Source: an uncultured Gammaproteobacteria bacterium (GTDB lineage: Bacteria; Pseudomonadota; Gammaproteobacteria; UBA4575). From it: 64,000 bases of DNA. Below are positions 1-64,000 of the stretch, piece after piece. The notes below the pieces were generated by a model that saw only the letters and a list, made by a program, of their open reading frames with translations, had not been told where the DNA came from and ran no database searches. Position 1 is the stretch's first letter. Every line of letters starts with the position of its first letter. The DNA is taken from contig CAXBLY010000002.1 of assembly GCA_963976865.1 (NCBI GenBank), positions 22,917 through 86,916 of the forward strand, written 5' to 3'. The position numbers and the translations under genes are program-made.

Positions 1-10020: not shown

Positions 10021-10393
10021 CTACATACTTTTATTCTGCAATTATAAAATCTACGTTCGGTACAGGTAGCGCTATGACTACTACTCAATCAGTACGCTTA
10101 AGCACATAAGGTGTCAAATAGGAAAAGCTTATTCGAACTATAAATATAATATTATCCGGTTGTTTTCAAGCACTAAGAAGCAGCATCCGGGGTACAACCT
10201 CACTACCGGAATATACAGAGTAATCACAATATACTTGCGCAATGTTTCATTTTGTCGATATCACTATTGTGCTGAAGGGCTAAAAAGTAAAAGCTGGCCC
10301 ATAACCATTTTTCTGCAAACTGGATGGTTACGCACCTGCCATAAGTCAATATGGCATGGTTTAGTAAAAATGATTTTATCCAGATGAAATAAC

Positions 10394-10873
10394 TTATAGT
10401 TCAGCTGTATACAAACGATTTTTTCTTTGAGGTTTTTTACCGACCAGATATGAAGATGACGAATCCACAAGCGCCCGGCTCTTGATGGCATTTCGGCCGA
10501 GCAACATTCTGAACCTCATATTTTCTCTGGCAGTCAGAGTGATTTCTATCGGCCATGTATATGCACCAATAGAGAGCGGCGTTTCTATTACCCAGCGTTC
10601 TTCTTTATGTCCACCGGAATCAGTTACAACACGATTGTCTGTCACTTTTGCTTTGCAGATCACTACTGTATCGGTATTAAGCTGTATGGGGTGAATGCTA
10701 AACTCAACAAACTGAATGTTATTTTTCACAAACGGACGCAACTCAAATGCGTGTAGTGCTGACGTTCGTGCACCAGTATCAACTTTGGCTTTAATTTGCG
10801 GCAAACCCAGCTCTGGGAGTGAAACCCACTCTCGCCAGCCGAAAGTTAACTTGTCCTGCGTATCATCGCTCAA
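10394..10873 (-). CDS. RimB-like protein (DUF785/COG4067, retropepsin-like putative ATP-dependent zinc protease)
   Basis: 159 aa, transcribed divergently from rimK. The COG4067-RimK pairing is a conserved neighbourhood (rimABK in Pseudomonas). The fold cannot be verified without a search. Confidence 0.65.
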   Translation of the reverse strand: MSDDTQDKLTFGWREWVSLPELGLPQIKAKVDTGARTSALHAFELRPFVKNNIQFVEFSIHPIQLNTDTVVICKAKVTDNRVVTDSGGHKEERWVIETPLSIGAYTWPIEITLTARENMRFRMLLGRNAIKSRALVDSSSSYLVGKKPQRKNRLYTAEL

Positions 10874-11045
10874 TATCTATGCCTTTGTCATTTGTCTAAC
10901 ACACGGTATAAGCTGTTAAAAAGTCTATTGATTTTACGCAGTAGATTACATTATTCAAGGATGAAATTAGCCTTATTCAGAATATCTATTGTAGAGTACA
11001 CTGGCAGGTATAATTGTAATTAATTTCATTTTACAGGAGCTTATT

Positions 11046-12239
11046 ATCAAACTTGCTATTCTTTCTCGAGGACCCAATTCATACAGCACACGTCGCTTCA
11101 AGGAAGCTGCTTTACAACGAGGACACAGCGTCAGTGTGCTGGACACACTCAAGTTTGCTATCGATTTACAGCAGGGTATTCCTGATCTGTACTACCGCCA
11201 GAAAGTTTTGGGTGACTATGATGCAGTATTACCAAGAATCGGTGCGTCAATTACTTACTATGGTACAGCTGTTGTCAGACAGTTTCAGGAAATGGATGTG
11301 TTTTGCGCGAATACAGCTCACGGAATAACCAATTCCCGAGACAAACTTCGCAGTTTGCAGATATTAAGCCGACATCATATTGGCATTCCGAGAACCACCT
11401 TTGTAAGAGACAGGAAAGATGTACTCCCTGCCATCGAGCGAGTTGGCGGTGCTCCCGTCGTCATTAAATTAATTGAAGGCACCCAGGGTATCGGCGTGCT
11501 ACTTGCTGAAACAATTAATGCAGCAGAATCCATTATCGAACTGTTACAAAGTCAGAAACAGAATGTACTCGTACAGAAATTCGTAGCCGAGAGCAAAGGT
11601 AAGGATATTCGCGCGTTAGTTGTCGGTGACCGTGTTGTTGCTGCGATGCGTCGAGTTGCGCAAGGCCAGGAATTTCGAAGTAACGTCCATCGTGGCGGAA
11701 TCGCAGAAGTTGTAGAACTCGATGATAAATACAAGGAAACAGCCGTGCGTGCCGCACAGATATTAGGTTTACAGATAGCGGGTGTTGATATGCTGGAAGG
11801 TAAACATGGACCGCAAATCATGGAAGTCAATTCATCTCCCGGCCTTGAAGGGATAGAATCCTGTACCGAACTCGACGTTGCAGGTGCAATTATTGATTAT
11901 ATTTCTGCGCAAGTTGATTTTCCGGAAATCGATATAAGACAGCGACTGACTGTAAGTAAAGGTTATGGTGTCAGTGAAATTTATGTGCCTGAAGGAGCAA
12001 AATTCGTTGGCAGCACCATTAAGGAAGTCATGCATGCAGAAAAAGATATCAATGTGCTGACGCTATACCGTGGCAATAAGGTAATTCCCAATCCACGCAC
12101 CGATCGCATAATAGAAGCTGAAGATAAATTACTCTGCTTTGGAAAACTTGAGTTCATGCGAGATATGATCCCGGCAAAAGCACGCAGACGGCGCAGACCA
12201 GAGTTAATGGATTTAAATACAGGCGAGGCTAGTGACTAA
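11046..12239 (+). CDS. rimK: RimK-family ATP-grasp alpha-L-glutamate ligase (ribosomal protein S6 modification) with a fused C-terminal RCK_C/TrkA-C domain; probable non-ATG start (ATC/ATT) about 90 nt upstream of the tracked ATG
   Basis: The tracked ORF (11136..12239) starts at MLDTLKF, but the same frame is open upstream and reads IKLAILSRGPNSYSTRRFKEAALQRGHSVSVLDT, the canonical RimK N-terminus (E. coli [22 protein letters not shown]). GGAG at 11036-11039 is followed by ATT at 11043 and ATC at 11046. The ATP-grasp core is present. The C-terminal about 70 aa (VSEIYVPEGAKFVGSTIKEV...VLTLYRGNKVIPNP...DKLLCFG) look like an RCK_C domain. Confidence 0.8.
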   Translation: MKLAILSRGPNSYSTRRFKEAALQRGHSVSVLDTLKFAIDLQQGIPDLYYRQKVLGDYDAVLPRIGASITYYGTAVVRQFQEMDVFCANTAHGITNSRDKLRSLQILSRHHIGIPRTTFVRDRKDVLPAIERVGGAPVVIKLIEGTQGIGVLLAETINAAESIIELLQSQKQNVLVQKFVAESKGKDIRALVVGDRVVAAMRRVAQGQEFRSNVHRGGIAEVVELDDKYKETAVRAAQILGLQIAGVDMLEGKHGPQIMEVNSSPGLEGIESCTELDVAGAIIDYISAQVDFPEIDIRQRLTVSKGYGVSEIYVPEGAKFVGSTIKEVMHAEKDINVLTLYRGNKVIPNPRTDRIIEAEDKLLCFGKLEFMRDMIPAKARRRRRPELMDLNTGEASD

Positions 12240-12297
12240 ATATCACTGGCCTGGAAATTTAGTCTATCTTTCTAATATTACCTAGAGATATTACACG

Positions 12298-13362
12298 TTG
12301 AGCGCAAGTAAAACACCAGACAACAAACCTTTTGAAATTGCCGGGCACGTTGTTGAACCAGGCAGTCGAATTCAGTTCGACCTTCCTACTGCTAACCTGT
12401 ATACGCATACCCCGCTCAATATGCCTATAGAAATCATCAATGGAAAATATAGTGGTCCGGTACTTCTGGTATGCGCTGCCATTCATGGTGACGAACTGAA
12501 TGGTGTAGAAATAATTCGGCGTGTGCGAAGTTTTCGCGGAATAGATAAATTACATGGGACATTAGTCCTCGTCCCTGTGGTAAATCTGTTTGGATTTATT
12601 CACCAGTCTCGCTATCTACCGGATCGACGTGATTTGAATCGATGTTTCCCAGGAAGCGAAAAAGGATCGATTGCCTCTCGTGTGGCATTCAAGTTCTTCA
12701 ATGAAATTGTCAAACACTGTACACATATTATTGACCTGCATACTGCTGCAATAAACAGAGACAATCTTCCCCAGATCAGAGCAGCATTGGAAAATCCTGA
12801 AGTAGAAAAACTGGCAAAAGGTTTTTCCATACCTGTAATCATTAATTCAGGATTAATAGAAAACACACTTCGTTACGAAGCTGGGCAATTAGGCATTCCT
12901 GTCATTACTTATGAATCCGGTGAAGCACTTCGCCTGTCTGAACAATGTATTGTGACTGGTGTGCGCGGAATTGTCAGCGTCATGAGAACACTGAACATGC
13001 TCCCTTCTAAGCGAATCGCAACCGTAAAAGCAGAACCTTATATTGCAAGGTCAAGCAGCTGGTTTCGTGCACCTCTGGATGGCATGTTCCGCCCCTTATG
13101 CAAGCTTGGCGCACGAGTGAAAAGTGGCGATGTACTGGGTGTAATCTCAGCCCCTTTTTCAGCCGAAGAAGAAGTCTTAACAACAAAATCAGACGGCATT
13201 ATTATATGTGTTAGCAATCTGCCACTTGTGAATGAAGGAGAAGCCTTATTTCACATAGCAAGATTTGAGAAAGCGGGCGTTGTTGAAAGTGAAATCGCAG
13301 CGCATGAAAGCAACATTGAAGATGATCGCCTATTTGAAATAGAGACAATAACAAACCCCTGA
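12298..13362 (+). CDS. Succinylglutamate desuccinylase/aspartoacylase-family (AstE/AspA, COG3608) zinc deacylase, RimK-associated
   Basis: 354 aa. Zinc-ligand motifs of the AstE_AspA family (HGDELNG, E..LNRCFPG, DLH) are present. It follows rimK at 58 nt, the known COG0189-COG3608 neighbourhood. Confidence 0.8.
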   Translation: MSASKTPDNKPFEIAGHVVEPGSRIQFDLPTANLYTHTPLNMPIEIINGKYSGPVLLVCAAIHGDELNGVEIIRRVRSFRGIDKLHGTLVLVPVVNLFGFIHQSRYLPDRRDLNRCFPGSEKGSIASRVAFKFFNEIVKHCTHIIDLHTAAINRDNLPQIRAALENPEVEKLAKGFSIPVIINSGLIENTLRYEAGQLGIPVITYESGEALRLSEQCIVTGVRGIVSVMRTLNMLPSKRIATVKAEPYIARSSSWFRAPLDGMFRPLCKLGARVKSGDVLGVISAPFSAEEEVLTTKSDGIIICVSNLPLVNEGEALFHIARFEKAGVVESEIAAHESNIEDDRLFEIETITNP

Positions 13363-13375
13363 TCACAAGGACATG

Positions 13376-14089
13376 TTACCAGTGCATATTCTCTAAATGT
13401 ATTCTCAGTTGGGTAACATTTTTAAATTTTTTCAGAATCAAACTGGGTTTCAAACCACAACAGATATATTTTATTGCATCGGGCTGTCTGGAATAGTGCT
13501 TTGCCCCTCCAAACGAGTCGTAAAAGATTTTTATAAGATCCACAATGTCTTCTCTTCTTGATTCACGCTTGGATTCTTTTGAAAAAATCAGATCCAGCAA
13601 CTTTAACTGAAATTCCAGTCCGAATTTATTTATGATTACATTCTCAGTATGCAGATCACCATGGTATTCACCCAGATTATGAATTTGCTCAACCCCTTTT
13701 GTCATTGCATAAAGCAGATGAAGGGCCTGAAATGAAGATAAGCGCTTGCCTGGAAACCGGGTGATGAATTCAGATAATAGCTCCCCTTCTATAAATTCAG
13801 AAATCAATACTGTTATTGGCTTTCGTTTAAATATAAAAGTTTCTTTCGTATGATACTGAATTAGAATTGGGCACTCTCTAAGCTTATGTAATTGCTTGGC
13901 GTAGAAATTTGCTGTTTTATCATTCTTGTTTCTTTCTGGATAAAACAACTTTGCAGCGCGTTCAATATTAGTCCCTGTTTCTAAAATTTTATACACCTCA
14001 CCTTCCCAGCCACAACCCAGCTTGGAAATCACTTCAAATTTCCTGGATATGATACGCCCGGGAGACAAGTTGAATTCGCTATCTGTCAT
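13376..14089 (-). CDS. Small atypical protein kinase of the RIO/Bud32/Kdo-kinase type
   Basis: 237 aa with Gly-loop LGCGWEGEVYK, beta3 Lys in RAAKLF, hinge LISEFIEGE, catalytic loop HGDLHTENVII (the RIO/Bud32 HGDL signature) and LLDLIF as the metal-binding-loop equivalent. Its start overlaps the stop of the upstream phosphoesterase gene (ATGA). Confidence 0.55.
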   Translation of the reverse strand: MTDSEFNLSPGRIISRKFEVISKLGCGWEGEVYKILETGTNIERAAKLFYPERNKNDKTANFYAKQLHKLRECPILIQYHTKETFIFKRKPITVLISEFIEGELLSEFITRFPGKRLSSFQALHLLYAMTKGVEQIHNLGEYHGDLHTENVIINKFGLEFQLKLLDLIFSKESKRESRREDIVDLIKIFYDSFGGAKHYSRQPDAIKYICCGLKPSLILKKFKNVTQLRIHLENMHW

Positions 14090-14832
14090 AGGTTTATTAC
14101 AAAATCAGGAATAAATTCTTTATTCGGCGAGTCAGAGTACCCACGAGGATTACAGACAACGCGTGTCTTTCCAATCATGTAGTCACTATGTTTATGTATA
14201 TGGCCATGAACCCAGAGATCAGCATCAGAATCATTCACGGTTTGATCCAGGTGTGACGCATAGGCAGCGTTAATAACATTGTTGCCTGATTCACCTGACA
14301 ATGATTTTTCACTGGGAGCATGGTGAGTGACTATGACACGCTTCCCTTCTGGTGCTACTTCAATTTCTCTGTTCAGCCAAATCATGGAGCGCTGGTGAAA
14401 CTTTAATACATCCGACGACTTAATGCTCCTATTCGATACACCATACTTGATAGCATCATAATCAGAAATATACCTTGTCGCCATATTCTTTGCGGACCTG
14501 GCATTTCCATACAGATTAAAGTCTGTCCACATTGTGCAGCATAGGAATTGCACGTCATCAATCTGGATAGATTCATTTTCCATAACATGGATATTTGACC
14601 CTGCAGTGAGTTCTTTCAGCAAAGCCAGATGCTGCTGTAATGAGGCTCCGTAATATTCATGATTACCTGGTACATAGATAACCGGAATATGACTGAAATA
14701 CTGTCTGGCCCAGTCAACACCGCCAGACTCTATATGAATGTCACCAGCAAGTATTAAGACATCTATATTTAAGTCAGGTGGAACAAACTCTCCGAATTCT
14801 AAATGCAGGTCACTTAGAATATAGATTCTCAT
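14086..14832 (-). CDS. Calcineurin-like metallophosphoesterase
   Basis: 248 aa with the full MPP motif set DLH, AGDIH, GNHE, VTHH, GHIH. Cytoplasmic, no signal peptide. Confidence 0.8.
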   Translation of the reverse strand: MRIYILSDLHLEFGEFVPPDLNIDVLILAGDIHIESGGVDWARQYFSHIPVIYVPGNHEYYGASLQQHLALLKELTAGSNIHVMENESIQIDDVQFLCCTMWTDFNLYGNARSAKNMATRYISDYDAIKYGVSNRSIKSSDVLKFHQRSMIWLNREIEVAPEGKRVIVTHHAPSEKSLSGESGNNVINAAYASHLDQTVNDSDADLWVHGHIHKHSDYMIGKTRVVCNPRGYSDSPNKEFIPDFVINL

Positions 14833-14850
14833 TCGAAAAGTATGCTTGTT

Positions 14851-15108
14851 TTAGTATATGTCTGGTGAGTTATCAGATTCGTTATTTTTGACTTTAATCC
14901 TGTATAAAGTTGCATTGTCTTTGTTATCGGCTAGCTCTAACACCAGATTAACCAGGTCCGCTGCTGTGATATCACCACTTTTAATTTCGGCAATTTCATC
15001 AACCGTTAGCTCTTTAACAAGCTCTCGTGTTGTCACTGAAGTGCCTTTACAGGCAGTTTCCAGTGCGGCCTGAAGGACACTAGGCTTTATTTTATCGTGC
15101 ATTATCAA
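14851..15108 (-). CDS. Hypothetical small acidic protein (85 aa), first gene of the kinase/phosphoesterase unit
   Basis: ORF with coding-like composition, 18 nt upstream of the phosphoesterase gene and preceded by a 400-bp AT-rich promoter region. No recognisable motif. Confidence 0.4.
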   Translation of the reverse strand: MIMHDKIKPSVLQAALETACKGTSVTTRELVKELTVDEIAEIKSGDITAADLVNLVLELADNKDNATLYRIKVKNNESDNSPDIY

Positions 15109-15514
15109 GTCAACTCATGATGTAATTTTCGCAGTTTTTTACTTAAAGTAGACATGGTTGGATATATCTATTAATGAGTGCTGCAAGCAACGCAATTAAA
15201 TATTAGATTCACGCCATTTTCATAGCAATACATGGACATTTGTCATTAATCCCTGCAGTTATAGAATCAACCAACTGATCTTGAGTATATTAAGGTATTT
15301 ATCGTGGTGCAATATTTTTCGGCACACTATTTTTTCTTTATTTATCATATAGATAGACGATATTTTGACACGAAAACAGGCTATTCCATGATTTTGAATA
15401 TGACAGGCCACTCAGTCATTTATATGTATGTGGTATCAAGTACCCGATGAATAATACTGACGTTAGCCAGGAAAATAGACACAGTTACTTAATCTGTAAC
15501 TCACTAACAATATT

Positions 15515-16012
15515 ATGATTCGGTCCTGCATATTTCTTGTTATCCTGATTGCCATGCCTGGCGTATCGTTAGCGCAAAGGACAGAAATCTATGCAGTGCA
15601 GATAGGCACTTATGAAAAGTTTGCTGACGCTACCCGGCAAGCCGTCAAAGACTTTGAGAATGTTCATGTTTTCACTTACAGAAATGTATCACGAGTCACG
15701 GTAGGCGAATTCACCTCAAGAGATAACGCTAAAGCTTTATTAAAAGAACTTAAAAAAGCTGGATTTCATGATGCTTTTATCCGTAGAACCGGATACGTTG
15801 ACCTTAACAAACCTCACAGTACGATAGAAAAATTCAACATACTTATTTCAGAATTTGATGCAAAAGCATTTTACCTGGACGGCGACCTGTTTATATTTCA
15901 GGGGTCTGGTTACATCAAGATTCACCACCAGGATTTAAAGAAAATATCCAGCACCAGGCCTTCTATTAATTTAAACCCGAATAATAATTTTCAGCTTATT
16001 AACTCGTACTAG
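15515..16012 (+). CDS. Secreted SPOR-domain (peptidoglycan-binding) protein
   Basis: 165 aa, signal peptide MIRSCIFLVILIAMPGVSLA. The SPOR-like block is YAVQIGTYEKFADATRQAVKDFE...AKALLKELKKAGFHDAFI. Confidence 0.55.
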   Translation: MIRSCIFLVILIAMPGVSLAQRTEIYAVQIGTYEKFADATRQAVKDFENVHVFTYRNVSRVTVGEFTSRDNAKALLKELKKAGFHDAFIRRTGYVDLNKPHSTIEKFNILISEFDAKAFYLDGDLFIFQGSGYIKIHHQDLKKISSTRPSINLNPNNNFQLINSY

Positions 16013-17226
16013 CCATCAAGAATTATAGTATCGATTTTCAGGTCACCTGTTATCGTTTTATGCACAGGACACTTGTTAGCTATATCTATCAAACGTTGGC
16101 GCTGGGATTCGTCAAGATCGCCAATCAATATAATTTTACGAATAATTGTTTCTACTTTACCTGAATCATCCTCACAGTCATGACAGTCTTTGATGTGTTC
16201 ACTATTATGCTCGAGAGTGATTGTCACATCATCCAGAGACCATTGTTTTCGGTTCGCATACATACGAATAGTCATTGATGTACAGGCTCCTAATGCTGCC
16301 AGGAGGTGCTCATAAGGATCAGGTCCGTGGTTACTACCACCAAACTCAGTTGGCTCGTCAGCAAACCATTGATGGTCATCAGTAGTCACCTGTCTAAGAA
16401 ACTTTTGGTTTGATTCAAGTATACAAACCTGGCCTTTTGGTATTTTCACGGACTCATCTTCGTGGCAATCGATATAACGCTGCGCCCAGGCAACAATAGT
16501 ATTCGCCACATATGCTGCATCATCATTATTTGTTAACAAATGACTGGCATTATCCAGTGTAATAAAACTTTTTGGATGTTTAGCTTTTGAAAATATGATT
16601 CCTGCCTGATCAATAGATACGACGTCATCTACAGGAGAATGAAAGACCAGCAATGCCTTGCGAAGGTTGGTAATTTTTTCTTCAGTGTTTTGTGCTGAGA
16701 GATCATCAATAAATTGCTTCTGGACATCAAAATAACGTCCAGCAATATCGACAGAAGCAACACCATTTTTGTGTATGCTTTCCACTTCTTTAGAGAATAG
16801 ATGTAATAAGTGATCGGCAGTCGCAGGAGACCCAATTGTCACCACAGCTTTGCATTCCTGTATCTCGCTTGAAGCGTGAAGTGCAGCAGTCCCTCCCAGG
16901 CTGTGTCCAATAAGTAATTGCGGTGCTTTGTACTCTCTGCGCAACATATCTGCTGCAGATAGAAGATCGGCGACGTTACTGGTGAAATTAGTGTCTGAGA
17001 AGTCTCCTTGTGATTCACCAAGGCCGGTAAAATCAAAGCGTAATACCGCGACGCCATTTAACGCAAGCTTATTTGCTACATATGCAGCAGCAAGAATGTC
17101 TTTGCCACAGGTAAAGCAATGTGCGAACAAGGCATAGTAATTTATTTTTGTATCTGGCAGTTCAAGGATTGCTGCTAGCTGGTCACCAGATTGGTTAGCA
17201 AATGTGATTCTCTTTTTAGTAGGCAA
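16009..17226 (-). CDS. Bifunctional alpha/beta-hydrolase-OsmC/Ohr-family fusion protein
   Basis: 405 aa. The N-terminal half has the nucleophile elbow GHSLGG. The C-terminal about 140 aa are OsmC-like (GPDPYEHLLAALGACTSMT...ANKCPVHKTI). Confidence 0.8.
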   Translation of the reverse strand: MPTKKRITFANQSGDQLAAILELPDTKINYYALFAHCFTCGKDILAAAYVANKLALNGVAVLRFDFTGLGESQGDFSDTNFTSNVADLLSAADMLRREYKAPQLLIGHSLGGTAALHASSEIQECKAVVTIGSPATADHLLHLFSKEVESIHKNGVASVDIAGRYFDVQKQFIDDLSAQNTEEKITNLRKALLVFHSPVDDVVSIDQAGIIFSKAKHPKSFITLDNASHLLTNNDDAAYVANTIVAWAQRYIDCHEDESVKIPKGQVCILESNQKFLRQVTTDDHQWFADEPTEFGGSNHGPDPYEHLLAALGACTSMTIRMYANRKQWSLDDVTITLEHNSEHIKDCHDCEDDSGKVETIIRKIILIGDLDESQRQRLIDIANKCPVHKTITGDLKIDTIILDG

Positions 17227-17265
17227 AATAAATTCTATTAATCGTTAAAAAGTTAAGTTTACTGA

Positions 17266-17511
17266 TTACTTAATTGCGACAGGATTCAGAGACATATAAA
17301 GTGACTGCGCATGCTCTGCCGCAGTAATACCAGAACTTGTAAGATATCCACCATCCACCTGAGAGGCAAACCCTTTATCATACAAACTTTGTGCGGCTGC
17401 TTTAGTAGCAGGATCAGCTGTTTTATGAATTTTAATGCCTGCTCTCATTGTAGAAAGATCAAATGTAAGAAGCAGATTTAATTCAGCGACATTCTCTGAT
17501 GTAAAAGTCAT
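17266..17511 (-). CDS. Hypothetical protein (81 aa)
   Basis: ORF upstream of the hydrolase-OsmC gene on the same strand. No motif recognised. Confidence 0.3.
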   Translation of the reverse strand: MTFTSENVAELNLLLTFDLSTMRAGIKIHKTADPATKAAAQSLYDKGFASQVDGGYLTSSGITAAEHAQSLYMSLNPVAIK

Positions 17512-17994
17512 TCACTCGACTCCATTATAATAGTTGATATAAACGTACAATCATTTACTAAAATACTTTAATACAGATTATTTGAAAGTTATACCTGAAT
17601 TTACCTTATGCATATATAGTAACAGGACACTCTTGGATTTATGCCCATAAATTGATTCAGCCTATGTTACTAAACCAGCGCACAGGATGATTATCCCTGT
17701 ATCAGTAATTCTATGCATACCCAGTTTAAAACATGATGATAACCTTGTTTTCTCGGGGATATACAAGCACACAAAATGTATTACGCCATTGATACTGCCC
17801 TACGAAATAATATTCCCTGATTACCCGCTTATCTGTTCTGCGCTGTCAGCACCTGTCACAGTTGTATTATTACCAGGATTTTCATAACGCGTGTCAATTT
17901 TCAATATAACAATCAGGCATGTATTACAAATAAACCAGAAATAACTGTCCAGCATTATAGTTAAGCTGTATAGTGTTAGCAGACATCGCGTGTA

Positions 17995-18342
17995 ATGCGC
18001 TCTTCTGGAATAATGCCAGTTCCAGTCAATCTCGCAGCCATATATAGAAGCGAAAAATCAATCCCCATCATTACCACACTAGACACTATGACAGACAATA
18101 CGGCCAGCACTTCACAATTCTATTCAATCGAATCCATAGAGCCTGTTGAACCACCTGCAGGAGCAGAAGGCAGTGATTGGCACCAATATGTAATAGTTCA
18201 GGGAACAAATAGAATAAGTGGCTATCGTCAGGGCAGCATGGATTCAGTACGCCGCGCAACTGAAGAAAACATTGAATTATTAAACGAGCGACAATTTGGT
18301 AAACGCGCACGCGTACAGCAATCACTTTCCAGCAAGAAATGA
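17995..18342 (+). CDS. Hypothetical protein (115 aa), possibly starting at the internal Met (MTDNTAST...)
   Basis: ORF 40 nt upstream of the methyltransferase gene. No motif recognised. A 99-aa antisense ORF overlaps it. Confidence 0.3.
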   Translation: MRSSGIMPVPVNLAAIYRSEKSIPIITTLDTMTDNTASTSQFYSIESIEPVEPPAGAEGSDWHQYVIVQGTNRISGYRQGSMDSVRRATEENIELLNERQFGKRARVQQSLSSKK

Positions 18343-18384
18343 CATTCATGCGACCAGGGCATTTAATTAAAGTGACTAATTTCA

Positions 18385-19050
18385 ATGCCTCAAGTTAGAA
18401 CGCGTTATCAGACCATCGAGTTTGATCAAACCGATATACACTTAAGAACATTACGAGACAATCAACAGTACTTCGACAAAGACAATATTGCTGAAAAACT
18501 AGGTATATCTTCAGCGACATGGCCGTTATTTGGAGTGGTATGGCCGTCGAGCATTGTGCTGGCACATTATATGATGGATTATGACTTTGCCAACAAACGC
18601 ATCCTGGAAATTGGCTGCGGAATTGGCCTGGCTAGCCTGTTATTAAATTACAGGCACGCAGATATTAGTGCTACAGACATGCATCCCGAAGCCGAGCAAT
18701 ATTTGATAGAAAATACCCATCTCAATAAAGGCAAGCCCATCCCTTTTGAGCGCGCAACATGGAATAGCTACATTATGGAACTGGGCAAGTTCGATTTAAT
18801 CATTGGTAGTGACGTGTTATACGAAAGAGATAATATAAACAGTTTGGCCACTTTTATAGACAACCACACCAAAGCAAACAGCAACGTTATTATTGTCGAT
18901 CCAGGCAGAGGCAATCATGCTGCATTTAGCAAGAAGATGGTAAAGCTGGGCTATTCACACAATCAAACCAAGACCGGGGATACCAGTTATTTGGAGAAAC
19001 CCTATAAGGGACAAATTCTTCAGTATGCTTCTCACGAAATGCAGGCTTAA
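18385..19050 (+). CDS. Class I SAM-dependent methyltransferase (protein-lysine MTase-like, Methyltransf_16-type)
   Basis: 221 aa with motif I ILEIGCGIGLAS and motif post-II DLIIGSDVLYE, typical of METTL21/EftM-like lysine methyltransferases. Confidence 0.7.
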   Translation: MPQVRTRYQTIEFDQTDIHLRTLRDNQQYFDKDNIAEKLGISSATWPLFGVVWPSSIVLAHYMMDYDFANKRILEIGCGIGLASLLLNYRHADISATDMHPEAEQYLIENTHLNKGKPIPFERATWNSYIMELGKFDLIIGSDVLYERDNINSLATFIDNHTKANSNVIIVDPGRGNHAAFSKKMVKLGYSHNQTKTGDTSYLEKPYKGQILQYASHEMQA

Positions 19051-19066
19051 TTCCTGATTTAAATCA

Positions 19067-21181
19067 TCAGATTGAAGCCTGAATACACCGTAGTTGACCG
19101 TAATCGTATTCACCCTCCAGTGCTTCAAAAACAGGTTTCAGTCGCCCTTCGTTGTCAGTATTAGTTTCAATCAGGAATATGACTTCTTTATATTCCTGTT
19201 CGCTTATATCCAGGATCTGTTTCACATCCAGCAATCCCATCTCAATGGCTTCAGAGAAATGCGTGTAAATTGTAGAGACTTTTAATCCGCGCATTCGGCC
19301 AATGCTTTCAACATCATTACCCTGCTGGTGTAATGTCAGCGTTTCATTGACTGTGTCTGACAAATTGTTATCAAGTAGTTCAGGTAATGGGTACCTGGCT
19401 ATTTCCTCTAAAAACATGTCTCCATAGCGTGCCAGCTTTTGCACACCGACACCCATGATTTCGCTCATTTGTGCTTTAGTAACAGGTCTGACTCGAAGCA
19501 TCTCATGAAGTGTCGCATCATGAAAAATGACGTAGGGAGGCGTGCCTGCTTTTTCAGCCAGGCTTAAACGCAATGCTCTCAACGCCTCCCATAATGGCTC
19601 ATCCTGTGGACGAACCGATAGTTTACTTTTACTCGATGTACCGGTCTGAGCTTCTTTCCGGGTTTTTCGCAACTGTAAACTTTGCTCCCCCTTTAACACT
19701 GGACGACATTTCTCGGTTAATCTCAGTGCACCATGTCTCTCCATATCGATTTCAAGTAAACCTATTGCTATTAGCTGACGCATAATGACACGCCACTGTG
19801 CAACCGAAAATTCTTTGCCTATGCCAAAAGTGCTGATACGTTCATGTCCATTACGGGTAATTCTTTCGTCTTTTTTCCCTAGCAAAATGTCTACAATATA
19901 ATTGACGCCGAAGCGTTGTTCTGTTCGATATACACAGGATAATGCCATTTGAGCTGCCTTCGTCGCATCCCAGTTTTGTGGTGGATTAAGACAGTTATCA
20001 CAATTACCACAGGATAAATCTGAAATTTCATCGAAATACTCAAGTAACGCACTTCGCCGGCAAGTAATTAACTCACACAAGCCAAGCATGGCCTCCAACT
20101 TATTATGTTCAACTTGTTTATGAACCTCAGCGGCATTTGAATTTTGACTGAATTGCCTTAACGTAATGACATCCTGCAAGCCATAGGCCATCCAGGCATT
20201 GGCAGCCAGACCATCTCTTCCAGCTCTGCCCGTTTCCTGGTAATAAGCTTCGACACTTTTAGGTAGACTCAAATGCGCAACAAAACGTACGTCAGGTTTA
20301 TCTATACCCATGCCAAAAGCAATTGTTGCCACTATAATCATCCCTTCTTCGCGAAGAAAACGTCTTTGATTATTCTGACGTACATGCGCTGACAAACCTG
20401 CATGATACGGCAAAGCCACTCTACCCTGCTGACACAACCATTCCGCAATCGCCTCAACTTTTTTTCGCGAGAGGCAGTACACAATTCCTGCATCATTGGC
20501 ATGATTTGTCTGTAAAAAATTCCACAGGCGCTGTTTCGGGTTATTGCCATCAGTAATCGTATAACGGATATTCGGACGGTCAAAACTATCGATAAAAATA
20601 CTGGCATCGTGCAATTGCAACTGGGAAATTATTTCTTCACGCGTACGTTTATCCGCAGTGGCTGTCAGCGCAACTCTTGGGACGTTGGGGAATCGTTCGT
20701 GCAAATGCTTTAAGCGCTGATACTCTGGTCTAAAATCATGCCCCCACTGCGACACACAGTGAGCTTCATCAATTGCAAATAATGCTAACGTGGATTCGTC
20801 CAGCAAGCGCAGCACTCTTTCGGTAAGTAATCGCTCTGGCGCTATATATAAAATATCCAGTTGATTGTTGCGCAGTTTCTGCTCGACCTCCCGCGCTTCA
20901 TTTGCATCAAGACTGGAATTCAGAAATGCCGCGTTTACACCTAATAATTTTAGCGCATCCACCTGGTCCTGCATAAGTGCTATCAGTGGTGACACTACTA
21001 CGCCAACCCCTTCACGCACGATAGCGGGAATTTGATAACACAGGGATTTCCCACCTCCTGTGGGCATGAGTACTAGCGCATCTTTTCCATCCAGTATTTC
21101 ATTAACAATATTTTCCTGTGAGGGTCTGAACTGTTCAAAACCAAATATTGATTTTAAAATATGATTAGCACGCTGAAGCAA
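19067..21181 (-). CDS. recQ: ATP-dependent DNA helicase RecQ
   Basis: 704 aa with [21 protein letters not shown], Zn-binding Cys cluster (CRR...CGNCDNC) and an HRDC tail. Confidence 0.9.
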
Positions 21182-21263
21182 TTTGGCAGGTCTTTGATTA
21201 CTGAGAAGATCAGGTATTATGACCTATATCTAAAATAATGAAATATATCAGGCTTATATAAAA

Positions 21264-21653
21264 ATGGATCAATGCATTTTCTGTGGAAAACAAACGTTAT
21301 TACATGAAACCGATTTAACTTATGTCACATACGACACTTATCCTGCCTCACCTGGACACGCTTTGATCATAACCAAACGACATGTGCCAAATTACTTTGA
21401 CTGTTCTCGTGAAGAAGTGATCGAACTGTGGCAATCGGTTGAAGTCGCCAAACAACTCATTGAAAAGGAATATTCACCAGACTCATATAATGTCGGCATT
21501 AATGTTGGTTCAGTCGCAGGACAGTCGGTTCCACATATACATATCCACTTGATACCCAGATACAAAGGTGATGTGGAAGATCCCAGAGGGGGCGTACGTA
21601 GTGTTATTCCCCACAAGCGCAAATACACCAGACGCCAGGATGCGAACAACTAA
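21264..21653 (+). CDS. HIT-family (histidine triad) nucleotide hydrolase
   Basis: 129 aa, CIFC zinc motif near the N-terminus and HIHIHLIP histidine triad. Confidence 0.85.
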   Translation: MDQCIFCGKQTLLHETDLTYVTYDTYPASPGHALIITKRHVPNYFDCSREEVIELWQSVEVAKQLIEKEYSPDSYNVGINVGSVAGQSVPHIHIHLIPRYKGDVEDPRGGVRSVIPHKRKYTRRQDANN

Positions 21654-21840
21654 GCCCAGGAGCATGTCCGGATTACAATCCGGCGTCTATTATTAAATTC
21701 ATGAATCAAAATTTATTCGGCGTCGGCATTCATACTATTCTTTATAGCCGATATGCTCTCTATGATATATTCAGATATTAACAATATTGGGGCATCACCC
21801 ATAACCATAATAAAACATTATTGCGCGAGGAATATTAACA

Positions 21841-22407
21841 ATGAAGACAATGAGTTACTTAATGATATTAATGTCATTTGTTATTGTATTTTCGGGGTCA
21901 AACGCAGTCTCTGCAGACAAATCCCTGTATGAACGAATCGGTGGCGAAAAGAAAGCCAGAGAAATCGTCAGTGATATCTGGGATAACCACAGCAAGAACC
22001 CGATCGTCAAAGATCGCTTTTCCAAGAGCAACCCTGAATATGTAAAGCAGAGAGTATTTGAGATATTTGCCGCCGCCACAGGTGCGACTGATGTCAGCTA
22101 CAACGGATTAGATATGAAAGCTGCCCATACCGGCATGAACATTAGCGAAATGGAATTTAATGCCGTGGTGGATGATGTACTCGCAGCGTGCGCGTCAAAC
22201 GGTGTGCAACAACAGGAGCTCAATGAAGTGCTGGCAATTTTGTGGTCAGTAAGGAAGGATATTGTGAACTCGAACATTCTCACTGACAGCCTGATCAGCT
22301 CAACATCCAGCAGTCAGCCTCAGCAGGCTCACAAACAGGAATCAGCCAGTTCAGGCAGTAAAGCAGAACGAGATGCGCATTACTGCCTAAAAAGTCACGA
22401 ATGCTAG
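21841..22407 (+). CDS. Group-I truncated haemoglobin (trHbN-like) with a Sec signal peptide and a Ser-rich C-terminal tail
   Basis: 188 aa. MKTMSYLMILMSFVIVFSGSNAVSA is a signal peptide. LYERIGGEKKAREIVSDIW...MKAAHTGMNISEMEFNAVVDDVL is trHb-like with a proximal His. The tail SSTSSSQPQQAHKQESASSGSKAERDAHYCLKSHEC is low-complexity with two Cys. Confidence 0.65.
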   Translation: MKTMSYLMILMSFVIVFSGSNAVSADKSLYERIGGEKKAREIVSDIWDNHSKNPIVKDRFSKSNPEYVKQRVFEIFAAATGATDVSYNGLDMKAAHTGMNISEMEFNAVVDDVLAACASNGVQQQELNEVLAILWSVRKDIVNSNILTDSLISSTSSSQPQQAHKQESASSGSKAERDAHYCLKSHEC

Positions 22408-22431
22408 TTTTGTTTTAATCTAACATTATTC

Positions 22432-22477
22432 AGAGTTAGACGCTTTTAGCTGTGTGCGTCTAACTCTTTCTCTTTTG
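22432..22477 (+). terminator. Rho-independent terminator after the truncated-haemoglobin gene
   Basis: AGAGTTAGACGC-ttttagctgtgt-GCGTCTAACTCT, a 12-bp perfect stem, followed by TTCTCTTTT. Confidence 0.7.
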
Positions 22478-22554
22478 ACAAAATCCAGTATCGGCACACC
22501 AGAAGTAACAGGCATCTGAATAAAAACCTGTCGTCACGACAGGAGCGTCACACA

Positions 22555-22974
22555 CTAGATTCGCTTAGCGTTGATCATGGATAGCCATAAATTTTTATCC
22601 GTACCATTCAGTCTCTCGTGTATGTTATTGGTGATTGAAGGATACATGGCCAGAATATCTTTACACACTTTTTTGCCTGAATTAGTCACAACCAGTTCAA
22701 CGGTTCTTCTGTCATCTCGCTGATAGTCTCGGTTGAGCAATTTCAGCTTTGTCAATTTATCGACATGACGTGTGACAGAGGCACGTTGTATATTTAAATA
22801 GGCAGCAACTTCTGAAGGCTTGCCTGCGTATTCCAGATAAAGCGTCTTCAGCACTAACCATTCGTTAATATTCAGCTTCAGCTTCCTCAAGGGAACTCTC
22901 AGTTGTTCTTCAGCTTCATATAATATATTCATGCCAACGATAACAGCACTTACATCCTTATTACTCATATGCAT
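22555..22974 (-). CDS. MarR-family transcriptional regulator
   Basis: 139 aa, wHTH region LNIQRASVTRHVDKLTKLKLLNRDYQRDDRR, typical MarR. Confidence 0.75.
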   Translation of the reverse strand: MHMSNKDVSAVIVGMNILYEAEEQLRVPLRKLKLNINEWLVLKTLYLEYAGKPSEVAAYLNIQRASVTRHVDKLTKLKLLNRDYQRDDRRTVELVVTNSGKKVCKDILAMYPSITNNIHERLNGTDKNLWLSMINAKRI

Positions 22975-23249
22975 ACTCCTTAATTCAGTTGCACAATTAA
23001 ACTATCAATATTAATCGTCAAAATCACATATAAATCAATGTGGTTGTACAGTACATCATTGTCCAACGCTTCATATAAGAGGCTATAAAAATGAATTATT
23101 CTCATTTAGAGACATTGTCATAATTGATAGTACAGTACCTGAATTATCTCAAAATATTCACTTACTATAATAGTGTTAAGCTTCATGTAACGTGTTACAT
23201 GCTCTCTAGCCTTTAATGAAAAAAACCTACTAAGGTAAGGTAGTGTTCT

Positions 23250-24881
23250 ATGAATAGTGATGACCGCAAGTTGCAGTTGCCAAATCCACAGGAAGCATTA
23301 AATGAATGCACCAACATTCTGGCGACTGAAGAATTCAAGCGTTCACCGAAAATGTCTTCATTACTTTATTATCTGGTCAACGAAACTCTCGAGGGTCGAT
23401 CTCACTATCTTAAGGCTTACACGATTGCTACCAGTTTGTTCGACAAGGATGAATCCTTCGATCCACAGACAGACCCCTTGATACGTGTTAGTGCAGTTCG
23501 CCTGCGCAGGATGATTCAGCATTATTATCATTCTCAAAAACAACCTGGCCCAGTCAGAATTGAACTAAACAAAGGCAGTTATATTCCTGCATTTTATTAC
23601 ACGGGGAACAAGCAAACCCATCCGGAAAATGAAACACTGCAACACGATAATACCCCACCAATTGAATGCACTTTCCCAAGTCTGGCAGTCTTATACTTCA
23701 AAAATCTGAGCCCTGATCCAGCACATGGCTACATCGCAGATGGATTCACTCAGGAATTACTGACAGAAATATTAAAAGTTAAGTCAATTACGGTTGTCTC
23801 ATATAACGCATTTAATGCCAACGAAAAGCATCATGCCCACCCGAATTACATACCTGAAGTCACCGATGTGCGTTACGTGTTGAGTGGATCACTTCAGGTA
23901 ACCGATCAATCCCTGAGACTTTATGTTCAGCTGGATGATACAAACACTCGTTCAATAATATGGTCAAAGCGTTGCGAGATTGATTTCAAAGTTGATGATT
24001 TTATTTCTGCACAGAGGGAGATTGCCGATCAAGTCGCAAATTATATTGCCCGTCCTTACGGCGCTATCACTCAAAATGAGTTGCGCAATATCCAGCGAAA
24101 AACCACAAAAGACTACAATGCCTACGAACTGCATTTACATTATTATCAGTGGTTAAAAACATTCTCACCGAAAGATCATTCAAAAGCTTACCATTCACTC
24201 AAAGAGTCTTTAAAAATTGACCCTGAATTTTCTGACGCCTGGGCTTCTCTTTCGATAATTTATGTCAACGACTATATATTTTCATATGGCACCGTCACTA
24301 CTGATGAAAGTTTGCTTGATCTCGCCAACCATGCCGCTATTAAGGCAATCAAATCGAACCCTGAAAACCCTCGCGCCAACTATGTGTTGCTATATGGAAA
24401 AATCGCTAAAGACGGAATTAACACTTACCCGGAAGAAGTTGATCTGATTTATCAACACAACAAAAATAATTCACTCATCATTGCAGACATAGGGTTAAGA
24501 CTCGCTATCAGTGGCGACTGGGAACGTGGACTCGAAATAATAGAAGCAGCCATGGTACTAAACCCAGCTCATCCTGATTACTATTATTACCCATTCGTTA
24601 TTAATCATTTCAGGCTTAAAGAATACAAAGAAGCTTTACGCTACGCCAAAATGATTGATATGTCAGAGTTTTATTGGACGCATATCCACTATGCGGCAAT
24701 ATTCTCGGAAACAGGAGACATAGCTAAAGCGAAAGATCACACTCGGATCTTGAAGAAACTATACCCAAATATAGAAAATGAATTTGTAACAGAATTTAAT
24801 AAATGGCACCCCGAGAAAACTCTGGTAGATAAATATATCTCGGCCCTGCAGTTAACAGGATTACAAATACAATCAATCTGA
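23250..24881 (+). CDS. Soluble CadC-like transcriptional regulator: winged-helix (trans_reg_C) DNA-binding domain, TolB-N-like segment and C-terminal TPR region
   Basis: 543 aa with wing/recognition-helix-like IRVSAVRLRRMIQHYY. SLAVLYFKNLSPDPAHGYIADGFTQELLTEILKV matches the conserved TolB-N-like block of CadC-family TPR regulators. The rest is TPR-like. Confidence 0.6.
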   Translation: MNSDDRKLQLPNPQEALNECTNILATEEFKRSPKMSSLLYYLVNETLEGRSHYLKAYTIATSLFDKDESFDPQTDPLIRVSAVRLRRMIQHYYHSQKQPGPVRIELNKGSYIPAFYYTGNKQTHPENETLQHDNTPPIECTFPSLAVLYFKNLSPDPAHGYIADGFTQELLTEILKVKSITVVSYNAFNANEKHHAHPNYIPEVTDVRYVLSGSLQVTDQSLRLYVQLDDTNTRSIIWSKRCEIDFKVDDFISAQREIADQVANYIARPYGAITQNELRNIQRKTTKDYNAYELHLHYYQWLKTFSPKDHSKAYHSLKESLKIDPEFSDAWASLSIIYVNDYIFSYGTVTTDESLLDLANHAAIKAIKSNPENPRANYVLLYGKIAKDGINTYPEEVDLIYQHNKNNSLIIADIGLRLAISGDWERGLEIIEAAMVLNPAHPDYYYYPFVINHFRLKEYKEALRYAKMIDMSEFYWTHIHYAAIFSETGDIAKAKDHTRILKKLYPNIENEFVTEFNKWHPEKTLVDKYISALQLTGLQIQSI

Positions 24882-24885
24882 TACT

Positions 24886-24918
24886 GAAAAAGCTATCAGG
24901 GCTAGTGATAGCTTTGGA
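24886..24918. terminator. Hairpin between convergent genes, probably a bidirectional terminator
   Basis: AAAGCTATCA-gggctag-TGATAGCTTT, flanked by AAAAA upstream (read on the minus strand it becomes hairpin plus UUUUU) and TTT downstream. Confidence 0.5.
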
Positions 24919-24945
24919 ATTCAACCAGATATAGATTCTATTCAG

Positions 24946-25494
24946 TTACTTAACCTGAGCTTCAATTTCATTTTTAGCAATTGCGATATTATCTTTTATT
25001 TGTCGCTCAACAAATCCGACGATAATAGAGTCGTACTTTTCTGCTGTTCTCTTTGAGGCTTCCTGACCAACTCTGCGATTGAACTCAAGTGCTTTCACCC
25101 CCAGAGGTGATTCGTAGAATTTAATTAATCCCTGAACATCCGCATGTGAATATGTTTCTTTATACAGAGGCATGTAGATTTCATTAGTGACTTTGTCGTA
25201 AGGCATGGATTTCTTGATATGCTCTTCGTAATTTTTCACCATGGTCGCAAATCTGGCTTTCAGTATTTCTCCTGCCTGCTTTTTTTGAGCTTCGCTAAAA
25301 CTGGAACCATCAATATTCTGGTCAGCAGCTCTAAGGAATCCCGTCTGCATCTGCCCGATCACTTGAGAATTAAGACCAATGTAGTTATTTACAACACCCG
25401 TTATTTCAAATAATTTTTTCAGATCATCATTATACGAACCTGCATTTGCGACAGAAGATAATGCGAATAATGCTAAAAAACCGAATATTTTCAT
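24946..25494 (-). CDS. Secreted DUF2059-like protein
   Basis: 182 aa, signal peptide MKIFGFLALFALSSVANA, helical Lys/Glu-rich body. Family assignment from memory only. Confidence 0.45.
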   Translation of the reverse strand: MKIFGFLALFALSSVANAGSYNDDLKKLFEITGVVNNYIGLNSQVIGQMQTGFLRAADQNIDGSSFSEAQKKQAGEILKARFATMVKNYEEHIKKSMPYDKVTNEIYMPLYKETYSHADVQGLIKFYESPLGVKALEFNRRVGQEASKRTAEKYDSIIVGFVERQIKDNIAIAKNEIEAQVK

Positions 25495-25930
25495 AGAGAT
25501 AGAGTCCTAAATTATTTATATATCAAATCATTATTAATGCTTTGTCGCATTGTAATACAACTGGGCAATATCGTCCGACTATTTCTGATTTGACACGATT
25601 ACTAATCAACCTACCTTATTATTTCTAGTGGATTTAGTACCCAGTAAACAGGGGGTATTAATATGATATACAAACCGACTGCCGTTTTATGATCTCTGCA
25701 AAACTACTTTATGTCTGGCTTACCCAAACCTGCATTCATTAATCAAGCCACCAAACAGTATTATCAATGTTCGCAACAGAAGGTTTTAAAGAAAACTACA
25801 TAACTTTCTGTAAATTTGTATCCATTAGATGTTATAGCGACAAAATTTCTTCAAGTGTTATTATCGCTCCTGAAAATTTACCGGATTCTCAATCTCTTCA
25901 CTTCATAACATAGCAGTTAACATTAAATAA

Positions 25931-28744
25931 ATGGAATTTATCGCAGGACAACGCTGGATTAGCCATTCTGAAACACAATTGGGCCTCGGAATTGTCACTG
26001 AGATTGCCAGTCGGCGGGTAAAAATTTTATTCCCGGCAGTCAGTGAGAGCCGTATATACGCCATAGATAATGCTCCATTGAGCAGGATTCGTTACAATCC
26101 GGGCGATACAATCGTTGATAGCGATGAGCTCTCCATACTTATATCCAGCATCAAGGAAGACGAAGGTTTAATCACTTATTGCGGAAAAACAGCAACGAGT
26201 GACTATAAAGAGATTCACGAGCTGGACTTGAGCGCCTTTGTACAGTTTACAACCCCACAGCAACGCCTTTTTAGCGGGCAACTGGATAAGAATAAAAATT
26301 TCACTCTGCGAGTGGAAACATTACAACACTTACATCGATTGCAACAATCGCCCGTCAAAGGACTTTTGGGTTCACGAACTAATTTATTACCACATCAAAT
26401 ATTCATTGCCAGCAATGTGGCAAACAGGCACGCACCCCGAGTGCTACTGGCAGACGAAGTGGGTCTTGGAAAAACGATAGAAGCCGGCATGATATTGCAT
26501 CATCAGTTACATACCGGTAAATCATCACGCATATTGATACTAGTCCCGGACAGTCTTGTTCATCAATGGCTAGTCGAGATGTTACGTCGATTCAACATCA
26601 GATTTTCAATTTTTGATCAGGAACGAATTGATGCATTACTGGATGAAGGGCATTCAAACCCATTTGATTCCGAGCAAAAAATACTTTGTCCACTAAGCCT
26701 GGTTAGCGATGATTCACAAGTTCTGCAATATGTTTTATCTACCGAATGGGACACTGTTGTTGTCGACGAAGCACATCATTTAAGCTGGAGTGAACAGCAC
26801 GTCAGCACCGAATACCAGTGTGTCGAACAACTTTCCAGTCAATGTGAAAGTCTATTACTGCTAACAGCAACACCTGAGCAGGTTGGCCTGGACAGTCATT
26901 TTGCCAGATTAAGATTACTGGACCCTGCCAGATTTCATGACTTGGCAGCATTTCAGAAAGAACAATCAGGACACAGCCAGCTCAATACGCTAATTCAGCA
27001 GCTATTAAAAAATGAGAAGCTAGATCAGGCACAACAGCAACAGCTTGAACATTATTTAGGCGAGTCATGCAGCGACCAGACTGATAAAAACATTGCCATG
27101 TTGCTGGATAGGCATGGAACTGGTCGAGTATTGTTTAGAAATTCACGCACCGCAGTACAAGGTTTCCCAAACAGAGTAGCTACTCCCTACCCCCTTGAGC
27201 TTCCTGAAAACTACATAATAGATGCTTCTAAAATTTATCCGGAAACAGAATTTAATGACGATTCATGGCTGGAACTGGACCCACGTGTTTCATGGCTAAT
27301 AGAGAAGTCAAAATCACTAAAACCAAACAAAGTACTTGTCATCTGCCATCATGCAGAGACAGCTATCCAGCTGGATAATTATTTGAATCTAAGGATGGGA
27401 ATAAGAAGCACCTCATTCCATGAAGATCTGAGTATTATTGAAAGAGATCGTGCTGCAGCCTATTTTGCAGAAGGTTCCAATCCTGATGAGCTTGATACTG
27501 GCGATGGCGCACAAGTATTGATATGTTCAGAAATTGGCAGTGAAGGACGAAATTTTCAGTTCTCTCATCATTTAATATTATTTGATCTGCCTTTTAATCC
27601 AGATCTACTAGAGCAGCGTATCGGAAGACTTGACCGAATTGGTCAAAACCACGACATTCAAGTGCATATACCTTATATAAAGAATACTGCTCAGGAAGTA
27701 TTATTCAGATGGATACATGAAGGCATACAACTTTTTACACAAAGCTGCTCTGCTGGCTATGAAATTTACAATAACTTCTCATCCCAGTTAATTGAGTTGA
27801 TTGAATCAAAAAACTATAGCAACTCAGATGCGCTCGACGCATTAATAAAAGAGACTATTTCATTCACAAGCAAGACGATGCAAAGTTTACATGAAGGTCG
27901 CGACAGATTACTGGAGCTGAATTCATGCAATAAACCCCAAGCTCAGGCATTAATAGAAAGAATCAAACAGGAAGATCAATATGAGTTGTTAAGTGACTAT
28001 ATGGATAAAGTATTTGACCAATTTGGTGTCGACACAGAATTCCACTCTGAACACAGTTATATTTTACGACCAGGCGATCACATGCACGCAAACTTCCCAG
28101 GATTAAATGAAGAAGGTAACACGATTACATTTAATCGTGAAAAAGCACTAAGGCGGGAAGATATGGAGTTTCTAAGTTGGGAGCACCCCATGATAACGGA
28201 AAGTATGGAGATGATTCAGAATAGCGAATTTGGAAATACCGCGCTTGCACTTATCAGCCTGGAAAGCCTGCCCAAGGGAACGCTGTTTATAGAAACATGG
28301 TATGCGATCAATATTATTGCCAATAAAAGTTTACAGCTTGAACGCTACCTGCCTTTGCACCCTACCCGTTTTCTCATCGATAACAACAAAAAAGATTTCA
28401 GCCAGCTGTTGCCTTTCGAAAAATTAAACCCACTATGTAATTCCATTCCGAAAAAAACTGCTTTATCCATTGCAGAAAAGACGAGAGCAATTACTCAGGA
28501 GGTTTTAATACATTCTCAAAAACTGGCAGATGATAAAATCGTCGAAATAAAAAATTCTGCACAAAAAAGGATGGTAAACGATTTATCATCAGAACTTAAT
28601 CGCTTGAAAGCCTTGCAGAAAGTTAATTCCACTATACGCGATGACGAAATAGACTATTTAGAGCACCGCATCCAATTATCTGAACAACAAATTGAGCGTG
28701 CCAGATTCCAGCTCCAGGGTATTCGTTTAATTATCAATAGTTAA
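25931..28744 (+). CDS. rapA: RNA polymerase-associated SWI2/SNF2 ATPase RapA (HepA)
   Basis: 937 aa. The N-terminus MEFIAGQRWISHSETQLGLGIV is RapA-like. SNF2 motifs LLADEVGLGKTIEAG and DEAHHL and a helicase C-terminal domain are present. Confidence 0.9.
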   Translation: MEFIAGQRWISHSETQLGLGIVTEIASRRVKILFPAVSESRIYAIDNAPLSRIRYNPGDTIVDSDELSILISSIKEDEGLITYCGKTATSDYKEIHELDLSAFVQFTTPQQRLFSGQLDKNKNFTLRVETLQHLHRLQQSPVKGLLGSRTNLLPHQIFIASNVANRHAPRVLLADEVGLGKTIEAGMILHHQLHTGKSSRILILVPDSLVHQWLVEMLRRFNIRFSIFDQERIDALLDEGHSNPFDSEQKILCPLSLVSDDSQVLQYVLSTEWDTVVVDEAHHLSWSEQHVSTEYQCVEQLSSQCESLLLLTATPEQVGLDSHFARLRLLDPARFHDLAAFQKEQSGHSQLNTLIQQLLKNEKLDQAQQQQLEHYLGESCSDQTDKNIAMLLDRHGTGRVLFRNSRTAVQGFPNRVATPYPLELPENYIIDASKIYPETEFNDDSWLELDPRVSWLIEKSKSLKPNKVLVICHHAETAIQLDNYLNLRMGIRSTSFHEDLSIIERDRAAAYFAEGSNPDELDTGDGAQVLICSEIGSEGRNFQFSHHLILFDLPFNPDLLEQRIGRLDRIGQNHDIQVHIPYIKNTAQEVLFRWIHEGIQLFTQSCSAGYEIYNNFSSQLIELIESKNYSNSDALDALIKETISFTSKTMQSLHEGRDRLLELNSCNKPQAQALIERIKQEDQYELLSDYMDKVFDQFGVDTEFHSEHSYILRPGDHMHANFPGLNEEGNTITFNREKALRREDMEFLSWEHPMITESMEMIQNSEFGNTALALISLESLPKGTLFIETWYAINIIANKSLQLERYLPLHPTRFLIDNNKKDFSQLLPFEKLNPLCNSIPKKTALSIAEKTRAITQEVLIHSQKLADDKIVEIKNSAQKRMVNDLSSELNRLKALQKVNSTIRDDEIDYLEHRIQLSEQQIERARFQLQGIRLIINS

Positions 28745-28976
28745 ATAGCCCAATTTCATCCCGTCGGGGTATGCGAATAACGCTCTCAACTCTGACAATG
28801 TACTGCATTTATTCAACTATTCATAATATATACTACATTAGATAGCTCAAGTAACTTATTGAATTATATGGCCAATAAACTGCATTCCCTTTGCATAAAT
28901 AAGTTTTATTTGATTAAGAATGTAATTACATTAGTATATACTAATATTTTTACTAACCAAACCTTAGGGAACTACA

Positions 28977-29582
28977 ATGAAGAAGTCTATAATTTCACTC
29001 TCAAGCCTTATTGGCATTATATCAGTCAGTGCAGCTATCGTATTTAGCAATGTATCAGCTGAAGAAGAAGTAACTAAGCCTGAAACACAACAGAGTTCAA
29101 ATGACTGCCAAATGCCTGCTGCATTCATGAATGCAGAAAACATGGCTAATGCGGTTGCTGACCCTGCCAAATTCATGGAGCTAGTTACTTTGATGAGTAA
29201 CCCACAAGCAGCACAATCCATGATGAATTGTTCAACTGAAACTGAGCAATGGGCAGAATGGAGCAAAAACCTGAGCAATCCTACGTTTAAAATGAATGCT
29301 GCAGCAGTATTTATGAATCCTCAGGTTTACATGAACTGGATGACTGCGATGATGAATCCTCAGACATTCCAGACAACTATGAATACATTCATGAACCCTG
29401 CTCTTTACATGCAATGGATGACAGCTATGTCAAACCCTGCATACTATCAGCCAATGAACAAAATGATGGACCCAGCATGGCAACAGGAAAGCACAGCATG
29501 GATGATGAATCCTGCAAGCTACCAGCAGATGTTCAGTGCTTTTACAACTAGCCCAGCTGTAGCGGAAGTTGCAGTCAACTAA
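28977..29582 (+). CDS. Secreted Met/Asn/Pro/Gln-rich repeat protein (hypothetical)
   Basis: 201 aa, signal peptide ending SNVSA. Iterated units are FMNPQVYMNWMTAMMNP / FMNPALYMQWMTAMSNP / MMNPASYQQMF. The protein is about 15% Met, with no His and few Cys. Confidence 0.6.
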   Translation: MKKSIISLSSLIGIISVSAAIVFSNVSAEEEVTKPETQQSSNDCQMPAAFMNAENMANAVADPAKFMELVTLMSNPQAAQSMMNCSTETEQWAEWSKNLSNPTFKMNAAAVFMNPQVYMNWMTAMMNPQTFQTTMNTFMNPALYMQWMTAMSNPAYYQPMNKMMDPAWQQESTAWMMNPASYQQMFSAFTTSPAVAEVAVN

Positions 29583-29662
29583 GTAGAGATCAGAAATTGC
29601 AGGAAGCAAAAGTAATGTATCTGACTCCCTGGATCTAGAGTAGTAGAAACATTATAGACTCG

Positions 29663-29700
29663 AAAAAGCCTCAATCATTAGATTGGGGCTTTTTTATTTG
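29663..29700. terminator. Bidirectional rho-independent terminator between convergent genes
   Basis: AAAAAGCCTCAATC-atta-GATTGGGGCTTTTTT, a 10-bp stem with an A-run 5' and a T-run 3'. Confidence 0.75.
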
Positions 29701-29713
29701 AAAGATATTAAAA

Positions 29714-30403
29714 TCAAACTGAAAGATACCCACTGATTTTTTCGGCGTCCACATCATCTCGAGTATTTTCAAATATAATCTCACCACTTTCTATCACTAG
29801 AATTCGATCAGCAATAGCCAGGGCAAAATGCAAAACCTGTTCAGACACAATGATGGTGATATCCCGCATTTTTCTTATTTCATTAAGGATATTCGCAATA
29901 TCCTTGATAATTGATGGCTGAATCCCTTCTGTTGGCTCATCCAAAAGTAATACCTTTGGATCCGTTACTAAAGCGCGTGCTATTGCAAGTTGCTGCTGCT
30001 GCCCTCCTGACAGGTTTCCACCTTTTCTATGCCTCATGTCATGCAAGACAGGAAACAGAGAAAATATCTCATCAGGAATCTTCTTTGACCTGGAATTTTC
30101 CAACCCGGTTTCAATGTTCTCCTGTACCGAAAGCGCAGGGAAAATCATTCTGCCTTGTGGCACATATGCAATACCATTAGATACTCTTTCAAAGCTTTCC
30201 ATATTAGAAACATCGGTTGCATCAATTGAAATATTGCCATTATTAACTGGAAGAATTCCTATCAATGATTTGAATAATGTAGTTTTACCCATACCATTCC
30301 TTCCCATAATAGCAATCGTTTGATTATTATCTGCAGTAAAGGATAGATCATCAATGACTTTGCTTTGCCCATATGAGACCTGAATATTTTCAACGTGCAA
30401 CAT
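29714..30403 (-). CDS. urtE: Second-copy urea/amide ABC transporter ATP-binding protein (UrtE/FmdF-like)
   Basis: 229 aa, GRNGMGKTT, LSGGQQQ. Paralogue of 3158..3853. Confidence 0.85.
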   Translation of the reverse strand: MLHVENIQVSYGQSKVIDDLSFTADNNQTIAIMGRNGMGKTTLFKSLIGILPVNNGNISIDATDVSNMESFERVSNGIAYVPQGRMIFPALSVQENIETGLENSRSKKIPDEIFSLFPVLHDMRHRKGGNLSGGQQQQLAIARALVTDPKVLLLDEPTEGIQPSIIKDIANILNEIRKMRDITIIVSEQVLHFALAIADRILVIESGEIIFENTRDDVDAEKISGYLSV

Positions 30404-30434
30404 TATATATTCCTCTTTAATGATTGATTCAGAA

Positions 30435-31187
30435 TTAATGACCCAGATACACTTCTATTACTTGCTCGTTTGATTTAACTTCATGCATTGGCCCTTCTGC
30501 CAACAGCTTTCCCTGATGTAACACAGTGACCTTACTGGCAATTTTCTCAACAAAGTCCATATCATGCTCAATAACAATTACGCTGCGTCCTTGGCATATT
30601 CTTTTTAACAAGTCTGCAGTTTGATCTCTCTCTTTAACACTCATGCCTGCAACCGGCTCATCCAGCATCAACAATTCAGGATCCTGAATTAATAACATTC
30701 CAATCTCTAACCACTGCTTCTGGCCGTGACTTAACAGAGATGCTTCCATTTCGAGAAATTCTTCCAGGAATATCTCTTTCGCAATGCGATGTATTTCCTG
30801 ATCGACTGTTTCTGTTGTTTTAAAAAATATTGCGCTTAATACATTTCTGGCCTGCGGATATGATACTTCCAGATTTTCATAGACAGACAGATTTTCATAA
30901 ATTGAAGGTGTCTGAAATTTCCTGCCAACACCCGCATGTACAATCTGATGCTCCGACATTTTTGTCAGTTCATGATTGTTGAATTTAATATATCCACTAC
31001 TGGCTGATGTTTTACCACATATCAAGTCTAGTAAAGTTGTCTTACCAGCACCGTTAGGTCCAATAATGACTCTCAATTCATTTTTGTCGATATACATCGT
31101 TACATTATCGACAGCTTTAAAACCATCAAAAGAGACAGTTAATTCTTCTATGCTTAGTACAAAATCTGAATTACTACCTTCAGCCAT
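30435..31187 (-). CDS. urtD: Second-copy urea/amide ABC transporter ATP-binding protein (UrtD/FmdE-like)
   Basis: 250 aa, GPNGAGKTT, LSHGQKQWLEIG. Confidence 0.85.
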   Translation of the reverse strand: MAEGSNSDFVLSIEELTVSFDGFKAVDNVTMYIDKNELRVIIGPNGAGKTTLLDLICGKTSASSGYIKFNNHELTKMSEHQIVHAGVGRKFQTPSIYENLSVYENLEVSYPQARNVLSAIFFKTTETVDQEIHRIAKEIFLEEFLEMEASLLSHGQKQWLEIGMLLIQDPELLMLDEPVAGMSVKERDQTADLLKRICQGRSVIVIEHDMDFVEKIASKVTVLHQGKLLAEGPMHEVKSNEQVIEVYLGH

Positions 31188-31207
31188 GATTATTCCTTTT
31201 ATCAGTA

Positions 31208-32368
31208 TTATTCAATTGCTGCAGATGTTTTAGAAGTCATTGCAACGTTATCCTGCAAATTACCGGAGGAATCCTTGTCGGTGTTATTCCTTGAAGCTTT
31301 ATATTTATCAGAGAGTTTCTGATAGATGCCAGCGAGACCATTAGGAAATGCCATGACAACACCGATAAACAAAGCGCCCATCAGGAATAACCATAATTCC
31401 GGAAAACTTTCTGAAAACAATGTTTTTCCGTAGTTGACTAACAGAGTTCCATAGATCGCACCAATCAAACTCATACGCCCCCCTACAGCCGCAAATATAA
31501 CCATCTCAATAGATGGCACAATTCCGACAAATGAAGGAGACATAAAACCTACCTGCAGTGTAAACATTGCACCACCGATTGCAGAAAATGCTGCAGCAAC
31601 ACAAAAGATAAATATTTTAAAATTTGCTACGTCATAACCAGAGAACCTGACCCTGTCTTCTTTGTCCTTGAGTGCTAGCAGTAATTTTCCAACCTTTCCA
31701 TTCAGTATAAAACGTCCGATAAGTACACATATAGCAAGCAATAAAAGATTTATGTAATAGAGGATATATTTTGCCGAATCATCTCTGATATCCCACCCAT
31801 GAAGAGTACGTAGATCAGTGATTCCATTAACACCTCCTATCAAGCCTTGTTGTCCTATAATTAATATCGTTAGAATTGCAGCGACGGCTTGTGTAATAAT
31901 CGCAAAGTACACACCACTCACACGGCGTTTAAACATAGCCGCTCCAATAATGTACGCAAATACGGTTGGCACAATAAGTACTGCAGCTAACGTAAATGCA
32001 AAATTATCAAAAGGCACCCAAAACCATGGCAGTTCAGTTAGCTGATTCCAATCCATAAAGTCAGGTATACCAGGTGTTGATTGAATAGCTGTCGTGACGG
32101 GATCAGATGCTTCGAGCTTGAGAAACATGGCCATGCAATATCCACCCAGGCCAAAAAATACTCCTTGACCTAAACTCAGAATTCCACCATACCCCCAACA
32201 CAACACCAGGCTCATGGCAACAAAAGCATAAGTGAGATATTTACCAACAAGGTTCAATCGGAATATATCCAGTACTAGTGGCAGCAAGACACCTAAGAAT
32301 ACAAGTATGACAACCAAACCAATCATGTCATTTTTGCTTCCCAACATTCTTTGTAAAGCTATATTCAT
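31208..32368 (-). CDS. urtC: Second-copy urea/amide ABC transporter permease (UrtC-like)
   Basis: 386 aa polytopic, paralogue of 4613..5728. Confidence 0.8.
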   Translation of the reverse strand: MNIALQRMLGSKNDMIGLVVILVFLGVLLPLVLDIFRLNLVGKYLTYAFVAMSLVLCWGYGGILSLGQGVFFGLGGYCMAMFLKLEASDPVTTAIQSTPGIPDFMDWNQLTELPWFWVPFDNFAFTLAAVLIVPTVFAYIIGAAMFKRRVSGVYFAIITQAVAAILTILIIGQQGLIGGVNGITDLRTLHGWDIRDDSAKYILYYINLLLLAICVLIGRFILNGKVGKLLLALKDKEDRVRFSGYDVANFKIFIFCVAAAFSAIGGAMFTLQVGFMSPSFVGIVPSIEMVIFAAVGGRMSLIGAIYGTLLVNYGKTLFSESFPELWLFLMGALFIGVVMAFPNGLAGIYQKLSDKYKASRNNTDKDSSGNLQDNVAMTSKTSAAIE

Positions 32369-32379
32369 AAAAGCTCTCC

Positions 32380-33306
32380 TTATTTTCTGACTTTGACTGA
32401 GAACAAACCTTCAGGCTTTATCATCAATATGATGATCACTGTTAACAGTGTAAGCACCTTGGCCATAGATCCTGAAAGGAAAAATTCCATAATTGATTGC
32501 GCCTGGGCGATTGAAAATGCAGATGCAATAGTCCCCAATAAACTCGCAGCACCACCAAATACAACAACCAAAAATGTATCAACGATATAAAGAGATCCAC
32601 TGGTAGGGCCTGTTGACGCAATGGTTGTAAATACTGCTCCTGCAATTCCAGCGATCCCACATCCAAATGCAAATGTATAACGGTCAACTTTTTTAGTATT
32701 AATACCAGCAGCCCCACTCATAACACGATTCTGAGTTGTGGCTCTTATACGCAAACCCCAACGTGATTTATAAAGCATATAAAATACTGCCAGGGTAAGA
32801 AAAAATGTAACTGTCACCACCAGAATTCCATTAATTGGAATTTCTATGATATCTGTTAACTGATAAGAACCCAGCAACCAATCTGGCAAAGTTGGGCTAA
32901 CTTCTCTTGCCCCAAATGCAGAACGGAATCCTTGCTGCATTATCAGGCTCAATCCCCATGTGGCCAGCAAAGTATCCAATGGCCTTTTATATAAATGCCT
33001 GACCATCCCTAACTCAACCAGGTAACCAACTATAAAAGCAATAAAGAAAGCAATGACAATGGCAAAGAAAAAATAATAATCCATAAACTCAGGAATATGC
33101 TTTTGAGTTAATACAGATAATAAATAAGTTGTGTATGCGCCAATTGTCAGAAATTCACCATGGGCCATGTTAATTACCTGCATTTGCCCAAATATGATCG
33201 CAAGTCCCAGTGCCATCAACAAAAATACACAAAATAGACTCAACCCGGAAAAGCCCTGCATTGCAAATATTGATCCCAGCTCAGATGCAGAATAATCAGA
33301 GAACAT
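32380..33306 (-). CDS. urtB: Second-copy urea/amide ABC transporter permease (UrtB-like)
   Basis: 308 aa polytopic, paralogue of 5732..6607. Confidence 0.8.
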   Translation of the reverse strand: MFSDYSASELGSIFAMQGFSGLSLFCVFLLMALGLAIIFGQMQVINMAHGEFLTIGAYTTYLLSVLTQKHIPEFMDYYFFFAIVIAFFIAFIVGYLVELGMVRHLYKRPLDTLLATWGLSLIMQQGFRSAFGAREVSPTLPDWLLGSYQLTDIIEIPINGILVVTVTFFLTLAVFYMLYKSRWGLRIRATTQNRVMSGAAGINTKKVDRYTFAFGCGIAGIAGAVFTTIASTGPTSGSLYIVDTFLVVVFGGAASLLGTIASAFSIAQAQSIMEFFLSGSMAKVLTLLTVIIILMIKPEGLFSVKVRK

Positions 33307-33412
33307 TAGCTAACTCCTTGCAAATTATTATTCATGTGCATTATCGAGTAACAACCAATGTTGAACTCAGGCTATTACTCGATATGCATGATTAAGTTAA
33401 ATCCCAGTCGCC

Positions 33413-34669
33413 TTATTGATAACCTTCAGGGAATGGATTTGGCTCAATCAGATCTGATTCGTAAATCACTTCAAATTGCCCATCAGCTTTTGCCAGACCA
33501 ATTCTTGTTTTACTCCACAGATGGTGATTCTTATCATGAATACGTACATAGCCTTCCGGTGCTGTAGTCAACTCTATGCCATTTGATGAAACTGCAATTT
33601 TATCAACATCAAAACTGCCGGCTTTCTCGACAGCTGCTTTCCATAGCCATGGGCCAAGATAGGCAGCCTGTGTGACGTCGCCAATAACGCTATCTTCGCC
33701 CCACATTTCCTTAAACTCCTTAACAAAATTTGTATTATTTTCATTGTCAAGACTCTGGAAATATTTCATTGCAGAATAAAAACCTTCAACATTTTCACCA
33801 CCAATGCCCAGCATTTCATCTTCTGTTACAGAAATAGTTAATAAAGTCCATTTATCTGACGTAATACCAGCTGCTTTAAGTTGCTTGAACCATGAAACAT
33901 TGCTACCACCAACAACTGCGGCGTAAATCACGTCTGGCTTCTTCAGTTTAATCTTGTTAATTAAAGATCCGAAGTTTGTGTGACCAAGTGGGTAGTACTC
34001 TTCTCCTACTACTTTTCCACCTAATACATTCTCAATGTGTTTGCGAGCAATCTTCATAGAAGTTCTTGGCCAGATATAATCGGAACCAACCAGGTAAAAA
34101 GTTTTTGCACCTTTTTTCTCTTTAATCCAGTCTAATCCAGCAAGAATTTGTTGTGTCGCTTCCTGACCTGTATAAATTACATTTTTGGACTGTTCAAGAC
34201 CTTCGTAAAATGTTGGGTAATAAAGCATGCCATTTTCTTTCTCAAATACAGGCAGTGCAGCTTTACGTGAAGCAGACGTCCAGCAACCAAATACCGCGGC
34301 TACTTTGTCATTGACTAATAACTTCCTTGATTTCTCCGCAAATGTTGGCCAGTCACTAGCACCGTCTTCTTGGATTATCTCAATCTTTCTACCAAGTACT
34401 CCGCCCATTTCATTTATCTGGCTAATCGCAAGCTTTTCAGCTTCAACTGAACCAGTTTCACTGATTGCCATGGTACCTGTCACTGAATGTAGAATACCTA
34501 CTGTTACAGTATCATCGGTAACAGCCAATCCTGTGGTGTTTACCTCCGATGTAGGGTAATCATTAGAAAATACGTTCTGACTTACGAATAAAAATATTAT
34601 TAATAATGAACTCAGAACACTTAATTTAAACTTATGCATGTTTCTATCTCCGAAGTTAATGTAAATCAT
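33413..34669 (-). CDS. urtA: Second-copy periplasmic urea/amide/formamide binding protein (UrtA/FmdD-like), Sec-type signal; likely start at the internal Met (about 34639)
   Basis: LivJ/UrtA-like body (VTVGILHSVTGTMAISE, QINEMGGVLGRKI). MHKFKLSVLSSLLIIFLFVSQNVFS looks like a Sec signal, in contrast to the Tat signal on copy 1. Confidence 0.85.
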   Translation of the reverse strand: MIYINFGDRNMHKFKLSVLSSLLIIFLFVSQNVFSNDYPTSEVNTTGLAVTDDTVTVGILHSVTGTMAISETGSVEAEKLAISQINEMGGVLGRKIEIIQEDGASDWPTFAEKSRKLLVNDKVAAVFGCWTSASRKAALPVFEKENGMLYYPTFYEGLEQSKNVIYTGQEATQQILAGLDWIKEKKGAKTFYLVGSDYIWPRTSMKIARKHIENVLGGKVVGEEYYPLGHTNFGSLINKIKLKKPDVIYAAVVGGSNVSWFKQLKAAGITSDKWTLLTISVTEDEMLGIGGENVEGFYSAMKYFQSLDNENNTNFVKEFKEMWGEDSVIGDVTQAAYLGPWLWKAAVEKAGSFDVDKIAVSSNGIELTTAPEGYVRIHDKNHHLWSKTRIGLAKADGQFEVIYESDLIEPNPFPEGYQ

Positions 34670-34969
34670 GTTCGAAAATATTCATTGCAACTACAATGCC
34701 AACTACGTTTTTACAAGCGAATTAAATTATTTGTTATGAGAATGATATTGAATCATGTTAATTACGCACTAATTTCTTTCATCATTAAATCGTTAAAACT
34801 TTATAATGGTGCGTAAGTAATATAAATTTTTATATATCAATAAACAGACCAGAATTAACACTCTGTAATTTCAGAAAGCTATGCATTTTTAGATGCATAG
34901 AATCTTTTATTAGTGCAGAATTATTATGGTACGGATGCTGACAAGATTTGATGCCTAAACGCATCTATA

Positions 34970-35233
34970 TTATTTGACTTGTGGGCGGGTATTTTGATCG
35001 AGTATTTTTTTCACTGTTGAGCAGTGCCATTTACCATTTCTTGGAGTTTTATATTGATTCTCATTTAAATAATCACATATATCCTGAAGAATATGACCGC
35101 TCTTTCTTAAATTAATAATTTTGGATATGGTTGCTTGCTGATCACGATCTATCATTTGATAACCACTCGCTGCGATTCTCCAGCCATAACGCATTCTCCT
35201 GTAGTTACAATGATCGACCTTGTAGGCTCTCAC
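34970..35233 (-). pseudogene. Remnant of a large serine recombinase: only the 'Recombinase' domain is present and the N-terminal catalytic resolvase domain is missing
   Basis: The 87-aa ORF YGWRIAASGYQMIDRDQQATISKIINLRKSGHILQDICDYLNENQYKTPRNGKWHCSTVKKIL aligns with the recombinase domain of TnpX/SpoIVCA-type enzymes (...YSLRKIAKYLNE.GIPTPRGGKWSASTISRIL). There is no room upstream for a catalytic domain, because fmdB ends 12 nt away. Confidence 0.55.
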
Positions 35234-35245
35234 TAGTCTTGCTCC

Positions 35246-35560
35246 TTAGTGTCCTAGCATCCATGGTCTGCCACCTGGCGATGCCTGCATATATTCAGGC
35301 TTCTTATGTGAATGATTATCATGAGAGTGATCATGTCCACAGGAATGCTTTTTCTTCCTTATTGGTTCGTGAGCACTCTTTTCATTTTTTTCCCAGGCCT
35401 GTCTGTTTCTATTGTTCATTAAAGATAATGCAGGAGCGGAAATAATGCGCGTCGTATCTGATCCACATGAAGGACAAGGAAAAGTATCATTTCTATTATT
35501 TATATTTGCATGCTGGATAAAATCGCCATGTTCTTCACAACGGTATTCATATATAGGCAT
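35246..35560 (-). CDS. fmdB: FmdB-family zinc-ribbon putative regulatory protein with a His-rich C-terminal tail
   Basis: 104 aa. MPIYEYRCEEHGDF...FPCPSCGS is the FmdB/CxxC_CxxC_SSSS ribbon, with the first pair being C..H. Immediately downstream of fmdA. The tail is HSCGHDHSHDNHSHKK. Confidence 0.75.
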   Translation of the reverse strand: MPIYEYRCEEHGDFIQHANINNRNDTFPCPSCGSDTTRIISAPALSLMNNRNRQAWEKNEKSAHEPIRKKKHSCGHDHSHDNHSHKKPEYMQASPGGRPWMLGH

Positions 35561-35588
35561 TATCTACACTCCTGAATTTAATTTAACA

Positions 35589-36845
35589 TTAACTGGTAAA
35601 CGCCAGATCTTGCGAACCTGTTACCTCTTTAGTTGGCCCTTCTTCTTTGATATTGATATCAAAGTCAAATATTCCTGTTGGTAGCCATAGAGTAGAACAT
35701 GCATTCGGAATATCGACTATTCCACTAATGTGTCCTTCAACTGGTGCGGTACCTAAAATTGCATATCCCTGTGCTCCGGTGAATCCAAATTTCTTCATAT
35801 ACTCAATCGCATTTAAACATGCTCTACGATAAGCAATGTGAGGATCAAGATAATATTGCTCTCCGTCTTCGTCGACTGAAATCCCTTCAAAGATCAGGTA
35901 GTCAGAATAATCCGGATCAATTTTACTTGGTTTGAAGATAGGATTAACGACACTATATTTCTCCATCCCACCTTTAATAATGCTCACTTTGATGTCCAGA
36001 TACCCGGCCATCTCGATTGCTCCACAGAATGTAATTTCTCCATCACCCTGAGAAAAATGGATATCACCCATGGAAAGTCCCGCACCATCAACATACACTG
36101 GAAAATAAACAGTTGATCCACGCGAAAGATTTTTGATATCACAATTACCACCATGTTCTCTTGGAGGTACTGTTCTGGCAGCTTCAGCTGCAGCTTTATC
36201 ACGCGCTGCACCTGTCAGTGACCCCATTAGCGCAGTATCTGCATAGGGTAATGCTGCCAATGGCGGTACTCTGTCAGGGTCTGTGTTAACCAGCTTGGTT
36301 TCACGCTTGTTCCACTCATCCAGCAAGTCAGCAGATGGCAGACAGCCAATCAATCCCGGATGCATTGTGCCTGGAAATCTGACGTGAGGAATGTGTCTTG
36401 AAGATGCCCATATACCACTAAAGTCCCAGCATGCTTTTCTTGCTTCAGGATAATGCTCAGTCAGGAATCCACCTCCATTCTCGCGAGCAAAGAATCCAGT
36501 GAACCCCCAGGCAGATTCAGGTAATACACCGACATCCAGAATATCCACGACTAGCAAGTCTCCAGGCTTTGCTCCCTCGACACCAATAGGCCCACTCAAG
36601 TAGTGCACTTTGGTTAAATCGACATCCCGAATATCATTCGCACTATCATCATTTTCAATTTGTCCTCCAGTCCAGTCAATACACTGAACTCGAAATTCCT
36701 GTCCTGGTTTAACAGTTGAAGTAAATGGAATATCAGGATGCCATCGATTGTGAAGTACATCGGCTTGTTCTTCTGGTGTTTTATCTATATCTACTTCTAT
36801 TAGCGTTTCTATCATTATGCTCACTCCTAGCTGATTAAGGATCAA
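35589..36845 (-). CDS. fmdA: Formamidase of the acetamidase/formamidase (FmdA_AmdA) family; probable true start at the internal Met (MIETLIEVD, about 36815)
   Basis: About 408 aa from the internal Met, the FmdA size. Conserved blocks are NRWHPDIP, DWTGGQI.NDDSA.D, LSGPIGVEGAKPGDLLVVD, GNCDIKNL and HFSQGDGEI. The fmdA-fmdB-fmdDEF(urt-like) arrangement is as in Methylophilus. Confidence 0.85.
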   Translation of the reverse strand: MILNQLGVSIMIETLIEVDIDKTPEEQADVLHNRWHPDIPFTSTVKPGQEFRVQCIDWTGGQIENDDSANDIRDVDLTKVHYLSGPIGVEGAKPGDLLVVDILDVGVLPESAWGFTGFFARENGGGFLTEHYPEARKACWDFSGIWASSRHIPHVRFPGTMHPGLIGCLPSADLLDEWNKRETKLVNTDPDRVPPLAALPYADTALMGSLTGAARDKAAAEAARTVPPREHGGNCDIKNLSRGSTVYFPVYVDGAGLSMGDIHFSQGDGEITFCGAIEMAGYLDIKVSIIKGGMEKYSVVNPIFKPSKIDPDYSDYLIFEGISVDEDGEQYYLDPHIAYRRACLNAIEYMKKFGFTGAQGYAILGTAPVEGHISGIVDIPNACSTLWLPTGIFDFDINIKEEGPTKEVTGSQDLAFTS

Positions 36846-37144
36846 ATCATCCAGAACATCGCACTATATGTGCCAACAATAAGAGCATTATAGAAATCAG
36901 CAACTTAGTGAATTTCAAGATGTTGCTGTATTGAATAACACATAGATTTTTGCACCATTATAGATATTGGCGCACCAAAAAAAGATACTACAGAACAGAG
37001 CAGGAACAATAATTATTCAATTATTAATGGCATTGAATCTTTTCGCACTAGACACTATCACACACAAAAATTTAAGCACTATTACCTGTGAAATATTCAA
37101 TGTGTTCAACTATCACATCAAACATTCACAGTATAGCTACATAT

Positions 37145-37783
37145 TTAGAATCTGAGTTTCAGACTTCTATAAAGAGTATTCAACTCATCTACTGAATTAA
37201 CACAGGTATCCAGGTCTTTGAGTATCCCGTCTTCTATACCATAGATCCAGCCATGTACCGCTAGCTCATTATTGCGTTTCCAGCAGTTTTGCACTGTTGT
37301 GGTATTACATACATTAAATACCTGTTCAATGACGTTTAATTCACTCAGACGAGCCTGTTTTTCCTCACCCGATAAGGCTGACAACTCCTCTGCGTGAAAC
37401 CTTGCGACATCTTTAATGTGTCTAAGCCAATTATCAATCAGGCCATGTTGCTTTTTTTCCAGTGATGCCTGTATTCCACCACATCCATAATGACCACACA
37501 CAATAATATGTTTAACCTTTAATACTTCGACTGCAAACTGTATGACGGAGAGGCAGTTTAAATCAGTATGAACCACAACATTCGCTATATTCCGGTGTAC
37601 AAATACTTCTCCCGGAGGAAGGTTTACAATCTGATTTGCAGGCACACGACTATCAGAGCATCCTATCCATAGATATTCTGGCGTTTGCTGTTCAGACGAA
37701 ATAGAAAAGAATTCAGGGTTTTCATCTTTAATTTTCTTCGCCCAGGCACGGTTATTGTCAAACAGTTTACTTAATTTTTTCAT
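37145..37783 (-). CDS. Beta-class carbonic anhydrase
   Basis: 212 aa with CSDSRV and HYGCGG zinc-ligand motifs. Confidence 0.85.
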   Translation of the reverse strand: MKKLSKLFDNNRAWAKKIKDENPEFFSISSEQQTPEYLWIGCSDSRVPANQIVNLPPGEVFVHRNIANVVVHTDLNCLSVIQFAVEVLKVKHIIVCGHYGCGGIQASLEKKQHGLIDNWLRHIKDVARFHAEELSALSGEEKQARLSELNVIEQVFNVCNTTTVQNCWKRNNELAVHGWIYGIEDGILKDLDTCVNSVDELNTLYRSLKLRF

Positions 37784-37801
37784 AATATTTTATGCTTTAT
37801 A

Positions 37802-39037
37802 TTAATAATTAAAATAACTATCCCACAGACTGTCCAATTGTGTATTAGATTCGGATAGAGGTTTAGCCTGATATTTTCCATCAATGCTACTGATCAACTT
37901 CAACCGTAGCAATTTCTCCAAAGCATCCTGCATTTCAAAATCAAGCACACACTGGTATTTATCACAAAACCACTTTTCGATCTTATCGTCAAGCTCTGCT
38001 GCTGATAAAGGCTTATTTGATATCAGAAGATGATAGTAAGCAAGGATTGTTTCCTTACACTCCTCTTCTTCTGCCGTATCAATTAAGTGGTGAAATACAC
38101 CAGCGTTATTATCAAGATTTTTAAAATAGAGATTTTCAGCCAATTGTTTCATGAACTGGATTTTTCTGTTTTTATATTTAGTGAATTGACGCCATAAAAA
38201 TCCACCTAATCCTGCCAGCCCCACCAGTAAAGCAATTAGCGTAGGTTGATCTAGCGTTGCAGGTTCATCATGAAGACCCAGCCAAAAGGCAAGTACAGAT
38301 AACACCAGCAATAGTGTCGCTCCCAATTTTGTCACTAGCATGAATACTCCACCTACTGCGGCGGGAACACCAATCAGCAACTTATCGATAGGCTTCATAC
38401 GTACTTCTGTATTTGGAAATAGCATTTCCATATCATTTTTAGGCACATTGCGAAATAACTTTATAATGGTCGAACCAGGCTCAAAATAAAGGTCAGTTCT
38501 ATCCAGCCTGTCAAAGTATTCTTTTTGTTTAAATCGTACATATACAAGAACACGATCATATACCTGTAATTCTATTGGGCGTTTTTTCAAGCCAAACCAC
38601 TGGCTAACAGTTTCTGTTTTATCACTCAGACCACGCCTGAAAAACAGCACCTCTTCAAAATCATCAAAATCAACCTGGAGCTTAACTTTAAACAGCGATT
38701 CTGCATGCATTGCATCTTGCAGATCAGCCTCTGAAACAGATTCAAAATTGGCTTGTTCCAGAACAAGCTTGAGTTGATCTTCTAATAATATTTTAAGTTC
38801 ATTGACATCAATGTCACCAGTATCTATTGATCTTGTATCTCTATCAGGGTCGAATGGTGCATAGTAATTTTTTAATTGTTCCAGCCGCTTATGCAACTCA
38901 AAGTGGAACAGAGCAGTAAGCATTTCACAAAACCCGTTGAATGCTTCAACATCATTTTTTGCCAACCCTGCATCAGCCTGACACATAGTTACGACATCAG
39001 TACGTCGATAAGGTATAAATCTCTCTCTAACTTTCAC
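37802..39037 (-). CDS. Hypothetical membrane protein (DUF3754/TMEM143-like?)
   Basis: 411 aa. Acidic N-terminal half, two predicted TM helices (IGVPAAVGGVFMLVTKLGATLLLVLSVLAFWL and LIALLVGLAGLGGFLW), helical C-terminus. Family assignment from memory only. Confidence 0.4.
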   Translation of the reverse strand: MKVRERFIPYRRTDVVTMCQADAGLAKNDVEAFNGFCEMLTALFHFELHKRLEQLKNYYAPFDPDRDTRSIDTGDIDVNELKILLEDQLKLVLEQANFESVSEADLQDAMHAESLFKVKLQVDFDDFEEVLFFRRGLSDKTETVSQWFGLKKRPIELQVYDRVLVYVRFKQKEYFDRLDRTDLYFEPGSTIIKLFRNVPKNDMEMLFPNTEVRMKPIDKLLIGVPAAVGGVFMLVTKLGATLLLVLSVLAFWLGLHDEPATLDQPTLIALLVGLAGLGGFLWRQFTKYKNRKIQFMKQLAENLYFKNLDNNAGVFHHLIDTAEEEECKETILAYYHLLISNKPLSAAELDDKIEKWFCDKYQCVLDFEMQDALEKLLRLKLISSIDGKYQAKPLSESNTQLDSLWDSYFNY

Positions 39038-39083
39038 TTACTTGCCTCTATTTAGTATTTGCGCTTTAAGTGTTTTACTGAAA

Positions 39084-40004
39084 TCAATCTATCTGTTCGA
39101 GCGTATAACCTTTTTCCTGTAAAAGTGTATTAATGCCATTATGGCCCCAAAAATGACCTGCACCTATAGCGAAAAAGTAACTCTGCGAAGAGTTTTCATT
39201 AACCAGATGATGAATTGTCTCGACCATTTTATAGTTGCGTTGATCTATTAATCGATCTAATAGCTGACTATATAATTCATTATCTTTCATATAAGACATT
39301 AAATATGTCATCAGAAGATCCAGATCACCATGCAGATATGCTTCTATTGATTCTTCTATGAAATCATAATTTTGATCTTTACTTGTTTGCAGGTATTCAA
39401 GCGTATCACTTAAAAAAGTGAGCTGCTGTTTTTCTGTCATGATATCAAATACACTTAATTGCTCTTCAACAGATTCCAGCCCACCCGTGCTTAATTTCAT
39501 TCCAGCCGCCTGCTCAAATAATGCGGCATCCAGTGCCAACTGCCCTGGATATTTAAGCTGTTGTTCTATCACAGTAAGTGTTATCGCTAACACCCAAATC
39601 TTTTGTTTTATAAAGAATTCCAGATTCAGCTCAGGATGAACTTGTTTAAGATAGGTTTCGATCTGGCTTTGCAATTGCGCAGGAAGATGATCATGCAATG
39701 TTTTCTTGTCAGGCAGCCACATTGACTGCTTAATCATCATGGTATTGGATTCACTTAGATCCAGTTCAGCATAAAATGAAGTTGACTCCTTTAATGCCTG
39801 AGTGACTTCTTCAGGTAGTTCTGTCACTCTTGGGTCAGGCAGATGAATAGTACCAAACAGGTAAAATTCATGTTCTCCCGTCACCTTCCAAAGAAACGGA
39901 TGCGCATATAGCGAAGAATGAAACGCTAATAATATAATTGCCAGTATATAGTTTTTGCTTTTAATCTTGATGTTCCCAACAAACCTCATAGACATTAAAG
40001 ACAC
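39084..40004 (-). CDS. TraB/GumN-family protein, secreted
   Basis: 306 aa with a signal-anchor (ILAIILLAFHSSLYA). Family motifs FGTIHLPD and AIGAGHFWG. Confidence 0.6.
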   Translation of the reverse strand: MSLMSMRFVGNIKIKSKNYILAIILLAFHSSLYAHPFLWKVTGEHEFYLFGTIHLPDPRVTELPEEVTQALKESTSFYAELDLSESNTMMIKQSMWLPDKKTLHDHLPAQLQSQIETYLKQVHPELNLEFFIKQKIWVLAITLTVIEQQLKYPGQLALDAALFEQAAGMKLSTGGLESVEEQLSVFDIMTEKQQLTFLSDTLEYLQTSKDQNYDFIEESIEAYLHGDLDLLMTYLMSYMKDNELYSQLLDRLIDQRNYKMVETIHHLVNENSSQSYFFAIGAGHFWGHNGINTLLQEKGYTLEQID

Positions 40005-40034
40005 TCGCCTTATATTAGATTAGCCATTCAATTT

Positions 40035-41183
40035 TTACTCCATATTGGATAGGATAGCCTGTTTTACTGCTTCAAGTTTCGCATCAATTGTAATCATTTT
40101 GCTCGATGCCTGCTTTATAGCCGTATCAGGGTCTTTTAACCCATGGCCAGTGAGCGTACACACGACAGTGCTTCCTTTGGGTATTTTTCCACTTTTAATG
40201 TCTCTTAAAGCGCCTGCTAAAGAAGTGGCCGATGCAGGCTCACAGAATACGCCTTCATCACTTGCCAGTGTTCGTTGAGCCGTGAGAATTTCATCGTCAC
40301 TGCACTCGTCGAACCAGCCACCGGATTCTTTAGAAACTGTCCATGCATTGTCCCAACTTTGCGGGTGACCAATACGAATAGCTGTAGCTACAGTCTCAGG
40401 ATCATCGACCATGCTACCACGCATAAATGGAGCACTACCTGCTGCCTGATAGCCCACCATCTTAGGTCGGGAAGTAATGACCGCGGGTGTAGTGAATTTA
40501 CAGTCACCGGAACAGAGATTGCAGGCTTTAGTCTGTACAGAGCCATTATCATCGCTGGCGCATTCTGTATATCCAATCCAGTGTGCAGTGATATTGCCTG
40601 CATTCCCAACGGGCAAGCAATGGAAGTCAGGCGCTTTTCCTAATTCTTCTACAATTTCAAATGCAGCTGTTTTCTGGCCCTGAAGTCGATATGGATTAAT
40701 ACTATTCACAATATCAACAGGAGCATGCTCTGCCACTTCTTTAACTAAACGCATACCATCATCAAAATTGCCCCGTACCTGAATGACAATTGCACCATGT
40801 ATCATCGCCTGGGCAAGTTTACCCATGGCAATTTTTCCATCCGGGATTAACACGAATGCTGTAATTCCTGCACGTGACGCATAAGCTGCTGCTGCGGCAG
40901 ACGTATTTCCGGTAGACGCGCAGATAATTGCACGACTTCCTTCCTGTATAGCTTTGGTAACTGCAACCGTCATACCACGATCTTTAAATGACCCAGTAGG
41001 ATTTAACCCTTCGTATTTCAAATACAGAGATACATCATGTTCATTAGCGACTTTTATATTTTGACATAGGATTAATGGTGTATTTCCTTCGCCAAGGCTA
41101 ATAATTCTTCCATCAGGATCAATTGGCAATCTTGGTAAATAGCGTTTGATCAGCCCTGTATAATGTGTTTTTAAATCTTGCAT
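40035..41183 (-). CDS. thrC: Threonine synthase with an unusual Cys-rich insertion
   Basis: 382 aa with FKDRGMT (PLP Lys), GNTSAAAAAYA and PVGNAGNITAHW. An extra segment of about 20 aa, CASDDNGSVQTKACNLCSGDC, is present (see findings). Confidence 0.85.
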   Translation of the reverse strand: MQDLKTHYTGLIKRYLPRLPIDPDGRIISLGEGNTPLILCQNIKVANEHDVSLYLKYEGLNPTGSFKDRGMTVAVTKAIQEGSRAIICASTGNTSAAAAAYASRAGITAFVLIPDGKIAMGKLAQAMIHGAIVIQVRGNFDDGMRLVKEVAEHAPVDIVNSINPYRLQGQKTAAFEIVEELGKAPDFHCLPVGNAGNITAHWIGYTECASDDNGSVQTKACNLCSGDCKFTTPAVITSRPKMVGYQAAGSAPFMRGSMVDDPETVATAIRIGHPQSWDNAWTVSKESGGWFDECSDDEILTAQRTLASDEGVFCEPASATSLAGALRDIKSGKIPKGSTVVCTLTGHGLKDPDTAIKQASSKMITIDAKLEAVKQAILSNME

Positions 41184-41187
41184 TAAT

Positions 41188-42498
41188 TTAACCTAAAGTT
41201 TCTAAACGAATTCTGATGATTTTGCCTGTCACTGTATCCAGTTTTTCTATTTTTTGAATTGCTGCCTTCATGTTTGATTCAAACACATTATGGGTCAACA
41301 TAACTAAAGGCACACTACCCTGCTCATCCTTCTCTTCTTTTTGAACAATCGCCTCTATACTAATATCCTGATCTGAAAATATGCGTGTAATATCTGCCAG
41401 CACACCTGCCTGATCCTGCACTTGCATGCGCAGATAAAATGCTGTTTCCACCTGATCCATACCTAGCACTTCTATATCATGTATGGCATCGGGCTGGAAT
41501 GCTAGATGTGGTACACGATTACCTGGATCAGTTGTCAGCGCTCTCACCACATCAACCAGATCTGCAACTACTGCAGAAGCTGTCGGTTCAGCACCTGCTC
41601 CTGGTCCATAGTATAAAGTAGAACCTACTGCATCTGCTTTTACCAGCACTGCATTCATTACACCGTCAACATTGGCAATCAGTCGTCTATGAGGAATCAA
41701 GGTGGGGTGTACACGCATTTCCAAACCGGCTTCAACCCGTCGCGCTATACCTAAATGTTTAATCCTGTATCCCAGCTCACCTGCATATTCAACATCAGCA
41801 CGAGTAATTTCTGAAATACCTTCCGTATAAACTTTTTCAAACTGCAAAGGAACCCCAAATGCAATTGACGCCAGTATCGTTAATTTATGTGCAGCATCAA
41901 TACCTTCAACATCAAAAGTTGGATCTGCTTCTGCATAGCCAAGTGCCTGGGCTTCACTGAGTACATCCGCAAAGTCACGGCCTTTGTCGCGCATTTCAGT
42001 CAGAATGAAATTACCGGTACCATTAATAATACCTGCAAGCCATTCAATCTGATTACCAGCCAGACCTTCACGAATAGCCTTGATAATCGGAATACCACCA
42101 GCGACGGCGGCTTCAAACGCAACAGTGACTCCTTTACGCTGCGCGGCTGCAAAGATTTCATTACCATGCAGAGCAATCAGTGCTTTATTTGCAGTGACTA
42201 TGTGCTTGCCATTTTCTATCGCACGTAATACAAGTTCTTTCGCCAGCTCTGTTCCGCCAATTAATTCCAGAATAATATCTATCTCTGGGTCATTAACAAT
42301 TTCATTTGAGTCCTGCGTTAACCTGACATTGTCCAGGTTCGCGCCGCGCTTTTTATTAATATCACGCACACTGGCTGCAACCAGCTTGATTGAACGCCCG
42401 GCACGTCTTGCGATTTCTTCCCCATTACGTTGCAATACCGTTGCGGTTCCTCCGCCGACGGTACCTAAACCTAAAATTCCTATTGTGACTGGTTTCAT
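41188..42498 (-). CDS. hom: Homoserine dehydrogenase with C-terminal ACT domain
   Basis: 436 aa, N-terminal NAD-binding GILGLGTVGGG, conserved catalytic core, ACT domain at the C-terminus. Confidence 0.9.
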   Translation of the reverse strand: MKPVTIGILGLGTVGGGTATVLQRNGEEIARRAGRSIKLVAASVRDINKKRGANLDNVRLTQDSNEIVNDPEIDIILELIGGTELAKELVLRAIENGKHIVTANKALIALHGNEIFAAAQRKGVTVAFEAAVAGGIPIIKAIREGLAGNQIEWLAGIINGTGNFILTEMRDKGRDFADVLSEAQALGYAEADPTFDVEGIDAAHKLTILASIAFGVPLQFEKVYTEGISEITRADVEYAGELGYRIKHLGIARRVEAGLEMRVHPTLIPHRRLIANVDGVMNAVLVKADAVGSTLYYGPGAGAEPTASAVVADLVDVVRALTTDPGNRVPHLAFQPDAIHDIEVLGMDQVETAFYLRMQVQDQAGVLADITRIFSDQDISIEAIVQKEEKDEQGSVPLVMLTHNVFESNMKAAIQKIEKLDTVTGKIIRIRLETLG

Positions 42499-42519
42499 GA
42501 TGCTATTTATTCTCTTGTG

Positions 42520-43698
42520 TTATTCAGAATCGCGAAACATTTTTTTAATTCCACGTATTGCCTGTCGTGTTCTGTGTTCATTTTCAATTAAACTAAAGCG
42601 CACATGGCCATCGCCATATTGGCCAAATCCGATACCAGGTGAAACAGCAACTTTTGCCTGTTCCAGCATTTGTATGGAAAAATCCAGCGAACCTTGCTGA
42701 GAAAATTTTTCAGGGATTTTTGCCCAGACAAACATAGTGGCCTTAGGTGGGTCAACATGCCAACCCATATTATTCAGTCCATCGATCAATACATCACGAC
42801 GTGAACAATACATATTACGAATTTCCTGGACGCAATCCTGCGGACCATCCAGTGCTGCAATGGCAGCGACCTGAATGGGGGTAAACATTCCATAGTCCAG
42901 ATATGATTTCAATCGGGATAAAGCACCCACAAGCGTTTTATTACCGCACATAAAACCGACACGCCAGCCCGGCATATTGTACGTTTTGGAAAGCGAGTAA
43001 AACTCTGCTGCAATGTCCTTCGCACCTTTGACCTGTAAAATCGATGGCGGTTCATAGCCATCGAATGTGATCTCACCATAGGCAATATCGTTAATTACCC
43101 AGATATTGTATTCCTTGGCAATCTCGATAACTCGCTCAAAAAACTCCAGCTCAACGCACTGCGTTGTTGGATTGGCCGGAAAATTCAAAATGATTAACTT
43201 TGGTTTTGGCCAGGCAACATTAATCGCCTTTTCCAGTTCTTCAAAAAAGTCAGTTTCTTCTGACAGTGGTACATAGATAACTTCTGCACCTGCGATCACA
43301 CACCCGTATGGATGAATTGGGTAAGCAGGGTTAGGTACCAGCACAGCGTCACCCGGACTTAACATTGCCAGTGCTAAATGAGCGAGACCTTCTTTCGAAC
43401 CGATAGTGACTATTGATTCAGTTTCCTCATCCAAATCCACATCAAACTTGCGTTTGTACCATCCACAAATTGATTTTCTCAAACGCGGGATTCCCCGAGA
43501 GACAGAATACCGGTGTGTATCGCTTCGCTGGGCTGCTTCTACCAGTTTGTCAACGATATGAGCAGGCGCACCCTGATCAGGATTGCCCATTCCAAAATCA
43601 ACGACATCCTCACCTTCTGCCCGAAAGGCGGCTTTTCGCTCGTTTACAATATTAAAAATATACGGTGGTAACCGCTTAATTCTTGGAAAATCTTCCAT
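42520..43698 (-). CDS. Class I/II PLP-dependent aminotransferase (AlaC-like), the first gene of the conserved alaC-hom-thrC cluster
   Basis: 392 aa with aminotransferase I/II blocks ([19 protein letters not shown] with the PLP Lys). Confidence 0.8.
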
Positions 43699-43757
43699 TG
43701 ATGCGTTATTCCAAAACTTGAAGTACTATTTAGTGAATTTGTAGATAAAATCAGACC

Positions 43758-44138
43758 GTGCATTTTACAGAAGACAAGCCCTCGGGTAACTATATTATTA
43801 ATGAGTACAGCAAAAATACCGTCACTATAAACAATCAGTGTTACGGAAAATCGCTATATCTCTCCCCAGACACGCTGATTGACTCGCTCCCATTACAATA
43901 CAGCTCAGAATTAACCCCTGAATCCATCAAGTTTATTATTGACCTGAAGCCTGAACTTGTAATCCTGGGTAGCGGCAATTCGCTGCAGTTTCCCCCTGCA
44001 TCAATAATCGCTCAGTTTGCGAACAATAAGATTGGATTTGAGGCAATGGATCACTCTGCCGCCTGCCGTACCTATGCAGTGTTAAGCGCTGAGCAACGCG
44101 ATGTCGGTTTACTTCTATTGATCAGCCAAGTGAAATAA
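43758..44138 (+). CDS. Mth938-like/DUF498 small protein
   Basis: 126 aa. PELVILGSGNSLQFPP is typical of the Mth938/Xcc1710 fold family. Tentative. Confidence 0.45.
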   Translation: MHFTEDKPSGNYIINEYSKNTVTINNQCYGKSLYLSPDTLIDSLPLQYSSELTPESIKFIIDLKPELVILGSGNSLQFPPASIIAQFANNKIGFEAMDHSAACRTYAVLSAEQRDVGLLLLISQVK

Positions 44139-44144
44139 AGATGA

Positions 44145-44906
44145 TTATCTGGGCAAATACTTCAAGGGATCAACCGGATTGCCATCTTTACGTATTTCAA
44201 AATGCAGTTTTGCTCGATCTGTACCCGTCGAACCCACTTCCGCAATTTTCTGTCCGGTTTTAACCACAGCACCTTCGTTGACTAGCAGTTTCCTGCTATG
44301 TGCATAAGCGCTGAAAAAACTGTCATTATGCTTAATGATCAATAAATTCCCATAGCCTCGCAGGCCACTTCCGGCATAGACGACCTTGCCTGCAGAGGCA
44401 GCACTGACGACGGTGCCTTCTTTGGCAACAATATCGATACCATTATTGCTGCCTGAAAACTTACTTAATAGTTTCCCCTTGACCGGCCATCGCCAGTCCC
44501 CCACAGGAATAGTTCTGACTGGTTTACTCGGTTTGCTTGCAGATTTGGCAGACGATGATTTAGCAGCCCTGCTGGTACTTCTAATAGGTGCAGATGAGTT
44601 AACGCGTAATTTTTGACCTGGATAAATTGTGTAAGGCCTGGATATGTTATTCCACCTGGCAAGAGATTTAGCATCCACACCATAACGCCAGCTTATTGAA
44701 TGTAGCGTGTCACCTTTTTCTACAATGTGGTAACTATTATGATAATAGCGCGGTTGCTTTGATTTGGAAGCACATCCGTTAAGCAGCAGAACCAGACATA
44801 AGCAAATGAAAAATATTCGCATGTAAAATAAAAAGCGAGTTGTTAGTGAGCTGATGCCCAGATTATAGCGATAGCAAGTAAAGCGACAAATATCCATCCT
44901 AACCAT
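44145..44906 (-). CDS. nlpD: NlpD-like murein hydrolase activator lipoprotein (LysM plus M23 peptidase domain)
   Basis: Lipobox LLNGCAS after an internal Met start, LysM block YHIVEKGDTLHSISWRYGV, M23 domain GIDIVAKEGTVV...VGSTG. Confidence 0.8.
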   Translation of the reverse strand: MVRMDICRFTCYRYNLGISSLTTRFLFYMRIFFICLCLVLLLNGCASKSKQPRYYHNSYHIVEKGDTLHSISWRYGVDAKSLARWNNISRPYTIYPGQKLRVNSSAPIRSTSRAAKSSSAKSASKPSKPVRTIPVGDWRWPVKGKLLSKFSGSNNGIDIVAKEGTVVSAASAGKVVYAGSGLRGYGNLLIIKHNDSFFSAYAHSRKLLVNEGAVVKTGQKIAEVGSTGTDRAKLHFEIRKDGNPVDPLKYLPR

Positions 44907-45424
44907 TCGATATATTTTAACAACATAGGTTCAATTCGTGGCCCGGCAAACCTGATAATTCCGGCCACCAGGAAAAATCTTGCTCCTCTTCCCACAAATG
45001 AAGCCAATAGAAATGGTAGCAATGGCTGCACCATAACACCGGCAGTAATAGTAAATAACTTATAAGGAATTGGTGAAAAACCGGCAATAAATACTACCCA
45101 GACGCCCCATTGCTCAAACCAGTCACGCGCGTGAATATAACTGTCCCAATACTTGGTAGTTTCAAGCCATTGTGAAATCACATCAAATGCAAAGTATCCA
45201 ATCGCATATCCCGCCAATCCGCCAAGCACTGAGAATATTGTTGTGAGAAATGCAAACCATAGTGCCCTGTTCGGTAATCGCATGCACATGGGCGCGAGCA
45301 TGACGTCGGGAGGAATTGGAAAAAATGATGATTCAGCAAAACTTAATGCACTCAGGATTGCAGGTGCACGTTTATGTGCGGCGGCATTCATGCATTTTGC
45401 ATATATTGTTGAGAATAATTTCAT
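44843..45424 (-). CDS. YqaA/DedA-family inner-membrane protein
   Basis: Tracked ORF 44843..45493; the likely start is Met24 (MKLFSTIYAKCMN). Four TM helices, DedA/SNARE-associated-like motif FFPIPPDV. Confidence 0.6.
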   Translation of the reverse strand: MKLFSTIYAKCMNAAAHKRAPAILSALSFAESSFFPIPPDVMLAPMCMRLPNRALWFAFLTTIFSVLGGLAGYAIGYFAFDVISQWLETTKYWDSYIHARDWFEQWGVWVVFIAGFSPIPYKLFTITAGVMVQPLLPFLLASFVGRGARFFLVAGIIRFAGPRIEPMLLKYIEWLGWIFVALLAIAIIWASAH

Positions 45425-45431
45425 TCTAAAT

Positions 45432-46109
45432 TTACGGCCCTCGTACCAAAGGTACAAATGAAACATCTTCAAGTTTTTCCTGAGTGACACCATCGTTAGT
45501 GCGTTTAAGTGTCAGTAATTGTTGCGTACTATCCTGAGTGCCAACAGGAATAATCAGGCGACCGCCGATCTTCAGTTGATTGATGAGAGAATTTGGAATT
45601 TCAGGTGCAGCAGCAGTCACTATAATTGCATCGTACGGCGCGTAGTTTTCCCAGCCCCAGGTACCATCTGATAATTTACATTGCACATTTCTTAGACCTA
45701 GTGATATCAGTAATTTTCGTGCCTGTTGATGCAAGGGCTTAATTAATTCTACGGTATAGACTTTTTCAACTATATGAGCGAGTAATGCCGCCTGATATCC
45801 GGAACCTGTGCCAATTTCCAGTACCTTTTGTGGAATTCCTTCAGCAATTAATGCTTCCGTCATTCTAGCCACAGTGTATGGCTGGGATATAGTTTGTTTA
45901 TGTCCGATTGGTAACGCATTATCTTCATAAGCGCGGGTTGCCAATGCCTCATCAACAAATAGATGTCTTGGTATTGAACGCATGGCTTCCAGCACTGTGA
46001 CACTTCGAATCCCTTTGGCACGCAGACGATCAATCAAGCGATCGCGCGTTCGCTGCGATGTCATACCTATACCCTGGATATTTTTACTCATCGCTAATCC
46101 CGCAATCAC
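45432..46109 (-). CDS. pcm: Protein-L-isoaspartate O-methyltransferase
   Basis: [29 protein letters not shown] and SAM motif [16 protein letters not shown]. Confidence 0.9.
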
Positions 46110-46845
46110 TCAGCCAGCTGCTAATCAGATCTATTGAATTATATTTGGTAAGATCCACATGAATTGGTGTGACAGAAATATAATTTTCGCTCAACGCATG
46201 GAAATCTGTCCCCGGTCCGGCATCCTGTTCGGGACCTGCAGCACCTACCCAGTAGATTGTTTTTCCGCGCGGATCATTTGTCACAACAGCTGGCTCAGAC
46301 TTATGCCGGTTGCCAAGACGGGTGGTTTGCACTCCACGTATATCTGCTAATGGTACATCGGGCACATTAACATTAAGAATTGTATCTTTGGGGAGCGGTT
46401 TATTGATCAGTTGTTTGACCAGATTTCTGGTGACAATGGCAGCCGTGAGAAAATGTTCTGCCTGAAATGAGTTGATTGATACCGCCACCGCAGGAAAACC
46501 CAGATGCCTGCCTTCGATGGCAGCAGCGACCGTTCCCGAGTAAATCACGTCATCGCCCAGATTTGGACCACAGTTAATCCCAGCAACCACCATATCGGGT
46601 TCATTCTGTAGCAAGCCCGTAAGACCCAGATGGACACAATCGGTTGGTGTTCCATCGACCTTAAACCAGCCGGCTTCAACTTCACTAGCACGTAGAGGCA
46701 TTTGCAGAGTAAGTGAATTACTCGCAGCACTACGGTCTATATGTGGTGCAACTACACTTATTTTGGCGATTTCGCTGAGAGATTTGGCCAGCGCCAAAAG
46801 GCCCGGCGCCTGGTAACCATCATCGTTACTGAGTAATAAATGCAT
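46084..46845 (-). CDS. surE: 5'/3'-nucleotidase SurE
   Basis: 253 aa. N-terminal [15 protein letters not shown] and [21 protein letters not shown]. Overlaps pcm as in the enterobacterial surE-pcm arrangement. Confidence 0.9.
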
Positions 46846-46935
46846 ACATGTATTCGGGTAAAAAGTGTACTATCTGGAATAGAAAATCCACCTATAATAG
46901 CAGGCAAGTGCCCAGGCTTCGTAGTAATAATTTAA

Positions 46936-47493
46936 TTGATTGTAAATTTCATGTCAGACGACAAAAATAATCCCGATGACTCTCCAAGTTTTGCCGAGCT
47001 ACTCGATGGCGTAAAAGTATTATCCGATCATGACAAAGTCGTCCATGAAATACCCAAACCCCGCCCCATACCAAAGCAGTCACATCGAGATGAACGAAGA
47101 GTCATGGATGAGTTGCTCGTCAGCCCCAGTGAATATGTCGACATGCAAGCTGGTGATAGTCTTTCATATGTACAGACAGGAATACAAAAACAGGTCTTCC
47201 GCAAACTTAAACGTGGTCAGTACACAATTGAGGCAGAGCTGGATCTACACGGCTTGACCAGACTTGAAGCACAGCAGCAACTCAATGAATTCGTCAATGA
47301 ATGCAGAGAATTTGGGATTCGTTGTGTGCGTATCATTCATGGAAAAGGTTACGGCTCAAGTAATCAGGGCCCGGTGATTAAACCGTTAGTTAACCAGTGG
47401 CTGCAGCGGCGCTCAGAGATTTTGGCATTCTGTTCTGCAAGGCCTGCAGATGGTGGAACTGGCGCTGTGTACGTGTTGATAAAATCTACCTAG
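46936..47493 (+). CDS. Smr-domain protein (SmrB-like)
   Basis: About 183 aa from MSDDKNNP. The C-terminal Smr domain is ELDLHGLTRLEAQQQLNEFV...IRCVRIIHGKGYGS. Confidence 0.7.
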   Translation: MIVNFMSDDKNNPDDSPSFAELLDGVKVLSDHDKVVHEIPKPRPIPKQSHRDERRVMDELLVSPSEYVDMQAGDSLSYVQTGIQKQVFRKLKRGQYTIEAELDLHGLTRLEAQQQLNEFVNECREFGIRCVRIIHGKGYGSSNQGPVIKPLVNQWLQRRSEILAFCSARPADGGTGAVYVLIKST

Positions 47494-47494
47494 A

Positions 47495-48196
47495 TCAGTA
47501 CTCACGTTGCAGTAAAAAGTTTTTGTAATAACGAACATCGTCGCGTATAAGCTCCAGATCTATAGATTGTGTATATTTAATCTGATCAAACGCATCTGAA
47601 AACTGGTCCGCATTCGTTGCTGCCACACCATTTACCGATACAATCAAATCTCCCTTCTGCAAATCAAGTTTTTTGGAGACATTTTCTTCAAGCACACTTT
47701 TAACCTCAAACGCTGCCAGCTGCCCATCTTGCATATGAGGAACCAAATTAAACGTGGTGATGAAATTTTCGGGCTTATCAAAAAATTGTTTGCGGTCTTC
47801 GGTGGATATATTTACAGGAGGTGACCATACATCTTTGCCTGCTGTTGATGTTATATCAATGCTTAAGCTTCTTAATGTCAAGGTAAGCACCTGGTCATTA
47901 CAGTAGAAACTAACGCGGCTACGACGAACATAATCCAGCACACAGCCAGCAACTACGTCACCGACTCGCAATACTAATTCACGATGCTTTTCTTTATCAA
48001 ACAGAACGGCAATTGAGTCAGGGTTATTCAGGACAACCCCGCTTAATTCAAAATTGGCTAATTTAAGTGGCGTACTCCAGACTGCCGGGACCGAAACGGC
48101 AAATGACAGGATCGCAACAGATATCCAGCGCAATCTAGACTGGATAAAAATCGATCGGATAATTAAATGTAAATACTGGAACATCTTCAGATCCAA
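47495..48196 (-). CDS. Membrane-anchored PDZ-domain protein (GspC-like architecture), last gene of the TonB array
   Basis: N-terminal TM helix WISVAILSFAVSVPAVW and a C-terminal PDZ-like block GDLIVSVNGVAATNADQFSDAFDQIK. The start is uncertain because the ORF overlaps the tonB 3' end. Confidence 0.4.
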   Translation of the reverse strand: MDLKMFQYLHLIIRSIFIQSRLRWISVAILSFAVSVPAVWSTPLKLANFELSGVVLNNPDSIAVLFDKEKHRELVLRVGDVVAGCVLDYVRRSRVSFYCNDQVLTLTLRSLSIDITSTAGKDVWSPPVNISTEDRKQFFDKPENFITTFNLVPHMQDGQLAAFEVKSVLEENVSKKLDLQKGDLIVSVNGVAATNADQFSDAFDQIKYTQSIDLELIRDDVRYYKNFLLQREY

Positions 48197-49121
48197 AATT
48201 GATCAGTTTTACGCGTTGAATTAGTTTCTGCTCGAGTTCCGTATCAGCCAGTTCACTACTGACGATATATACTTCAGTCACCTTCCCTGAAGGCGCAATA
48301 GAAATTTTTAGGACGACTTTTCCCTGCAGGTCAGGTGATGATCTAAGTGCCCGATTGTACATACTGAATATCGCACTCTTATTTCTATCAAATGTGATCT
48401 GTATTTTTTCCAGATCACGCTGCGCCGCACGTCCAACACCATTGTCACTGCCTGTGCCTGAACCGCCCTCACCAGCCCCCAGACCAGCAGGTCCAGAAAC
48501 ACGGCTCGCTGTTCTGCCGCCCAGTCCGGTACCCGATACGTCCCGGCTCAATGCAGCAGTATTGATACCACCACTGCCTTTACCTGTGTTCTTTGTTACC
48601 AGAGAACGTTCAATTCTTGAAGCCGAGCCACCACTATTACTGAGTGACCGCTCACCTAAAGTTTGCGAATTTGTTTTTTTACTGATGTCAGCCAATTCAC
48701 TTTGAAATGCCAGCAAACCCGAGGCCGCTGCCACTTCTTTTGCAGATTTTTTAGGTGGCGCAGGTGCTACCTTTTTCTGAGGGACAGGCTTATTAGCTGC
48801 TTTAGCAACTTTCTTTTCCTGTACTTTCTTTATTGCTTTTGGTTTTGTAGTTTTGACTGGTTTGTTAATTTTCTGAGGCACCACTTTTTTAACAATCGGT
48901 GGAGGTGGTGGAAGCTTTTTTTCAATCAGTATTTTTACAACGCGCTTTTCCTGTAATTCCTCAACTGGTTTTTCTTTTTCTGGCAAGGGCAGGAATGGGA
49001 CAATCAGGGTGAGCACAAGACAAGTCATCGTGACACGATTCAATACGCGTCTGAATCTTGTTTTCTCTACGGTTGACACTTCCCATGGGAGGCGCCATGA
49101 ATATACGGCTGCTGCTGTCAT
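48135..49121 (-). CDS. tonB: TonB-family energy transducer; start probably at the internal Met (MTAAAVYSW...)
   Basis: N-terminal TM anchor, a long Pro/Lys-rich spacer (KKLPPPPPIVKKVVPQK...KPVPQKKVAPAPPKK) and a C-terminal TonB domain (VVLKISIAPSGKVTEVYIVSS...FNYPIDF). Confidence 0.75.
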   Translation of the reverse strand: MTAAAVYSWRLPWEVSTVEKTRFRRVLNRVTMTCLVLTLIVPFLPLPEKEKPVEELQEKRVVKILIEKKLPPPPPIVKKVVPQKINKPVKTTKPKAIKKVQEKKVAKAANKPVPQKKVAPAPPKKSAKEVAAASGLLAFQSELADISKKTNSQTLGERSLSNSGGSASRIERSLVTKNTGKGSGGINTAALSRDVSGTGLGGRTASRVSGPAGLGAGEGGSGTGSDNGVGRAAQRDLEKIQITFDRNKSAIFSMYNRALRSSPDLQGKVVLKISIAPSGKVTEVYIVSSELADTELEQKLIQRVKLINFGSEDVPVFTFNYPIDFYPV

Positions 49122-49125
49122 AACT

Positions 49126-49629
49126 CTAACTTGCTTTAGTAGATTCTCTTTGAATAACGGATAATGATATCTGCTCAAAACCAGCACTTGAACAAATCTG
49201 CATGACTTGCTTTATCAGGCTGAATGGCACTTCTTTATCACCCATTATAGTAATTTCCTTTTTCTCACCTTCTTGCACATCTGCCTGAACTTTTAGCATC
49301 TCTTCCTGAAGTGCCATCTGTAGCTTTTGCACATCCGCTTTCTTATTTCCATTGATATCACCTGAACTGACAACTTTCTGACCCTGCAGGCTTATATCTT
49401 CATTATTAAGCATTAATACTACAGAAACACGCGGCTTTTTCTCAGCCATAGACTGCGGCATTTCAATGCCTTTAGCATTTGGTAGTACAGTCGGGTCCGA
49501 CGCATTCACCAGTAAGAAAAATACCAAAATGGTAAATATATCCATCAGCGAGACAATATTAAATGGTGCCTGCTTTTTAGCGCGATCATGATTGCGCTGC
49601 ATTCTTTGTACTGTTTTTTTGCCACGCAT
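49126..49629 (-). CDS. exbD: ExbD/TolR-family biopolymer transport protein (copy 2)
   Basis: 167 aa, single TM (FNIVSLMDIFTILVFFLL), ExbD fold. Confidence 0.8.
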   Translation of the reverse strand: MRGKKTVQRMQRNHDRAKKQAPFNIVSLMDIFTILVFFLLVNASDPTVLPNAKGIEMPQSMAEKKPRVSVVLMLNNEDISLQGQKVVSSGDINGNKKADVQKLQMALQEEMLKVQADVQEGEKKEITIMGDKEVPFSLIKQVMQICSSAGFEQISLSVIQRESTKAS

Positions 49630-49631
49630 AA

Positions 49632-50138
49632 TTATCTTCCTGCTGTATACACTGGAGCATCACCCACAGCGATATCAGGAAACAGATCTGCAAATACTGT
49701 TTCCCCATCCTTAACTACTTCTGCCGCCCTGACTGAGTCCATAATCTGAACAAGCACATCGTAGGTAATGTCTGGTTCTAACAGTATTGTTGCATTTTGA
49801 ATATCCTGATACCTGGTTTTCAGGCCTTGTAAATATTCGTTAAGTGCTGTTAATTCGTAGCCTTGGTCGCCGTTTTTAATTGATTTGAGTACGCCCTTGT
49901 TACGATCCTGAACACGCAATGAATTCTCGCGTACAACAATTTCAAGCTCTAATGTTTTAACGTTATTTTTGACAACATCAGATTTGGCTGGCAAATCCAG
50001 TTCCAAAATACTTATTTTAGAAAACACCGCTGTAATCAGCAGGAAAGGAACCAGAATTACCATCAGGTTCATGAAAGCAGTAATACTTAGCTCTGCTTCT
50101 TCCCTGTTGCGTCTTCTACTATGGCGTCTATATATCAT
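49632..50138 (-). CDS. exbD: ExbD/TolR-family biopolymer transport protein (copy 1)
   Basis: 168 aa, single TM (ITAFMNLMVILVPFLLI). Confidence 0.8.
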   Translation of the reverse strand: MIYRRHSRRRNREEAELSITAFMNLMVILVPFLLITAVFSKISILELDLPAKSDVVKNNVKTLELEIVVRENSLRVQDRNKGVLKSIKNGDQGYELTALNEYLQGLKTRYQDIQNATILLEPDITYDVLVQIMDSVRAAEVVKDGETVFADLFPDIAVGDAPVYTAGR

Positions 50139-50155
50139 AATGACTTATATCAATT

Positions 50156-50812
50156 TTATGCTTCAGCCTGTGCCTGCTTTCGCGCACTGACTGCAATGGT
50201 ATTCAGTACTTTGACTGAGGCCATCTCAAGGCTATCAACAATTTCTGTAGTCTTGGTCTGTAACCAGGAATGCAGAAGCAATAATGGAATACCTACCATC
50301 AGTCCAAATGCGGTTGTATTCATCGCAACCGAGATACTTGATGAGAGCAAATCTGCTTTTTCTGCAGGGCTTGCCGCGGATATTGCTGTAAATGCATCGA
50401 TTAGACCGATAATTGTTCCAAGCAGACCTAACAGGGTTGCAACATTTGCAAAAGTCGCCAGGTAATGAGTCCGCTTTTCCAGTTTAGGAACCACTTCCAT
50501 TAAACCTTCTTCCATTGCCGTTTCAATATCATCTCTACGGCGTGACGTTTGCGCACTTGCAATGCCATAGCCCATAATTCGGCTGATAGCACATTTGGAT
50601 TTTTCAGCAAAATTCATTGCTTCATTCATATTGCCACTGGCCAGTACTGTCTGAATTTTTTTCCAGGCAATCTGATTTTTAATTCGTGTGGAAGAAAGAT
50701 AAATATATCTTTCAATGGCGATCGCCAAACCTATGGCTAACACAAACACGATTGGGATCATGAAAATACCGCCGGACTGGAAGAATGTTACAAAAGACTC
50801 ATACATATTCAT
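50156..50812 (-). CDS. exbB: MotA/TolQ/ExbB proton-channel protein
   Basis: 218 aa, three TM helices, conserved C-terminal GLMVGIPLLLLHSWLQ. Confidence 0.85.
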   Translation of the reverse strand: MNMYESFVTFFQSGGIFMIPIVFVLAIGLAIAIERYIYLSSTRIKNQIAWKKIQTVLASGNMNEAMNFAEKSKCAISRIMGYGIASAQTSRRRDDIETAMEEGLMEVVPKLEKRTHYLATFANVATLLGLLGTIIGLIDAFTAISAASPAEKADLLSSSISVAMNTTAFGLMVGIPLLLLHSWLQTKTTEIVDSLEMASVKVLNTIAVSARKQAQAEA

Positions 50813-50842
50813 TGGGACTCCCTATTACTTAATATCGTAAAT

Positions 50843-51103
50843 TTATTTTCTACTTTGCTGATAGAAATCTACTTTGCGTTGAAAAACTTCCTTATCTACC
50901 GGCTGTATATATTCGTTAATATGTCGCTGCAGAAAAAAGTCGCCCTCACCTGGCAGTGATGCTTTCCATGGAACAATCACCAGACTTTTGGGTAATTCTT
51001 TATTACCAATAATTGAAATACCATTAAGCTCCTGCACATTCTGATCTGCAAATGACATACTTTGCATGAATATAAAGATCATAATTAGCAAGAAGATTTT
51101 CAC
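50843..51103 (-). CDS. Small secreted hypothetical protein (86 aa)
   Basis: Signal peptide MKIFLLIMIFIFMQSMSFA. Sits between the TPR lipoprotein gene and exbB. Confidence 0.4.
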   Translation of the reverse strand: MKIFLLIMIFIFMQSMSFADQNVQELNGISIIGNKELPKSLVIVPWKASLPGEGDFFLQRHINEYIQPVDKEVFQRKVDFYQQSRK

Positions 51104-51119
51104 TATCCCAACTCCATCA

Positions 51120-51752
51120 CTATTTTATTTGACTCTCTCTACGTGATAAATCACTTATCCAGGCTATGACTTGTTTATCGTCATTTTTTTCTATTTCTTG
51201 ATATGCCTGATAATGTGATTTTGCACAAACTATTTTCTGTAAATACAGGTCACATAAAATAGCTAAATTTAGATGAGCGTTTGCGTAATTCGGATACTCG
51301 GCCAGAGCATTTTTATACATACTCTGCGCCTCCTCAAAAGCGCCTTTTTCACGTTTAATAATGCCTGCCTGATTTAATGCATAAGGATTCTTTGGATTCA
51401 GCTTAACGGCAGTTTCAATAGCATGATCGGCTTTATCAATTTCGCCCAGTTTTCGGTAAGCTATCGCGATATTCACCCAGGGGCCTGAAGCACGCGGTTC
51501 TTTTTCTGCAACCTGATTGAATATTTCGATGGCCTGCAAATAATCTTCTGCAGACATTGCTTCCACACCATATCCAAACTGCTGTTCAACAGACGCAGAA
51601 ACTTTATAATTCTGCTTTACAACTATTCTGGAACTTTCATCTTTATTGTTGGCAACTGAAGATACATTACTGGGCGCATTTGCACATGCCGTTAACAGCA
51701 ATACAATGAAACCTGAAATAATATATTTAGTATTAATGAATTGTCTCCACAT
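51120..51752 (-). CDS. TPR-repeat lipoprotein
   Basis: 210 aa, lipobox LLTAC, TPR units (AIAYRKLGEIDKADHAIETAVKLNPKNPYALNQAG...). Confidence 0.6.
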   Translation of the reverse strand: MWRQFINTKYIISGFIVLLLTACANAPSNVSSVANNKDESSRIVVKQNYKVSASVEQQFGYGVEAMSAEDYLQAIEIFNQVAEKEPRASGPWVNIAIAYRKLGEIDKADHAIETAVKLNPKNPYALNQAGIIKREKGAFEEAQSMYKNALAEYPNYANAHLNLAILCDLYLQKIVCAKSHYQAYQEIEKNDDKQVIAWISDLSRRESQIK

Positions 51753-54549
51753 AAGCTTCTGATTTTTCTGTTCTCGCGTATCGCGCTGGTACTAATTCAC
51801 CTAATTCACGCAGGCTTTCTTTAATCCATTTGTTATACACACCATCCACTGTTCTGCGTGCATTCAGTTCAAACAGGTCAATCGCCTGCTCCTCAAACGG
51901 GAATGCCTGTTCTTCCAGTAAAAACTCATACTGCGCCAGTTCTTCTTGAGAAAGTCCGGGAGGCCGATCAGACTGCATTAATGCGCGACTAAAGTCGTAG
52001 TAAATCAAGCCTGAGTAGTAGGTTGCTGACGTAGTCACCTCTTCTACCTTGTATGCACCTGCCTGTTCAAACGCTAGCAATGCTCTTTCCATGAGCGTTT
52101 TCTTCGCTTTCAGACTTGTTTTCAATGGGATTTTCAAGCGGCTGGCATTAAATACCGTGTATTTAGGAATTGCCAACTGAAGTGATGCATTAGCAGCAAT
52201 AAATTTCATCCTGGCAGTACTGGTAGAACCTGCTACAGCCTCAGTCTTGATGATATCTTCCCGCCATTGCTTGACTAACTGGGTCTCATTTCTTGCTAGA
52301 TACAAATCTACAAGTGATTGACGAACTTCCAATGCAGCTTCATAAGGCTTGGGAAATCTCTTGATATAATTCTTGTAGATTTCAATAGCACGATAATCAT
52401 CTTTTTCTTTTGCATATAAATCTGCTGCCACAAGACTTGAAGTACGCTGGGTTTCTTTATCATTTGCATCATCCAGACTAATCCTTTCGTATTCTTGCGC
52501 AGCCAGTATATTGCGTTGATCTTTTTCGTATACCAGTGCTAATTTATGCGTAATTGAGGACTGTTCTTCATGATCAGGGAAACGGCTTCTGAAATCTTCC
52601 AGCACAACCGCGGCACGTGACCATTGCTCTGACTTAAGCAGTAATGTTGCTGCATCATATTGTGCTGCCGGTCGAATATCAGAACCAGGAACAATTCGGC
52701 CAACTCGCAAATAATGCTCTACCGCTATATCTGTTTCACCTGCCAACTGACTGGCTTCTCCCTGTTTGTAAATAGAAGCGGCTAGTTTTTCTTCAAGATT
52801 TTTACGCTCTTTAGCATCATTTCCAACTAATAGAATTGCCTGTTGGTAAGCAACCTCTGAACCAGGAAAGTCATTTAGCTCGAAAGAAGAGTGCGCCTTA
52901 ACAGTCCAGGCACTTTTACGAAGTTTGATATCGCTATCAGCAAACTTTTCAACCAGCAAACTTGATGCCTGAATAGCCCTGCTGTAATCTTTAATTGAGA
53001 ATAGATCTTCAGCTGCTTTTGTTAACGCCACAGATGCTTGTGGATGTAACGGGAATTTATTGGCAAATTTAAATGTACTATCAATCTGCCTGGATTTAAT
53101 TTGTGCATTAACACTTTTGTCTTTAGTTGCAGTCAACCAGTCATTAAACGCAACCAGAGCTGCATAACCAGCCTCTGAATCTTTTGCATGCGCCGGATAG
53201 TGATATGCTGTCTTTTCAAATTCAACAACTGCATTTTCATATTCTTTAGTTTCAAACCAGATATCTGCCAGCAGGAAATTCATATGCGCCGAATGCGGAT
53301 CTTCGGGAAACGATGCTATGTAGGCCTGATACCAGCGGGTTGCTTCAATATAGTCTGGCTTCTTCTTGGATTTCTGGGCAACGGCATGATAGTACTTGGC
53401 TAAATCGATGATATTGGATTTCAGATAATCAACGACATGTGACGCATCTTCAATCTGGTTATGTACCCAGTATTCAGAGTTAATATGATAATTTTCAACA
53501 AACTGTTTTTTTGCATTCAGTACTTCAGACGGGAATTTACCTTTCTTGAACGCATCAATGGCCCTGATCTGGAAATCTGGCGCCTGCGCATTGAACTGAT
53601 TATGCTTAACAAACTCTCTAAATGTATTGGCAGCATCACTATAGCGCTGCTTTTCCAGATACTGCACCCCCAGCCGATCATAGATCAAGGCTTCGTATGG
53701 TCGCCTTCCGTGACCATTAAAATAACCCGATATTTCACTGGCACCGCCCAAATAACCATAACTTAATCCCAATGCGCGCAGAGAGTCGTCTAACAACTCT
53801 TTTTCTGGACGCGTCAGCGCTTCTATATCCTTATCAACATCATTCATAATCATGGTATCGAGAAGCGCAATAAACGAATGCAATCCGACATCATAATCAA
53901 GCCTCTTGAATTGCGTCCAACCCTGTTTATAAAGTGCATGCCGATAGAATCGACTGTCCTTGCCCAGCTCGATGACTTCAGCATAAGCCAGTTCAGCTCG
54001 CTTGTATTTCTTATCTACAAACAGTGTCTCGCCACGGCGAAACTGCGCTTCCACGTAATAATCAGAATCCGGAAACTTTTCAATTAATCTGTCTAGACTA
54101 TCCAGCATTTTCTCGCGCTGATCTGCCGCTTCATATGCCCGTGATAATTGATACAGGACAACATCGTTTAATTGATAGTCTGATTGCTCTAGCAACAAGT
54201 ATTCATATAACTCGATAGTCTCTTTATAATTTATATCAGTGGTTGTGAATTTTGATGCAACTTCAGGACTTGATACATCGACTGCCTGCAGGTCTTCATT
54301 TTCCTCTAGCCTTAAATCACCCAACCTGCGTATTACTTCTGGCGAATCTTTTTCCTGATCTTCATCAACCAGCAACTCACGATAGCTATGTATGGCTTTC
54401 TTACGGCTACTCTCAACGGGAATGTCGTTTTCCACGTCGACTTTCTTACGCTCAAGGTCTTCAATCGTATAATAGGACCCACCGCCCCAGCCACAAGCCT
54501 GTATCATTAGAATCAGCGCATAAACGCTGCAATAACGTATATGCTTCAT
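51733..54549 (-). CDS. Large TPR-repeat lipoprotein (938 aa)
   Basis: Lipobox MIQACG, then multiple TPR-like helical repeats throughout. Confidence 0.6.
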   Translation of the reverse strand: MKHIRYCSVYALILMIQACGWGGGSYYTIEDLERKKVDVENDIPVESSRKKAIHSYRELLVDEDQEKDSPEVIRRLGDLRLEENEDLQAVDVSSPEVASKFTTTDINYKETIELYEYLLLEQSDYQLNDVVLYQLSRAYEAADQREKMLDSLDRLIEKFPDSDYYVEAQFRRGETLFVDKKYKRAELAYAEVIELGKDSRFYRHALYKQGWTQFKRLDYDVGLHSFIALLDTMIMNDVDKDIEALTRPEKELLDDSLRALGLSYGYLGGASEISGYFNGHGRRPYEALIYDRLGVQYLEKQRYSDAANTFREFVKHNQFNAQAPDFQIRAIDAFKKGKFPSEVLNAKKQFVENYHINSEYWVHNQIEDASHVVDYLKSNIIDLAKYYHAVAQKSKKKPDYIEATRWYQAYIASFPEDPHSAHMNFLLADIWFETKEYENAVVEFEKTAYHYPAHAKDSEAGYAALVAFNDWLTATKDKSVNAQIKSRQIDSTFKFANKFPLHPQASVALTKAAEDLFSIKDYSRAIQASSLLVEKFADSDIKLRKSAWTVKAHSSFELNDFPGSEVAYQQAILLVGNDAKERKNLEEKLAASIYKQGEASQLAGETDIAVEHYLRVGRIVPGSDIRPAAQYDAATLLLKSEQWSRAAVVLEDFRSRFPDHEEQSSITHKLALVYEKDQRNILAAQEYERISLDDANDKETQRTSSLVAADLYAKEKDDYRAIEIYKNYIKRFPKPYEAALEVRQSLVDLYLARNETQLVKQWREDIIKTEAVAGSTSTARMKFIAANASLQLAIPKYTVFNASRLKIPLKTSLKAKKTLMERALLAFEQAGAYKVEEVTTSATYYSGLIYYDFSRALMQSDRPPGLSQEELAQYEFLLEEQAFPFEEQAIDLFELNARRTVDGVYNKWIKESLRELGELVPARYARTEKSEAYVETIH

Positions 54550-56438
54550 TCGTCTTCTCCAATAATTTCCGGATTATCAATGGTTGCCTGATCATAAGCC
54601 TGTGCCAATGCCAGCTTGGCTTGCGCACGATAACTCTTCATCACCAGCTTGCGTTTAACCAGTTCACGCACAGCAAGCTTTTCGATCAGCGTGCTTTGTT
54701 TTTCATAAGCAACAACTAAGCGTGGAAGTGCGTCTTCAATTCTCTGTCTGATTTCGTCTATGCGATACTGGAATCCACCAAAGCCAAAACTTGCCACCTG
54801 ATCAACGGTGCCAATAGATTTTTCAACGTCAGCCATATTAGTAATTTCTTCTTCAATGGCTCTGAGCTCTGTTTTAGCTCTCCATTGTCTTTCTGCATAT
54901 TGTTGTGAAACTTCCCAGTAAATTCGACCTTTAAGCATTTCAAGTCGCTTCAAGCTGTCTGAATACTGTTTGTTTGATGGATCCTGTTCACTTAATTTTG
55001 TTAACTTATTATAAAGTCGATCAATGCGTTTGATTTTCAGCAGTTCATCATCATCGACAAATGCCAGTACATTTTGATTCGATTCTGCATCATTATATGC
55101 TTCAGAAAGCTCAGCATATTTTGCCTTAAGACGCTTCAATTGCGACCTCTTCAGCGTTTTGCCTGCTGCAGGCGCTGTTTGTTCATAGCGTGCTTTACGC
55201 GTATCAAGCATGGTGTTGTATACATGAATGTTGTCTAGCCAGTTCTGAAGATTTTCCTGAAGAAAAATCAGGTCACGGAAATTTTTAACAGCTTCGTGGA
55301 ACTGATGATCAGCCATCAGTTCCGACAGGTATCGCATTTCCGGTACTGAAGGAATACTTTTTAACGACCAGAACCAGCCTAATAGTGGTTCTTCTTTAGT
55401 TTTGCCAATTAACGCGGTGATAAATTTACCTTGCTCGATCGAAGCAATTGATTCCGTTAATTTGCCAGTTTCAATCTGATATGAATTGATTGCATCTTCA
55501 TAGGACTTTACGGCGCGACCATTCAAACCAAGTTGCCCATACCCGTAAGCGATCGCCAGTAATCCTTCCTGGACTGGTGTCGTTGTTAATCTGCGATCTT
55601 TTAATTCCAGCCAGGGAGTTAAAGCTTTCTCATAATGCCCCTGTTCACTGTGCGCCCACCCCATGGTCAACAGGGAAATATCTGAATAAAGACCACTTAG
55701 GCGAACATCTTCAAGATAGCCTTGTGCTTTTTCCGGTTCATTTTTTAATAATGCCAGCCCTGCTACGAGATTGGACTTATCTCTTAGTGTCAATTCATTT
55801 GAATTGCGTATCTTTTGTTTGCTAGCGTTTTTTAAACTACTGACTCCATCTTCCACATTACCATTTCTAATATGAGCAATTCCAAGATTATGCAATGCAT
55901 ATGGTTTATGTGATTTTGGCGGCTTCCATCCATCAAGTACTGCAATCGCTTTCTCGGGCTGACCTATATCCAGGTATACCTGACTTTTTAATAATTTTAC
56001 ATCGCTGAAAACATCTTCATGGACCGCACCTTTAATGTTTTCCACGTATTGCGCTGCGTTCGCCAGATAACCACGCTGATAAGAAATTTTTGCCAGATAA
56101 TAATAAGCTCTGTTTTTAACAGCATCATCGGAGTTTTCTTCAAGAAGTCTAGCAAATATTTTTCCGGCTTCATTATGCATTCCATAGGACAGCTCTATCC
56201 CGCCTAATAGCAACTCGTCATCAGGGCGGTGATTAGCCACTCGATTAAGTTGCTGCGCTGCCAGTAAATGAGTTATTGAAGTAAAATAATCATCCTGAAA
56301 AAAATGAAACAGCACTTCGCCATAGTGAAGATCCTTGACAGTATTGATCACTATCTTTTCTTCAGCATACACTGACGCATTCGCAAACAAACAGGCGACT
56401 ACGAAATATTTAATCAGTCTGGACAACATGGTTATCAT
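54546..56438 (-). CDS. Secreted TPR plus coiled-coil protein (630 aa)
   Basis: Signal peptide (FVVACLFANASVYA), N-terminal TPR region, C-terminal long heptad-rich region. Confidence 0.55.
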   Translation of the reverse strand: MITMLSRLIKYFVVACLFANASVYAEEKIVINTVKDLHYGEVLFHFFQDDYFTSITHLLAAQQLNRVANHRPDDELLLGGIELSYGMHNEAGKIFARLLEENSDDAVKNRAYYYLAKISYQRGYLANAAQYVENIKGAVHEDVFSDVKLLKSQVYLDIGQPEKAIAVLDGWKPPKSHKPYALHNLGIAHIRNGNVEDGVSSLKNASKQKIRNSNELTLRDKSNLVAGLALLKNEPEKAQGYLEDVRLSGLYSDISLLTMGWAHSEQGHYEKALTPWLELKDRRLTTTPVQEGLLAIAYGYGQLGLNGRAVKSYEDAINSYQIETGKLTESIASIEQGKFITALIGKTKEEPLLGWFWSLKSIPSVPEMRYLSELMADHQFHEAVKNFRDLIFLQENLQNWLDNIHVYNTMLDTRKARYEQTAPAAGKTLKRSQLKRLKAKYAELSEAYNDAESNQNVLAFVDDDELLKIKRIDRLYNKLTKLSEQDPSNKQYSDSLKRLEMLKGRIYWEVSQQYAERQWRAKTELRAIEEEITNMADVEKSIGTVDQVASFGFGGFQYRIDEIRQRIEDALPRLVVAYEKQSTLIEKLAVRELVKRKLVMKSYRAQAKLALAQAYDQATIDNPEIIGEDE

Positions 56439-56465
56439 TTAAAGGTAAGCTCTCTGCCAGATCAC

Positions 56466-57038
56466 CTATTGCCACTCTTTAATGACAAATTCAGGTTGTT
56501 TCTTGATAGACCTGTCTGAAATCTTGAGCTCCAGATATTTTGCACCCAGGCCTTTTTCTACTTTTATATCTGCACCCCGGCGATAATCACGTCCGTTCGG
56601 TCCCTTGCCAACAAGTATCGCCACTAATTCATGTTCACCACTGGTGACGTTACCAACATACAGTTGCTGAACACCGCCACGGTGTAATGCATCAACTTCA
56701 CGTTTGGTATACAAATAGTTTGCAACAATCTTGTCATCCAGTTTTAACTGCACAGAGTCAAGATCAAAGAAATCACCAACATCCACTGACACGAATACAG
56801 CTATTTGTGTATTTGCAGGGAAAAGCAATTCTTCCTCTAAAATATACAGATCGCGATTAATCTCAAGAACCTCTTTCTTAAGCGACTGGACTCGCCCATC
56901 CAGTGATTTAAACTCATCATCAAGATTTTCGCCTGTTTGAGTTGCAGAGATTACACTTCCTGTAATCAGCATTGAAATTATTAATACCAGTAATTTTGTA
57001 GGCATACCCACCTCCTTTAAATTATTCTTTCTCATCAA
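56466..57038 (-). CDS. Secreted hypothetical protein (190 aa)
   Basis: Signal peptide, short coiled-coil, then a beta-rich domain. No motif recognised. Confidence 0.4.
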   Translation of the reverse strand: MMRKNNLKEVGMPTKLLVLIISMLITGSVISATQTGENLDDEFKSLDGRVQSLKKEVLEINRDLYILEEELLFPANTQIAVFVSVDVGDFFDLDSVQLKLDDKIVANYLYTKREVDALHRGGVQQLYVGNVTSGEHELVAILVGKGPNGRDYRRGADIKVEKGLGAKYLELKISDRSIKKQPEFVIKEWQ

Positions 57039-57039
57039 C

Positions 57040-58176
57040 TCAATATCTCACCGAAAAGAACAGTTGCAATACTGCCGCATCAAATGAATATGGATCATCG
57101 GTAATGACAGAAAGGTCTTCTATCCCGCTGTAGTCGTCATATTGCGAATCAATATATTCTGCAGAAAAATTCAACGTGCCATTATTGAATCTTGAATATT
57201 CATCAAAAATCCTATAGCTGACTTTGGCGCCAATTGAGTAACTATCAAAAGTGCTTAATTCTTTATCTCTGGCCATGAAATTTCGCGCGACCGAAAAATT
57301 ATTACTATAAAAGTCTGCTGCATCCTGAGTGTAATAACGTAAATACAAATCGGTCAGCCAACGATCACCAATATATTGCGAATAAGTGAAATCGACTGTA
57401 TGAGCAACTATGTCCCAGGTGTCTCTAAAATATCGATAACCCAGAGAAGTTGCAGCTTTGAAATCCCAGTACTTGGTCACGCTGAGTGCCGTTGCCTGGC
57501 TAGACCTTGTACCCGGATACACTTCGGAACCCAAACCCTGCGGAACATTCCCAATAATGACAAACCGGTAGGGATTATTGAGGTAACCATCTTCAAGCGT
57601 TGCCTCATAAGAGAGATCTGCTCTGATTTTACTGGTTAATACCTGTGATAAAGAAACACGATATTGAGATCGTTTTAAATCTTCCTCAAATTCAGGCGCA
57701 TCAACACGCTTGATAGTATCCCAACCATGAGTAAAGCCCAGGCCTATGGTAGTTAAATCACCAAACATGTCATGAGAAATATCAAAACCTGCTGTATTGG
57801 CCTCATAATCATTCTCATCACTATAAGTATAGAATGCGCCGATTACTGTATTATCATGCAGGTAGTTACCACCCAGCGTAAATTCATCTCTGTCTTCAGT
57901 ATATTTGCTTGCGCCTGCCAGCACGTCGGGCGACGCGCCAGTAATATTGTCCTGATGATATTTTCCGTACACTGAAAATTTTTGTGCAAAGCTTTTGCGT
58001 ACCAGTACAGTGACACCATCAACCTCTACACCACCACCATCGTAATAATGGTATTGAACATCTGCCCTGTCTTCAGGTAACTGGGCAGCAAATGCTGGTT
58101 GCCTGATCAGTGATACAGCAGCAATGGCGCTTATAATTAGCGCGTATATAGCAAATTGTAATTTAGTTACAGCCAC
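57040..58176 (-). CDS. DUF3570-like outer-membrane beta-barrel protein; probable GTG start at 58176
   Basis: The tracked ATG ORF (57040..58326) would overlap the DUF4266 gene by 164 nt. A GTG at 58176 preceded by AAGGAA gives MAVTKLQFAIYALIISAIAAVSLIRQPAFAA, a clean signal peptide. The body has alternating beta-strand patterns with C-terminal ...LQLFFSVRY. DUF3570 assignment from memory only. Confidence 0.5.
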   Translation of the reverse strand: MAVTKLQFAIYALIISAIAAVSLIRQPAFAAQLPEDRADVQYHYYDGGGVEVDGVTVLVRKSFAQKFSVYGKYHQDNITGASPDVLAGASKYTEDRDEFTLGGNYLHDNTVIGAFYTYSDENDYEANTAGFDISHDMFGDLTTIGLGFTHGWDTIKRVDAPEFEEDLKRSQYRVSLSQVLTSKIRADLSYEATLEDGYLNNPYRFVIIGNVPQGLGSEVYPGTRSSQATALSVTKYWDFKAATSLGYRYFRDTWDIVAHTVDFTYSQYIGDRWLTDLYLRYYTQDAADFYSNNFSVARNFMARDKELSTFDSYSIGAKVSYRIFDEYSRFNNGTLNFSAEYIDSQYDDYSGIEDLSVITDDPYSFDAAVLQLFFSVRY

Positions 58177-58393
58177 AACCACTTCCTTGTGCCGATGCTG
58201 CGCCTTTAGCACCTTCTCTGGTTTCATAGGTGTGTTGTCTGAACGAGCTAAACACTGCATCACGATCCGGATCCATAATAGGGTCTGCCAAATGCTCTCG
58301 TTCATATGGTGCCACCCACGGTTCAATCGGCTTTATACTGCATGCAGTTAAGCCAATAACAATGAACATTAACAATAAAGATTTAATTATCAT
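58163..58393 (-). CDS. DUF4266-like small lipoprotein
   Basis: 76 aa, lipobox GLTAC, C-terminal GSGCGCN. DUF4266/DUF3570 pairing recalled from memory. Confidence 0.5.
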   Translation of the reverse strand: MIIKSLLLMFIVIGLTACSIKPIEPWVAPYEREHLADPIMDPDRDAVFSSFRQHTYETREGAKGAASAQGSGCGCN

Positions 58394-58396
58394 GAT

Positions 58397-58912
58397 TTAT
58401 TCATATTTCAATTGCTTGATCTGCTGCTGATAAAGACTCAGGTAACTTTCTTTATAACCACGGTGCATATATCGAATCTCGCCGTTTCTATCGACAATAA
58501 TAGTCATGGGCATAGCGTCAATATCGTATAGTTTGCTTACCTGTTTGGACTGGTCGAATAATATTGGGAAATCAATCCCCAGTTTTTTTGCCAGTCTTAT
58601 GGCTTTTTCCGGTTCTTCATCAATGTTGACTGCGAGCAGTTCAAAATCATATTCGTCATGCAGTCCCTTTAGCTCAGAAAGTTTTGGCAATTCCTGCTGA
58701 CAAGGACCACACCATGATGCCCAGAAATTAATAAGCACAACTTTGCCACGATATTCACTAAGTTTTCGGTTATCACCCTGATCACTCTTTAAAGTAAAAT
58801 CAGGTGCTGTCTTGCCGATCAGTTCATTTCTGGCAACTGAAGTACCCACGCAAATCAGACACAGGAGTCCTGTAATAACAATTAAAATATTTTTAATTTC
58901 TATACTTTTCAT
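58397..58912 (-). CDS. TlpA/ResA/CcmG-like periplasmic thiol:disulfide oxidoreductase
   Basis: 171 aa, signal anchor, active site WASWCGPC, AhpC/TSA-TlpA fold. Confidence 0.8.
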   Translation of the reverse strand: MKSIEIKNILIVITGLLCLICVGTSVARNELIGKTAPDFTLKSDQGDNRKLSEYRGKVVLINFWASWCGPCQQELPKLSELKGLHDEYDFELLAVNIDEEPEKAIRLAKKLGIDFPILFDQSKQVSKLYDIDAMPMTIIVDRNGEIRYMHRGYKESYLSLYQQQIKQLKYE

Positions 58913-58932
58913 GACGCCTCCACATACATAAT

Positions 58933-59571
58933 TTAGAAGAACACGCCCAGGTTGAATGAGGCTTCCAGGTTATGTGTGAATTCATTTTCTCCCAACAGAT
59001 CTGTTTCATAGATATAATCTCTAAAATCAAATCGTGCTGATAACCAGTCCGTTGGCAGAATTTTCAACCCTATTCCAAAGTGGTATGCAAACTCGTCCTC
59101 TTCAATGAACTCAACATTACCAACACCTGCGAGTACATAAAAAGTACTACTCAACGCGATGTCACGCCCCAGAAACACTTCGCCCGGCAATATGTTGTAC
59201 CCTATTGATAATGCGTAATATTCAACGTCCTGCGTTTCCTGGGGGAACAATGGCAGACCTAGCCGACGAAATGACTCATCTTTAACCTCAGATTCGCCGT
59301 ATGTCGCTTCAACAAAGAAGTCTTCGGTGACGTGATACGCTGCACGAATTCCAATCACCGGTTCAGACCCAAAATCCTCGACATCCAGTACTCCATAGAA
59401 TGCTGAGATCTCGAAGTCTTCAGTATCAATTTTCGGCACCACGATATCTCTACGATGAATATCTGGCTTAATCACCTGTTCCTGTTCTTGCTGATCTTCA
59501 TCTTCCTGCGCAAACACCATGCCGGTGTTGATGCCTATCAGCATGATGAGAAATATTGCAATCCATTTCAT
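58933..59571 (-). CDS. Outer-membrane beta-barrel protein (OmpW/OmpA-barrel-like)
   Basis: 212 aa, signal peptide, acidic linker, amphipathic beta strands, C-terminal ...NLGVFF. Confidence 0.5.
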   Translation of the reverse strand: MKWIAIFLIMLIGINTGMVFAQEDEDQQEQEQVIKPDIHRRDIVVPKIDTEDFEISAFYGVLDVEDFGSEPVIGIRAAYHVTEDFFVEATYGESEVKDESFRRLGLPLFPQETQDVEYYALSIGYNILPGEVFLGRDIALSSTFYVLAGVGNVEFIEEDEFAYHFGIGLKILPTDWLSARFDFRDYIYETDLLGENEFTHNLEASFNLGVFF

Positions 59572-59590
59572 AATTTATCCCTTCCCTTCT

Positions 59591-60376
59591 TTAAAAGAAA
59601 AATGCCACGCCGCCTGTTATTTCATCAAAATCATCGTTTTCATCATCGTTTGATAAAACAACGTAGCGACGATAATCAGCACGTATAAAAAAACGTTCAG
59701 TCAAATAAAATCTTGCACCGATCCCTGCATTGGCAAGATCAGAATCTGTCTCTTCGGCATTTACCAGTGTTGCTCTTGGAGTATTCTCAAAACGACCATA
59801 ACCAATTGTAAAATTTGGACTGACACGCCATTTCGGAAATGGTGTTGAGACAAGATTGAGGCTGTAAACATCAGAGCTGGAAAAGTCACCAGCAACTTCA
59901 CCATAGGAGAATTCCAGCATGATATTTTCTGTAAATTTGTAACCCAGACGTGCGGTAATAAACGGATCACCTGAGAAATCACCTCCAGACACACCAAACT
60001 CGATTCGTCTTCTCAAGTAGTCACTGACTAATACATCACGAAAACTCTTGTTCGAGCCTGCCTCAGTCAACGTACGCTCCATTTGTGAACGTTCAACCCA
60101 ACCGGTTTTATTGTGATCTGTTCTGACTTTAAACCAGTCTGTTTTACGCTTGATTATTTCAACCCATTCGTGACGATCCACCACATGGAAAATGGGAAAT
60201 CCACGTCCTGGACCTGTATGCATTTCAATATATGGATCAGCAACCTGTACGCTTTGATACTCTTTATCTGCGTAGGCGACCTGATTGACTGTGATGAACA
60301 TCACAAAGGCAAATATCACATACTTTAAGTGAGTTATTGTTGAGATTTGAGTAAAGCTTTCCATGCCTGATTTCAT
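59591..60376 (-). CDS. SH3b-like domain fused to an outer-membrane beta-barrel domain
   Basis: 261 aa, signal peptide. DPYIEMHTGPGRGFPIFHVVDRHEWVEIIKRKTDWFKVRTDHNKTGWVE is bacterial-SH3-like. The C-terminal barrel ends ...GGVAFFF. Confidence 0.5.
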   Translation of the reverse strand: MKSGMESFTQISTITHLKYVIFAFVMFITVNQVAYADKEYQSVQVADPYIEMHTGPGRGFPIFHVVDRHEWVEIIKRKTDWFKVRTDHNKTGWVERSQMERTLTEAGSNKSFRDVLVSDYLRRRIEFGVSGGDFSGDPFITARLGYKFTENIMLEFSYGEVAGDFSSSDVYSLNLVSTPFPKWRVSPNFTIGYGRFENTPRATLVNAEETDSDLANAGIGARFYLTERFFIRADYRRYVVLSNDDENDDFDEITGGVAFFF

Positions 60377-60386
60377 TTCAAATTAT

Positions 60387-60911
60387 TTATGGGGCGCAGC
60401 TTGCCAGATCAGCAGCTGATGGACCTGTTCCTGTTAGGACAGTACAATTTACCGGACACGAACCATTGTTTGTTCCTGCCCAATTAGCAATTTCTTGATA
60501 ACAAGTCGCCGCTGTACTTGCAAAAATATCGCCACCACCATGTGGCCCTACGGATGCGACTCCGGAATCACCAACTAAGGGTTCGGCAAGTAATTTGCTC
60601 TGCGAGACACTGGCAGGATTCACAAAGGCTTGTGCAGAATTAAAATTAAATGCCAGGTCAGCAGCAGTTACCGGGTTTTGAATCAGGATAAATGCACCAC
60701 CTGATCCACCAGAAGCATGACAGGCGCTCGCTGCGCAGCTGACATTTGATGCACCTATTGGCCCTTGCAAGATAGGACTAATACACAAATCAAAAATGTT
60801 GCTACATAAATCTGCAACACTACCGGGATCATCCTCGGTAGAAACACTGTCGCATCCAGTTAAAATGATTAGCGCCGCAGCAAGCGACGCAAACCGCCGC
60901 TTCTTGTTCAC
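60387..60911 (-). CDS. Gly/Ala/Ser-rich Cys-containing lipoprotein (174 aa)
   Basis: Lipobox ILTGC and 10 Cys, including SCAASACH, a C-x4-CH arrangement of the kind used by some c3-type cytochromes. Confidence 0.45.
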   Translation of the reverse strand: MNKKRRFASLAAALIILTGCDSVSTEDDPGSVADLCSNIFDLCISPILQGPIGASNVSCAASACHASGGSGGAFILIQNPVTAADLAFNFNSAQAFVNPASVSQSKLLAEPLVGDSGVASVGPHGGGDIFASTAATCYQEIANWAGTNNGSCPVNCTVLTGTGPSAADLASCAP

Positions 60912-60938
60912 GGTAACTTCTCCGTAACTATTTAATAT

Positions 60939-63929
60939 TTAAATACAAGTTGGGTTATTTGCAGCACCCATGCTAATCCAGTTCAATATCACGCCATAAG
61001 TGCTATTCGGACTAGTGTCTACTAATACCGGTTGAGTGGGCCCCGCTGGATTAGCAGGACTCACTAACACCTGTGGGTGAGGCAAGTTAGGAGCAACATT
61101 GTCAGAAACTGCTCTTAGCAACAAATCATTGTTAGCCGGTGTACATAGATCGTTAATCATGGAAATAGTGACATTGAAGTCGCCGCCAGGATTACCTGTT
61201 AATACAAACCGGTTTTGTCCACTTGATGGATTCGCACTGTTGTCAGCATCTTCACCAGGCGCATGACATGACTGACAATCGGCCATTAATCGTGGATGAA
61301 CTGTCGAATTAAACAGTGACTGACTTACACCTACGTTTGAAAGCAGGTCTGCTTTAACTTTATAGACGCCATCAACCAGCTCAAATGGATCATTAATATA
61401 TTGAGCACCGATATCCACCCATTCAGTCACCAGACGCTTTTCAGATGCGTTCATAAACAGACTATGGTCTAACGTGCCAAGCACATGTTCATTATCAGCG
61501 CGTAATTTTCTATGATAAATCGTCTCAATGAGATGACTGGTACGTGAACTATTGGCAGAACCACCCACAGACACTAGCGGTTCATTACGCAGGAATACAA
61601 CTCCTCCATCCTGTACTACAGGTGGTAATGGCTGACCAAAAGCATCTTTCTCAAATGTTCCAATTAGCAGTTGATCATATGAAATGATTCTGCCACCCAA
61701 ACCACTCAGACCACCTTCTAAAGTTAATCCCGCTGAAACAGCCTCGTTCGCCAGCAATGCATTGTTATGGCAATTTACACATGTACATCCACCATCATTA
61801 ATTGCACCTGCTGCACTACAGGCACCCAGCACATCATCACGTGCCTTGTCCCAGATCGGCTGGATATGATCTTCGTAGTTGATTCTTATACGTCCATTAG
61901 GTGCGACCGGTGGAGGCGTATCCAGATCATCATATGAAATGATTTGCTGCTGTATACCACCGATGCTGACCCCTGCCCACACAGGTGTATAAGTTATATT
62001 GGGTAATAGGTCACCCGACCCATTCGCTGGATCATTACGACTCTTAGTATCAGCCATTGTTTCACCCGCTACGACATCCCAACCTTTAGTAGCAATATAT
62101 TCATTATCAGCTTGGCTACCTGCGATTGGCGTTGTATTTAATGGTTCTGTTGCACGCCTTGGTGAATGGCATCCATTACATGTACGTACTTCACCGGGAC
62201 GCACCTGCAACCAGTTTGTATGCGTTTGAAATGCACGCCCTTCTCCATCCAGTACAGTCATGGCGACTGCCGTGTCCGCTGGTACTTTTACACGGAATGA
62301 TCCGTCAGGCTCGATCTGCTGGTATCCAAGAATTTCCTGCATCTCAAATTCACTTTCACCAATCGCATCCATGATCATGCCCGGTGGCGTTGGAATTGCT
62401 CGGGTCACACGGACAAAACGCGCAACACGATTTGCAAACTCTGGAGTACTGGGATCTTTCATTAACAGCAGATCCGGCTCTCCTGTTGCAGTTTTAGGAA
62501 TGGTTTCACCAGGTGCCAATACCGAGTCGCCCATAATATCCAGTGAATCAGTGTCGTAAACACTGCGAACATTCAGCACACCCATACCTGTACCACCTAA
62601 ACCATTCGCTTCAGAAGCCAATGCGGGATCAGGGAATTTATCCCCGATAATCGCAGGTGTATCACCCAGACCACGTGGAAGTATTGCAATTGGATCAACC
62701 AGCGCTTTACCCGGTGCTGCCAGATGCACAGGACGCAATGTTCTATTCCCCAGGTCCATCATATATATACTGTATTCCGGAGTTCCCTGATCAGGTTCGG
62801 TAACTCCCGTCATAGGGTCCGTTACCATGGCCGGATTTGGTGGCGCAGGCCTGAATGAGACTAATGCACGGTTTGTCCCATCCCACAAAGGATAAGGTGT
62901 TGTGAAACGTCCGCCGGGAGAAAACTCATCATCAAAGTTAACTGTGAGATTTGTTAATTGAACTTTAGTTTGCCCATTGCAGTTCTGCGGAAGTCCTGGT
63001 CCTGGTTCACACGCATCAGAATAATTTTTAACATCCAGCAGCATTATCGCACCCGCTTCATTAGTACCTGATAAAGGCATCAATGAGGTCATCACACGAC
63101 CATCCTGCATTTCTCGAGGATGTAAAAAACTGTTCCCTGGACTAAATGCTCCGTACTCTACAAACAGGTTTGTTCCGTCAGGGTTTGCAAAAAATACCGG
63201 GAAATGATTTCTGTTTGCGAAATGATCCCAGCGTGAATACATAATTTCACCCGTCTTAAGCACAGTGGCATTACGATCATGACTCTGGTTAAACGATATT
63301 TGCGTGATTTCCTGAGTCACAGGATCAAACACATGCAGAGCAATCGTCTGCTCACGCTCATACTCATCCAGATATGTATATGGCTCTACATTTTCTTCAG
63401 CCATTTTTTGTTGCGTTGTTTTTTGGCGGCTGGATGAAAATACGATTCGTCCATCCGGCAAATAGGCGGGGTCTACATCATCCGCTAATTCAGCAACGGC
63501 TGTATCCTGAATTAACCGCGTCAGCGTGTTTGAATTCAGATTAATTTCCCAGATATTAAACGTTGCATCATTCGGTCCACGCATGGCAAACACCACTTTG
63601 CTTGCATCAAAGTTGACTTCAGGATCAGACACGTCACCCTGACCCTGGGTATAGGCGGAAGTTAAGTTGGTAGATTCCGAAAGTGGAGCAGATACATTTT
63701 TCATGTATAAATCACCACCCGGTGAAAAACGTACACCATCAGTAGGGTTACCAAGGGCAGCGGTATTTCTTTGCGCATACACAATTGGGAAGTCACCATT
63801 AATGATCACACCCTCTTCGCCTGCGCCCCCGCCACAGCCTGACATTGAAGTAGCAATAGCCCCACCGATTGCCCATATACTTATGCGTAAACATTTAGCC
63901 CATTTAACTGCCATGACCGACTTCTCCAA
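60939..63929 (-). CDS. Giant lipoprotein (996 aa) with TolB-like (PD40) beta-propeller repeats and three CxxCH motifs, putative c-type haem lipoprotein
   Basis: Lipobox SMSGC. Repeated propeller-blade signatures are present (RFSPGGDLY, YLPDGRIVFSSSRQ, ANPDGTNLFVEYG, FSPGGRFTTPYP, IEPDGSFRVKVP). Three spaced haem-attachment-type motifs are CNGCH, CVNCH and CQSCH. Confidence 0.55.
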   Translation of the reverse strand: MEKSVMAVKWAKCLRISIWAIGGAIATSMSGCGGGAGEEGVIINGDFPIVYAQRNTAALGNPTDGVRFSPGGDLYMKNVSAPLSESTNLTSAYTQGQGDVSDPEVNFDASKVVFAMRGPNDATFNIWEINLNSNTLTRLIQDTAVAELADDVDPAYLPDGRIVFSSSRQKTTQQKMAEENVEPYTYLDEYEREQTIALHVFDPVTQEITQISFNQSHDRNATVLKTGEIMYSRWDHFANRNHFPVFFANPDGTNLFVEYGAFSPGNSFLHPREMQDGRVMTSLMPLSGTNEAGAIMLLDVKNYSDACEPGPGLPQNCNGQTKVQLTNLTVNFDDEFSPGGRFTTPYPLWDGTNRALVSFRPAPPNPAMVTDPMTGVTEPDQGTPEYSIYMMDLGNRTLRPVHLAAPGKALVDPIAILPRGLGDTPAIIGDKFPDPALASEANGLGGTGMGVLNVRSVYDTDSLDIMGDSVLAPGETIPKTATGEPDLLLMKDPSTPEFANRVARFVRVTRAIPTPPGMIMDAIGESEFEMQEILGYQQIEPDGSFRVKVPADTAVAMTVLDGEGRAFQTHTNWLQVRPGEVRTCNGCHSPRRATEPLNTTPIAGSQADNEYIATKGWDVVAGETMADTKSRNDPANGSGDLLPNITYTPVWAGVSIGGIQQQIISYDDLDTPPPVAPNGRIRINYEDHIQPIWDKARDDVLGACSAAGAINDGGCTCVNCHNNALLANEAVSAGLTLEGGLSGLGGRIISYDQLLIGTFEKDAFGQPLPPVVQDGGVVFLRNEPLVSVGGSANSSRTSHLIETIYHRKLRADNEHVLGTLDHSLFMNASEKRLVTEWVDIGAQYINDPFELVDGVYKVKADLLSNVGVSQSLFNSTVHPRLMADCQSCHAPGEDADNSANPSSGQNRFVLTGNPGGDFNVTISMINDLCTPANNDLLLRAVSDNVAPNLPHPQVLVSPANPAGPTQPVLVDTSPNSTYGVILNWISMGAANNPTCI

Positions 63930-64000
63930 AACAACTCTGTTTACGTGAACAGAGTCTAGTTATTTATGCTGGCGATTATTGTGGAGAGAAGCAGTGTGAA

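Follow-up and report, generated by a model that had tools for sequence, protein, structure and literature searches.

The gene described here is predicted to encode a roughly 19-kDa Sec-targeted periplasmic protein of an undescribed family, and taxonomy and gene context tie this family, by association, to periplasmic sulfur oxidation and not to copper. The reading we favour, tentatively and at somewhat under even chance, is that the protein is a periplasmic accessory of sulfide/thiosulfate oxidation which would bind zero-valent sulfur on a Met/aromatic surface. The original prediction had suggested a Cu(I)/Ag(I) binder like CusF, PcoC or CopB, or else an oxidant sink repaired by MsrPQ; tests of fold, His content and gene neighbours gave no support for either. 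For sulfur oxidisers whose Sox system is truncated, there is a recognised gap in explaining how zero-valent sulfur stays soluble in the periplasm and is passed to importers; the route of periplasmic sulfane sulfur to SoxT is likewise an open question (PMC11582611). The family is a candidate for this sulfur-handling step that is conserved, easily expressed (19 kDa) and has defined partners (DUF302, periplasmic rhodanese, FCSD and SoxT). In addition, the conserved operator could be used to fish out the regulator, and there are cultivable carriers among the Betaproteobacteria, for example Parasulfuritortus cantonensis or a Thiobacillus.

A Met-rich repeat protein and its relatives

The coordinates of the gene and its flanking elements in the window (the whole 64-kb stretch of DNA that was analysed) are collected in Table 1. 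By inspection, the signal peptide is laid out as MKK / SIISLSSLIGIISVSAAIVF / SNVSA, followed by EEE, and an equivalent N-terminus is present in all homologues of the alignment. The product contains 25 Met residues, i.e. 12.4% of all residues, 13.9% once the predicted signal peptide is removed and 16.4% (24/146) of residues 45-190, the repeat domain; the 40 other ORFs of the window have a mean Met content of 2.3% (sd 1.1, maximum 4.9%). His and Arg are completely absent. The repeat unit has 13 residues and can be written as (M/S)-(N/D)-P-x-x-(Y/F/W)-x-x-(W/x)-M-x-x-(M/F). There are about 11 N-P-capped copies, with Pro at positions 63, 76, 102, 115, 128, 141, 154, 166 and 179. At lags of 13 and 26 residues, BLOSUM autocorrelation reached z = 6.1 and z = 7.3, respectively, a periodicity that none of 2000 shuffled sequences matched. 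N114 and P115 are invariant across the homologue alignment, and a nearly invariant Cys85 (29229-29231) also lies in the repeat domain.

Table 1. Position of the gene, its domains and its putative control elements in the window
Feature	Position	Strand	Details and basis
ORF	28977-29582	+	ATG 28977 to TAA 29582, 201 aa
Predicted Sec-type signal peptide, aa 1-28	28977-29060	+	n/h/c regions read from the translation; predicted cleavage between VSA and EEE
Acidic variable linker, aa 29-44, ending at invariant Cys44	29061-29108	+	pLDDT <50; columns vary except C44
Repeat domain, aa 45-190, modelled as about 11 short helices	29109-29546	+	AF2 pLDDT 80-91, 13-residue periodicity
C-terminal tail, aa 191-201, motif P-V-V-A-D/E-A, plus stop	29547-29582	+	Alignment; low model confidence
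Putative sigma-70-like core promoter	28914-28942	+	-35 TTAAGA (28914-28919), 17-bp spacer, -10 TATACT (28937-28942); consensus scan
Perfect 12-bp palindrome ATGTAATTACAT in the promoter spacer	28920-28931		Sole exact copy in the 64-kb window
Perfect 16-bp palindrome ATTAGTATATACTAAT over the -10 element, putative operator	28930-28945		Sole PWM match >=14 bits in the window
Shine-Dalgarno-like AGGGA, 6 nt upstream of the start codon	28966-28970	+	Read from the sequence
Intrinsic terminator hairpin, 15-bp stem 29662-29695, flanked by A-run and U-run	29662-29700		RNA fold

Most of what the original prediction had said about the protein itself held. It had proposed a secreted protein with a signal peptide, about 15% Met, no His and MxxM/MxxxM spacings; export remains a prediction from the n/h/c regions and the homologues' N-termini, the Met figure is fair, and the spacings are found at M119-122-125/126, M145-148-151 and M160-163/164. 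The tandem repeats that it had noticed are real (z = 6-7), although a 13-residue unit describes them better than (F/W)M(N/S)NP-x2-(Y/F)-x2-(W)M. We propose to define the family by a signal peptide and at least 8 tandem 13-residue units of the type (M/S)(N/D)P-x2-(Y/F/W)-x3-M-x2-(M/F), both of which this protein has. The unit is common to the gammaproteobacterial and betaproteobacterial members. As a further, though not universal, mark of the family we propose the upstream operator ATTAG(A/T)ATAT(A/T)CT(A/T)AT, which this gene has as a perfect palindrome.

The fold predicted by AF2 is all-alpha, with repeat-domain helices of 9-12 residues (pLDDT 80-91) and the signal peptide as a separate low-confidence helix. 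The model shows a stack of about 11 short helices formed by the N-P-capped repeats, in which the buried or groove-forming positions are predicted to be almost exclusively Met, Trp, Tyr, Phe and Ala. A fold search with this model yielded no similar solved structure and no solved copper protein; the weak matches were all generic helical-repeat or designed repeat proteins. Conservation of the Met positions, whose failure the original prediction had named as grounds for its rejection, was found in an alignment of 36 sequences with identities as low as 33%. There are 25 Met-dominant columns versus 3 for Leu, 2 for Val and none for Ile, and 80% of the cells in these 25 columns are Met, with only one third of the substitutions leading to Leu, Ile or Val. 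Some members have a Met-poor paralogue next to them that is clearly related (30% identity, E 2e-18) but has Leu, Ala or Ile where Met would stand; the scaffold thus does not require Met, which is kept by selection. No Cys is conserved outside a probable structural pair, and betaproteobacterial members have no Cys at all.

About 100 homologues were found at E <1e-12, and the family is present in 169 of 1.84 billion representative clusters. With dN/dS values of 0.06-0.11 and saturated dS, the comparison of homologues shows the ORF to be a real gene under purifying selection. Apart from its unusual composition, nothing speaks for a chance ORF or a low-complexity artefact. Such an origin can practically be dismissed and is in our view already refuted by the conservation data: in addition to the substitution rates, there are full-length homologues in more than 100 clusters, and the promoter/operator, the Shine-Dalgarno-like site and the terminator are conserved. 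As had been anticipated, the protein belongs to no annotated family; no Pfam or NCBIfam family passed the threshold, and searches up to E = 10 returned just GerD and noise. Run against the complete set of PDB sequences, the family profile matched no copper protein up to E = 1. Some relatives carry C-terminal fusions to OmpA (OmpA_C) or BON domains, and the database names of relatives are without exception "hypothetical", "BON domain" or "OmpA-like".

The named carriers are all chemolithotrophs, namely sulfur- or iron-oxidising Gamma- and Betaproteobacteria. Among loci from 80 GTDB species, those on the gammaproteobacterial side belong to Thiotrichales, Chromatiales or unclassified marine gammaproteobacterial MAGs, and the remaining named loci to Thiobacillaceae, Hydrogenophilales, Gallionellaceae or Parasulfuritortus. 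The one named cultured carrier with omics data that we found is Parasulfuritortus cantonensis (strain LSR1). Complete genomes with the gene are CP046178.1, OX638335.1, OY730298.1 and JAWPMW010000001.1. A literature search for Met-rich proteins in sulfur oxidisers returned nothing relevant.

Promoter, putative operator and candidate repressor

The spacer upstream of the ORF is 232 bp long. The -10 part of the putative promoter sits in a block that is kept in relatives whose remaining spacer has diverged. The 12-bp palindrome is conserved in the closest clade only, with TGTAATTACA at the same place in three loci (L001, L010 and L012) and a copy with one mismatch in L011. The 16-bp putative operator, in contrast, recurs with the pattern ATTAG(A/T)ATAT(A/T)CT(A/T)AT in most of the gammaproteobacterial loci carrying the gene, irrespective of the neighbours; its distance to the start codon is usually 40-50 nt and ranges from about 17 to 90 nt. 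GC-rich betaproteobacterial loci carry it as AATAGAATGTACTAAT. The palindrome is thus conserved across two proteobacterial classes, and in most members it overlaps the -10 element. Matches of at least 12 bits were found upstream of 39 of the 72 family genes versus 5.6% of all genes. The operator is not universal in the family, however, and is missing from the two members L212 and L214, which lie in an FCSD operon.

At the Shine-Dalgarno position, relatives have GGGAA, GGGGT or GAGGA. The terminator hairpin has a dG of -20 kcal/mol (z = -4.2; 0/200 shuffles fold as well) and is probably bidirectional, serving also the convergent urtE-like gene. A simple consensus terminator scan did not list it, and no Rfam family reached its gathering score in the region including the hairpin. 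The promoter region of its own and the strong terminator that had been postulated from the letters were thus both recovered, and the arrangement shows the gene to be its own predicted transcription unit, the promoter of which is overlapped by the palindromic putative operator.

The operator is also found at a DUF302/Met-rich operon in three loci (L016, L018 and L019) and at another MNP-repeat protein in L058. On unrelated contigs, the same 19-mer precedes ArsR-type genes which are followed by genes for Met-rich secreted proteins, DUF302 and DsrE. We attempted to define the regulon by a metagenome scan with this 19-mer, but the result was mostly noise. Among the matches listed, the ArsR cases account for 3 of 66 downstream ORFs and family members for none, and seven matches fall inside the reading frame of a phage structural gene (EEAVLEYSYI); the information gained is limited to the three ArsR cases. 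No ArsR homologue was found in the window, in the 80 loci or near any family member. The probable ligand of the operator is an ArsR-type repressor whose gene lies at some other place in the genome. Co-regulation with sox was also considered. The operator was not found or enriched upstream of soxY, soxZ, soxT or fcc, and the gene is therefore not co-regulated with those genes through this site.

Gene neighbourhoods and the candidate ligand

In the window, the gene is flanked by rapA and by a urea-type ABC operon, and there is no sulfur gene in the 64 kb. Elsewhere, 20 of the 80 loci have soxY within 8 kb. Its side is the same in every case, while at least four arrangements occur on the opposite flank of these loci. 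In about 20 species of Gammaproteobacteria, one gene separates the family gene from the soxYZ region, with a YeeE/SoxT-like gene, a DUF302 gene and fccAB-like genes nearby. This soxYZ island contains genes for a TsuA/YeeE-like transporter, a NapC/NirT-type cytochrome and FCSD-like proteins, for 2-4 further secreted proteins with 10-29% Met, and for a DUF302 protein with a Met-rich N-terminus. Because these cases come from one clade, the linkage could be inherited synteny. A separate gene string in L212-L214, which represent another lineage, reads rhodanese, DUF302, family member (assigned by hhalign with a probability of 98.2%), cytochrome c and FCSD, with gaps of 10-37 bp, export signals on all five products and soxYZ upstream. 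An OmpA-fused member adjoins aprBA and sat. DUF302 genes occur in sox operons, where they have long been unexplained (PMC5248467), and in persulfide-dioxygenase/rhodanese modules (PMC6305408).

Other contexts (livKHMGF in Betaproteobacteria, Mla, a multidrug RND pump) were uninformative. Neither the 64-kb window nor the recurrent neighbours in the 80 GTDB loci and 15 further contigs include cop, cus, pco, multicopper-oxidase, CopC/D, P-type ATPase or msrPQ genes. A copper link through the RND pump near Hydrogenophilaceae members was discarded, as the pump is of the multidrug type (494 bits versus 245 for CusA/CzcA). The urea/Liv-type ABC genes, convergent in the window and co-directional in Betaproteobacteria, are probably coincidental synteny, since a shared operator or function is not evident.

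On the sulfur reading, the soft, polarisable and hydrophobic Met/aromatic surface would bind S8 or long-chain polysulfane arising from FCSD and the truncated Sox system. The bound sulfur would be kept dispersed or coated, or be handed towards SoxYZ or the SoxT importer, and the OmpA- or BON-fused relatives would have this role while being anchored to the cell wall or membrane. We know of no precedent for a Met-based sulfur-binding protein. It is possible, if rather doubtful, that this is the founding member of a class of cysteine-free Met/aromatic "thioether-ladder" helical repeats that bind elemental sulfur or polysulfane non-covalently, within a dedicated, ArsR-controlled regulon that would include a DUF302 subfamily, further Met-rich secreted proteins and a YeeE/SoxT transporter. 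If so, such a regulon would be the missing link by which bacteria without SoxCD connect periplasmic FCSD/Sox chemistry to the import or storage of sulfur.

A periplasmic Cu(I)/Ag(I) buffer or chaperone is an unlikely alternative, in which Met stripes on the helices (i, i+3, i+6/7) beside Trp/Tyr would hold the ion through thioether and cation-pi contacts as in CusF, the Ctr1 Met motifs and CusB. The conserved Met positions, arranged in MxxM/MxxxM ladders next to Trp or Tyr, would suit such a role, as would the resemblance of the operator to those preceding ArsR/SmtB-type regulators, many of which are metal sensors. The Met-rich protein beside the ArsR gene of L094 also has His, and a DUF302 gene flanks a heavy-metal island in one paper (PMC7760498). 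On the other hand, nearly all members lack His, copper-handling genes are missing from the window and the recurrent neighbours, the nearby RND pump scores as multidrug, and neither the family profile nor the model matched a solved copper protein. A general copper protein would also not be expected in sulfur and iron oxidisers only. Should the ligand nevertheless be Cu(I), the protein would still represent a new His-free fold for soft-metal binding, specific to sulfidic lifestyles; with either ligand, no solved structure resembles the predicted fold.

The restriction to these taxa and the FCSD/rhodanese operon are left unexplained by a sacrificial oxidant sink, in which surface Met would scavenge HOCl, peroxide or other periplasmic oxidants and a periplasmic methionine sulfoxide reductase would then restore it, as with MrpX and MsrPQ. 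We consider this very unlikely: neither msrP nor msrQ occurs in the window or among the recurrent neighbours, and Met occupies fixed positions of a confidently modelled repeat, not a disordered Met-rich tail. The high Met content fits a sink, as does L151, where the ArsR-type gene that follows the same operator precedes genes for an OsmC-type protein and for a secreted protein rich in Met and Gly; the ArsR-type proteins encoded behind the operator contain just one Cys each, as would befit the sensing of oxidants. Finally, the protein may be a structural or tethering envelope protein, or a chaperone for hydrophobic clients, without a specific small ligand. Its composition would then provide a plastic hydrophobic surface only, and the sulfur neighbours would reflect lineage synteny. 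Fusions to the envelope-anchoring OmpA_C and BON domains, the same scaffold in Met-poor paralogues, the contexts without sulfur genes and the generic character of the weak fold matches are all compatible with this. We nonetheless judge it improbable, as Met is kept at 25 positions over wide divergence, with only a third of the substitutions to Leu/Ile/Val, the operator is common specifically to other Met-rich proteins, and one member lies inside an operon between DUF302 and fccAB.

Comparison with known systems

CusF, CopC/PcoC, PcoE/SilE and CopK are, like this protein, small, periplasmic and Met-rich with MxxM-type spacings, and CusF also places an aromatic residue (Trp44) beside Met. They differ in being beta-barrel, cupredoxin-like or disordered and His+Met-rich, and in being encoded in cus/cop/pco/sil operons, whereas the present protein is a predicted all-alpha 13-residue repeat with 0 His and no metal-resistance neighbours. 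We found neither membership of the CusF, CopC or PcoC families nor a beta-barrel/cupredoxin-like fold with a Met2His or Met3-4 site, nor the corresponding operon location. The disordered HxxM/MxxH repeats of PcoE/SilE are absent as well, as there are 0 His (0-1 in most homologues) and pLDDT values of 80-91. MrpX of Azospira suillum, which acts with MsrPQ/YedYZ, is similarly secreted, Met-rich and under stress-type regulation of its own; it is reportedly a short peptide whose gene accompanies yedYZ and is controlled by an ECF sigma factor. In contrast, the present protein is a folded repeat by prediction, has another type of operator and is unlinked to msrP/msrQ (yedYZ), with no Oxidored_molyb- or YedZ-type neighbour in the window or related loci.

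SgpA-D of Allochromatium vinosum share Sec export, small size, repetitiveness, confinement to sulfur oxidisers and a presumed contact with zero-valent sulfur, and the first four of these were also found for the present family. Sgp proteins are described as Gly/Tyr-rich structural proteins, for which no Met/aromatic 13-mer repeat has been described; this comparison is by description and not by sequence, and no Sgp-named family was among the Pfam/NCBIfam matches. ApoA-I and phasins provide an analogy only, as their period is 11/22 and not 13/26, they are rich in Leu and charges, and there is no homology. The spore germination lipoprotein GerD (PF17898 / NF040801) is alpha-helical with M-x-D-P-x-(Y/F) segments and was the sole database family with any score, albeit below the curated cut-off. 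Neighbourhoods, operons and compartment are shared by SoxYZ, periplasmic rhodanese, DsrE/TusA and the DUF302 proteins of sox clusters. The known sulfur carriers SoxYZ, rhodanese and DsrE/TusA bind sulfur covalently on Cys, unlike the present family, the Cys residues of which are conserved at most as the probable structural pair. The family, SoxYZ, rhodanese, DsrE/TusA and these DUF302 proteins plausibly act at the same step of the pathway, between FCSD/Sox and SoxT import.

The repeat protein and its conserved methionines

The open reading frame at 28977-29582 (+) was correctly located by the original prediction and is a real, conserved gene. Its product of 201 residues begins, as had been read, with a Sec signal peptide (predicted cleavage between VSA and EEE). 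The composition was also described accurately: there is no His, and the 25 Met make up 12.4% of the whole protein, 13.9% of the predicted mature chain and 16.4% of residues 45-190, while the 40 other ORFs of the window have a mean of 2.3% and a maximum of 4.9%. The protein further lacks Arg, contains two Cys, and has just six residues each of Leu and Ile. The tandem repeat is real, but its periodicity is more regular than the unit first written. Prolines recur at positions 63, 76, 102, 115, 128, 141, 154, 166 and 179, which defines a 13-residue unit, (M/S)(N/D)P-x2-(Y/F/W)-x3-M-x2-(M/F). BLOSUM autocorrelation peaks at lags 13 (z = 6.1), 26 (z = 7.3) and 39 (z = 3.7), values attained in 0 of 2000 shuffles. 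As anticipated, Pfam and NCBIfam do not recognise the protein; the sole match, GerD, scored far under threshold and was rejected.

AlphaFold2, run on the family alignment, gave a model with pLDDT 80-91 across residues 45-185 and eleven helices 9-12 residues long, every one beginning at the Pro of its N-P cap. The fold search found no known fold equal to this model; its weak matches (designed helical repeats, TPR or PUF proteins, apolipoprotein A-I) would suit a helical-repeat architecture. The two conserved Cys probably form a periplasmic disulfide, and since betaproteobacterial members have zero Cys, they are no part of the function.

One search yielded 100 homologues, every one annotated as hypothetical and without Pfam domains, the top one at 77% identity. 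The family is small, since a profile search against 1.84 billion representatives gave no more than 169 clusters with E at or below 1e-3. Against three relatives, dN/dS is 0.06-0.11, with dS saturated. Across 36 aligned sequences reaching as low as 33% identity, three residues never change (C44, N114, P115), and conservation is 90% or more at most of the Met, Trp, Tyr and N-P positions. Met dominates 25 columns of the mature part, Leu three, Val two and Ile none, so hydrophobic positions in the domain are occupied by Met, aromatic residues and Ala. Homologues do keep the Met positions: 80% of the cells in Met columns are Met, and Leu, Ile and Val account for just one third of the substitutions.

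A Met-poor paralogue (3-6% Met) lies downstream of the Met-rich member in betaproteobacterial loci; the two are clearly homologous (30% identity, E 2e-18), and the paralogue has Leu, Ala or Ile where its neighbour has Met. The repeat scaffold therefore accepts ordinary aliphatic residues. Judged from these sequences, Met in the repeat domain is selected and not demanded by structure, and its persistence in the Met-rich subfamily points to a role for the thioether as such.

Promoter, operator and candidate regulator

An AT-rich spacer of 232 bp separates the gene from rapA on its 5' side, and a urea-type ABC operon runs towards it from the other. Both the separate promoter and the strong terminator proposed for it were recovered. 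A predicted sigma-70-like promoter, TTAAGA-17-TATACT, lies within a block kept in relatives despite divergence of the rest of the spacer, and a 15-bp hairpin with a U-run (dG -20 kcal/mol, z = -4.2) stands between the convergent genes. The promoter block contains two palindromes, of which the second is a putative operator. Gammaproteobacterial members with this element have variants of the form ATTAG(A/T)ATAT(A/T)CT(A/T)AT, independent of the neighbouring genes and mostly 40-50 nt (range about 17-90 nt) upstream of the start codon; GC-rich loci of Thiobacillaceae, Gallionellaceae and Hydrogenophilaceae have the version AATAGAATGTACTAAT. Operator PWM matches of at least 12 bits were found upstream of 39 of the 72 family genes, as against 5.6% of all genes at the same loci, and the 64-kb window contains exactly one match of at least 14 bits. 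The operator also precedes the DUF302/Met-rich operon in three loci (L016, L018, L019) and another MNP-repeat protein in L058; in family loci it is absent upstream of soxY, soxZ, soxT and fcc.

Two further elements are conserved in betaproteobacterial loci. The first, an inverted repeat of the form GTTGCG-N4-6-CGCAAC, stands in the interval that separates livF from the operator, about 30-60 nt before the latter (L073, L076, L077, L078, L081, L084), and probably terminates the liv operon; the second, CGTACAC, comes shortly after the operator. Cluster 24, exported proteins with Met/Pro-rich low-complexity stretches found near members in the gammaproteobacterial paralogue group, shows divergent transcription from the shared operator region.

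A metagenome scan with the 19-mer gave mostly noise, and among the matches listed 0 of 66 downstream ORFs is a family member. Seven matches are coding sequence of a conserved phage structural gene (peptide EEAVLEYSYI-NMHQ) near portal-like and tail-like genes, which shows that the motif by itself is not diagnostic beyond the family context. Three of the matches listed lie 22-45 nt 5' of small ArsR-type HTH genes (Pfam HTH_5); one of these contigs, L186, ends too soon to show the next genes. The arrangements suggest that the operator is the site of an ArsR-family repressor, and that a module of Met-rich exported protein and DUF302 recurs well beyond Proteobacteria. Because no such ArsR gene was found near family members, the repressor assignment is one that we infer. 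The other two contigs, L094 and L151, are unrelated (37% and 50% GC), and their ArsR proteins have in common an N-terminal H-A-E-M-C-K-V-F motif holding their only Cys.

Features of the window and of compared loci (L-numbers denote loci or contigs)
Feature	Location	Coordinates	Remarks
Palindrome ATGTAATTACAT	window	28920-28931	conserved in closest clade only
Palindrome ATTAGTATATACTAAT (putative operator)	window	28930-28945	overlaps -10 element
Terminator hairpin	window	29662-29695
cbbQ/norQ-type AAA gene	window	1173-1970
HAAT ABC transporter sets, amide/urea-type	window	1173-10020 (-); 29714-36845 (-)	two separate sets
543-aa ORF	window	23250-24881 (+)	between bacterial-globin and DUF2059 genes; no Pfam family at E up to 1e-5
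Co-directional block	window	47495-63929 (-)	ORFs 47495-48196 and 56466-57038 without Pfam match
Met-poor paralogues directly 3' of Met-rich member	L076; L077; L079; L081; L084	5165-5854; 2159-2890; 8865-9521; 8697-9221; 8460-9035	all share DP/NP-capped repeat scaffold, Leu/Ala replacing Met, and conserved C-terminal R-x-R-Y
Met-rich secreted set between YeeE/SoxT-like and NapC/NirT-type genes	L016; L019; L020; L029	7035-10853;;; 11602-13383	about 15 further loci (L016-L035, L041, L062)
Cluster 24	L048; L050; L053	;; 6762-7697
Exported protein with Met/Pro-rich low-complexity stretches	L083	1030-1686 (-)	near family member, Hydrogenophilaceae
19-mer in phage gene	L091; L095; L101; L119; L134; L166; L182	2420;; 2260;;; 1423; 
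19-mer, ArsR-type gene, secreted Met-rich protein with SHOCT domain, SAM methyltransferase, DUF302, DsrE-like	L094	8535-10997
19-mer, ArsR-type gene, OsmC-type gene	L151	8510-10825	secreted Met/Gly-rich protein further on

Carriers and gene neighbourhoods

The named carriers among 80 GTDB species all belong to sulfur- or iron-oxidising chemolithotroph lineages: marine 'Thiotrichales' and Chromatiales MAGs in the Gammaproteobacteria, and Thiobacillaceae, Hydrogenophilales, Gallionellaceae and Parasulfuritortus cantonensis elsewhere. Distant members extend the same repeat domain at its C-terminal side, either with a BON domain or with a Pro/Ala linker plus OmpA_C peptidoglycan-binding domain. 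A sulfur island lies one gene away (a HAD hydrolase or SirB-like gene between) in roughly 20 gammaproteobacterial species. It comprises soxY-soxZ, a TsuA/YeeE-like (SoxT-type) transporter, a NapC/NirT-type cytochrome, a dihaem cytochrome with a flavoprotein like that of flavocytochrome-c sulfide dehydrogenase (FCSD), two to four more secreted proteins of 10-29% Met, one with a CxxCH motif, and a DUF302 protein with a Met-rich N-terminal extension. The gene's opposite flank takes at least four different forms in these species. No NCBIfam model exists for the island's Met-rich secreted proteins or their DUF302 neighbour; one of the former has 20-29% Met and a single CxxCH, and two others are MMNP/MMGP low-complexity repeats.

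Another lineage (L212-L214, about 60% GC) has a string of rhodanese, DUF302, member, cytochrome c and FCSD genes with gaps of 10-37 bp and export signals on all five products, immediately preceded by soxYZ and a sigma-54 activator. The member is homologous to the family (hhalign probability 98.2%, E 6e-14), and its DUF302 neighbour and that of the gammaproteobacterial island belong to one subfamily. An OmpA-fused member adjoins aprBA and sat. Neighbouring livKHMGF (Betaproteobacteria), Mla and multidrug-type RND pump genes are uninformative.

In the window the gene has been relocated and now has rapA and urtE as its neighbours. The 64 kb contain no sulfur, copper or msr genes; the cbbQ-like gene fits an autotroph. 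One HAAT set includes an aliphatic amidase (CN_hydrolase), an AmiR/ANTAR regulator and an AmiC-like binding protein, the other a formamidase. The co-directional block looks like an uncharacterised envelope system, with ExbB, two ExbD, several very large TPR proteins (938, 630 aa), DUF3570, two OMP beta-barrel proteins and a 996-aa protein with a hydrazine-synthase-alpha middle domain.

Proposed sulfur binding and its alternatives

Four lines of evidence, which we count as independent, argue for a role in sulfur metabolism: the strict restriction to sulfur- and iron-oxidiser taxa, the repeated linkage to soxYZ, SoxT, FCSD and rhodanese (one tight operon included), the constant partnership with one DUF302 subfamily, and co-regulation with other Met-rich periplasmic proteins. 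DUF302 genes occur in sox operons (PMC5248467) and in persulfide-dioxygenase modules (PMC6305408). Since FCSD and truncated Sox yield zero-valent sulfur in the periplasm and its route to SoxT-type importers is unresolved (PMC11582611), we tentatively propose, as a serious possibility, non-covalent binding of S8 or polysulfane to a Met/aromatic surface of the protein. The protein would then act as carrier, dispersant or coat of periplasmic zero-valent sulfur, and its relatives fused to OmpA or BON would be tethered forms of this binder.

The original prediction had favoured Cu(I)/Ag(I) binding or an oxidant sink, and composition is the sole basis of both. Membership tests by sequence, fold and operon context were negative for either, as were His motifs for the metal-binding proteins; we thus regard Cu(I)/Ag(I) binding as unlikely and an oxidant sink as very improbable. 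That the product is an envelope protein without any ligand seems to us rather improbable.

Pfam and NCBIfam hold no model of the family, the PDB holds no relative and literature searches found nothing; the family, its predicted fold and its operator thus appear to be undescribed. Sulfur binding through Met, if real, would be a new mechanism. In kind, both Met-rich periplasmic proteins and accessory genes of sulfur-oxidation clusters are known.

Follow-up and report, generated by a model that had tools for sequence, protein, structure and literature searches.

An intact formamidase-importer gene cluster, predicted to serve formamide-type amide scavenging, beside an acetamide-type amidase cluster in an uncultured marine bacterium

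We predict that an intact yet ordinary gene cluster of an uncultured marine bacterium serves to import formamide-type small amides and to cleave them for nitrogen. The cluster (locus 2; 36815..29714, minus strand) lies in a 64-kb stretch of DNA, the whole of which was analysed and is called the window here. As the initial annotation had proposed, it contains fmdA, fmdB and a complete second Urt-type ABC importer of five genes, all intact and on the minus strand, and its named genes are full-length against curated models (Pfam/NCBIfam profile comparison). Of the extent originally assigned, 29714-36845, the lower end is the end of urtE2; position 36845 is an upstream in-frame TTG, and the ATG of fmdA lies at 36815. 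Locus 2 packs its eight intact genes closely into two blocks, fmdA-fmdB-recS and urtA2BCDE. Neighbouring locus 1 (10020..1173, minus strand) is a separate and equally standard acetamide-type cluster, amiC-amiR-urtABCDE-amiE-amiB. The window encodes two amidase families, nitrilase-superfamily AmiE and FmdA_AmdA-family FmdA, each beside its own complete binding-protein-dependent importer, in agreement with the first description. Locus 2 probably scavenges nitrogen from formamide, perhaps also from other very small amides, and complements locus 1 rather than duplicating it.

The enzyme gene, fmdA (35589..36815, minus strand), begins with an ATG preceded by an AGGAG motif and encodes a protein of 408 aa that matches Pfam FmdA_AmdA (PF03069) at E=2.8e-185 and the NCBIfam formamidase equivalog NF045496 at 756 bits (cut-off 500; profile positions 2-405 of 407). 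The protein is 76-96% identical to proteins of many genomes, including ones that their sources name formamidase, and formamidase activity is predicted from 76-79% identity to proteins so named. Directly 3' of fmdA, as in 79 of 80 genome loci, lies fmdB (35246..35560, minus strand), which encodes a zinc-ribbon protein of 104 aa (PF09723, Zn_ribbon_8) with the motifs CxxH...CxxC, a His/Cys-rich middle and a C-terminal RPWMLGH. Its N-terminal zinc ribbon scores 47.5 bits against TIGR02605 (cut-off 31.3). The first metal-ligand pair is CxxH, not CxxC, as it is in 36 of the 84 FmdB sequences surveyed, and the C terminus, with RPWMLGH instead of RPWMISH, reaches 97 bits against the RPWMISH-type domain NF053663 (cut-off 120).

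Each of the five importer subunits of locus 2 scores above its curated NCBIfam cut-off and covers essentially the entire profile. These are the periplasmic binding protein UrtA2 (33413..34639; 408 aa; TIGR03407, 535 bits, cut-off 493), the permeases UrtB2 (32380..33306; TIGR03409, 390 bits, cut-off 250, profile positions 2-291 of 291) and UrtC2 (31208..32368; TIGR03408, 441 bits, cut-off 296, positions 1-313 of 313), and the ATPases UrtD2 (30435..31187; TIGR03411, 368 bits, cut-off 304) and UrtE2 (29714..30403; TIGR03410, 333 bits, cut-off 286), all encoded on the minus strand. UrtA2 has a Sec-type signal (MHKFKLSVLSSLLIIFLFVSQNVFS, followed by ND) and UrtA1 of locus 1 a twin-arginine signal (TRRSFIKK). 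The reported difference in export route, Tat versus Sec, is true of this genome; among FmdA-linked orthologues of UrtA2 the signals are mixed, 35 of 64 with an RR motif and 29 without, compared to 79 of 79 with the motif among AmiE-linked binding proteins.

The ligand pockets of the two binding proteins differ. Ten pocket positions were taken from PMC10392092 (8HIC-urea) and PMC13531289 (AmiC, residues within 5 A), whose lists map one to one. The pocket WSYTFEYWVS was found in 63 of 64 FmdA-linked binding proteins, the UrtA2 of the window included, and YSYTLEYYVT in 78 of 79 AmiE-linked ones; three differing positions carry Phe, Trp and Trp in the former and Leu, Tyr and Tyr in the latter. We defined an FmdA-linked amide binding-protein clade operationally by the signature WSYTFEYWVS and adjacency to fmdA-fmdB, and UrtA2 falls within it. 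In a neighbour-joining tree the four groups whose pockets were compared form separate clades, and the FmdA-linked clade is monophyletic and sister to urea UrtA. The ligand pockets of UrtA1 and UrtA2, unlike each other and nearly invariant within their clades, lend support to distinct substrate ranges, as first suggested, and make them plausible, with the specificity of locus 2 read from residue substitutions.

Locus 1 has the components of an AmiC/AmiR-regulated aliphatic amidase cassette, all on the minus strand: an AmiC-like sensor (amiC, 10020..8866; a Peripla_BP_5 protein with no signal peptide), an antiterminator with ANTAR and AmiR_N domains (amiR, 8853..8230), urtA1 (7943..6693; pocket YSYTLEYYVT), urtB1 (6607..5732), urtC1 (5728..4613), urtD1 (4598..3846), urtE1 (3853..3158), the nitrilase-superfamily aliphatic amidase gene amiE (3108..2074; NF009802, 719 bits, cut-off 427) and an amiB-like AAA gene (1970..1173). 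UrtA1 scores below the NCBIfam UrtA cut-off (406 vs 493 bits). With its amiC, amiR, amiE and AmiB-like AAA gene, the locus resembles Pseudomonas aeruginosa amiEBCRS (1PEA/1QO0), and the window AmiC has a pocket, YSYTVEYYVT, similar to the acetamide pocket YSYTPEYYVT of P. aeruginosa AmiC. Unlike amiEBCRS, locus 1 also encodes a complete ABC importer and an AmiC-like periplasmic binding protein exported by Tat; locus 2 lacks the AmiC/AmiR regulatory parts altogether.

Because both cassettes are widespread and conserved, the view that their pairing is an unusual redundancy is not supported. A complete Urt2-type ABCDE importer lies within 10 kb in 57 of 80 FmdA loci (Proteobacteria, Verrucomicrobiota, Planctomycetota and others), and the full amiCR-urt-amiE(-amiB) cassette is present in nearly all of 80 metagenome loci found with UrtA1. 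The window order, fmdAB then urt, is a minority arrangement (8/57 loci). Both cluster types, and their co-occurrence in one organism, are already described. In Bradyrhizobium japonicum, a second urt-like cluster beside FmdA_AmdA and AmiE was described in 2010 (blr0968-blr0973; PMC3098086), and Pseudomonas veronii Yu15, which can use formamide and acetamide as its only source of nitrogen, has a chromosomal amiE-fmdA-fmdB-urtABCDE cluster and a separate amiECR cluster, described as amiE, amiC, amiR, a CbbQ-like AAA gene and a NorD-like gene with no transporter genes listed (PMC13209695). Both resemble locus 2 in having a five-gene Urt-like importer co-located with fmdA, and Yu15 resembles the window in having two amidase clusters in one organism. 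In both, however, amiE shares the FmdA-linked importer, while in the window amiE comes with a second ABC importer of its own, from a different clade, and fmdAB precedes urt with RecS in between. The FmdD system of Methylophilus methylotrophus likewise has a formamidase of the FmdA_AmdA family, and ABC permeases for small amides together with a LivJ/AmiC-like periplasmic binding protein. In the Methylophilus cluster, fmdA is reportedly followed by fmdB and then by an outer-membrane porin gene, fmdC. Locus 2, in contrast, has the RecS ORF after fmdB and no porin.

The two loci are probably regulated differently, by conserved sigma-54-type promoters at locus 2 and by AmiC/AmiR at locus 1. The sole strict sigma-54-type match in the window, TGGCATTGTAGTTGCA (34686..34701, minus strand), lies 62 nt upstream of the urtA2 ATG, and promoters of this type are kept 5' of the binding-protein gene in L005, L006, L085, L086, L087, L172 and several distant loci. 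A -24/-12 element, TGGCACATATAGTGC (36861..36875, minus strand), lies 60 nt upstream of the fmdA ATG; it is among only four loose sigma-54-type matches in the window and has equivalents in L002-L004, L006, L007 and some distant loci. The GC-rich relatives L170 and L171 had no match to the pattern used, and the pattern search of the window found no such element at locus 1. The locus-2 leaders, at about 45 nt, are too short to hold an AmiR-type antitermination site. Two GGTGC(G/A) half-site-like direct repeats, spaced 20 nt apart and some 80-115 nt 5' of the fmdA promoter (36951..36976, minus strand; read from the sequence), are candidate NtrC-type activator binding sites, and TTTGGTGC blocks upstream of fmdA are conserved in L005, L006 and L007. 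Upstream of the urtA2 promoter, the inverted half-sites TTACGCAC and GTGCGTAA, separated by 39 nt (34762..34816, minus strand), may also bind an activator; in L005 and L006 their CGCAC and GTGC blocks are conserved while the rest of the spacer diverges. Consensus matches and conservation suggest control of locus 2 by sigma-54 and NtrC. Between urtA2 and urtB2 lies a stem-loop of about 20 bp (33335..33391, minus strand; dG -31.6 kcal/mol, z=-3.0), with an equivalent of different stem sequence in L005 and L006.

Under nitrogen limitation, an NtrC-type activator would fire both locus-2 promoters, and Sec-exported UrtA2 would capture formamide in the periplasm for ATP-driven import by UrtB2C2 and UrtD2E2. 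Cytoplasmic FmdA would then hydrolyse formamide to formate and ammonium, with FmdB, coupled to fmdA, acting as a metal-binding accessory or regulatory partner. The hairpin after urtA2 could raise expression of the binding protein relative to the membrane parts. Locus 1 would be induced by substrate through AmiC and AmiR and feed the aliphatic amidase AmiE.

An unlikely alternative, in line with the name that automated annotation would give, is that the importer of locus 2 truly transports urea with high affinity and merely neighbours fmdAB, so that the organism has one urea and one amide system. The "Urt" label is correct as homology: in addition to the profile scores and the sister relationship, UrtA2 is about 51% identical to structurally characterised urea-binding UrtA, matches the cyanobacterial chains 8HIC, 7S6E and 7S6F at E=1e-101 to 1e-103, and belongs to a system with the same five-subunit architecture and fold family (PMC10392092). 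The pockets, however, argue against a dedicated urea transporter for either importer. In UrtA, Ser122, Gln144, Tyr190 and Asn246 hydrogen-bond urea, with Trp120 supporting; Gln144 and Asn246, which accept hydrogen bonds from the urea nitrogens, are among four residues of Prochlorococcus UrtA whose mutation reduces or abolishes urea binding (PMC10392092). In PDB chains of the urea-type clade, namely 8HIC (a structure with urea), 7S6E (urea-binding by name) and 8TG1 (without known ligand), the pocket is WSY[IV]QEYFNS. UrtA2 shares six of the ten positions with it (Trp120, Ser122, Tyr141, Glu146, Tyr190 and Ser274), but Phe and Val replace Gln144 and Asn246, as in 63 of 64 FmdA-linked proteins, and Phe192->Trp and Thr at position 143 are also almost invariant in that clade. 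Because its pocket lacks Gln144 and Asn246, we do not file UrtA2 as a dedicated urea transporter. Locus 2 is linked to formamidase and not, like urea UrtABCDE, to urease; no urease genes were found among the profiled window genes, the fmdA linkage of Urt2 holds across phyla, and formamide or acetamide rather than urea was also inferred as cargo by PMC3098086 and PMC13209695. Locus 2 may nevertheless accept more than formamide, conceivably even urea with a lower affinity, since a WSYTFEYWVS protein also serves amiE-containing clusters and the title of the Methylophilus transporter paper, as cited in PMC10781810, names "short-chain amides and urea".

It is also unlikely that the loci are redundant importers and amidases for the same short-chain amides, kept as a high- and low-affinity pair or as back-ups under different regulation, and in effect alike in substrate range. 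FmdA and AmiE are no more than 10 kb apart in 16 of 80 FmdA loci, and in 16 of 80 a single Urt2-type importer accompanies both genes; in one metagenome locus (L153), fmdA-fmdB takes the place of amiE beside the AmiCR/Urt1 cassette. The modules are therefore interchangeable in evolution, and both AmiE- and FmdA-type enzymes act to some extent on several small amides (PMC10781810). Against this, the two binding-protein clades keep their different pockets, and UrtA1 has a pocket in common with the AmiC sensor of its own cassette, YSYT[LV]EYYVT, while UrtA2 does not. The reading that one locus is a duplicate in decay, or a copy without function that was recently transferred, is effectively refuted, and we found no support for it. 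Since paralogues of the two loci share only 37-44% amino-acid identity, the gene sets are anciently diverged and neither is a recent duplicate or pseudogene set; nucleotide comparison gave three short, weak matches only. No frameshifts are present. One metagenome contig (L001) matches all eight locus-2 proteins, fmdA through urtE2, at 100%, a second (L002) matches them at 98-100%, and two short contigs (L003 and L004) match at 100% over the locus-2 genes within reach. All ORFs of the two loci span their curated profiles in full, GC content is similar to the surroundings, identical FmdA and identical AmiE are each present in about 13-14 independent assemblies, and the promoters and intercistronic hairpin are conserved.

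An ORF between fmdB and urtA2 was overlooked in the initial annotation. This gene, recS (34970..35233, minus strand), starts with GTG behind a TAAGGAG Shine-Dalgarno motif and encodes 87 aa that match profile positions 2-51 of 102 of PF07508 'Recombinase' (35 bits, cut-off 21). We rejected RecS as a large serine recombinase, a type with a Resolvase catalytic domain, a full Recombinase domain and a zinc-ribbon domain: it covers half of PF07508 only and has no catalytic domain. A fold comparison with Bxb1 integrase was not significant (E=0.5). RecS represents the N-terminal half of the serine-recombinase 'Recombinase' domain as a stand-alone protein, and its pS of 0.71-0.84 against a pN of 0.18-0.26 indicates purifying selection. 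What is new is the fixed place of this selected half-domain ORF, which sits between fmdB and the binding-protein gene in every case from this lineage (10/10 lineages examined).

Locus 2, the formamidase-linked locus, is encoded on the minus strand and begins with fmdA (36815..35589), whose ATG start is preceded by an AGGAG Shine-Dalgarno motif; position 36845, taken as its beginning in the initial annotation, is an in-frame TTG upstream of this ATG. The gene is followed by fmdB (35560..35246), encoding a zinc-ribbon protein, a previously overlooked 87-aa ORF that we name recS (35233..34970), a 330-nt spacer, and the importer genes urtA2 (34639..33413), urtB2 (33306..32380), urtC2 (32368..31208), urtD2 (31187..30435), and urtE2 (30403..29714). 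FmdA has a full-length profile match of 756 bits compared to a curated cut-off of 500, the five Urt proteins are matched over their full length and each exceeds its curated cut-off (Pfam and NCBIfam), and FmdB exceeds the cut-off for the TIGR02605 family zinc ribbon. The claim that fmdA and fmdB precede a complete second Urt-type importer is thus confirmed, as is that of a separate first amide locus (locus 1), with profile matches to amiC-amiR-urtA1BCDE-amiE-amiB at 10020..1173 on the minus strand. All eight locus 2 proteins are found at 100% identity on a JGI metagenome contig and at 98-100% on a Tara contig, and FmdA is found at 95-96% identity in MAGs labelled Gammaproteobacteria. Judged by sequence, the locus 2 genes look functional.

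One interpretation of two Urt-type sets in one genome, raised at the outset, is that one of them is a recent tandem duplicate decaying into pseudogenes. This scenario fails because the Urt paralogues of the two loci share 37-44% amino-acid identity, with nucleotide similarity confined to three short, weak matches, because GC content is unremarkable, and because exact FmdA and exact AmiE recur in near-identical sets of approximately 13-14 assemblies, eleven of the contigs exceeding 50 kb. Alternatively, the two loci could represent an unusual redundancy, as the initial annotation had it, but their distribution does not support this. A search with FmdA against one genome per GTDB species returned 589 relatives. 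Of the best 80 loci, 79 have fmdB after fmdA, and 57 have a complete Urt2-type ABCDE set no more than 10 kb away, with partial sets at contig ends in four more. FmdA loci occur in Gamma-, Beta-, and Alphaproteobacteria, Verrucomicrobiota, Planctomycetota, and Myxococcota. AmiE is present in 16 of the 80 neighborhoods, mostly sharing the one importer, as in three loci (L008-L010) with the order fmdA-fmdB-urtABCDE-amiE. Among 80 metagenome loci retrieved with UrtA1, amiC-amiR-urtA1BCDE-amiE(-amiB) was present on virtually all sufficiently long contigs. Given this wide recurrence in both scans, loci 1 and 2 are standard, widely distributed cassettes. At a single locus (L153, 10001-16600), fmdA-fmdB replaces amiE in an AmiC-AmiR/Urt1-type cassette (FmdA 59% identical), indicating that amidase modules have been swapped between the two importer types.

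Related systems have been described previously. In Bradyrhizobium japonicum, a second five-gene urt-like cluster lies beside an FmdA_AmdA gene and AmiE (PMC3098086, 2010), and its cargo was inferred to be amides, not urea (PMC3098086). Pseudomonas veronii Yu15 carries a chromosomal amiE-fmdA-fmdB-urtABCDE cluster and a second amiE-amiC-amiR-CbbQ-like cluster (PMC13209695, 2026); the same study reports an amiC-amiR-ABC-amiE operon on a Klebsiella plasmid and growth with acetamide and formamide as nitrogen sources (PMC13209695). Therefore, both this kind of system and the presence of two amidase clusters per organism were already known, and locus 2 belongs to a known, common kind of system.

The binding proteins offer evidence on what the two importers carry. 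In Prochlorococcus UrtA (8HIC), urea is surrounded by W120, S122, Y141, Q144, E146, Y190, F192, N246, and S274; Ser122, Gln144, Tyr190, and Asn246 provide six hydrogen bonds to urea, and mutation at any of these four reduces or abolishes urea binding (PMC10392092). The residues of AmiC within 5 Å of acetamide are Y83, S85, Y104, T106, residue 107, E109, Y150, Y152, V206, and T233 (PMC13531289). The two lists share the same ten alignment columns. These columns read WSY[IV]QEYFNS in the three PDB chains of the urea-type clade (8HIC, with urea; 7S6E; and 8TG1, ligand not known), WSYTFEYWVS in 63 of 64 FmdA-linked binding proteins, including UrtA2, and YSYTLEYYVT in 78 of 79 AmiE-linked binding proteins, including UrtA1. 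The AmiC sensors from AmiE-linked cassettes have YSYT[LVI]EYYVT (60/60), and Pseudomonas aeruginosa AmiC (n=1) has YSYTPEYYVT. Therefore, neither importer in the window has the Gln and Asn side chains through which UrtA accepts hydrogen bonds from the urea nitrogens. The UrtA1 pocket is that of locus 1's own cytoplasmic sensor, and where it has Leu and Tyr, UrtA2 has Phe and Trp, whose greater bulk would fit the smallest amide. A phylogeny including characterised urea UrtA, as initially proposed, resolved four separate clades, with the FmdA-linked clade as sister of urea UrtA. The suggestion of distinct substrate ranges for the two loci is supported, at the level of sequence inference, by the different pockets of UrtA1 and UrtA2. 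This comparison argues that "UrtABCDE" is probably a label of homology, not of function, in this window. The range of UrtA2-type proteins may reach acetamide, and perhaps weakly urea, because clusters containing amiE also use an UrtA2-type protein. The closest solved structure to UrtA2 (405 bits) is 8TG1, an "Extracellular ligand-binding receptor" with the urea-type pocket WSYVQEYFNS; a literature search turned up no paper on its structure or ligand.

The initial annotation also contrasted the export routes of the two binding proteins. This contrast is real in this genome, where UrtA1 begins with the twin-arginine motif MKKTRRSFIKK and UrtA2, which lacks an RR motif, with the Sec-type signal MHKFKLSVLSSLLIIFLFVSQNVFS followed by ND. 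However, it is not conserved in the FmdA-linked clade: an RR motif is present in all 79 AmiE-linked proteins, compared to 35 of 64 FmdA-linked proteins with and 29 without it, and the FmdA-linked protein of L009 has RRQFMK.

Sequence elements upstream of the genes suggest that the two loci are also regulated differently. Only one site in the 64-kb window matches the sigma-54 consensus strictly: TGGCATTGTAGTTGCA, 62 nt upstream of urtA2. A sigma-54-type element with one mismatch, TGGCACATATAGTGC, precedes fmdA by 60 nt; loose matches number only four in the whole window, with zero at locus 1. In the related loci L005-L007, both elements are conserved islands within otherwise divergent spacers, and sigma-54-type elements again precede the binding-protein gene in L085-L087, L172, and several distant Gamma- and Betaproteobacteria. 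Conserved GGTGC/GCAC half-sites upstream of both elements are candidate NtrC sites, recognised by their conservation, and TTACGCAC/GTGCGTAA arms and an ATGCAT palindrome lie upstream of urtA2 (within 34640-34969). The locus 2 leaders, at approximately 45 nt, are too short for an antitermination switch, and locus 1 encodes AmiC and the ANTAR antiterminator AmiR. On the basis of these motifs and their conservation, we infer that locus 2 may be under nitrogen-status control and locus 1 may be substrate-induced. Within the urtA1 leader, the amiR-urtA1 gap (8130-8215, minus strand) contains two short tandem hairpins separated by a few bases, AAUGGC-AGCAUC-GCCAUU and CUAAGGC-AACAAA-GCCUUAG; with their six-base loops, they resemble the dual RNA hairpins that ANTAR antiterminators recognise. 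Scanning the entire window against Rfam at gathering thresholds gave no match, these hairpins included, and a tRNA scan found none. Between urtA2 and urtB2 lies a stem-loop of approximately 20 bp (33335-33391, minus strand; z=-3.0) that has no second copy in the window. L005 and L006 retain the structure, with stems of different sequence; such intercistronic stem-loops are typical where operons over-express the binding protein. When the locus was scanned generically for sigma-70 promoters and terminators, hits were no more numerous than in shuffled sequence; a search downstream of recS found no convincing intrinsic terminator, and the recS-urtA2 spacer does not stand out in its folding (z=-1.8).

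RecS matches only the first half of the Pfam Recombinase domain (PF07508; profile positions 2-51 of 102), and its gene has a GTG start and its own Shine-Dalgarno motif. In L005 and L006, pS is 0.71-0.84, with synonymous sites saturated, and pN is only 0.18-0.26, a pattern indicative of purifying selection. Database searches returned 18 and then 59 relatives, most of 84-96 aa, with MRxYKxDHxNxRRxRYGWR and two near-invariant Cys in common. In all ten lineages with readable context, recS, whose product is 87-90 aa long, is the gene that separates fmdB from the binding-protein gene: the window (identical in contigs L001-L004), L005 (11594-11857), L006 (11567-11836), L007 (9638-9790), L085 (6001-6264), L086 (2296-2559), L087 (1147-1419), and L170, L171, and L172 (5001-5273). 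L008-L010, whose gene order is the same, have no RecS-like ORF between fmdB and urtA, indicating that RecS is lineage-restricted. RecS is modelled with moderate confidence (pLDDT 72) as a small, helical domain of HTH-like form, for which Foldseek found nothing significant in the PDB (best match, Bxb1 integrase, E=0.5). An apparent FmdB-RecS fusion protein (P0288), which would have been a Rosetta-stone link, was rejected as a frame artefact: in L170, the FmdB C-terminus GGRPWMLGH* is read in a different frame. To our knowledge, the RecS family has no described function. It is a long shot that RecS is a domesticated DNA-binding half of a recombinase domain, fixed as the third fmdA-fmdB gene in a group of Pseudomonadota with marine and other members, and that it acts with FmdB as a dedicated regulator or architectural factor at the sigma-54 promoter of the downstream amide importer. 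Such a partnership would echo the pairing of recombinase domain and DNA-binding zinc ribbon in large serine recombinases. As an undescribed small protein family with perfect synteny, RecS is a cheap target for regulatory study.

FmdB proteins (window 35246-35560, minus strand, and L005-L084) have an N-terminal Cx2[C/H]...Cx2C ribbon, an NE(K/R)SxHEP motif, a His/Cys-rich stretch (HSCGHDHSHDNHSH in the window), and RPWM(I/L)(S/G)H at the C-terminus. Given the His-rich stretch, FmdB may handle metal for FmdA, instead of or besides acting in regulation. The CxxH variant is not specific to RecS loci, as it occurs in 24 loci without RecS.

The practical value of these findings is modest, with a small upside in the RecS family and in the annotation of "urea" transporters. 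In curated urea-transporter models and Tara-type "UrtA" surveys, amide binding proteins linked to FmdA or AmiE will be counted as transporting urea. Among the sampled sequences, the ten-position signatures tell apart urea, FmdA-linked, and AmiE-/AmiC-linked classes and could refine estimates of how far urea, as opposed to small amides, is used in the ocean. That this uncultured marine gammaproteobacterium invests in two ATP-driven amide importers under different control suggests that its habitat offers formamide and acetamide-type compounds as genuine nitrogen sources.

Among neighboring genes, a short protein-kinase-like ORF (237 aa) and an adjacent metallophosphatase lie approximately 3 kb from amiC (13376-14832, minus strand), and in L085 (3338-3985) a kinase-like ORF of 215 aa immediately precedes fmdA; this may be coincidence. 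A beta-class carbonic anhydrase gene (37145-37783, minus strand) lies on the same strand approximately 330 bp upstream of fmdA, a synteny shared by the close relatives L005 and L006 only.

What the first reader, a model, noticed from the sequence alone, without database searches (positions are those of the whole stretch)
47495..63929. About 16.4-kb co-directional envelope array: TonB-ExbB-ExbD-ExbD + three TPR lipoproteins + DUF3570/DUF4266/TlpA + two OM barrels + putative haem lipoproteins
Seventeen consecutive minus-strand genes with gaps of 3-30 nt or small overlaps, so probably one or two operons. All products are envelope-targeted (lipoboxes, signal peptides, C-terminal aromatic barrels) except the energising TonB/ExbB/ExbD unit. 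The combination links an energy-transducing Ton complex and TPR scaffolds with a dedicated periplasmic thioredoxin and proteins carrying CxxCH or C-x4-CH motifs. This does not correspond to any characterised TonB-dependent uptake locus (no TonB-dependent receptor plug/barrel gene is present) or to a known cytochrome-maturation operon. It is the best candidate in the window for an undescribed outer-membrane redox or transport machine.
Basis: partly seen in the sequence, partly recalled or inferred. Interest (0 to 1): 0.8.

Follow-up and report, generated by a model that had tools for sequence, protein, structure and literature searches.

The report
Gliding-motor core operon fused to redox cassette
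This 17-gene operon (18 counting a flavin-transferase gene just past the window edge) joins the proton-driven "core complex" from which myxobacterial gliding motors evolved to a set of haem, flavin and thiol envelope proteins, and that pairing recurs in more than 100 other loci, which gives a first testable clue to what the core complex does.

Summary
There are 17 tightly packed minus-strand genes at 47495-63929, and all the domain calls were confirmed.

The claim that the array matches nothing described is only half right. It is built from two published but uncharacterised modules and an uncharacterised cytochrome family:
- **Agl-Glt "core complex"** (Luciano 2011). This covers the TonB/ExbB/ExbD/ExbD genes and the three TPR genes. 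The array is syntenic with Thioalkalivibrio Tgr7_0536-0543.
- **ApbE/DUF3570/DUF4266/thioredoxin flavinylation module** (Méheust 2021). ApbE lies 194 nt beyond the window edge.
- **HzsA-like lipoprotein.** The 996-aa protein has three invariant CxxCH motifs. Its model best matches hydrazine synthase alpha, but it is not hydrazine synthase.

What I found in no paper is the linkage between these parts.
- In 70 of 72 genome loci, the block p190-GltC-GltD-GltE-p86-AglR-ExbD-ExbD-GltG has a thioredoxin-like and/or ApbE gene directly upstream.
- In 38 of 38 long metagenome loci, chosen through distant p190 relatives, the block has ApbE or the full cassette upstream.
- HzsA-like haem lipoproteins are usually nearby.

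Best reading: one PMF-energised, Tol/Ton-like trans-envelope system working with outer-membrane and periplasmic redox proteins (confidence 0.55). The mechanism is inferred. I rate it a new variant of known kinds, interest 0.65.

The parts
60939..63929 (-). HzsA-related lipoprotein (996 aa as the longest ORF; the public gene call starts at 63914, giving 991 aa). It has an N-terminal beta-propeller, an HZS_alpha middle domain and three CxxCH motifs (C584, C717, C885).
   Evidence: Pfam HZS_alpha 4e-19. All three CxxCH motifs invariant in 120/120 homologues and lipobox Cys32 in 117/120. AF2 model pLDDT 75, pTM 0.80. Best PDB match is hydrazine synthase alpha 5C2V_A, E 1e-30, followed by TolB propellers. 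NCBIfam hydrazine_alpha scores 68 bits against a cutoff of 800.
60387..60911 (-). 174-aa lipoprotein with a C-x4-CH motif and eight conserved cysteines. Asp follows the lipobox Cys.
   Evidence: No Pfam or NCBIfam family. C-x4-CH and eight Cys conserved in all orthologues recovered.
59591..60376 (-). SH3 domain plus outer-membrane beta-barrel (261 aa), ending in FFF.
   Evidence: Pfam OMP_b-brl 1e-11 and SH3_3 1e-7. TIGR04565 scores 40 bits, below its cutoff.
58933..59571 (-). Small outer-membrane beta-barrel (212 aa) of the TIGR04565 'OMP_myx_plus' family.
   Evidence: NCBIfam TIGR04565 2.5e-42, 144.6 bits against a cutoff of 60.
58397..58912 (-). TlpA/ResA-type periplasmic thioredoxin-fold protein (171 aa) with a WCGPC active site.
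   Evidence: Pfam AhpC-TSA 1e-30 and Redoxin 2e-29. All NCBIfam ResA/TlpA hits are below their cutoffs. Motif seen. A homologue sits at this position in most related loci.
58163..58393 (-). DUF4266 lipoprotein (76 aa) ending in GCGCN, which contains the CXC motif.
   Evidence: Pfam DUF4266 1.6e-20. Lipobox Cys and CXC conserved in 11/11 orthologues. CXC motif described by Méheust 2021.
57040..58326 (-). DUF3570 protein, a probable outer-membrane barrel and ApbE substrate. It has two sequon-like sites, DNITGAS and DVLAGAS. The real start is probably near 58176-58224, because orthologues are 371-395 aa.
   Evidence: Pfam DUF3570 2e-39. Motifs seen. Flavinylation of a Chlorobium DUF3570 was shown by Méheust 2021. 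Outer-membrane location is inferred from the sequence only.
56466..57038 (-). p190: a conserved secreted or anchored protein with a coiled coil and a beta-sandwich. It is the first gene of the invariant Glt-core block. The start is probably at 57005, giving 179 aa.
54546..56438 (-). GltC-like TPR protein (630 aa), secreted.
   Evidence: Weak TPR hits. Positional orthologue of Tgr7_0543, the MXAN_2541 (gltC) homologue of Luciano Table S3.
51733..54549 (-). GltD-like large TPR lipoprotein (938 aa).
   Evidence: TPR_6 3e-20 and YbgF/BamD-like repeats. Positional orthologue of Tgr7_0542, the MXAN_4870 (gltD) homologue. Relatives in at least 587 species genomes.
51120..51752 (-). GltE-like TPR lipoprotein (210 aa).
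   Evidence: TPR_19 9e-15. NCBIfam GltE 7e-12, below its cutoff. Positional orthologue of Tgr7_0541, the MXAN_4869 (gltE) homologue.
50843..51103 (-). p86: a small secreted protein, conserved between GltE and the motor genes. This is the position gltF holds in Myxococcus.
   Evidence: No family. Present in nearly all related loci. It probably corresponds to the extra gene noted by Luciano 2011, since Tgr7_0540 is skipped in their table.
50156..50812 (-). AglR-like MotA/TolQ/ExbB proton channel (218 aa).
   Evidence: PF01618 1.6e-28. TolQ and ExbB equivalogs are all far below their cutoffs. Positional orthologue of Tgr7_0539, the MXAN_6862 (aglR) homologue.
49632..50138 (-). ExbD/TolR-type subunit 1 (AglQ/AglS-like, 168 aa), with Asn at the transmembrane position where the other paralogue has Asp.
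   Evidence: PF02472 9e-14. FMNLMVIL motif seen.
49126..49629 (-). ExbD/TolR-type subunit 2 (AglQ/AglS-like, 167 aa), with the transmembrane Asp retained.
   Evidence: PF02472 1e-15. LMDIFTIL motif seen.
48135..49187 (-). GltG-like TonB-type transducer: a transmembrane anchor, a Pro/Lys-rich linker, a Gly/Ser-rich region and a TonB-like C-terminal domain. The start is probably near 49121.
   Evidence: NCBIfam AgmX/PglI C-terminal domain 7e-17, 61 bits against a cutoff of 40. GltG 1e-13 below its cutoff. TonB_Cterm 26.2 against 27.1. Pfam TonB_C 19.7 against 24.6.
47495..48196 (-). PDZ/GspC-like membrane-anchored protein (233 aa as the longest ORF). It is a lineage-specific last gene.
   Evidence: All PDZ hits are below their cutoffs. 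GspC 3e-16 is below its cutoff. Found only in the window's clade and in L007-L009.

Best explanation
**What it is.** The array is one operon-like unit, 18 genes with ApbE just outside the window. It joins three modules.
1. The Gammaproteobacterial Agl-Glt "core complex". This is a Tol/Ton-like proton-driven stator (ExbB/AglR plus two different ExbD/AglQ-S subunits) and a TonB-like transducer (GltG). It also has the periplasmic and outer-membrane TPR scaffold GltC-GltD-GltE and two conserved small partners, p190 and p86.
2. The ApbE-dependent flavin/thiol module. It consists of DUF3570, DUF4266 with a C-terminal CXC, and a TlpA-type thioredoxin.
3. An HzsA-like tri-haem beta-propeller lipoprotein, a small C-x4-CH lipoprotein and two small outer-membrane barrels.

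**How it most likely works.** This part is inferred by analogy with Ton, Tol-Pal and the Myxococcus Glt model. The stator converts proton flow into movement of GltG. GltG acts through GltD/GltE and GltC on outer-membrane partners. Those partners are the barrels, DUF3570/DUF4266 and/or the HzsA-like lipoprotein, rather than a plug-type receptor. Haem, flavin and thiol carriers do the redox chemistry in the periplasm or at the outer membrane.

**What is shown.** Gene content, domain and family identity, cofactor-motif conservation, and conserved linkage.

**What is inferred.** Physical coupling, direction of electron flow, substrate and localisation.
For: **Identity of the core.**
- The gene order and sizes match the Thioalkalivibrio HL-EbGr7 locus. 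That locus is the Tgr7_0536-0543 core complex of Luciano 2011.
- GltG passes the AgmX/PglI C-terminal domain cutoff.

**Identity of the flavin module.** DUF3570, DUF4266 (CXC) and the thioredoxin-like protein are all present, and ApbE lies 194 nt upstream in the identical contig.

**Haem proteins.** CxxCH is invariant in 120/120 homologues. The fold matches HzsA. C-x4-CH is conserved.

**Linkage.**
- The full 18-gene order is kept at 40-50% protein identity in Thioalkalivibrio, an Acidiferrobacteraceae MAG and others.
- 70 of 72 genome loci with upstream sequence have a thioredoxin-like and/or ApbE gene co-directional and directly before p190.
- 38 of 38 long metagenome loci, selected through distant p190 relatives, have ApbE or the cassette.
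- HzsA-like lipoproteins with 2-3 CxxCH lie nearby in 37 of 80 genome loci and 25 of 39 metagenome loci, in co-directional or divergent orientation. The link therefore survives rearrangement.
- Lineages without DUF3570 carry other c-type cytochrome lipoproteins plus ApbE instead.

**Spacing.** Gaps are 36 nt or less, or the genes overlap.

**Force path.** The Myxococcus structural model places GltC under the outer-membrane barrels and has GltD binding the GltG TonB-like domain.
Against: - There is no experimental or structural evidence here for contact between Glt proteins and the redox proteins.
- No conserved Cys pair exists in any core Glt protein, so the thioredoxin has no obvious target in the core.
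- 17 of 70 thioredoxin-like genes at the conserved position have lost CxxC. That argues against a purely catalytic role.
- The barrels and DUF3570 travel with the HzsA cassette, not with the core. Most related loci have no barrel gene beside the core.
- In loci with ApbE but no DUF3570, no canonical flavinylation sequon was found within 10 kb either side.
- No DsbD/CcdA-type electron source was found among the window genes I scanned.
- The more distant core clusters of Luciano 2011 (Marinobacter, Saccharophagus, Geobacter and others) were not inspected.
- Both locus samples were selected by similarity, so they are phylogenetically non-independent.
Confidence: 0.55

Rival explanations
1. Neighbouring but functionally independent systems. 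The Glt core does something unrelated, such as polymer or lipoprotein transport or envelope maintenance, as suggested for Agl-Nfs. The redox cassette is a separate periplasmic electron-transfer module that happens to share a transcription unit.
For: - The DUF3570/DUF4266/Trx/ApbE module occurs widely without Glt genes. Examples are Chlorobium and the DsbD-linked clusters.
- The cassette is replaced or absent in many Glt-core loci.
- Some loci keep the cassette, p190, GltC and GltD but have no motor genes downstream.
- Published work proposes a basal transport machine for the core.
Against: - The link to ApbE, thioredoxin-like and HzsA-like genes persists across different gene orders and orientations, and at about 40% protein identity. 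It was seen in 70/72 and 38/38 loci.
- A redox-dead thioredoxin is still kept at the same position, which suggests a structural tie to the core.
Confidence: 0.22
2. An unconventional TonB-type uptake system, for example reductive iron or other metal assimilation. DUF3570 or the small barrels would act as the energised outer-membrane gate, and the haem and flavin proteins would reduce the substrate.
For: - The motor and a TonB-like transducer are present.
- Méheust 2021 found 25 DUF3570 clusters with a VIT1 iron transporter and linked flavinylation to iron reduction.
Against: - None of the 17 proteins has a plug or TonB-dependent receptor domain, a periplasmic binding protein or an inner-membrane importer.
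- GltG is below the TonB cutoffs and groups with the GltG/PglI-type domain.
- Most related loci lack any barrel gene next to the core.
Confidence: 0.1
3. A Tol-Pal paralogue for envelope integrity or division. The HzsA-like propeller would act as a TolB analogue and GltD as a CpoB analogue. The redox genes would serve only to mature the haem protein.
For: - After HzsA, TolB gives the next best structural matches to the propeller.
- GltD repeats hit the YbgF/CpoB model at 91.2 bits against a cutoff of 90.1, summed over repeats.
- The TolQ and TolR models are the best NCBIfam hits for the motor proteins.
Against: - All TolQ, TolR and TolB equivalog scores are far below their cutoffs.
- There is no Pal/OmpA-type peptidoglycan-binding lipoprotein.
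- Invariant haem motifs and ApbE linkage are not features of Tol-Pal.
Confidence: 0.08
4. A gliding-motility or spore-coat machine like Myxococcus Agl-Glt or Agl-Nfs.
For: Homology of the core genes to aglRQS and gltCDEG.
Against: - Luciano 2011 showed that the core genes alone are insufficient for motility. [quoted passage not shown]
- No GltH/I/J/K, AglZ, MglA or CglB-type genes are in the array.
Confidence: 0.03

Closest known systems
Agl-Glt/Nfs 'core complex' of Gammaproteobacteria (Luciano et al. 2011, PLoS Genet; PMC3169522)
   Same: The seven genes aglR, aglQ, aglS, gltC, gltD, gltE and gltG, plus one extra small gene, are clustered in one operon-like region. The gene order and protein sizes match the listed Thioalkalivibrio HL-EbGr7 cluster Tgr7_0536-0543. 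The function is unknown there too.
   Different: The published description covers only those genes. Here, and in the Thioalkalivibrio locus itself, the cluster continues upstream into p190, DUF3570, DUF4266, TlpA, two barrels, a C-x4-CH lipoprotein, an HzsA-like cytochrome and ApbE. I found no paper noting this. p190 is an invariant extra member, and this lineage adds a PDZ protein at the end.
ApbE / DUF3570 / DUF4266 / thioredoxin-like flavinylation-associated gene cluster (Méheust et al. 2021, eLife; PMC8238504)
   Same: The same four components are present. DUF4266 has the C-terminal CXC. DUF3570 has two sequon-like sites. ApbE is adjacent.
   Different: No DsbD is nearby. The thioredoxin-like protein hits AhpC-TSA/Redoxin rather than the PF13899 family reported. 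The second sequon is AGAS rather than [ST]GA[ST]. The module is embedded between an HzsA-like cytochrome with barrels and a Glt core.
Hydrazine synthase alpha subunit (HzsA, PDB 5C2V chain A) and the HzsA-related / HZS_alpha domain proteins
   Same: Overall architecture of a propeller, a middle domain and haem-c domains. Foldseek E 1e-30, TM 0.62 on the target. Pfam HZS_alpha middle domain 4e-19.
   Different: 17% identity. It has three CxxCH rather than two and is a lipoprotein. No HzsB or HzsC genes are present. NCBIfam hydrazine_alpha scores 68 bits against a cutoff of 800. Non-anammox homologues have no known function.
Ton (ExbB-ExbD-TonB) and Tol-Pal (TolQRA-TolB-Pal-CpoB) systems
   Same: A MotA/TolQ/ExbB channel with ExbD/TolR subunits, a proline-rich membrane-anchored transducer with a TonB-like C-terminal domain, TPR partners resembling CpoB/BamD, and a TolB-like propeller.
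   Different: All equivalog models score below their cutoffs. There are two different ExbD subunits, one of which has Asn where the other has the transmembrane Asp. There is no TonB-dependent receptor and no Pal. The propeller is fused to haem domains.
Myxococcus xanthus Agl-Glt focal-adhesion machinery (structural model, Commun Biol 2025; PMC11761067)
   Same: The likely force path is AglRQS to GltG to GltD/GltE to GltC to outer-membrane barrels. The cargo there, CglB, is a lipoprotein with a beta-propeller. The HzsA-like protein here has the same lipoprotein-plus-propeller layout.
   Different: No GltA/B/H/K/I/J, CglB, AglZ or MglA genes are present. GltG lacks the cytoplasmic FHA domain described for Myxococcus. 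The candidate cargo carries haems instead of a VWA adhesin domain.

Membership tests
Agl-Glt core complex (Luciano 2011) | aglR plus two ExbD-type genes (aglQ, aglS) plus gltC, gltD, gltE and gltG clustered in one region | tested here: met
   All seven positions are filled in the order GltC-GltD-GltE-p86-AglR-ExbD-ExbD-GltG. The order and sizes match Tgr7_0543-0536 in L001.
Agl-Glt core complex (Luciano 2011) | Sequence membership in the Glt clade rather than generic TonB or TPR families | tested here: inconclusive
   GltG passes the NCBIfam AgmX/PglI C-terminal domain model (61.3 bits against 40). The GltG, GltJ and GltE equivalog models hit but score below their cutoffs. No tree with Myxococcus sequences could be built. 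Orthology rests on synteny with the published Thioalkalivibrio cluster.
Complete Myxococcus-type gliding (Agl-Glt) or sporulation (Agl-Nfs) machine | Group A genes (gltA, B, F, H, I, J, K) and cytoplasmic partners (AglZ, MglA), with a CglB adhesin | tested here: not met
   No such domains were found among the 17 proteins. A TIGR04565 barrel is present, but homology to GltA/B could not be tested because no Myxococcus sequences were available.
TonB-dependent uptake system | Outer-membrane receptor with plug and 22-strand barrel domains (PF07715/PF00593) | tested here: not met
   No hit in any of the 17 proteins at E up to 0.01.
TonB-dependent uptake system | TonB C-terminal domain above the family threshold | tested here: not met
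   Pfam TonB_C 19.7 bits against 24.6. TIGR01352 26.2 against 27.1. Both are just below cutoff. The domain is TonB-like but not a curated member.
ApbE/DUF3570/DUF4266/thioredoxin-like flavinylation cluster (Méheust 2021) | DUF3570 (PF12094) and DUF4266 (PF14086) genes adjacent to a thioredoxin-like gene | tested here: met
   PF12094 135.9 bits, PF14086 74.2 bits and AhpC-TSA/Redoxin above 100 bits, in consecutive genes.
ApbE/DUF3570/DUF4266/thioredoxin-like flavinylation cluster (Méheust 2021) | ApbE gene in the cluster | tested here: met
   ApbE is not inside the window. In contig L164, which is 100% identical to the window over 22268 nt, ApbE (PF02424) ends 194 nt upstream of the HzsA-like gene. 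The same holds in L001 and L003.
ApbE/DUF3570/DUF4266/thioredoxin-like flavinylation cluster (Méheust 2021) | Two [S/T]GA[S/T] flavinylation motifs in DUF3570, and a C-terminal CXC in DUF4266 | tested here: inconclusive
   The window has DNITGAS (exact) and DVLAGAS (first position Ala). Relatives keep both sites in register but often replace Gly. CXC is present and invariant. Actual flavinylation is not testable here.
Hydrazine synthase (anammox HZS) | HzsA equivalog score, and partner subunits HzsB and HzsC | tested here: not met
   NF052339 scores 68.4 bits against a cutoff of 800 and matches only the middle domain. There are no beta or gamma subunit genes in the array. The fold similarity is real.
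c-type cytochrome (haem c attachment) | Conserved CxxCH in an exported protein | tested here: met
   Three CxxCH invariant in 120/120 homologues, with a lipobox and signal peptide. Haem loading itself is not testable here.
Tol-Pal system | TolQ, TolR, TolA, TolB, Pal and CpoB equivalogs | tested here: not met
   TolQ 58.9 against 221. TolR 34 against 127. TolB 22.9 against 343. No Pal. Only the YbgF repeat model reaches its cutoff (91.2 against 90.1), summed over repeats in GltD.

The most novel reading that the evidence does not exclude
The Agl-Glt core complex is the evolutionary seed of the myxobacterial gliding and spore-coat motors. In this reading it is ancestrally a proton-driven outer-membrane platform whose cargo or partner is a redox lipoprotein. 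In Myxococcus the Glt outer-membrane platform holds and exposes CglB, a lipoprotein with a beta-propeller. By the same logic the Gammaproteobacterial core would position, expose or gate the HzsA-like haem beta-propeller lipoprotein. Where present, it would also act on the flavinylated DUF3570 barrel. That would couple inner-membrane PMF to extracytoplasmic electron transfer or to an unknown small-molecule redox reaction.
Probability: 0.2. Interest if true: 0.85.

Novelty: new variant of a known kind. Interest (0 to 1): 0.65.

Why it matters
The function of the Glt "core complex" outside myxobacteria has been an explicit open question since 2011. The original authors said that studying it should explain how the gliding motor arose and works.

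This work shows that the core almost always sits beside a flavin transferase, a thioredoxin-fold protein and a conserved haem beta-propeller lipoprotein. That gives concrete partners to test in cultured bacteria such as Thioalkalivibrio and Peristeroidobacter, both of which carry the core locus.

It also gives a context for two large orphan families. HzsA-related proteins have thousands of members and no known function outside anammox. DUF3570/DUF4266 has flavinylation shown but no known role.

If the coupling is physical, it would add a new output class, redox proteins at the outer membrane, to the family of 5:2 PMF motors (Mot, Ton, Tol, Agl, Zor).

Tried and rejected
- **Promoter and terminator scan of 46.5-64 kb.** Counts were at shuffle background, so it was uninformative for operon boundaries.
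- **Target for the thioredoxin inside the Glt core.** No conserved Cys pair exists in p190, GltC, GltD, GltE, p86 or GltG. The idea that TlpA reduces a core protein was rejected.
- **ApbE substrate in loci lacking DUF3570.** No canonical sequon was found in 20 loci.
- **Supplementary tables of Méheust 2021.** I searched for Glt, ExbB and HZS_alpha neighbours, but the stored file is truncated and lacks the DUF3570 sheets.
- **Plasmid collection search with p190.** No match.
- **First metagenome query.** An 18-sequence p190 alignment was too divergent to derive patterns. A 5-sequence alignment worked.
- **Homology of the two small barrels to Myxococcus GltA/GltB.** Not testable, because no Myxococcus sequences were obtainable and no paper mentions TIGR04565.
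- **Hydrazine synthase, Tol-Pal, a classical Ton uptake system, cytochrome maturation and gliging motility.** All were considered and rejected as family assignments (see the membership tests).
- **The rest of the window.** It holds only housekeeping genes. No DsbD or Ccm genes were seen among those scanned.

Full report
**1. Observation**

ORF listing shows 17 consecutive minus-strand ORFs from 63929 down to 47495. An identical public contig exists: L164 is 100% identical to the window over 22268 nt. Its gene calls give junctions of 1-36 nt or overlaps of 4-20 nt.

The longer overlaps in the raw ORF list come from upstream alternative start codons. They affect DUF3570 against DUF4266, GltG against ExbD, and PDZ against GltG.

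The array ends at a convergent Smr gene, followed by surE-pcm-nlpD and amino-acid biosynthesis genes. The rest of the window is housekeeping. Promoter and terminator consensus scans are at background. The operon inference therefore rests on spacing and on conserved synteny.

**2. What the genes are**

In transcription order (Pfam and NCBIfam):

| Coordinates | Product | Main evidence |
|---|---|---|
| 60939-63929 | 996-aa lipoprotein | HZS_alpha middle domain 4e-19, TolB-like propeller, three CxxCH |
| 60387-60911 | 174-aa lipoprotein | No family, C-x4-CH |
| 59591-60376 | SH3 + outer-membrane barrel | OMP_b-brl 1e-11, SH3_3 1e-7 |
| 58933-59571 | Outer-membrane barrel | TIGR04565 "OMP_myx_plus", 144.6 bits against cutoff 60 |
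| 58397-58912 | TlpA/ResA-like thioredoxin | AhpC-TSA 1e-30, WCGPC |
| 58163-58393 | DUF4266 lipoprotein | 1.6e-20, ends GCGCN |
| 57040-58326 | DUF3570 | 2e-39, contains DNITGAS and DVLAGAS |
| 56466-57038 | "p190" | No family |
| 54546-56438, 51733-54549, 51120-51752 | TPR proteins of 630, 938 and 210 aa | TPR hits |
| 50843-51103 | "p86" | No family |
| 50156-50812 | ExbB/TolQ-type channel | PF01618 1.6e-28 |
| 49632-50138, 49126-49629 | Two ExbD/TolR-type proteins | PF02472 9e-14 and 1e-15 |
| 48135-49187 | TonB-like protein | See below |
| 47495-48196 | PDZ/GspC-like protein | All hits below cutoffs |

The TonB-like protein is just under the TonB cutoffs. It passes the NCBIfam "AgmX/PglI C-terminal domain" model (61 bits against 40) and hits the GltG and GltJ models.

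No plug or TonB-dependent receptor domain is present in any of the 17 proteins.

**3. The Ton-like half is the Agl-Glt core complex**

The GltG, GltJ and GltE hits pointed to the Myxococcus gliging machinery. Luciano et al. 2011 (PMC3169522) defined a seven-gene "core complex" of aglR, aglQ, aglS, gltC, gltD, gltE and gltG, plus one extra gene absent from Myxococcales. It is clustered in several Gammaproteobacteria, one Betaproteobacterium, Geobacter and Fibrobacter. They state that it encodes a complex of unknown function there and is not sufficient for motility.

Thioalkalivibrio sp. HL-EbGR7 is on their list. Their Table S3 gives these assignments:

| Locus tag | Size (aa) | Assigned homologue |
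|---|---|---|
| Tgr7_0536 | 535 | GltG |
| Tgr7_0537, Tgr7_0538 | 170, 168 | AglS, AglQ |
| Tgr7_0539 | 222 | AglR |
| Tgr7_0541 | 190 | GltE |
| Tgr7_0542 | 922 | GltD |
| Tgr7_0543 | 620 | GltC |

Looking up a homologue of the window's 996-aa protein returned that very region of CP001339.1 (L001). Its gene order is ApbE, HzsA-like (944 aa), 168 aa, SH3/barrel, barrel, thioredoxin, DUF4266, DUF3570, 175 aa, TPR 620, TPR 922, TPR 190, 91 aa, MotA_ExbB 222.

The window is therefore syntenic, gene for gene, with a published core-complex locus. The published cluster also continues upstream into the redox genes. A 2013 paper from the same group calls the core "a basal transport machinery" of unknown cargo.

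**4. The redox half**

Méheust et al. 2021 (PMC8238504) described clusters of ApbE, DUF3570, a thioredoxin-like protein and DUF4266.
- They found 227 such clusters with DsbD and 316 without.
- They showed that a Chlorobium DUF3570 is flavinylated by ApbE at two [S/T]GA[S/T] motifs.
- They noted the C-terminal CXC of DUF4266.
- The function is uncertain.

The window has all of these. ApbE lies just outside it. In the identical contig L164, ApbE ends 194 nt upstream of the first gene. The same holds in the 90%-identical MAG L003.

For the 996-aa protein:
- All three CxxCH motifs are invariant in 120 of 120 homologues (47-91% identity). The lipobox Cys is conserved in 117 of 120.
- An AF2 model (pLDDT 75, pTM 0.80) matches hydrazine synthase alpha (5C2V_A) best, with E 1e-30 over about 925 columns at 17% identity. 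TolB propellers come next.
- It is not hydrazine synthase. The equivalog model scores 68 against a cutoff of 800, and no beta or gamma subunit genes are present.
- A 2025 study notes that the many HzsA-like proteins outside anammox bacteria have no known function.

The 174-aa lipoprotein keeps its C-x4-CH and eight cysteines in all orthologues recovered.

**5. Is the linkage conserved?**

*Genome sample.* A scan of one genome per species with a GltD alignment found relatives in at least 587 species. The best 80 loci were fetched. They come from Steroidobacteraceae, Woeseiaceae, Acidiferrobacterales, Thiohalobacter, Peristeroidobacter and marine MAGs.

tblastn with the window proteins shows an invariant block: p190-GltC-GltD-GltE-p86-AglR-ExbD-ExbD-GltG. 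p190 is the best conserved protein, at 55-70% identity where GltD is about 41%.

Of 72 loci with at least 1.2 kb upstream of p190:

| Upstream of p190 | Loci |
|---|---|
| Thioredoxin-like gene only, directly upstream and co-directional | 46 |
| ApbE plus thioredoxin-like | 13 |
| Full window-type cassette | 8 |
| ApbE only | 3 |
| Neither | 2 |

An HzsA-like gene lies within the 10-kb flank in 37 of the 80 loci. In Steroidobacteraceae it is usually divergent, about 7 kb upstream.

*Metagenome sample.* I took a second, differently selected sample. p190 has 1187 representatives at 50% clustering. An alignment of distant representatives (31-37% identical to one another) was used to fetch metagenome contigs. 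These were annotated with HMMs built from the first sample.

All 38 long loci with upstream sequence carry ApbE and/or the cassette next to p190 and the core:

| Arrangement | Loci |
|---|---|
| Window-type cassette | 13 |
| HzsA-like and ApbE divergent from the core | 9 |
| ApbE directly before p190, often with a divergent HzsA-like gene | 16 |

The HzsA-like proteins there are again lipoproteins, with two CxxCH.

In the last two arrangements three other genes replace the barrels and DUF3570:
- a monohaem PSD2-like protein,
- a dihaem LamG lipoprotein,
- a Tat-signal protein.

So the redox association survives changes in gene order, orientation and content. I found no paper that mentions Agl-Glt together with ApbE, TlpA, DUF3570 or flavinylation.

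**6. Mechanism: shown versus inferred**

*Shown here:* gene content, family identities, cofactor-motif conservation and conserved neighbourhood.

*From the literature:*
- AglR interacts with GltG, and the motor is a Tol/Exb-type PMF motor.
- In the Myxococcus structural model, GltC docks under the outer-membrane barrels. GltD is the central pillar and binds the TonB-like domain of GltG. GltF bridges them.
- The Myxococcus cargo CglB is a lipoprotein with a beta-propeller.
- DUF3570 can be flavinylated by ApbE.

*Inferred:* in this organism, the stator (one ExbB-type and two unlike ExbD-type subunits) drives GltG. Force passes through GltD/GltE and GltC to outer-membrane partners encoded upstream. 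Haem (996-aa and 174-aa proteins), flavin (DUF3570) and thiol (TlpA, DUF4266) carriers perform an unknown redox task there.

*Positional parallels, offered as leads only:*
- p86 sits where gltF sits (gltD-gltE-gltF-gltG).
- The barrels sit upstream of gltC, as gltB-gltA do.

**7. Evidence that cuts against a simple model**

- No core Glt protein has a conserved cysteine pair, so TlpA has no evident target in the core.
- 17 of 70 thioredoxin-like genes at the conserved position read WAGDS instead of WCGPC. This suggests a structural role.
- The barrels and DUF3570 accompany the HzsA cassette, not the core.
- Loci with ApbE but no DUF3570 show no canonical sequon within 10 kb either side.
- Glt-linked DUF3570 proteins often replace the sequon Gly.
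- Some loci have the cassette, p190, GltC, GltD and p86 but no motor genes downstream.
- No DsbD/CcdA gene was found among the window genes I scanned.
- The Marinobacter-type and Geobacter-type clusters of the 2011 paper were not examined, and both samples are phylogenetically non-independent.

**8. Comparison and novelty**

The array is a member of the Agl-Glt core-complex kind and of the ApbE/DUF3570 kind. It contains an HzsA-related protein. It is not a Ton uptake system, Tol-Pal, hydrazine synthase, a Ccm system or a complete gliding machine (see the membership tests).

The new element is the conserved union. The core complex, with p190 as an unrecognised invariant member, is habitually tied to ApbE, a thioredoxin fold and an HzsA-like haem lipoprotein. 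In this lineage all of them form one 18-gene unit. I rate this a new variant of known kinds.

**9. Verdict**

Identification of the modules is high confidence, above 0.9. Functional coupling of motor and redox proteins has confidence 0.55. The specific idea that the haem propeller lipoprotein is the motor's cargo has probability about 0.2.

Interest is 0.65. The finding turns a 15-year-old "unknown function" into specific, testable partnerships, but it rests on comparative genomics only.

Noticed in passing
L017, L019, L024, L025, L030-L032, L034-L036, L039, L041, L048, L061, L064, L065, L072 (gene directly upstream of p190, about 6.7-7.3 kb in each locus): In 17 of 70 related loci (Steroidobacteraceae), the thioredoxin-like gene kept at the conserved position reads WAGDS instead of WCGPC. 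Both active-site cysteines are lost.
   Followed up: partly
window 49632-50138 (-) versus 49126-49629 (-): The two ExbD-type paralogues differ at one aligned position in the transmembrane helix. Paralogue 1 has Asn (FMNLMVIL), as in 23 of 70 loci. Paralogue 2 keeps Asp (LMDIFTIL). From my own knowledge, this is the position of the protonatable Asp in ExbD/TolR.
   Followed up: partly
L116 3331-8921; L092 3814-9607; L016 1069-6364: Other lineages carry an alternative three-gene cassette beside the Glt core. It encodes a 400-440-aa monohaem PSD2/DUF1585-like protein, an 830-915-aa dihaem LamG lipoprotein and a 530-577-aa protein with a twin-arginine signal. ApbE follows.
   Followed up: partly
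L100, L119, L128, L160 (downstream of p86, for example L100 15767-16849): These metagenome loci have an HzsA-like gene, barrels, TlpA, DUF4266, DUF3570, p190, GltC, GltD and p86. A glycosyltransferase follows in place of GltE and the motor genes.
   Followed up: no
window 60387-60911 (-): The 174-aa C-x4-CH lipoprotein has Asp immediately after the lipobox Cys, in most of its orthologues as well. In enterobacteria that residue signals inner-membrane retention. This protein could therefore be the inner-membrane end of an electron path.
   Followed up: no
window 58163-58393 (-) / L164 6157-6387: The DUF4266 ORF is not called in the public annotation of the identical contig, because the caller chose a long DUF3570 start that overlaps it. 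The Pfam hit (1.6e-20) and conservation in 11 loci show that it is real.
   Followed up: yes
P0283 (p190 homologue); Tgr7_0537 and TERTU_3743 in Luciano Table S3: Public names look wrong. A p190 homologue is named 'AraC family transcriptional regulator'. An ExbD-type gene is named 'sigma-70 factor' and an ExbB-type gene 'ATPase'.
   Followed up: no
window 29714-36845 (-) and 37145-37783 (-): A formamidase/acetamidase gene sits next to a five-gene amide/urea or branched-chain-type ABC transporter and a beta-carbonic anhydrase. These are unrelated to the finding.
   Followed up: no
window 23250-24881 (+): A 543-aa ORF with no Pfam family at E up to 1e-6.
   Followed up: no
L018 1675-5180 (-): In Peristeroidobacter agariperforans, a Ser/Thr kinase with TPR repeats and an ECF sigma factor lie just upstream of the thioredoxin-like gene and the Glt core. 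They are possible regulators.
   Followed up: no

Follow-up and report, generated by a model that had tools for sequence, protein, structure and literature searches.

A conserved ExbB-ExbD-TonB-like gene cluster in an uncultured gammaproteobacterium probably encodes a standalone Agl-Glt-type core complex

RESULTS

A tightly packed minus-strand unit is widely conserved

We analyzed a 64,000-nt stretch of DNA (the window) from an uncultured gammaproteobacterium (GCA_963976865.1, CAXBLY010000002.1:22917-86916). Based on ORF calls and searches with Pfam and NCBIfam models, all genes described here lie on the minus strand (Table 1), and those that a first-pass annotation had listed between 47495 and 56438 were all recovered at their positions. 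That annotation overlooked two conserved genes of the unit, which encode secreted proteins of 86 and 179 aa. The products of the unit are, in order, a TonB-like protein (328 aa), two ExbD proteins (167 and 168 aa), ExbB (218 aa), the 86-aa protein, and TPR proteins of 210, 938, and 630 aa. The TPR genes overlap by 4 nt and 20 nt, while the other gaps are 2 to 30 nt, and 27 nt separate the 179-aa gene from the 630-aa gene downstream of it. From the PDZ gene to a gene for ApbE just past the end of the window, the same-strand run is unbroken, with gaps of at most ~200 nt. A scan of the locus for promoters and terminators gave a signal at chance level.

Table 1. Features of the locus, with coordinates counted from the first nucleotide of the window
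Feature	Coordinates	Strand	Remarks
GspC-like membrane-anchored PDZ protein	47495..48184	-	start ATG 48184 or TTG 48133
TonB/TolA-like transducer, GltG-like, 328 aa	48135..49121	-	AgmX/PglI-type C-terminal domain
ExbD/TolR paralogue 2, 167 aa, AglS-like position	49126..49629	-	PF02472
ExbD/TolR paralogue 1, 168 aa, AglQ-like position	49632..50138	-	PF02472
ExbB/TolQ, AglR-like, 218 aa	50156..50812	-	PF01618, 99 bits
86-aa secreted protein	50843..51103	-	between the 210-aa gene and exbB
210-aa TPR lipoprotein, GltE-like	51120..51752	-	TPR, lipobox LLTAC
938-aa TPR lipoprotein, GltD-like, putative central scaffold	51733..54549	-	TPR, lipobox MIQAC
630-aa TPR protein with helical C-terminal half, GltC-like position	54546..56438	-	Pfam TPR matches
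179-aa secreted protein (u190/u179)	56466..57005	-	conserved in relatives
Clade-specific upstream genes, tightly packed run	57040..63914	-	HZS_alpha, lipoprotein, barrels, thioredoxin, DUF3570
TlpA/ResA-like periplasmic thioredoxin	58397..58912	-	WCGPC motif; Pfam AhpC-TSA, Redoxin

The comparison used 80 related loci, selected from at least 568 genomes. The same colinear block is present in all 80 of these loci, which span Steroidobacterales, Woeseiaceae, Acidiferrobacterales, Thiohalobacter, Microbulbifer, Oceanospirillum, and Thiotrichaceae, and the gene arrangement is thus far beyond chance. Among the kept loci, the 938-aa protein is found in 80, the 630-aa protein in 77, the 179-aa protein in 75, the 210-aa protein in 74, and ExbB in 69, and the combination of one ExbB with two ExbD proteins is conserved in 64 to 69. 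The 86-aa gene is present in 73 and is always flanked by the gltE-like gene and exbB. Judged from gene content and synteny, the motor, the TonB-like arm, and the TPR scaffold form a real, widely conserved operon. The first-pass annotation had named the TPR proteins as accessory partners of the motor, and their strict synteny in relatives supports this. The PDZ protein, listed with them as a partner, is confined to the clade of the window, and beyond this clade the unit terminates with the TonB-like gene in the relatives examined.

The 86-aa protein, which matches no Pfam or NCBIfam model, has the motif GN+ELPKxLxIVPWK and a C-terminal helix. The 179-aa protein has a signal peptide, a long helix (coiled coil), and a transthyretin/TssJ-like beta-sandwich, and is a conserved upstream member of the unit.

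The motor contains two divergent ExbD paralogues

The unit encodes one TolQ/ExbB-type protein (a single PF01618 match) and two distinct TolR/ExbD-type proteins (two PF02472 matches). The 218-aa ExbB protein is only 26% identical to the canonical ExbB of the same genome and resembles TolQ more closely than it does ExbB, both in model scores (59 bits with TIGR02796 for TolQ vs 42 bits for ExbB) and in its closest solved structures (TolQ, 33 bits; ExbB, 29 bits). The scores with the TolQ and TolR equivalog models are far below their cutoffs (59 vs 221 and 34 vs 127, respectively). The ExbD paralogues can be aligned with each other over the transmembrane helix only. Paralogue 2 has a transmembrane Asp30 that is invariant in 64 of 64 family members, whereas paralogue 1 has Asn at the usual site of this Asp, in a family column with 39 Asp and 27 Asn. 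This divergent pair, in which one member has the invariant Asp, fits the AglQ/AglS heterodimer model.

The TPR proteins match GltE, GltD, and GltC homologues in position and length

All three TPR proteins had been described as lipoproteins. This holds for the 210-aa protein, a conserved lipoprotein (lipobox in 48 of 56 relatives) that was assigned to the outer membrane; the 938-aa protein is a lipoprotein in this clade only (18 of 73 relatives). The signal peptide of the 630-aa protein is of type I, and a lipobox is not a conserved feature of its family (7 of 74 relatives). The family of the 938-aa protein has 1,753 matches, with full-length members of ~930 to 960 aa.

TPR matches are promiscuous, and models for PilW, PrsT, BamD, and YbgF also match. 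The 210-aa protein scores 45 bits with the NCBIfam GltE model NF033758 (cutoff 225), along with many other TPR models. Identities as PEP-CTERM PrsT (27 to 44 vs 312 bits), PilW (48 vs 154), or BamD (68 vs 81) were rejected. Table S3 of Luciano et al. (2011; PMC3169522) lists homologues of GltE (MXAN_4869) of 162 to 263 aa, of GltD (MXAN_4870) of 933 to 1016 aa, and of GltC (MXAN_2541) of 550 to 692 aa. The 210-aa and 938-aa proteins agree with the first two, and the 630-aa protein agrees with GltC in position and length.

These features invite comparison with the Tol-Pal system (TolQRA-TolB-Pal-CpoB). Both have a proton channel from one superfamily in the inner membrane, a long-spacered transducer with a TolA/TonB fold, and a partner with YbgF/CpoB-type TPR repeats. 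The unit could be a further system of the Tol-Pal kind, built from TolQ, a pair of TolR proteins, a counterpart of TolA, and a very large TPR protein resembling CpoB/YbgF; it would then serve to tether or invaginate the outer membrane and to maintain the envelope rather than to transport cargo. In addition to the TolQ-like scores of ExbB, the 938-aa protein speaks for this idea: it passes the YbgF-type TPR model TIGR02795 (91.2 bits, cutoff 90.1) and is named 'TolA-binding protein' by JGI. However, tolB and pal are absent from the unit both here and in the related loci, TolA models match only 3 of 30 members of the transducer family, and weakly, and the pair of non-identical ExbD/TolR-like subunits and the GltC-like and GltE-like partners lack Tol-Pal counterparts; the unit also differs in the lengths of its TPR partners (210, 630, and 938 aa). 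We therefore consider a second Tol-Pal-like system unlikely, although it partly overlaps with an assignment to the Agl-Glt family because Agl-Glt itself is Tol-like.

The TonB-like protein is of the AgmX/PglI type

The longest ORF of the TonB-like gene spans 49187-48135; the start is most likely the ATG at 49121, which lies 4 nt past the ExbD stop codon and gives a protein of 328 aa, in agreement with relatives of 303 to 338 aa. The protein has a short N-terminus, one transmembrane helix, a Pro/Lys-rich spacer, conserved linker motifs, and a C-terminus with a predicted TonB-like fold. This C-terminus passes the AgmX/PglI model NF033768 (61.5 bits, cutoff 40), as in a GltG/PglI-type transducer, and fails Pfam TonB_C (PF03544; 19.7 vs 24.6). 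The myxobacterial GltG model NF033760 aligns to the linker and the C-terminal domain (E = 1e-13, positions 375-628); as a full-length equivalog, the GltG model gives 51 against a cutoff of 650. All 30 sampled family members match both NF033768 and NF033760, and NCBI names some members of the family 'AgmX/PglI C-terminal domain-containing protein'. Because the cutoff of TIGR01352 is missed only narrowly (26.5 vs 27.1), the C-terminus may still contact a TonB box.

No TonB-dependent receptor gene was found across ~74 kb, comprising the window and the 10 kb that follow it, nor adjoining the unit in the relatives examined. Within the window, the only ORFs of at least 600 aa encode RecQ, RapA, the two large TPR proteins, and the HZS_alpha/haem protein; the 10 kb beyond contain genes for ApbE and MoeA, kdsB, lpxK, msbA, and a canonical exbB-exbD pair. 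ORFs of ~900 aa downstream of the unit in relatives were considered as receptors and proved to be PEP carboxylase. The earlier observation that no receptor gene is adjacent is thus extended. Together with the pass in the AgmX/PglI model and the failure in TonB_C, it supports the suggestion made at the time that the motor energizes a nonclassical process.

The unit had also been likened to TonB2-type systems. Like ExbB-ExbD-TonB and Vibrio TonB2 (TtpB-TtpC-ExbB2-ExbD2-TonB2-TtpD), it combines ExbB and ExbD families with a Pro-rich TonB-like protein whose C-terminus has a TonB fold, and, like the latter, it has an associated TPR protein. In a classical TonB2- or TonB3-like system, the receptors would be encoded elsewhere and the TPR proteins would be TtpD-like accessory stabilizers. 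The TonB2 comparison does not hold: no gene of the run has a Pfam match to TtpB (DUF3450) or to a second large MotA/TolQ/ExbB protein of the TtpC type, two ExbD proteins are present, and the TPR genes, which belong to another family, are located upstream. Moreover, the transmembrane helix of the TonB-like protein has no His, the genome has its separate canonical exbB-exbD pair, and the eight genes have the architecture of the Glt core. Considering these points, the receptors lacking nearby, and the scores of the C-terminus, we regard a classical TonB2- or TonB3-like system as highly improbable, and the sequence data make it unlikely that the motor is a classical energizer of TonB-dependent receptors.

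A PDZ protein and redox genes flank the unit in the clade of the window

The PDZ protein was detectable only in L002, L003, and L084, i.e., the window's own clade, which argues against a role as a core partner. It scores 59.9 bits with the GspC model TIGR01713 over residues 39-222 (cutoff 101.6) and matches OutC and PulC (E = 0.0017). An identity as a true type II secretion GspC was rejected, as TIGR01713 is not passed and no gsp genes were found in the window region examined. From its sequence, we regard the protein as a clade-specific accessory that resembles GspC in having an HR-like region and a PDZ domain. The ~60-nt overlap with tonB noted previously arises because the longest ORF (start TTG 48196) was taken. 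Of the two starts used in public gene calls, ATG 48184 gives a protein of 229 aa and leaves a 50-nt overlap, and TTG 48133 gives 212 aa and removes the overlap. The relative in L002 has the same overlap, a conservation that the tonB reading frame could impose.

Upstream of the unit, the run encodes an HZS_alpha/3xCxxCH protein (991 aa), a 174-aa lipoprotein, the thioredoxin, a DUF3570 protein, and two small outer-membrane beta-barrels of 261 aa (with SH3) and 212 aa. This run is colinear only in L001-L004, L034, L036, and L084. The thioredoxin matches the ResA and TlpA models below their cutoffs, and in 60 of the 80 kept loci its gene is the immediate upstream neighbor of the 179-aa gene. One of the barrels passes TIGR04565, a myxobacteria-centered OMP model. 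The two barrels recall GltA/GltB.

Clusters of ApbE, DUF3570, and thioredoxin genes are described as a flavinylation-associated system (PMC8238504), and the motor of this clade could be a dedicated part of the upstream redox operon, which would comprise ApbE, the HZS_alpha/multihaem protein, the DUF3570 flavoprotein, the thioredoxin, and the two barrels; it would then power the assembly, gating, or placement of a module for electron transfer at the outer membrane. Consistent with this, the unbroken run that begins with ApbE and ends with the PDZ gene is kept in L002-L004, L034, and L084, most kept loci have a TlpA-like thioredoxin attached to the core, 31 of 80 have an HZS_alpha-like gene no more than 10 kb away, and the TGAS and AGAS motifs of the DUF3570 protein resemble the flavinylated sites of PMC8238504. 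However, in most lineages the core has no DUF3570, ApbE, or barrel gene within 10 kb, the core proteins have no evident conserved Cys as a thioredoxin target, and the chance-level promoter and terminator signal lends no support to a single operon. Overall, we find a dedicated role in a redox operon improbable.

DISCUSSION

Here, we propose that the locus probably encodes a standalone Agl-Glt-type 'core complex', a trans-envelope force-transducing machine that is related to Tol-Pal and Ton and distinct from both. This architecture, which the first-pass annotation did not recognize, is already described: Luciano et al. (2011; PMC3169522) report clusters with the order GltG/AglS/AglQ/AglR/(extra gene)/GltE/GltD/GltC, from which the Myxococcus gliding machine evolved, and the core complex also appears in Wartel et al. 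(2013; PMC3858216). Counterparts of aglR, aglQ, aglS, gltG, gltE, gltD, and gltC are clustered in this order here; the putative homology to Myxococcus AglR/Q/S and GltC/D/E is judged from architecture and the published table. Table S3 of PMC3169522 gives lengths of 321/162/176/221/-/162/939/550 for Maqu_1595-1602 and lists clusters of the same architecture at CJA_3312-3319, Sde_2954-2961, Sfri_1223-1230, and Tgr7_0536 onward. The gammaproteobacterial clusters in this table omit one locus tag (two in Hahella) at the position of the 86-aa gene, and the main text of the paper mentions an additional gene in the core complex without a homologue in Myxococcales; the 86-aa gene, in the interval between the gltE-like and aglR-like genes, is such an additional internal gene. 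Thus, the unit and the published gammaproteobacterial core complex agree in eight genes of the same order and near-identical lengths, in one operon-like cluster, and in occurring in non-gliding Gammaproteobacteria; the discussion of that paper does not expect gliding in core-complex carriers.

The unit goes beyond the published complex in the 179-aa gene, a ninth conserved gene, and in the TlpA-like thioredoxin that is usually attached; neither appears in Table S3 or in the account of the core complex in PMC3169522. In this clade, it also goes beyond it in the GspC-like PDZ protein, the two outer-membrane barrels, and the ApbE/DUF3570/haem module. Unlike in the published complex, the transmembrane Asp has been lost from the AglQ-like protein here. 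With the M. xanthus Agl-Glt and Agl-Nfs (spore-coat) machineries, the unit shares a TolQR-like motor in which the two TolR-like subunits differ, an AgmX/PglI-type TonB-like transducer, and a TPR scaffold of the GltD, GltE, and GltC types; the gene for a small secreted protein immediately after the gltE-like gene is in the position of gltF. In contrast to M. xanthus, GltH, GltI, GltJ, GltK, CglB, AglZ, and MglA partners are lacking here, and all genes are in one cluster rather than three. At 328 aa, the GltG-like protein is half as long as Myxococcus GltG, for which the myxobacterial model has ~650 positions. Like gammaproteobacterial GltG homologues, it has no counterpart of the long N-terminal region in which Myxococcus GltG carries its FHA domains.

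From the gene content, synteny, domains, predicted folds, and conserved residues computed here, we infer stoichiometry, contacts, and output, guided by homology to TolQR/ExbBD and to Agl-Glt of Myxococcus, for which an AlphaFold model is published. In this model of a core complex, a pentamer of the ExbB/TolQ-like protein would house a heterodimer of the divergent ExbD/TolR paralogues, of which only the 167-aa paralogue keeps the Asp predicted to carry protons. Proton flow would be converted into conformational work on the single-pass GltG-like protein, the Pro/Lys-rich spacer of which would span the periplasm. Its linker and TonB-fold C-terminal domain would dock on a TPR scaffold rather than on the TonB box of a receptor, and this scaffold would consist of the GltD-like and GltE-like lipoproteins and the GltC-like protein, with the 86-aa and 179-aa secreted proteins as likely further conserved subunits. 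We speculate that the output is mechanical work on outer-membrane-associated cargo (transport, secretion, or positioning) and not the removal of a receptor plug.

A further idea, which we consider unlikely, is that this marine gammaproteobacterial clade expanded an ancestral Glt core independently of Myxococcus, adding the barrels, the PDZ protein, and the ApbE/DUF3570/multihaem/thioredoxin genes. If this were true, the result would be a proton-driven trans-envelope machine in the service of an outer-membrane redox or secretion complex. On a broader reading, the 'core complex' would comprise at least nine subunits, with the 179-aa beta-sandwich protein and a partner thioredoxin as additions.

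RESULTS

The first-pass annotation had described a unit of three TPR proteins, a single MotA/TolQ/ExbB protein, two ExbD/TolR proteins, a TonB-like protein whose spacer is rich in Pro and Lys, and a PDZ protein. All of these genes lie where they had been placed, on the minus strand, and Pfam and NCBIfam back their assignments. The unit was also delimited correctly, except that two genes for secreted proteins, of 86 and 179 aa, had been overlooked (see the table); neither protein matches a Pfam or NCBIfam model. The TPR genes overlap by 4 nt and 20 nt, and the other gaps in the unit measure 2-30 nt. The start first given for the TonB-like gene was too long; most plausibly, the gene starts at ATG 49121, 4 nt past the ExbD stop, which yields 328 aa as in relatives. 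The reported overlap of about 60 nt between the PDZ gene and tonB was a product of choosing the longest ORF; nevertheless, an overlap of 50 nt stands if the PDZ gene starts at ATG 48184. Public gene calls on identical sequence use either this start (229 aa) or TTG 48133 (212 aa, no overlap). The overlap is likewise present in the relative L002, but the tonB reading frame alone could impose such conservation, so either start may be the true one. A promoter and terminator scan gave counts equal to those of shuffled controls and says nothing on the operon limits. Downstream, a convergent Smr/SmrA-like endonuclease gene ends 1 nt from the PDZ stop codon and, therefore, an intergenic terminator cannot fit. 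A 543-aa ORF elsewhere in the window matched no Pfam family at E <= 1e-5.

Features of the window and of related loci. Matches are tblastn matches of the window protein among the 80 kept loci; L numbers denote loci of relatives, L081 being a contig that reaches past the window end; Marinobacter aquaeolei counterparts are from Table S3 of PMC3169522.
Feature	Coordinates	Strand	Length (aa)	Matches	M. aquaeolei	Remarks
543-aa ORF	23250-24881	+	543
Smr/SmrA-like endonuclease	46936-47497, stop at 47493	+
PDZ protein	stop codon 47495	-
TonB-like (GltG-like)		-	328	61/80	Maqu_1595, GltG, 321 aa
ExbD (AglS-like position)		-	167	64/80	Maqu_1596, AglS, 162 aa
ExbD (AglQ-like position)	49632-50138	-	168	66/80	Maqu_1597, AglQ, 176 aa	adjoins exbB
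ExbB (AglR-like)		-	218	69/80	Maqu_1598, AglR, 221 aa
86-aa secreted protein	51103-50843	-	86	73/80	Maqu_1599, tag skipped, no length	between 210-aa gene and exbB
TPR protein (GltE-like)		-	210	74/80	Maqu_1600, GltE, 162 aa
TPR protein (GltD-like)		-	938	80/80	Maqu_1601, GltD, 939 aa
TPR/helical protein (GltC-like)		-	630	77/80	Maqu_1602, GltC, 550 aa
179-aa secreted protein	57005-56466	-	179	75/80		27 nt upstream of 630-aa gene
Upstream run	57040-63914, on past window end (L081 8833-9807)	-				tightly spaced
TlpA/ResA-like thioredoxin		-		60/80		in upstream run
Outer-membrane barrel, small	58933-59571	-	212
Outer-membrane barrel, small	59591-60376	-	261
DUF3570 protein		-				TGAS and AGAS motifs
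174-aa lipoprotein		-	174			CAASACH
991-aa protein	ATG 63914 (start as called)	-	991			HZS_alpha middle domain, three CxxCH motifs, trace of TolB-like propeller; 996-aa ORF if TTG start
ApbE	immediately past window end	-				in upstream run
Canonical short exbB-exbD pair	L081 146-1173					~10 kb past window end, beside msbA-lpxK-kdsB
ECF sigma factor (PF07638) and Ser/Thr kinase-TPR protein	L009 1675-5180; L085 2318-5646					Steroidobacterales
116-119-aa ORF	L014 16787-17137 and equivalents		116-119			no Pfam match
HZS_alpha-type protein	L006-L079, ~1-70, -					about 25 Steroidobacteraceae loci

Using an alignment of the 938-aa family (full-length members of ~930-960 aa) to scan one genome per species, we confirmed at least 568 loci in species-level genomes, of which 80 were kept for comparison; a tblastn search of plasmids with the 938-aa protein matched nothing. 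The carriers include Steroidobacteraceae, Woeseiaceae, Acidiferrobacterales, Thiohalobacter, Microbulbifer, Oceanospirillum, Thiotrichaceae, Chromatiaceae and the cultured Peristeroidobacter agariperforans. When every window protein was compared with the 80 loci, the thioredoxin and the genes from the 179-aa protein to the TonB-like protein formed a single, strongly conserved colinear block, with missing matches falling mostly at contig ends. Thus, the TPR proteins are syntenic partners of the unit and not generic neighbours. The PDZ protein, in contrast, is no such partner across lineages: it was detectable only in the window's clade (L002, L003, L084), and the candidates that lie past the TonB-like gene elsewhere (L034, L064 and others) are unrelated to it. 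Next to the TonB-like gene, other lineages carry a gene for PEP carboxylase, inositol monophosphatase or a dehydrogenase, or a lineage-specific 116-aa ORF. An ORF of this type, conserved in about 15 Steroidobacteraceae loci, begins 6 nt past the TonB-like gene, in the slot held by the PDZ gene in the window's clade. In two Steroidobacterales loci, genes for an ECF sigma factor and a Ser/Thr kinase-TPR protein lie divergently and immediately upstream of the thioredoxin/179-aa/core block and may encode its dedicated regulator pair.

The TonB-like protein fails the Pfam TonB_C model (19.7; threshold 24.6), passes NCBIfam NF033768 for the AgmX/PglI C-terminal domain (61 bits; threshold 40), and can be aligned to myxobacterial GltG and GltJ models; 30 of 30 sampled family members behave in the same way. 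Luciano et al. (2011, PMC3169522) define an Agl-Glt "core complex" whose genes, aglR, aglQ, aglS, gltC, gltD, gltE and gltG, sit in one cluster in several Gammaproteobacteria, one betaproteobacterium and Geobacter. The pattern tabulated for M. aquaeolei is also listed there for Cellvibrio, Saccharophagus, Teredinibacter, Shewanella frigidimarina, Hahella, Thioalkalivibrio and Methylibium. The gene order in the window is identical, the lengths match, and the 86-aa gene occupies the position of the locus tag skipped in these published clusters; on this basis, we assign the unit to the core complex and conclude that, judged by architecture, it is a member of this already described system. For the GltG-type domain, the comparison with myxobacterial models was direct; the other assignments draw on architecture and the published table. 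PrsT, PilW, BamD, LapB, NlpI and other TPR equivalogs scored far below their cutoffs.

The first-pass annotation had noted that no receptor gene adjoins the unit, and we found no TonB-dependent receptor in the window or in the 10 kb past its end. Window ORFs of at least 600 aa encode only RecQ, RapA, the two large TPR proteins and the HZS_alpha/haem protein, while the ~900-aa ORFs downstream of the unit in relatives encode PEP carboxylase. The 10 kb beyond, read from identical metagenome contigs, hold ApbE, MoeA, kdsB, lpxK, msbA and a canonical exbB-exbD pair, whose ExbB is 26% identical to that of the unit; this pair gives the organism a conventional energiser apart from the unit. A classical Ton system that energises receptors encoded far away is unlikely given the failed TonB_C thresholds, the lack of a linked receptor, the canonical pair elsewhere in the genome, and the absence of TtpB and TtpC proteins. 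The proposal that the unit does not serve receptor import was reasonable. The suggested likeness to TonB2-type systems did not hold up, and a TonB2/TtpC identity was rejected, as neither a DUF3450 protein nor a second MotA/TolQ/ExbB protein was found.

DISCUSSION

Like Tol, Ton, Mot and GldLM, the Agl-Glt core complex is a member of the 5:2 proton-motor superfamily. From genes, synteny, domains, predicted folds and residues, read against TolQR/ExbBD structures and the Agl-Glt model, we suggest that an ExbB pentamer and a heterodimer of the two ExbD paralogues would form a 5:2-type proton channel and that proton flow would move the TonB-like transducer. Its periplasmic arm would engage the scaffold of GltD-, GltE- and GltC-like TPR proteins at the inner face of the outer membrane, and the 86-aa and 179-aa proteins would join this contact. 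The ExbD paralogues can be aligned with each other only over the transmembrane helix. All relatives (64 of 64) keep the protonatable Asp of the 167-aa paralogue; in the window's 168-aa paralogue, Asn stands at the equivalent position, residue 24, a column with D in 39 family members and N in 27. One proton-carrying subunit may be enough, and the pattern is consistent with the AglR5-AglQ-AglS heteromeric stator model.

In the AF2 model of the TonB-like protein, a confident N-terminal transmembrane helix is followed by a long disordered spacer and a C-terminal helix-helix-strand-strand-helix-strand domain (pLDDT about 80); a PDB sequence search with this protein gave no meaningful match. Between the Pro-rich spacer and this domain, the family conserves the linker motifs GLLA..LADLR, ERSL and SGGINTA. 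The segment that corresponds to it in the Myxococcus model wraps GltD, and by analogy the linker could contact the GltD-like protein. The 86-aa protein, with a signal peptide, a conserved strand (GN+ELPKxLxIVPWK) and a C-terminal helix, resembles a GltF analogue: its gene follows the gltE-like gene as gltF does, and its predicted layout is like that of GltF, a strand of which pairs with the GltG C-terminal domain in Myxococcus. The lipoprotein character of the 210-aa TPR protein is conserved, and that of the 938-aa protein is confined to the window's clade; the 630-aa, 179-aa and 86-aa proteins carry signal peptides of type I.

A Tol-Pal-like role in envelope integrity, which overlaps with the core-complex reading, would fit an ExbB marginally closer to TolQ than to ExbB and a 938-aa protein that passes the YbgF TPR model (91.2 versus 90.1); with neither a TolB nor a Pal gene in the unit, we consider such a role improbable.

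With a multihaem protein added, the genes upstream of the core look like a flavinylation-associated ApbE/DUF3570/thioredoxin system, of the kind described as an extracytosolic redox system by Méheust et al. (2021, PMC8238504). The 212-aa barrel passes NCBIfam TIGR04565 "OMP_myx_plus" (145 bits; cutoff 60), and the 261-aa barrel carries an additional N-terminal SH3 domain; as a pair upstream of the gltC-like gene, they recall the Myxococcus order gltB-gltA-gltC, a likeness that is positional. It is conceivable, at long odds, that in this clade the motor belongs with these redox genes. Outside the nearest clades (L001-L004, L034, L036, L084), the complete run is not conserved, and of its members only the thioredoxin accompanies the core in most lineages. 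In Steroidobacteraceae, the opposite strand encodes proteins of the HZS_alpha type, 29-39% identical to the 991-aa protein, at a distance of 7-10 kb upstream of the core, across a stretch of high-GC DNA in which ORF calling is noisy; this is a hint of a linkage that is looser but recurs.

The core complex is thought to be ancestral to the gliding and spore-coat machines of Myxococcus, and it is carried by many non-gliding bacteria, in which its role has been asked about since 2011. It has been proposed as a "basal transport machinery" (PMC3858216) and for protein secretion (bioRxiv 2020.07.22.216333); our literature search found no functional study of a gammaproteobacterial core complex. The host is uncultured, and the locus by itself does not disclose a function. 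Beyond the published description, our additions are modest: a ninth gene that is conserved, a thioredoxin attached to the core, the split between Asp and Asn in one ExbD paralogue, and, specific to this clade, the GspC-like PDZ gene, the barrels and the redox genes. Altogether, with at least 568 species-level genomes matched, the core complex abounds in uncultured Gammaproteobacteria from the sea and from soil, and its conserved parts list is extended by the 179-aa secreted beta-sandwich protein and the thioredoxin. Moreover, the barrels, the GspC-like protein and the extracytosolic redox module linked to the system in one clade are concrete leads to its cargo.
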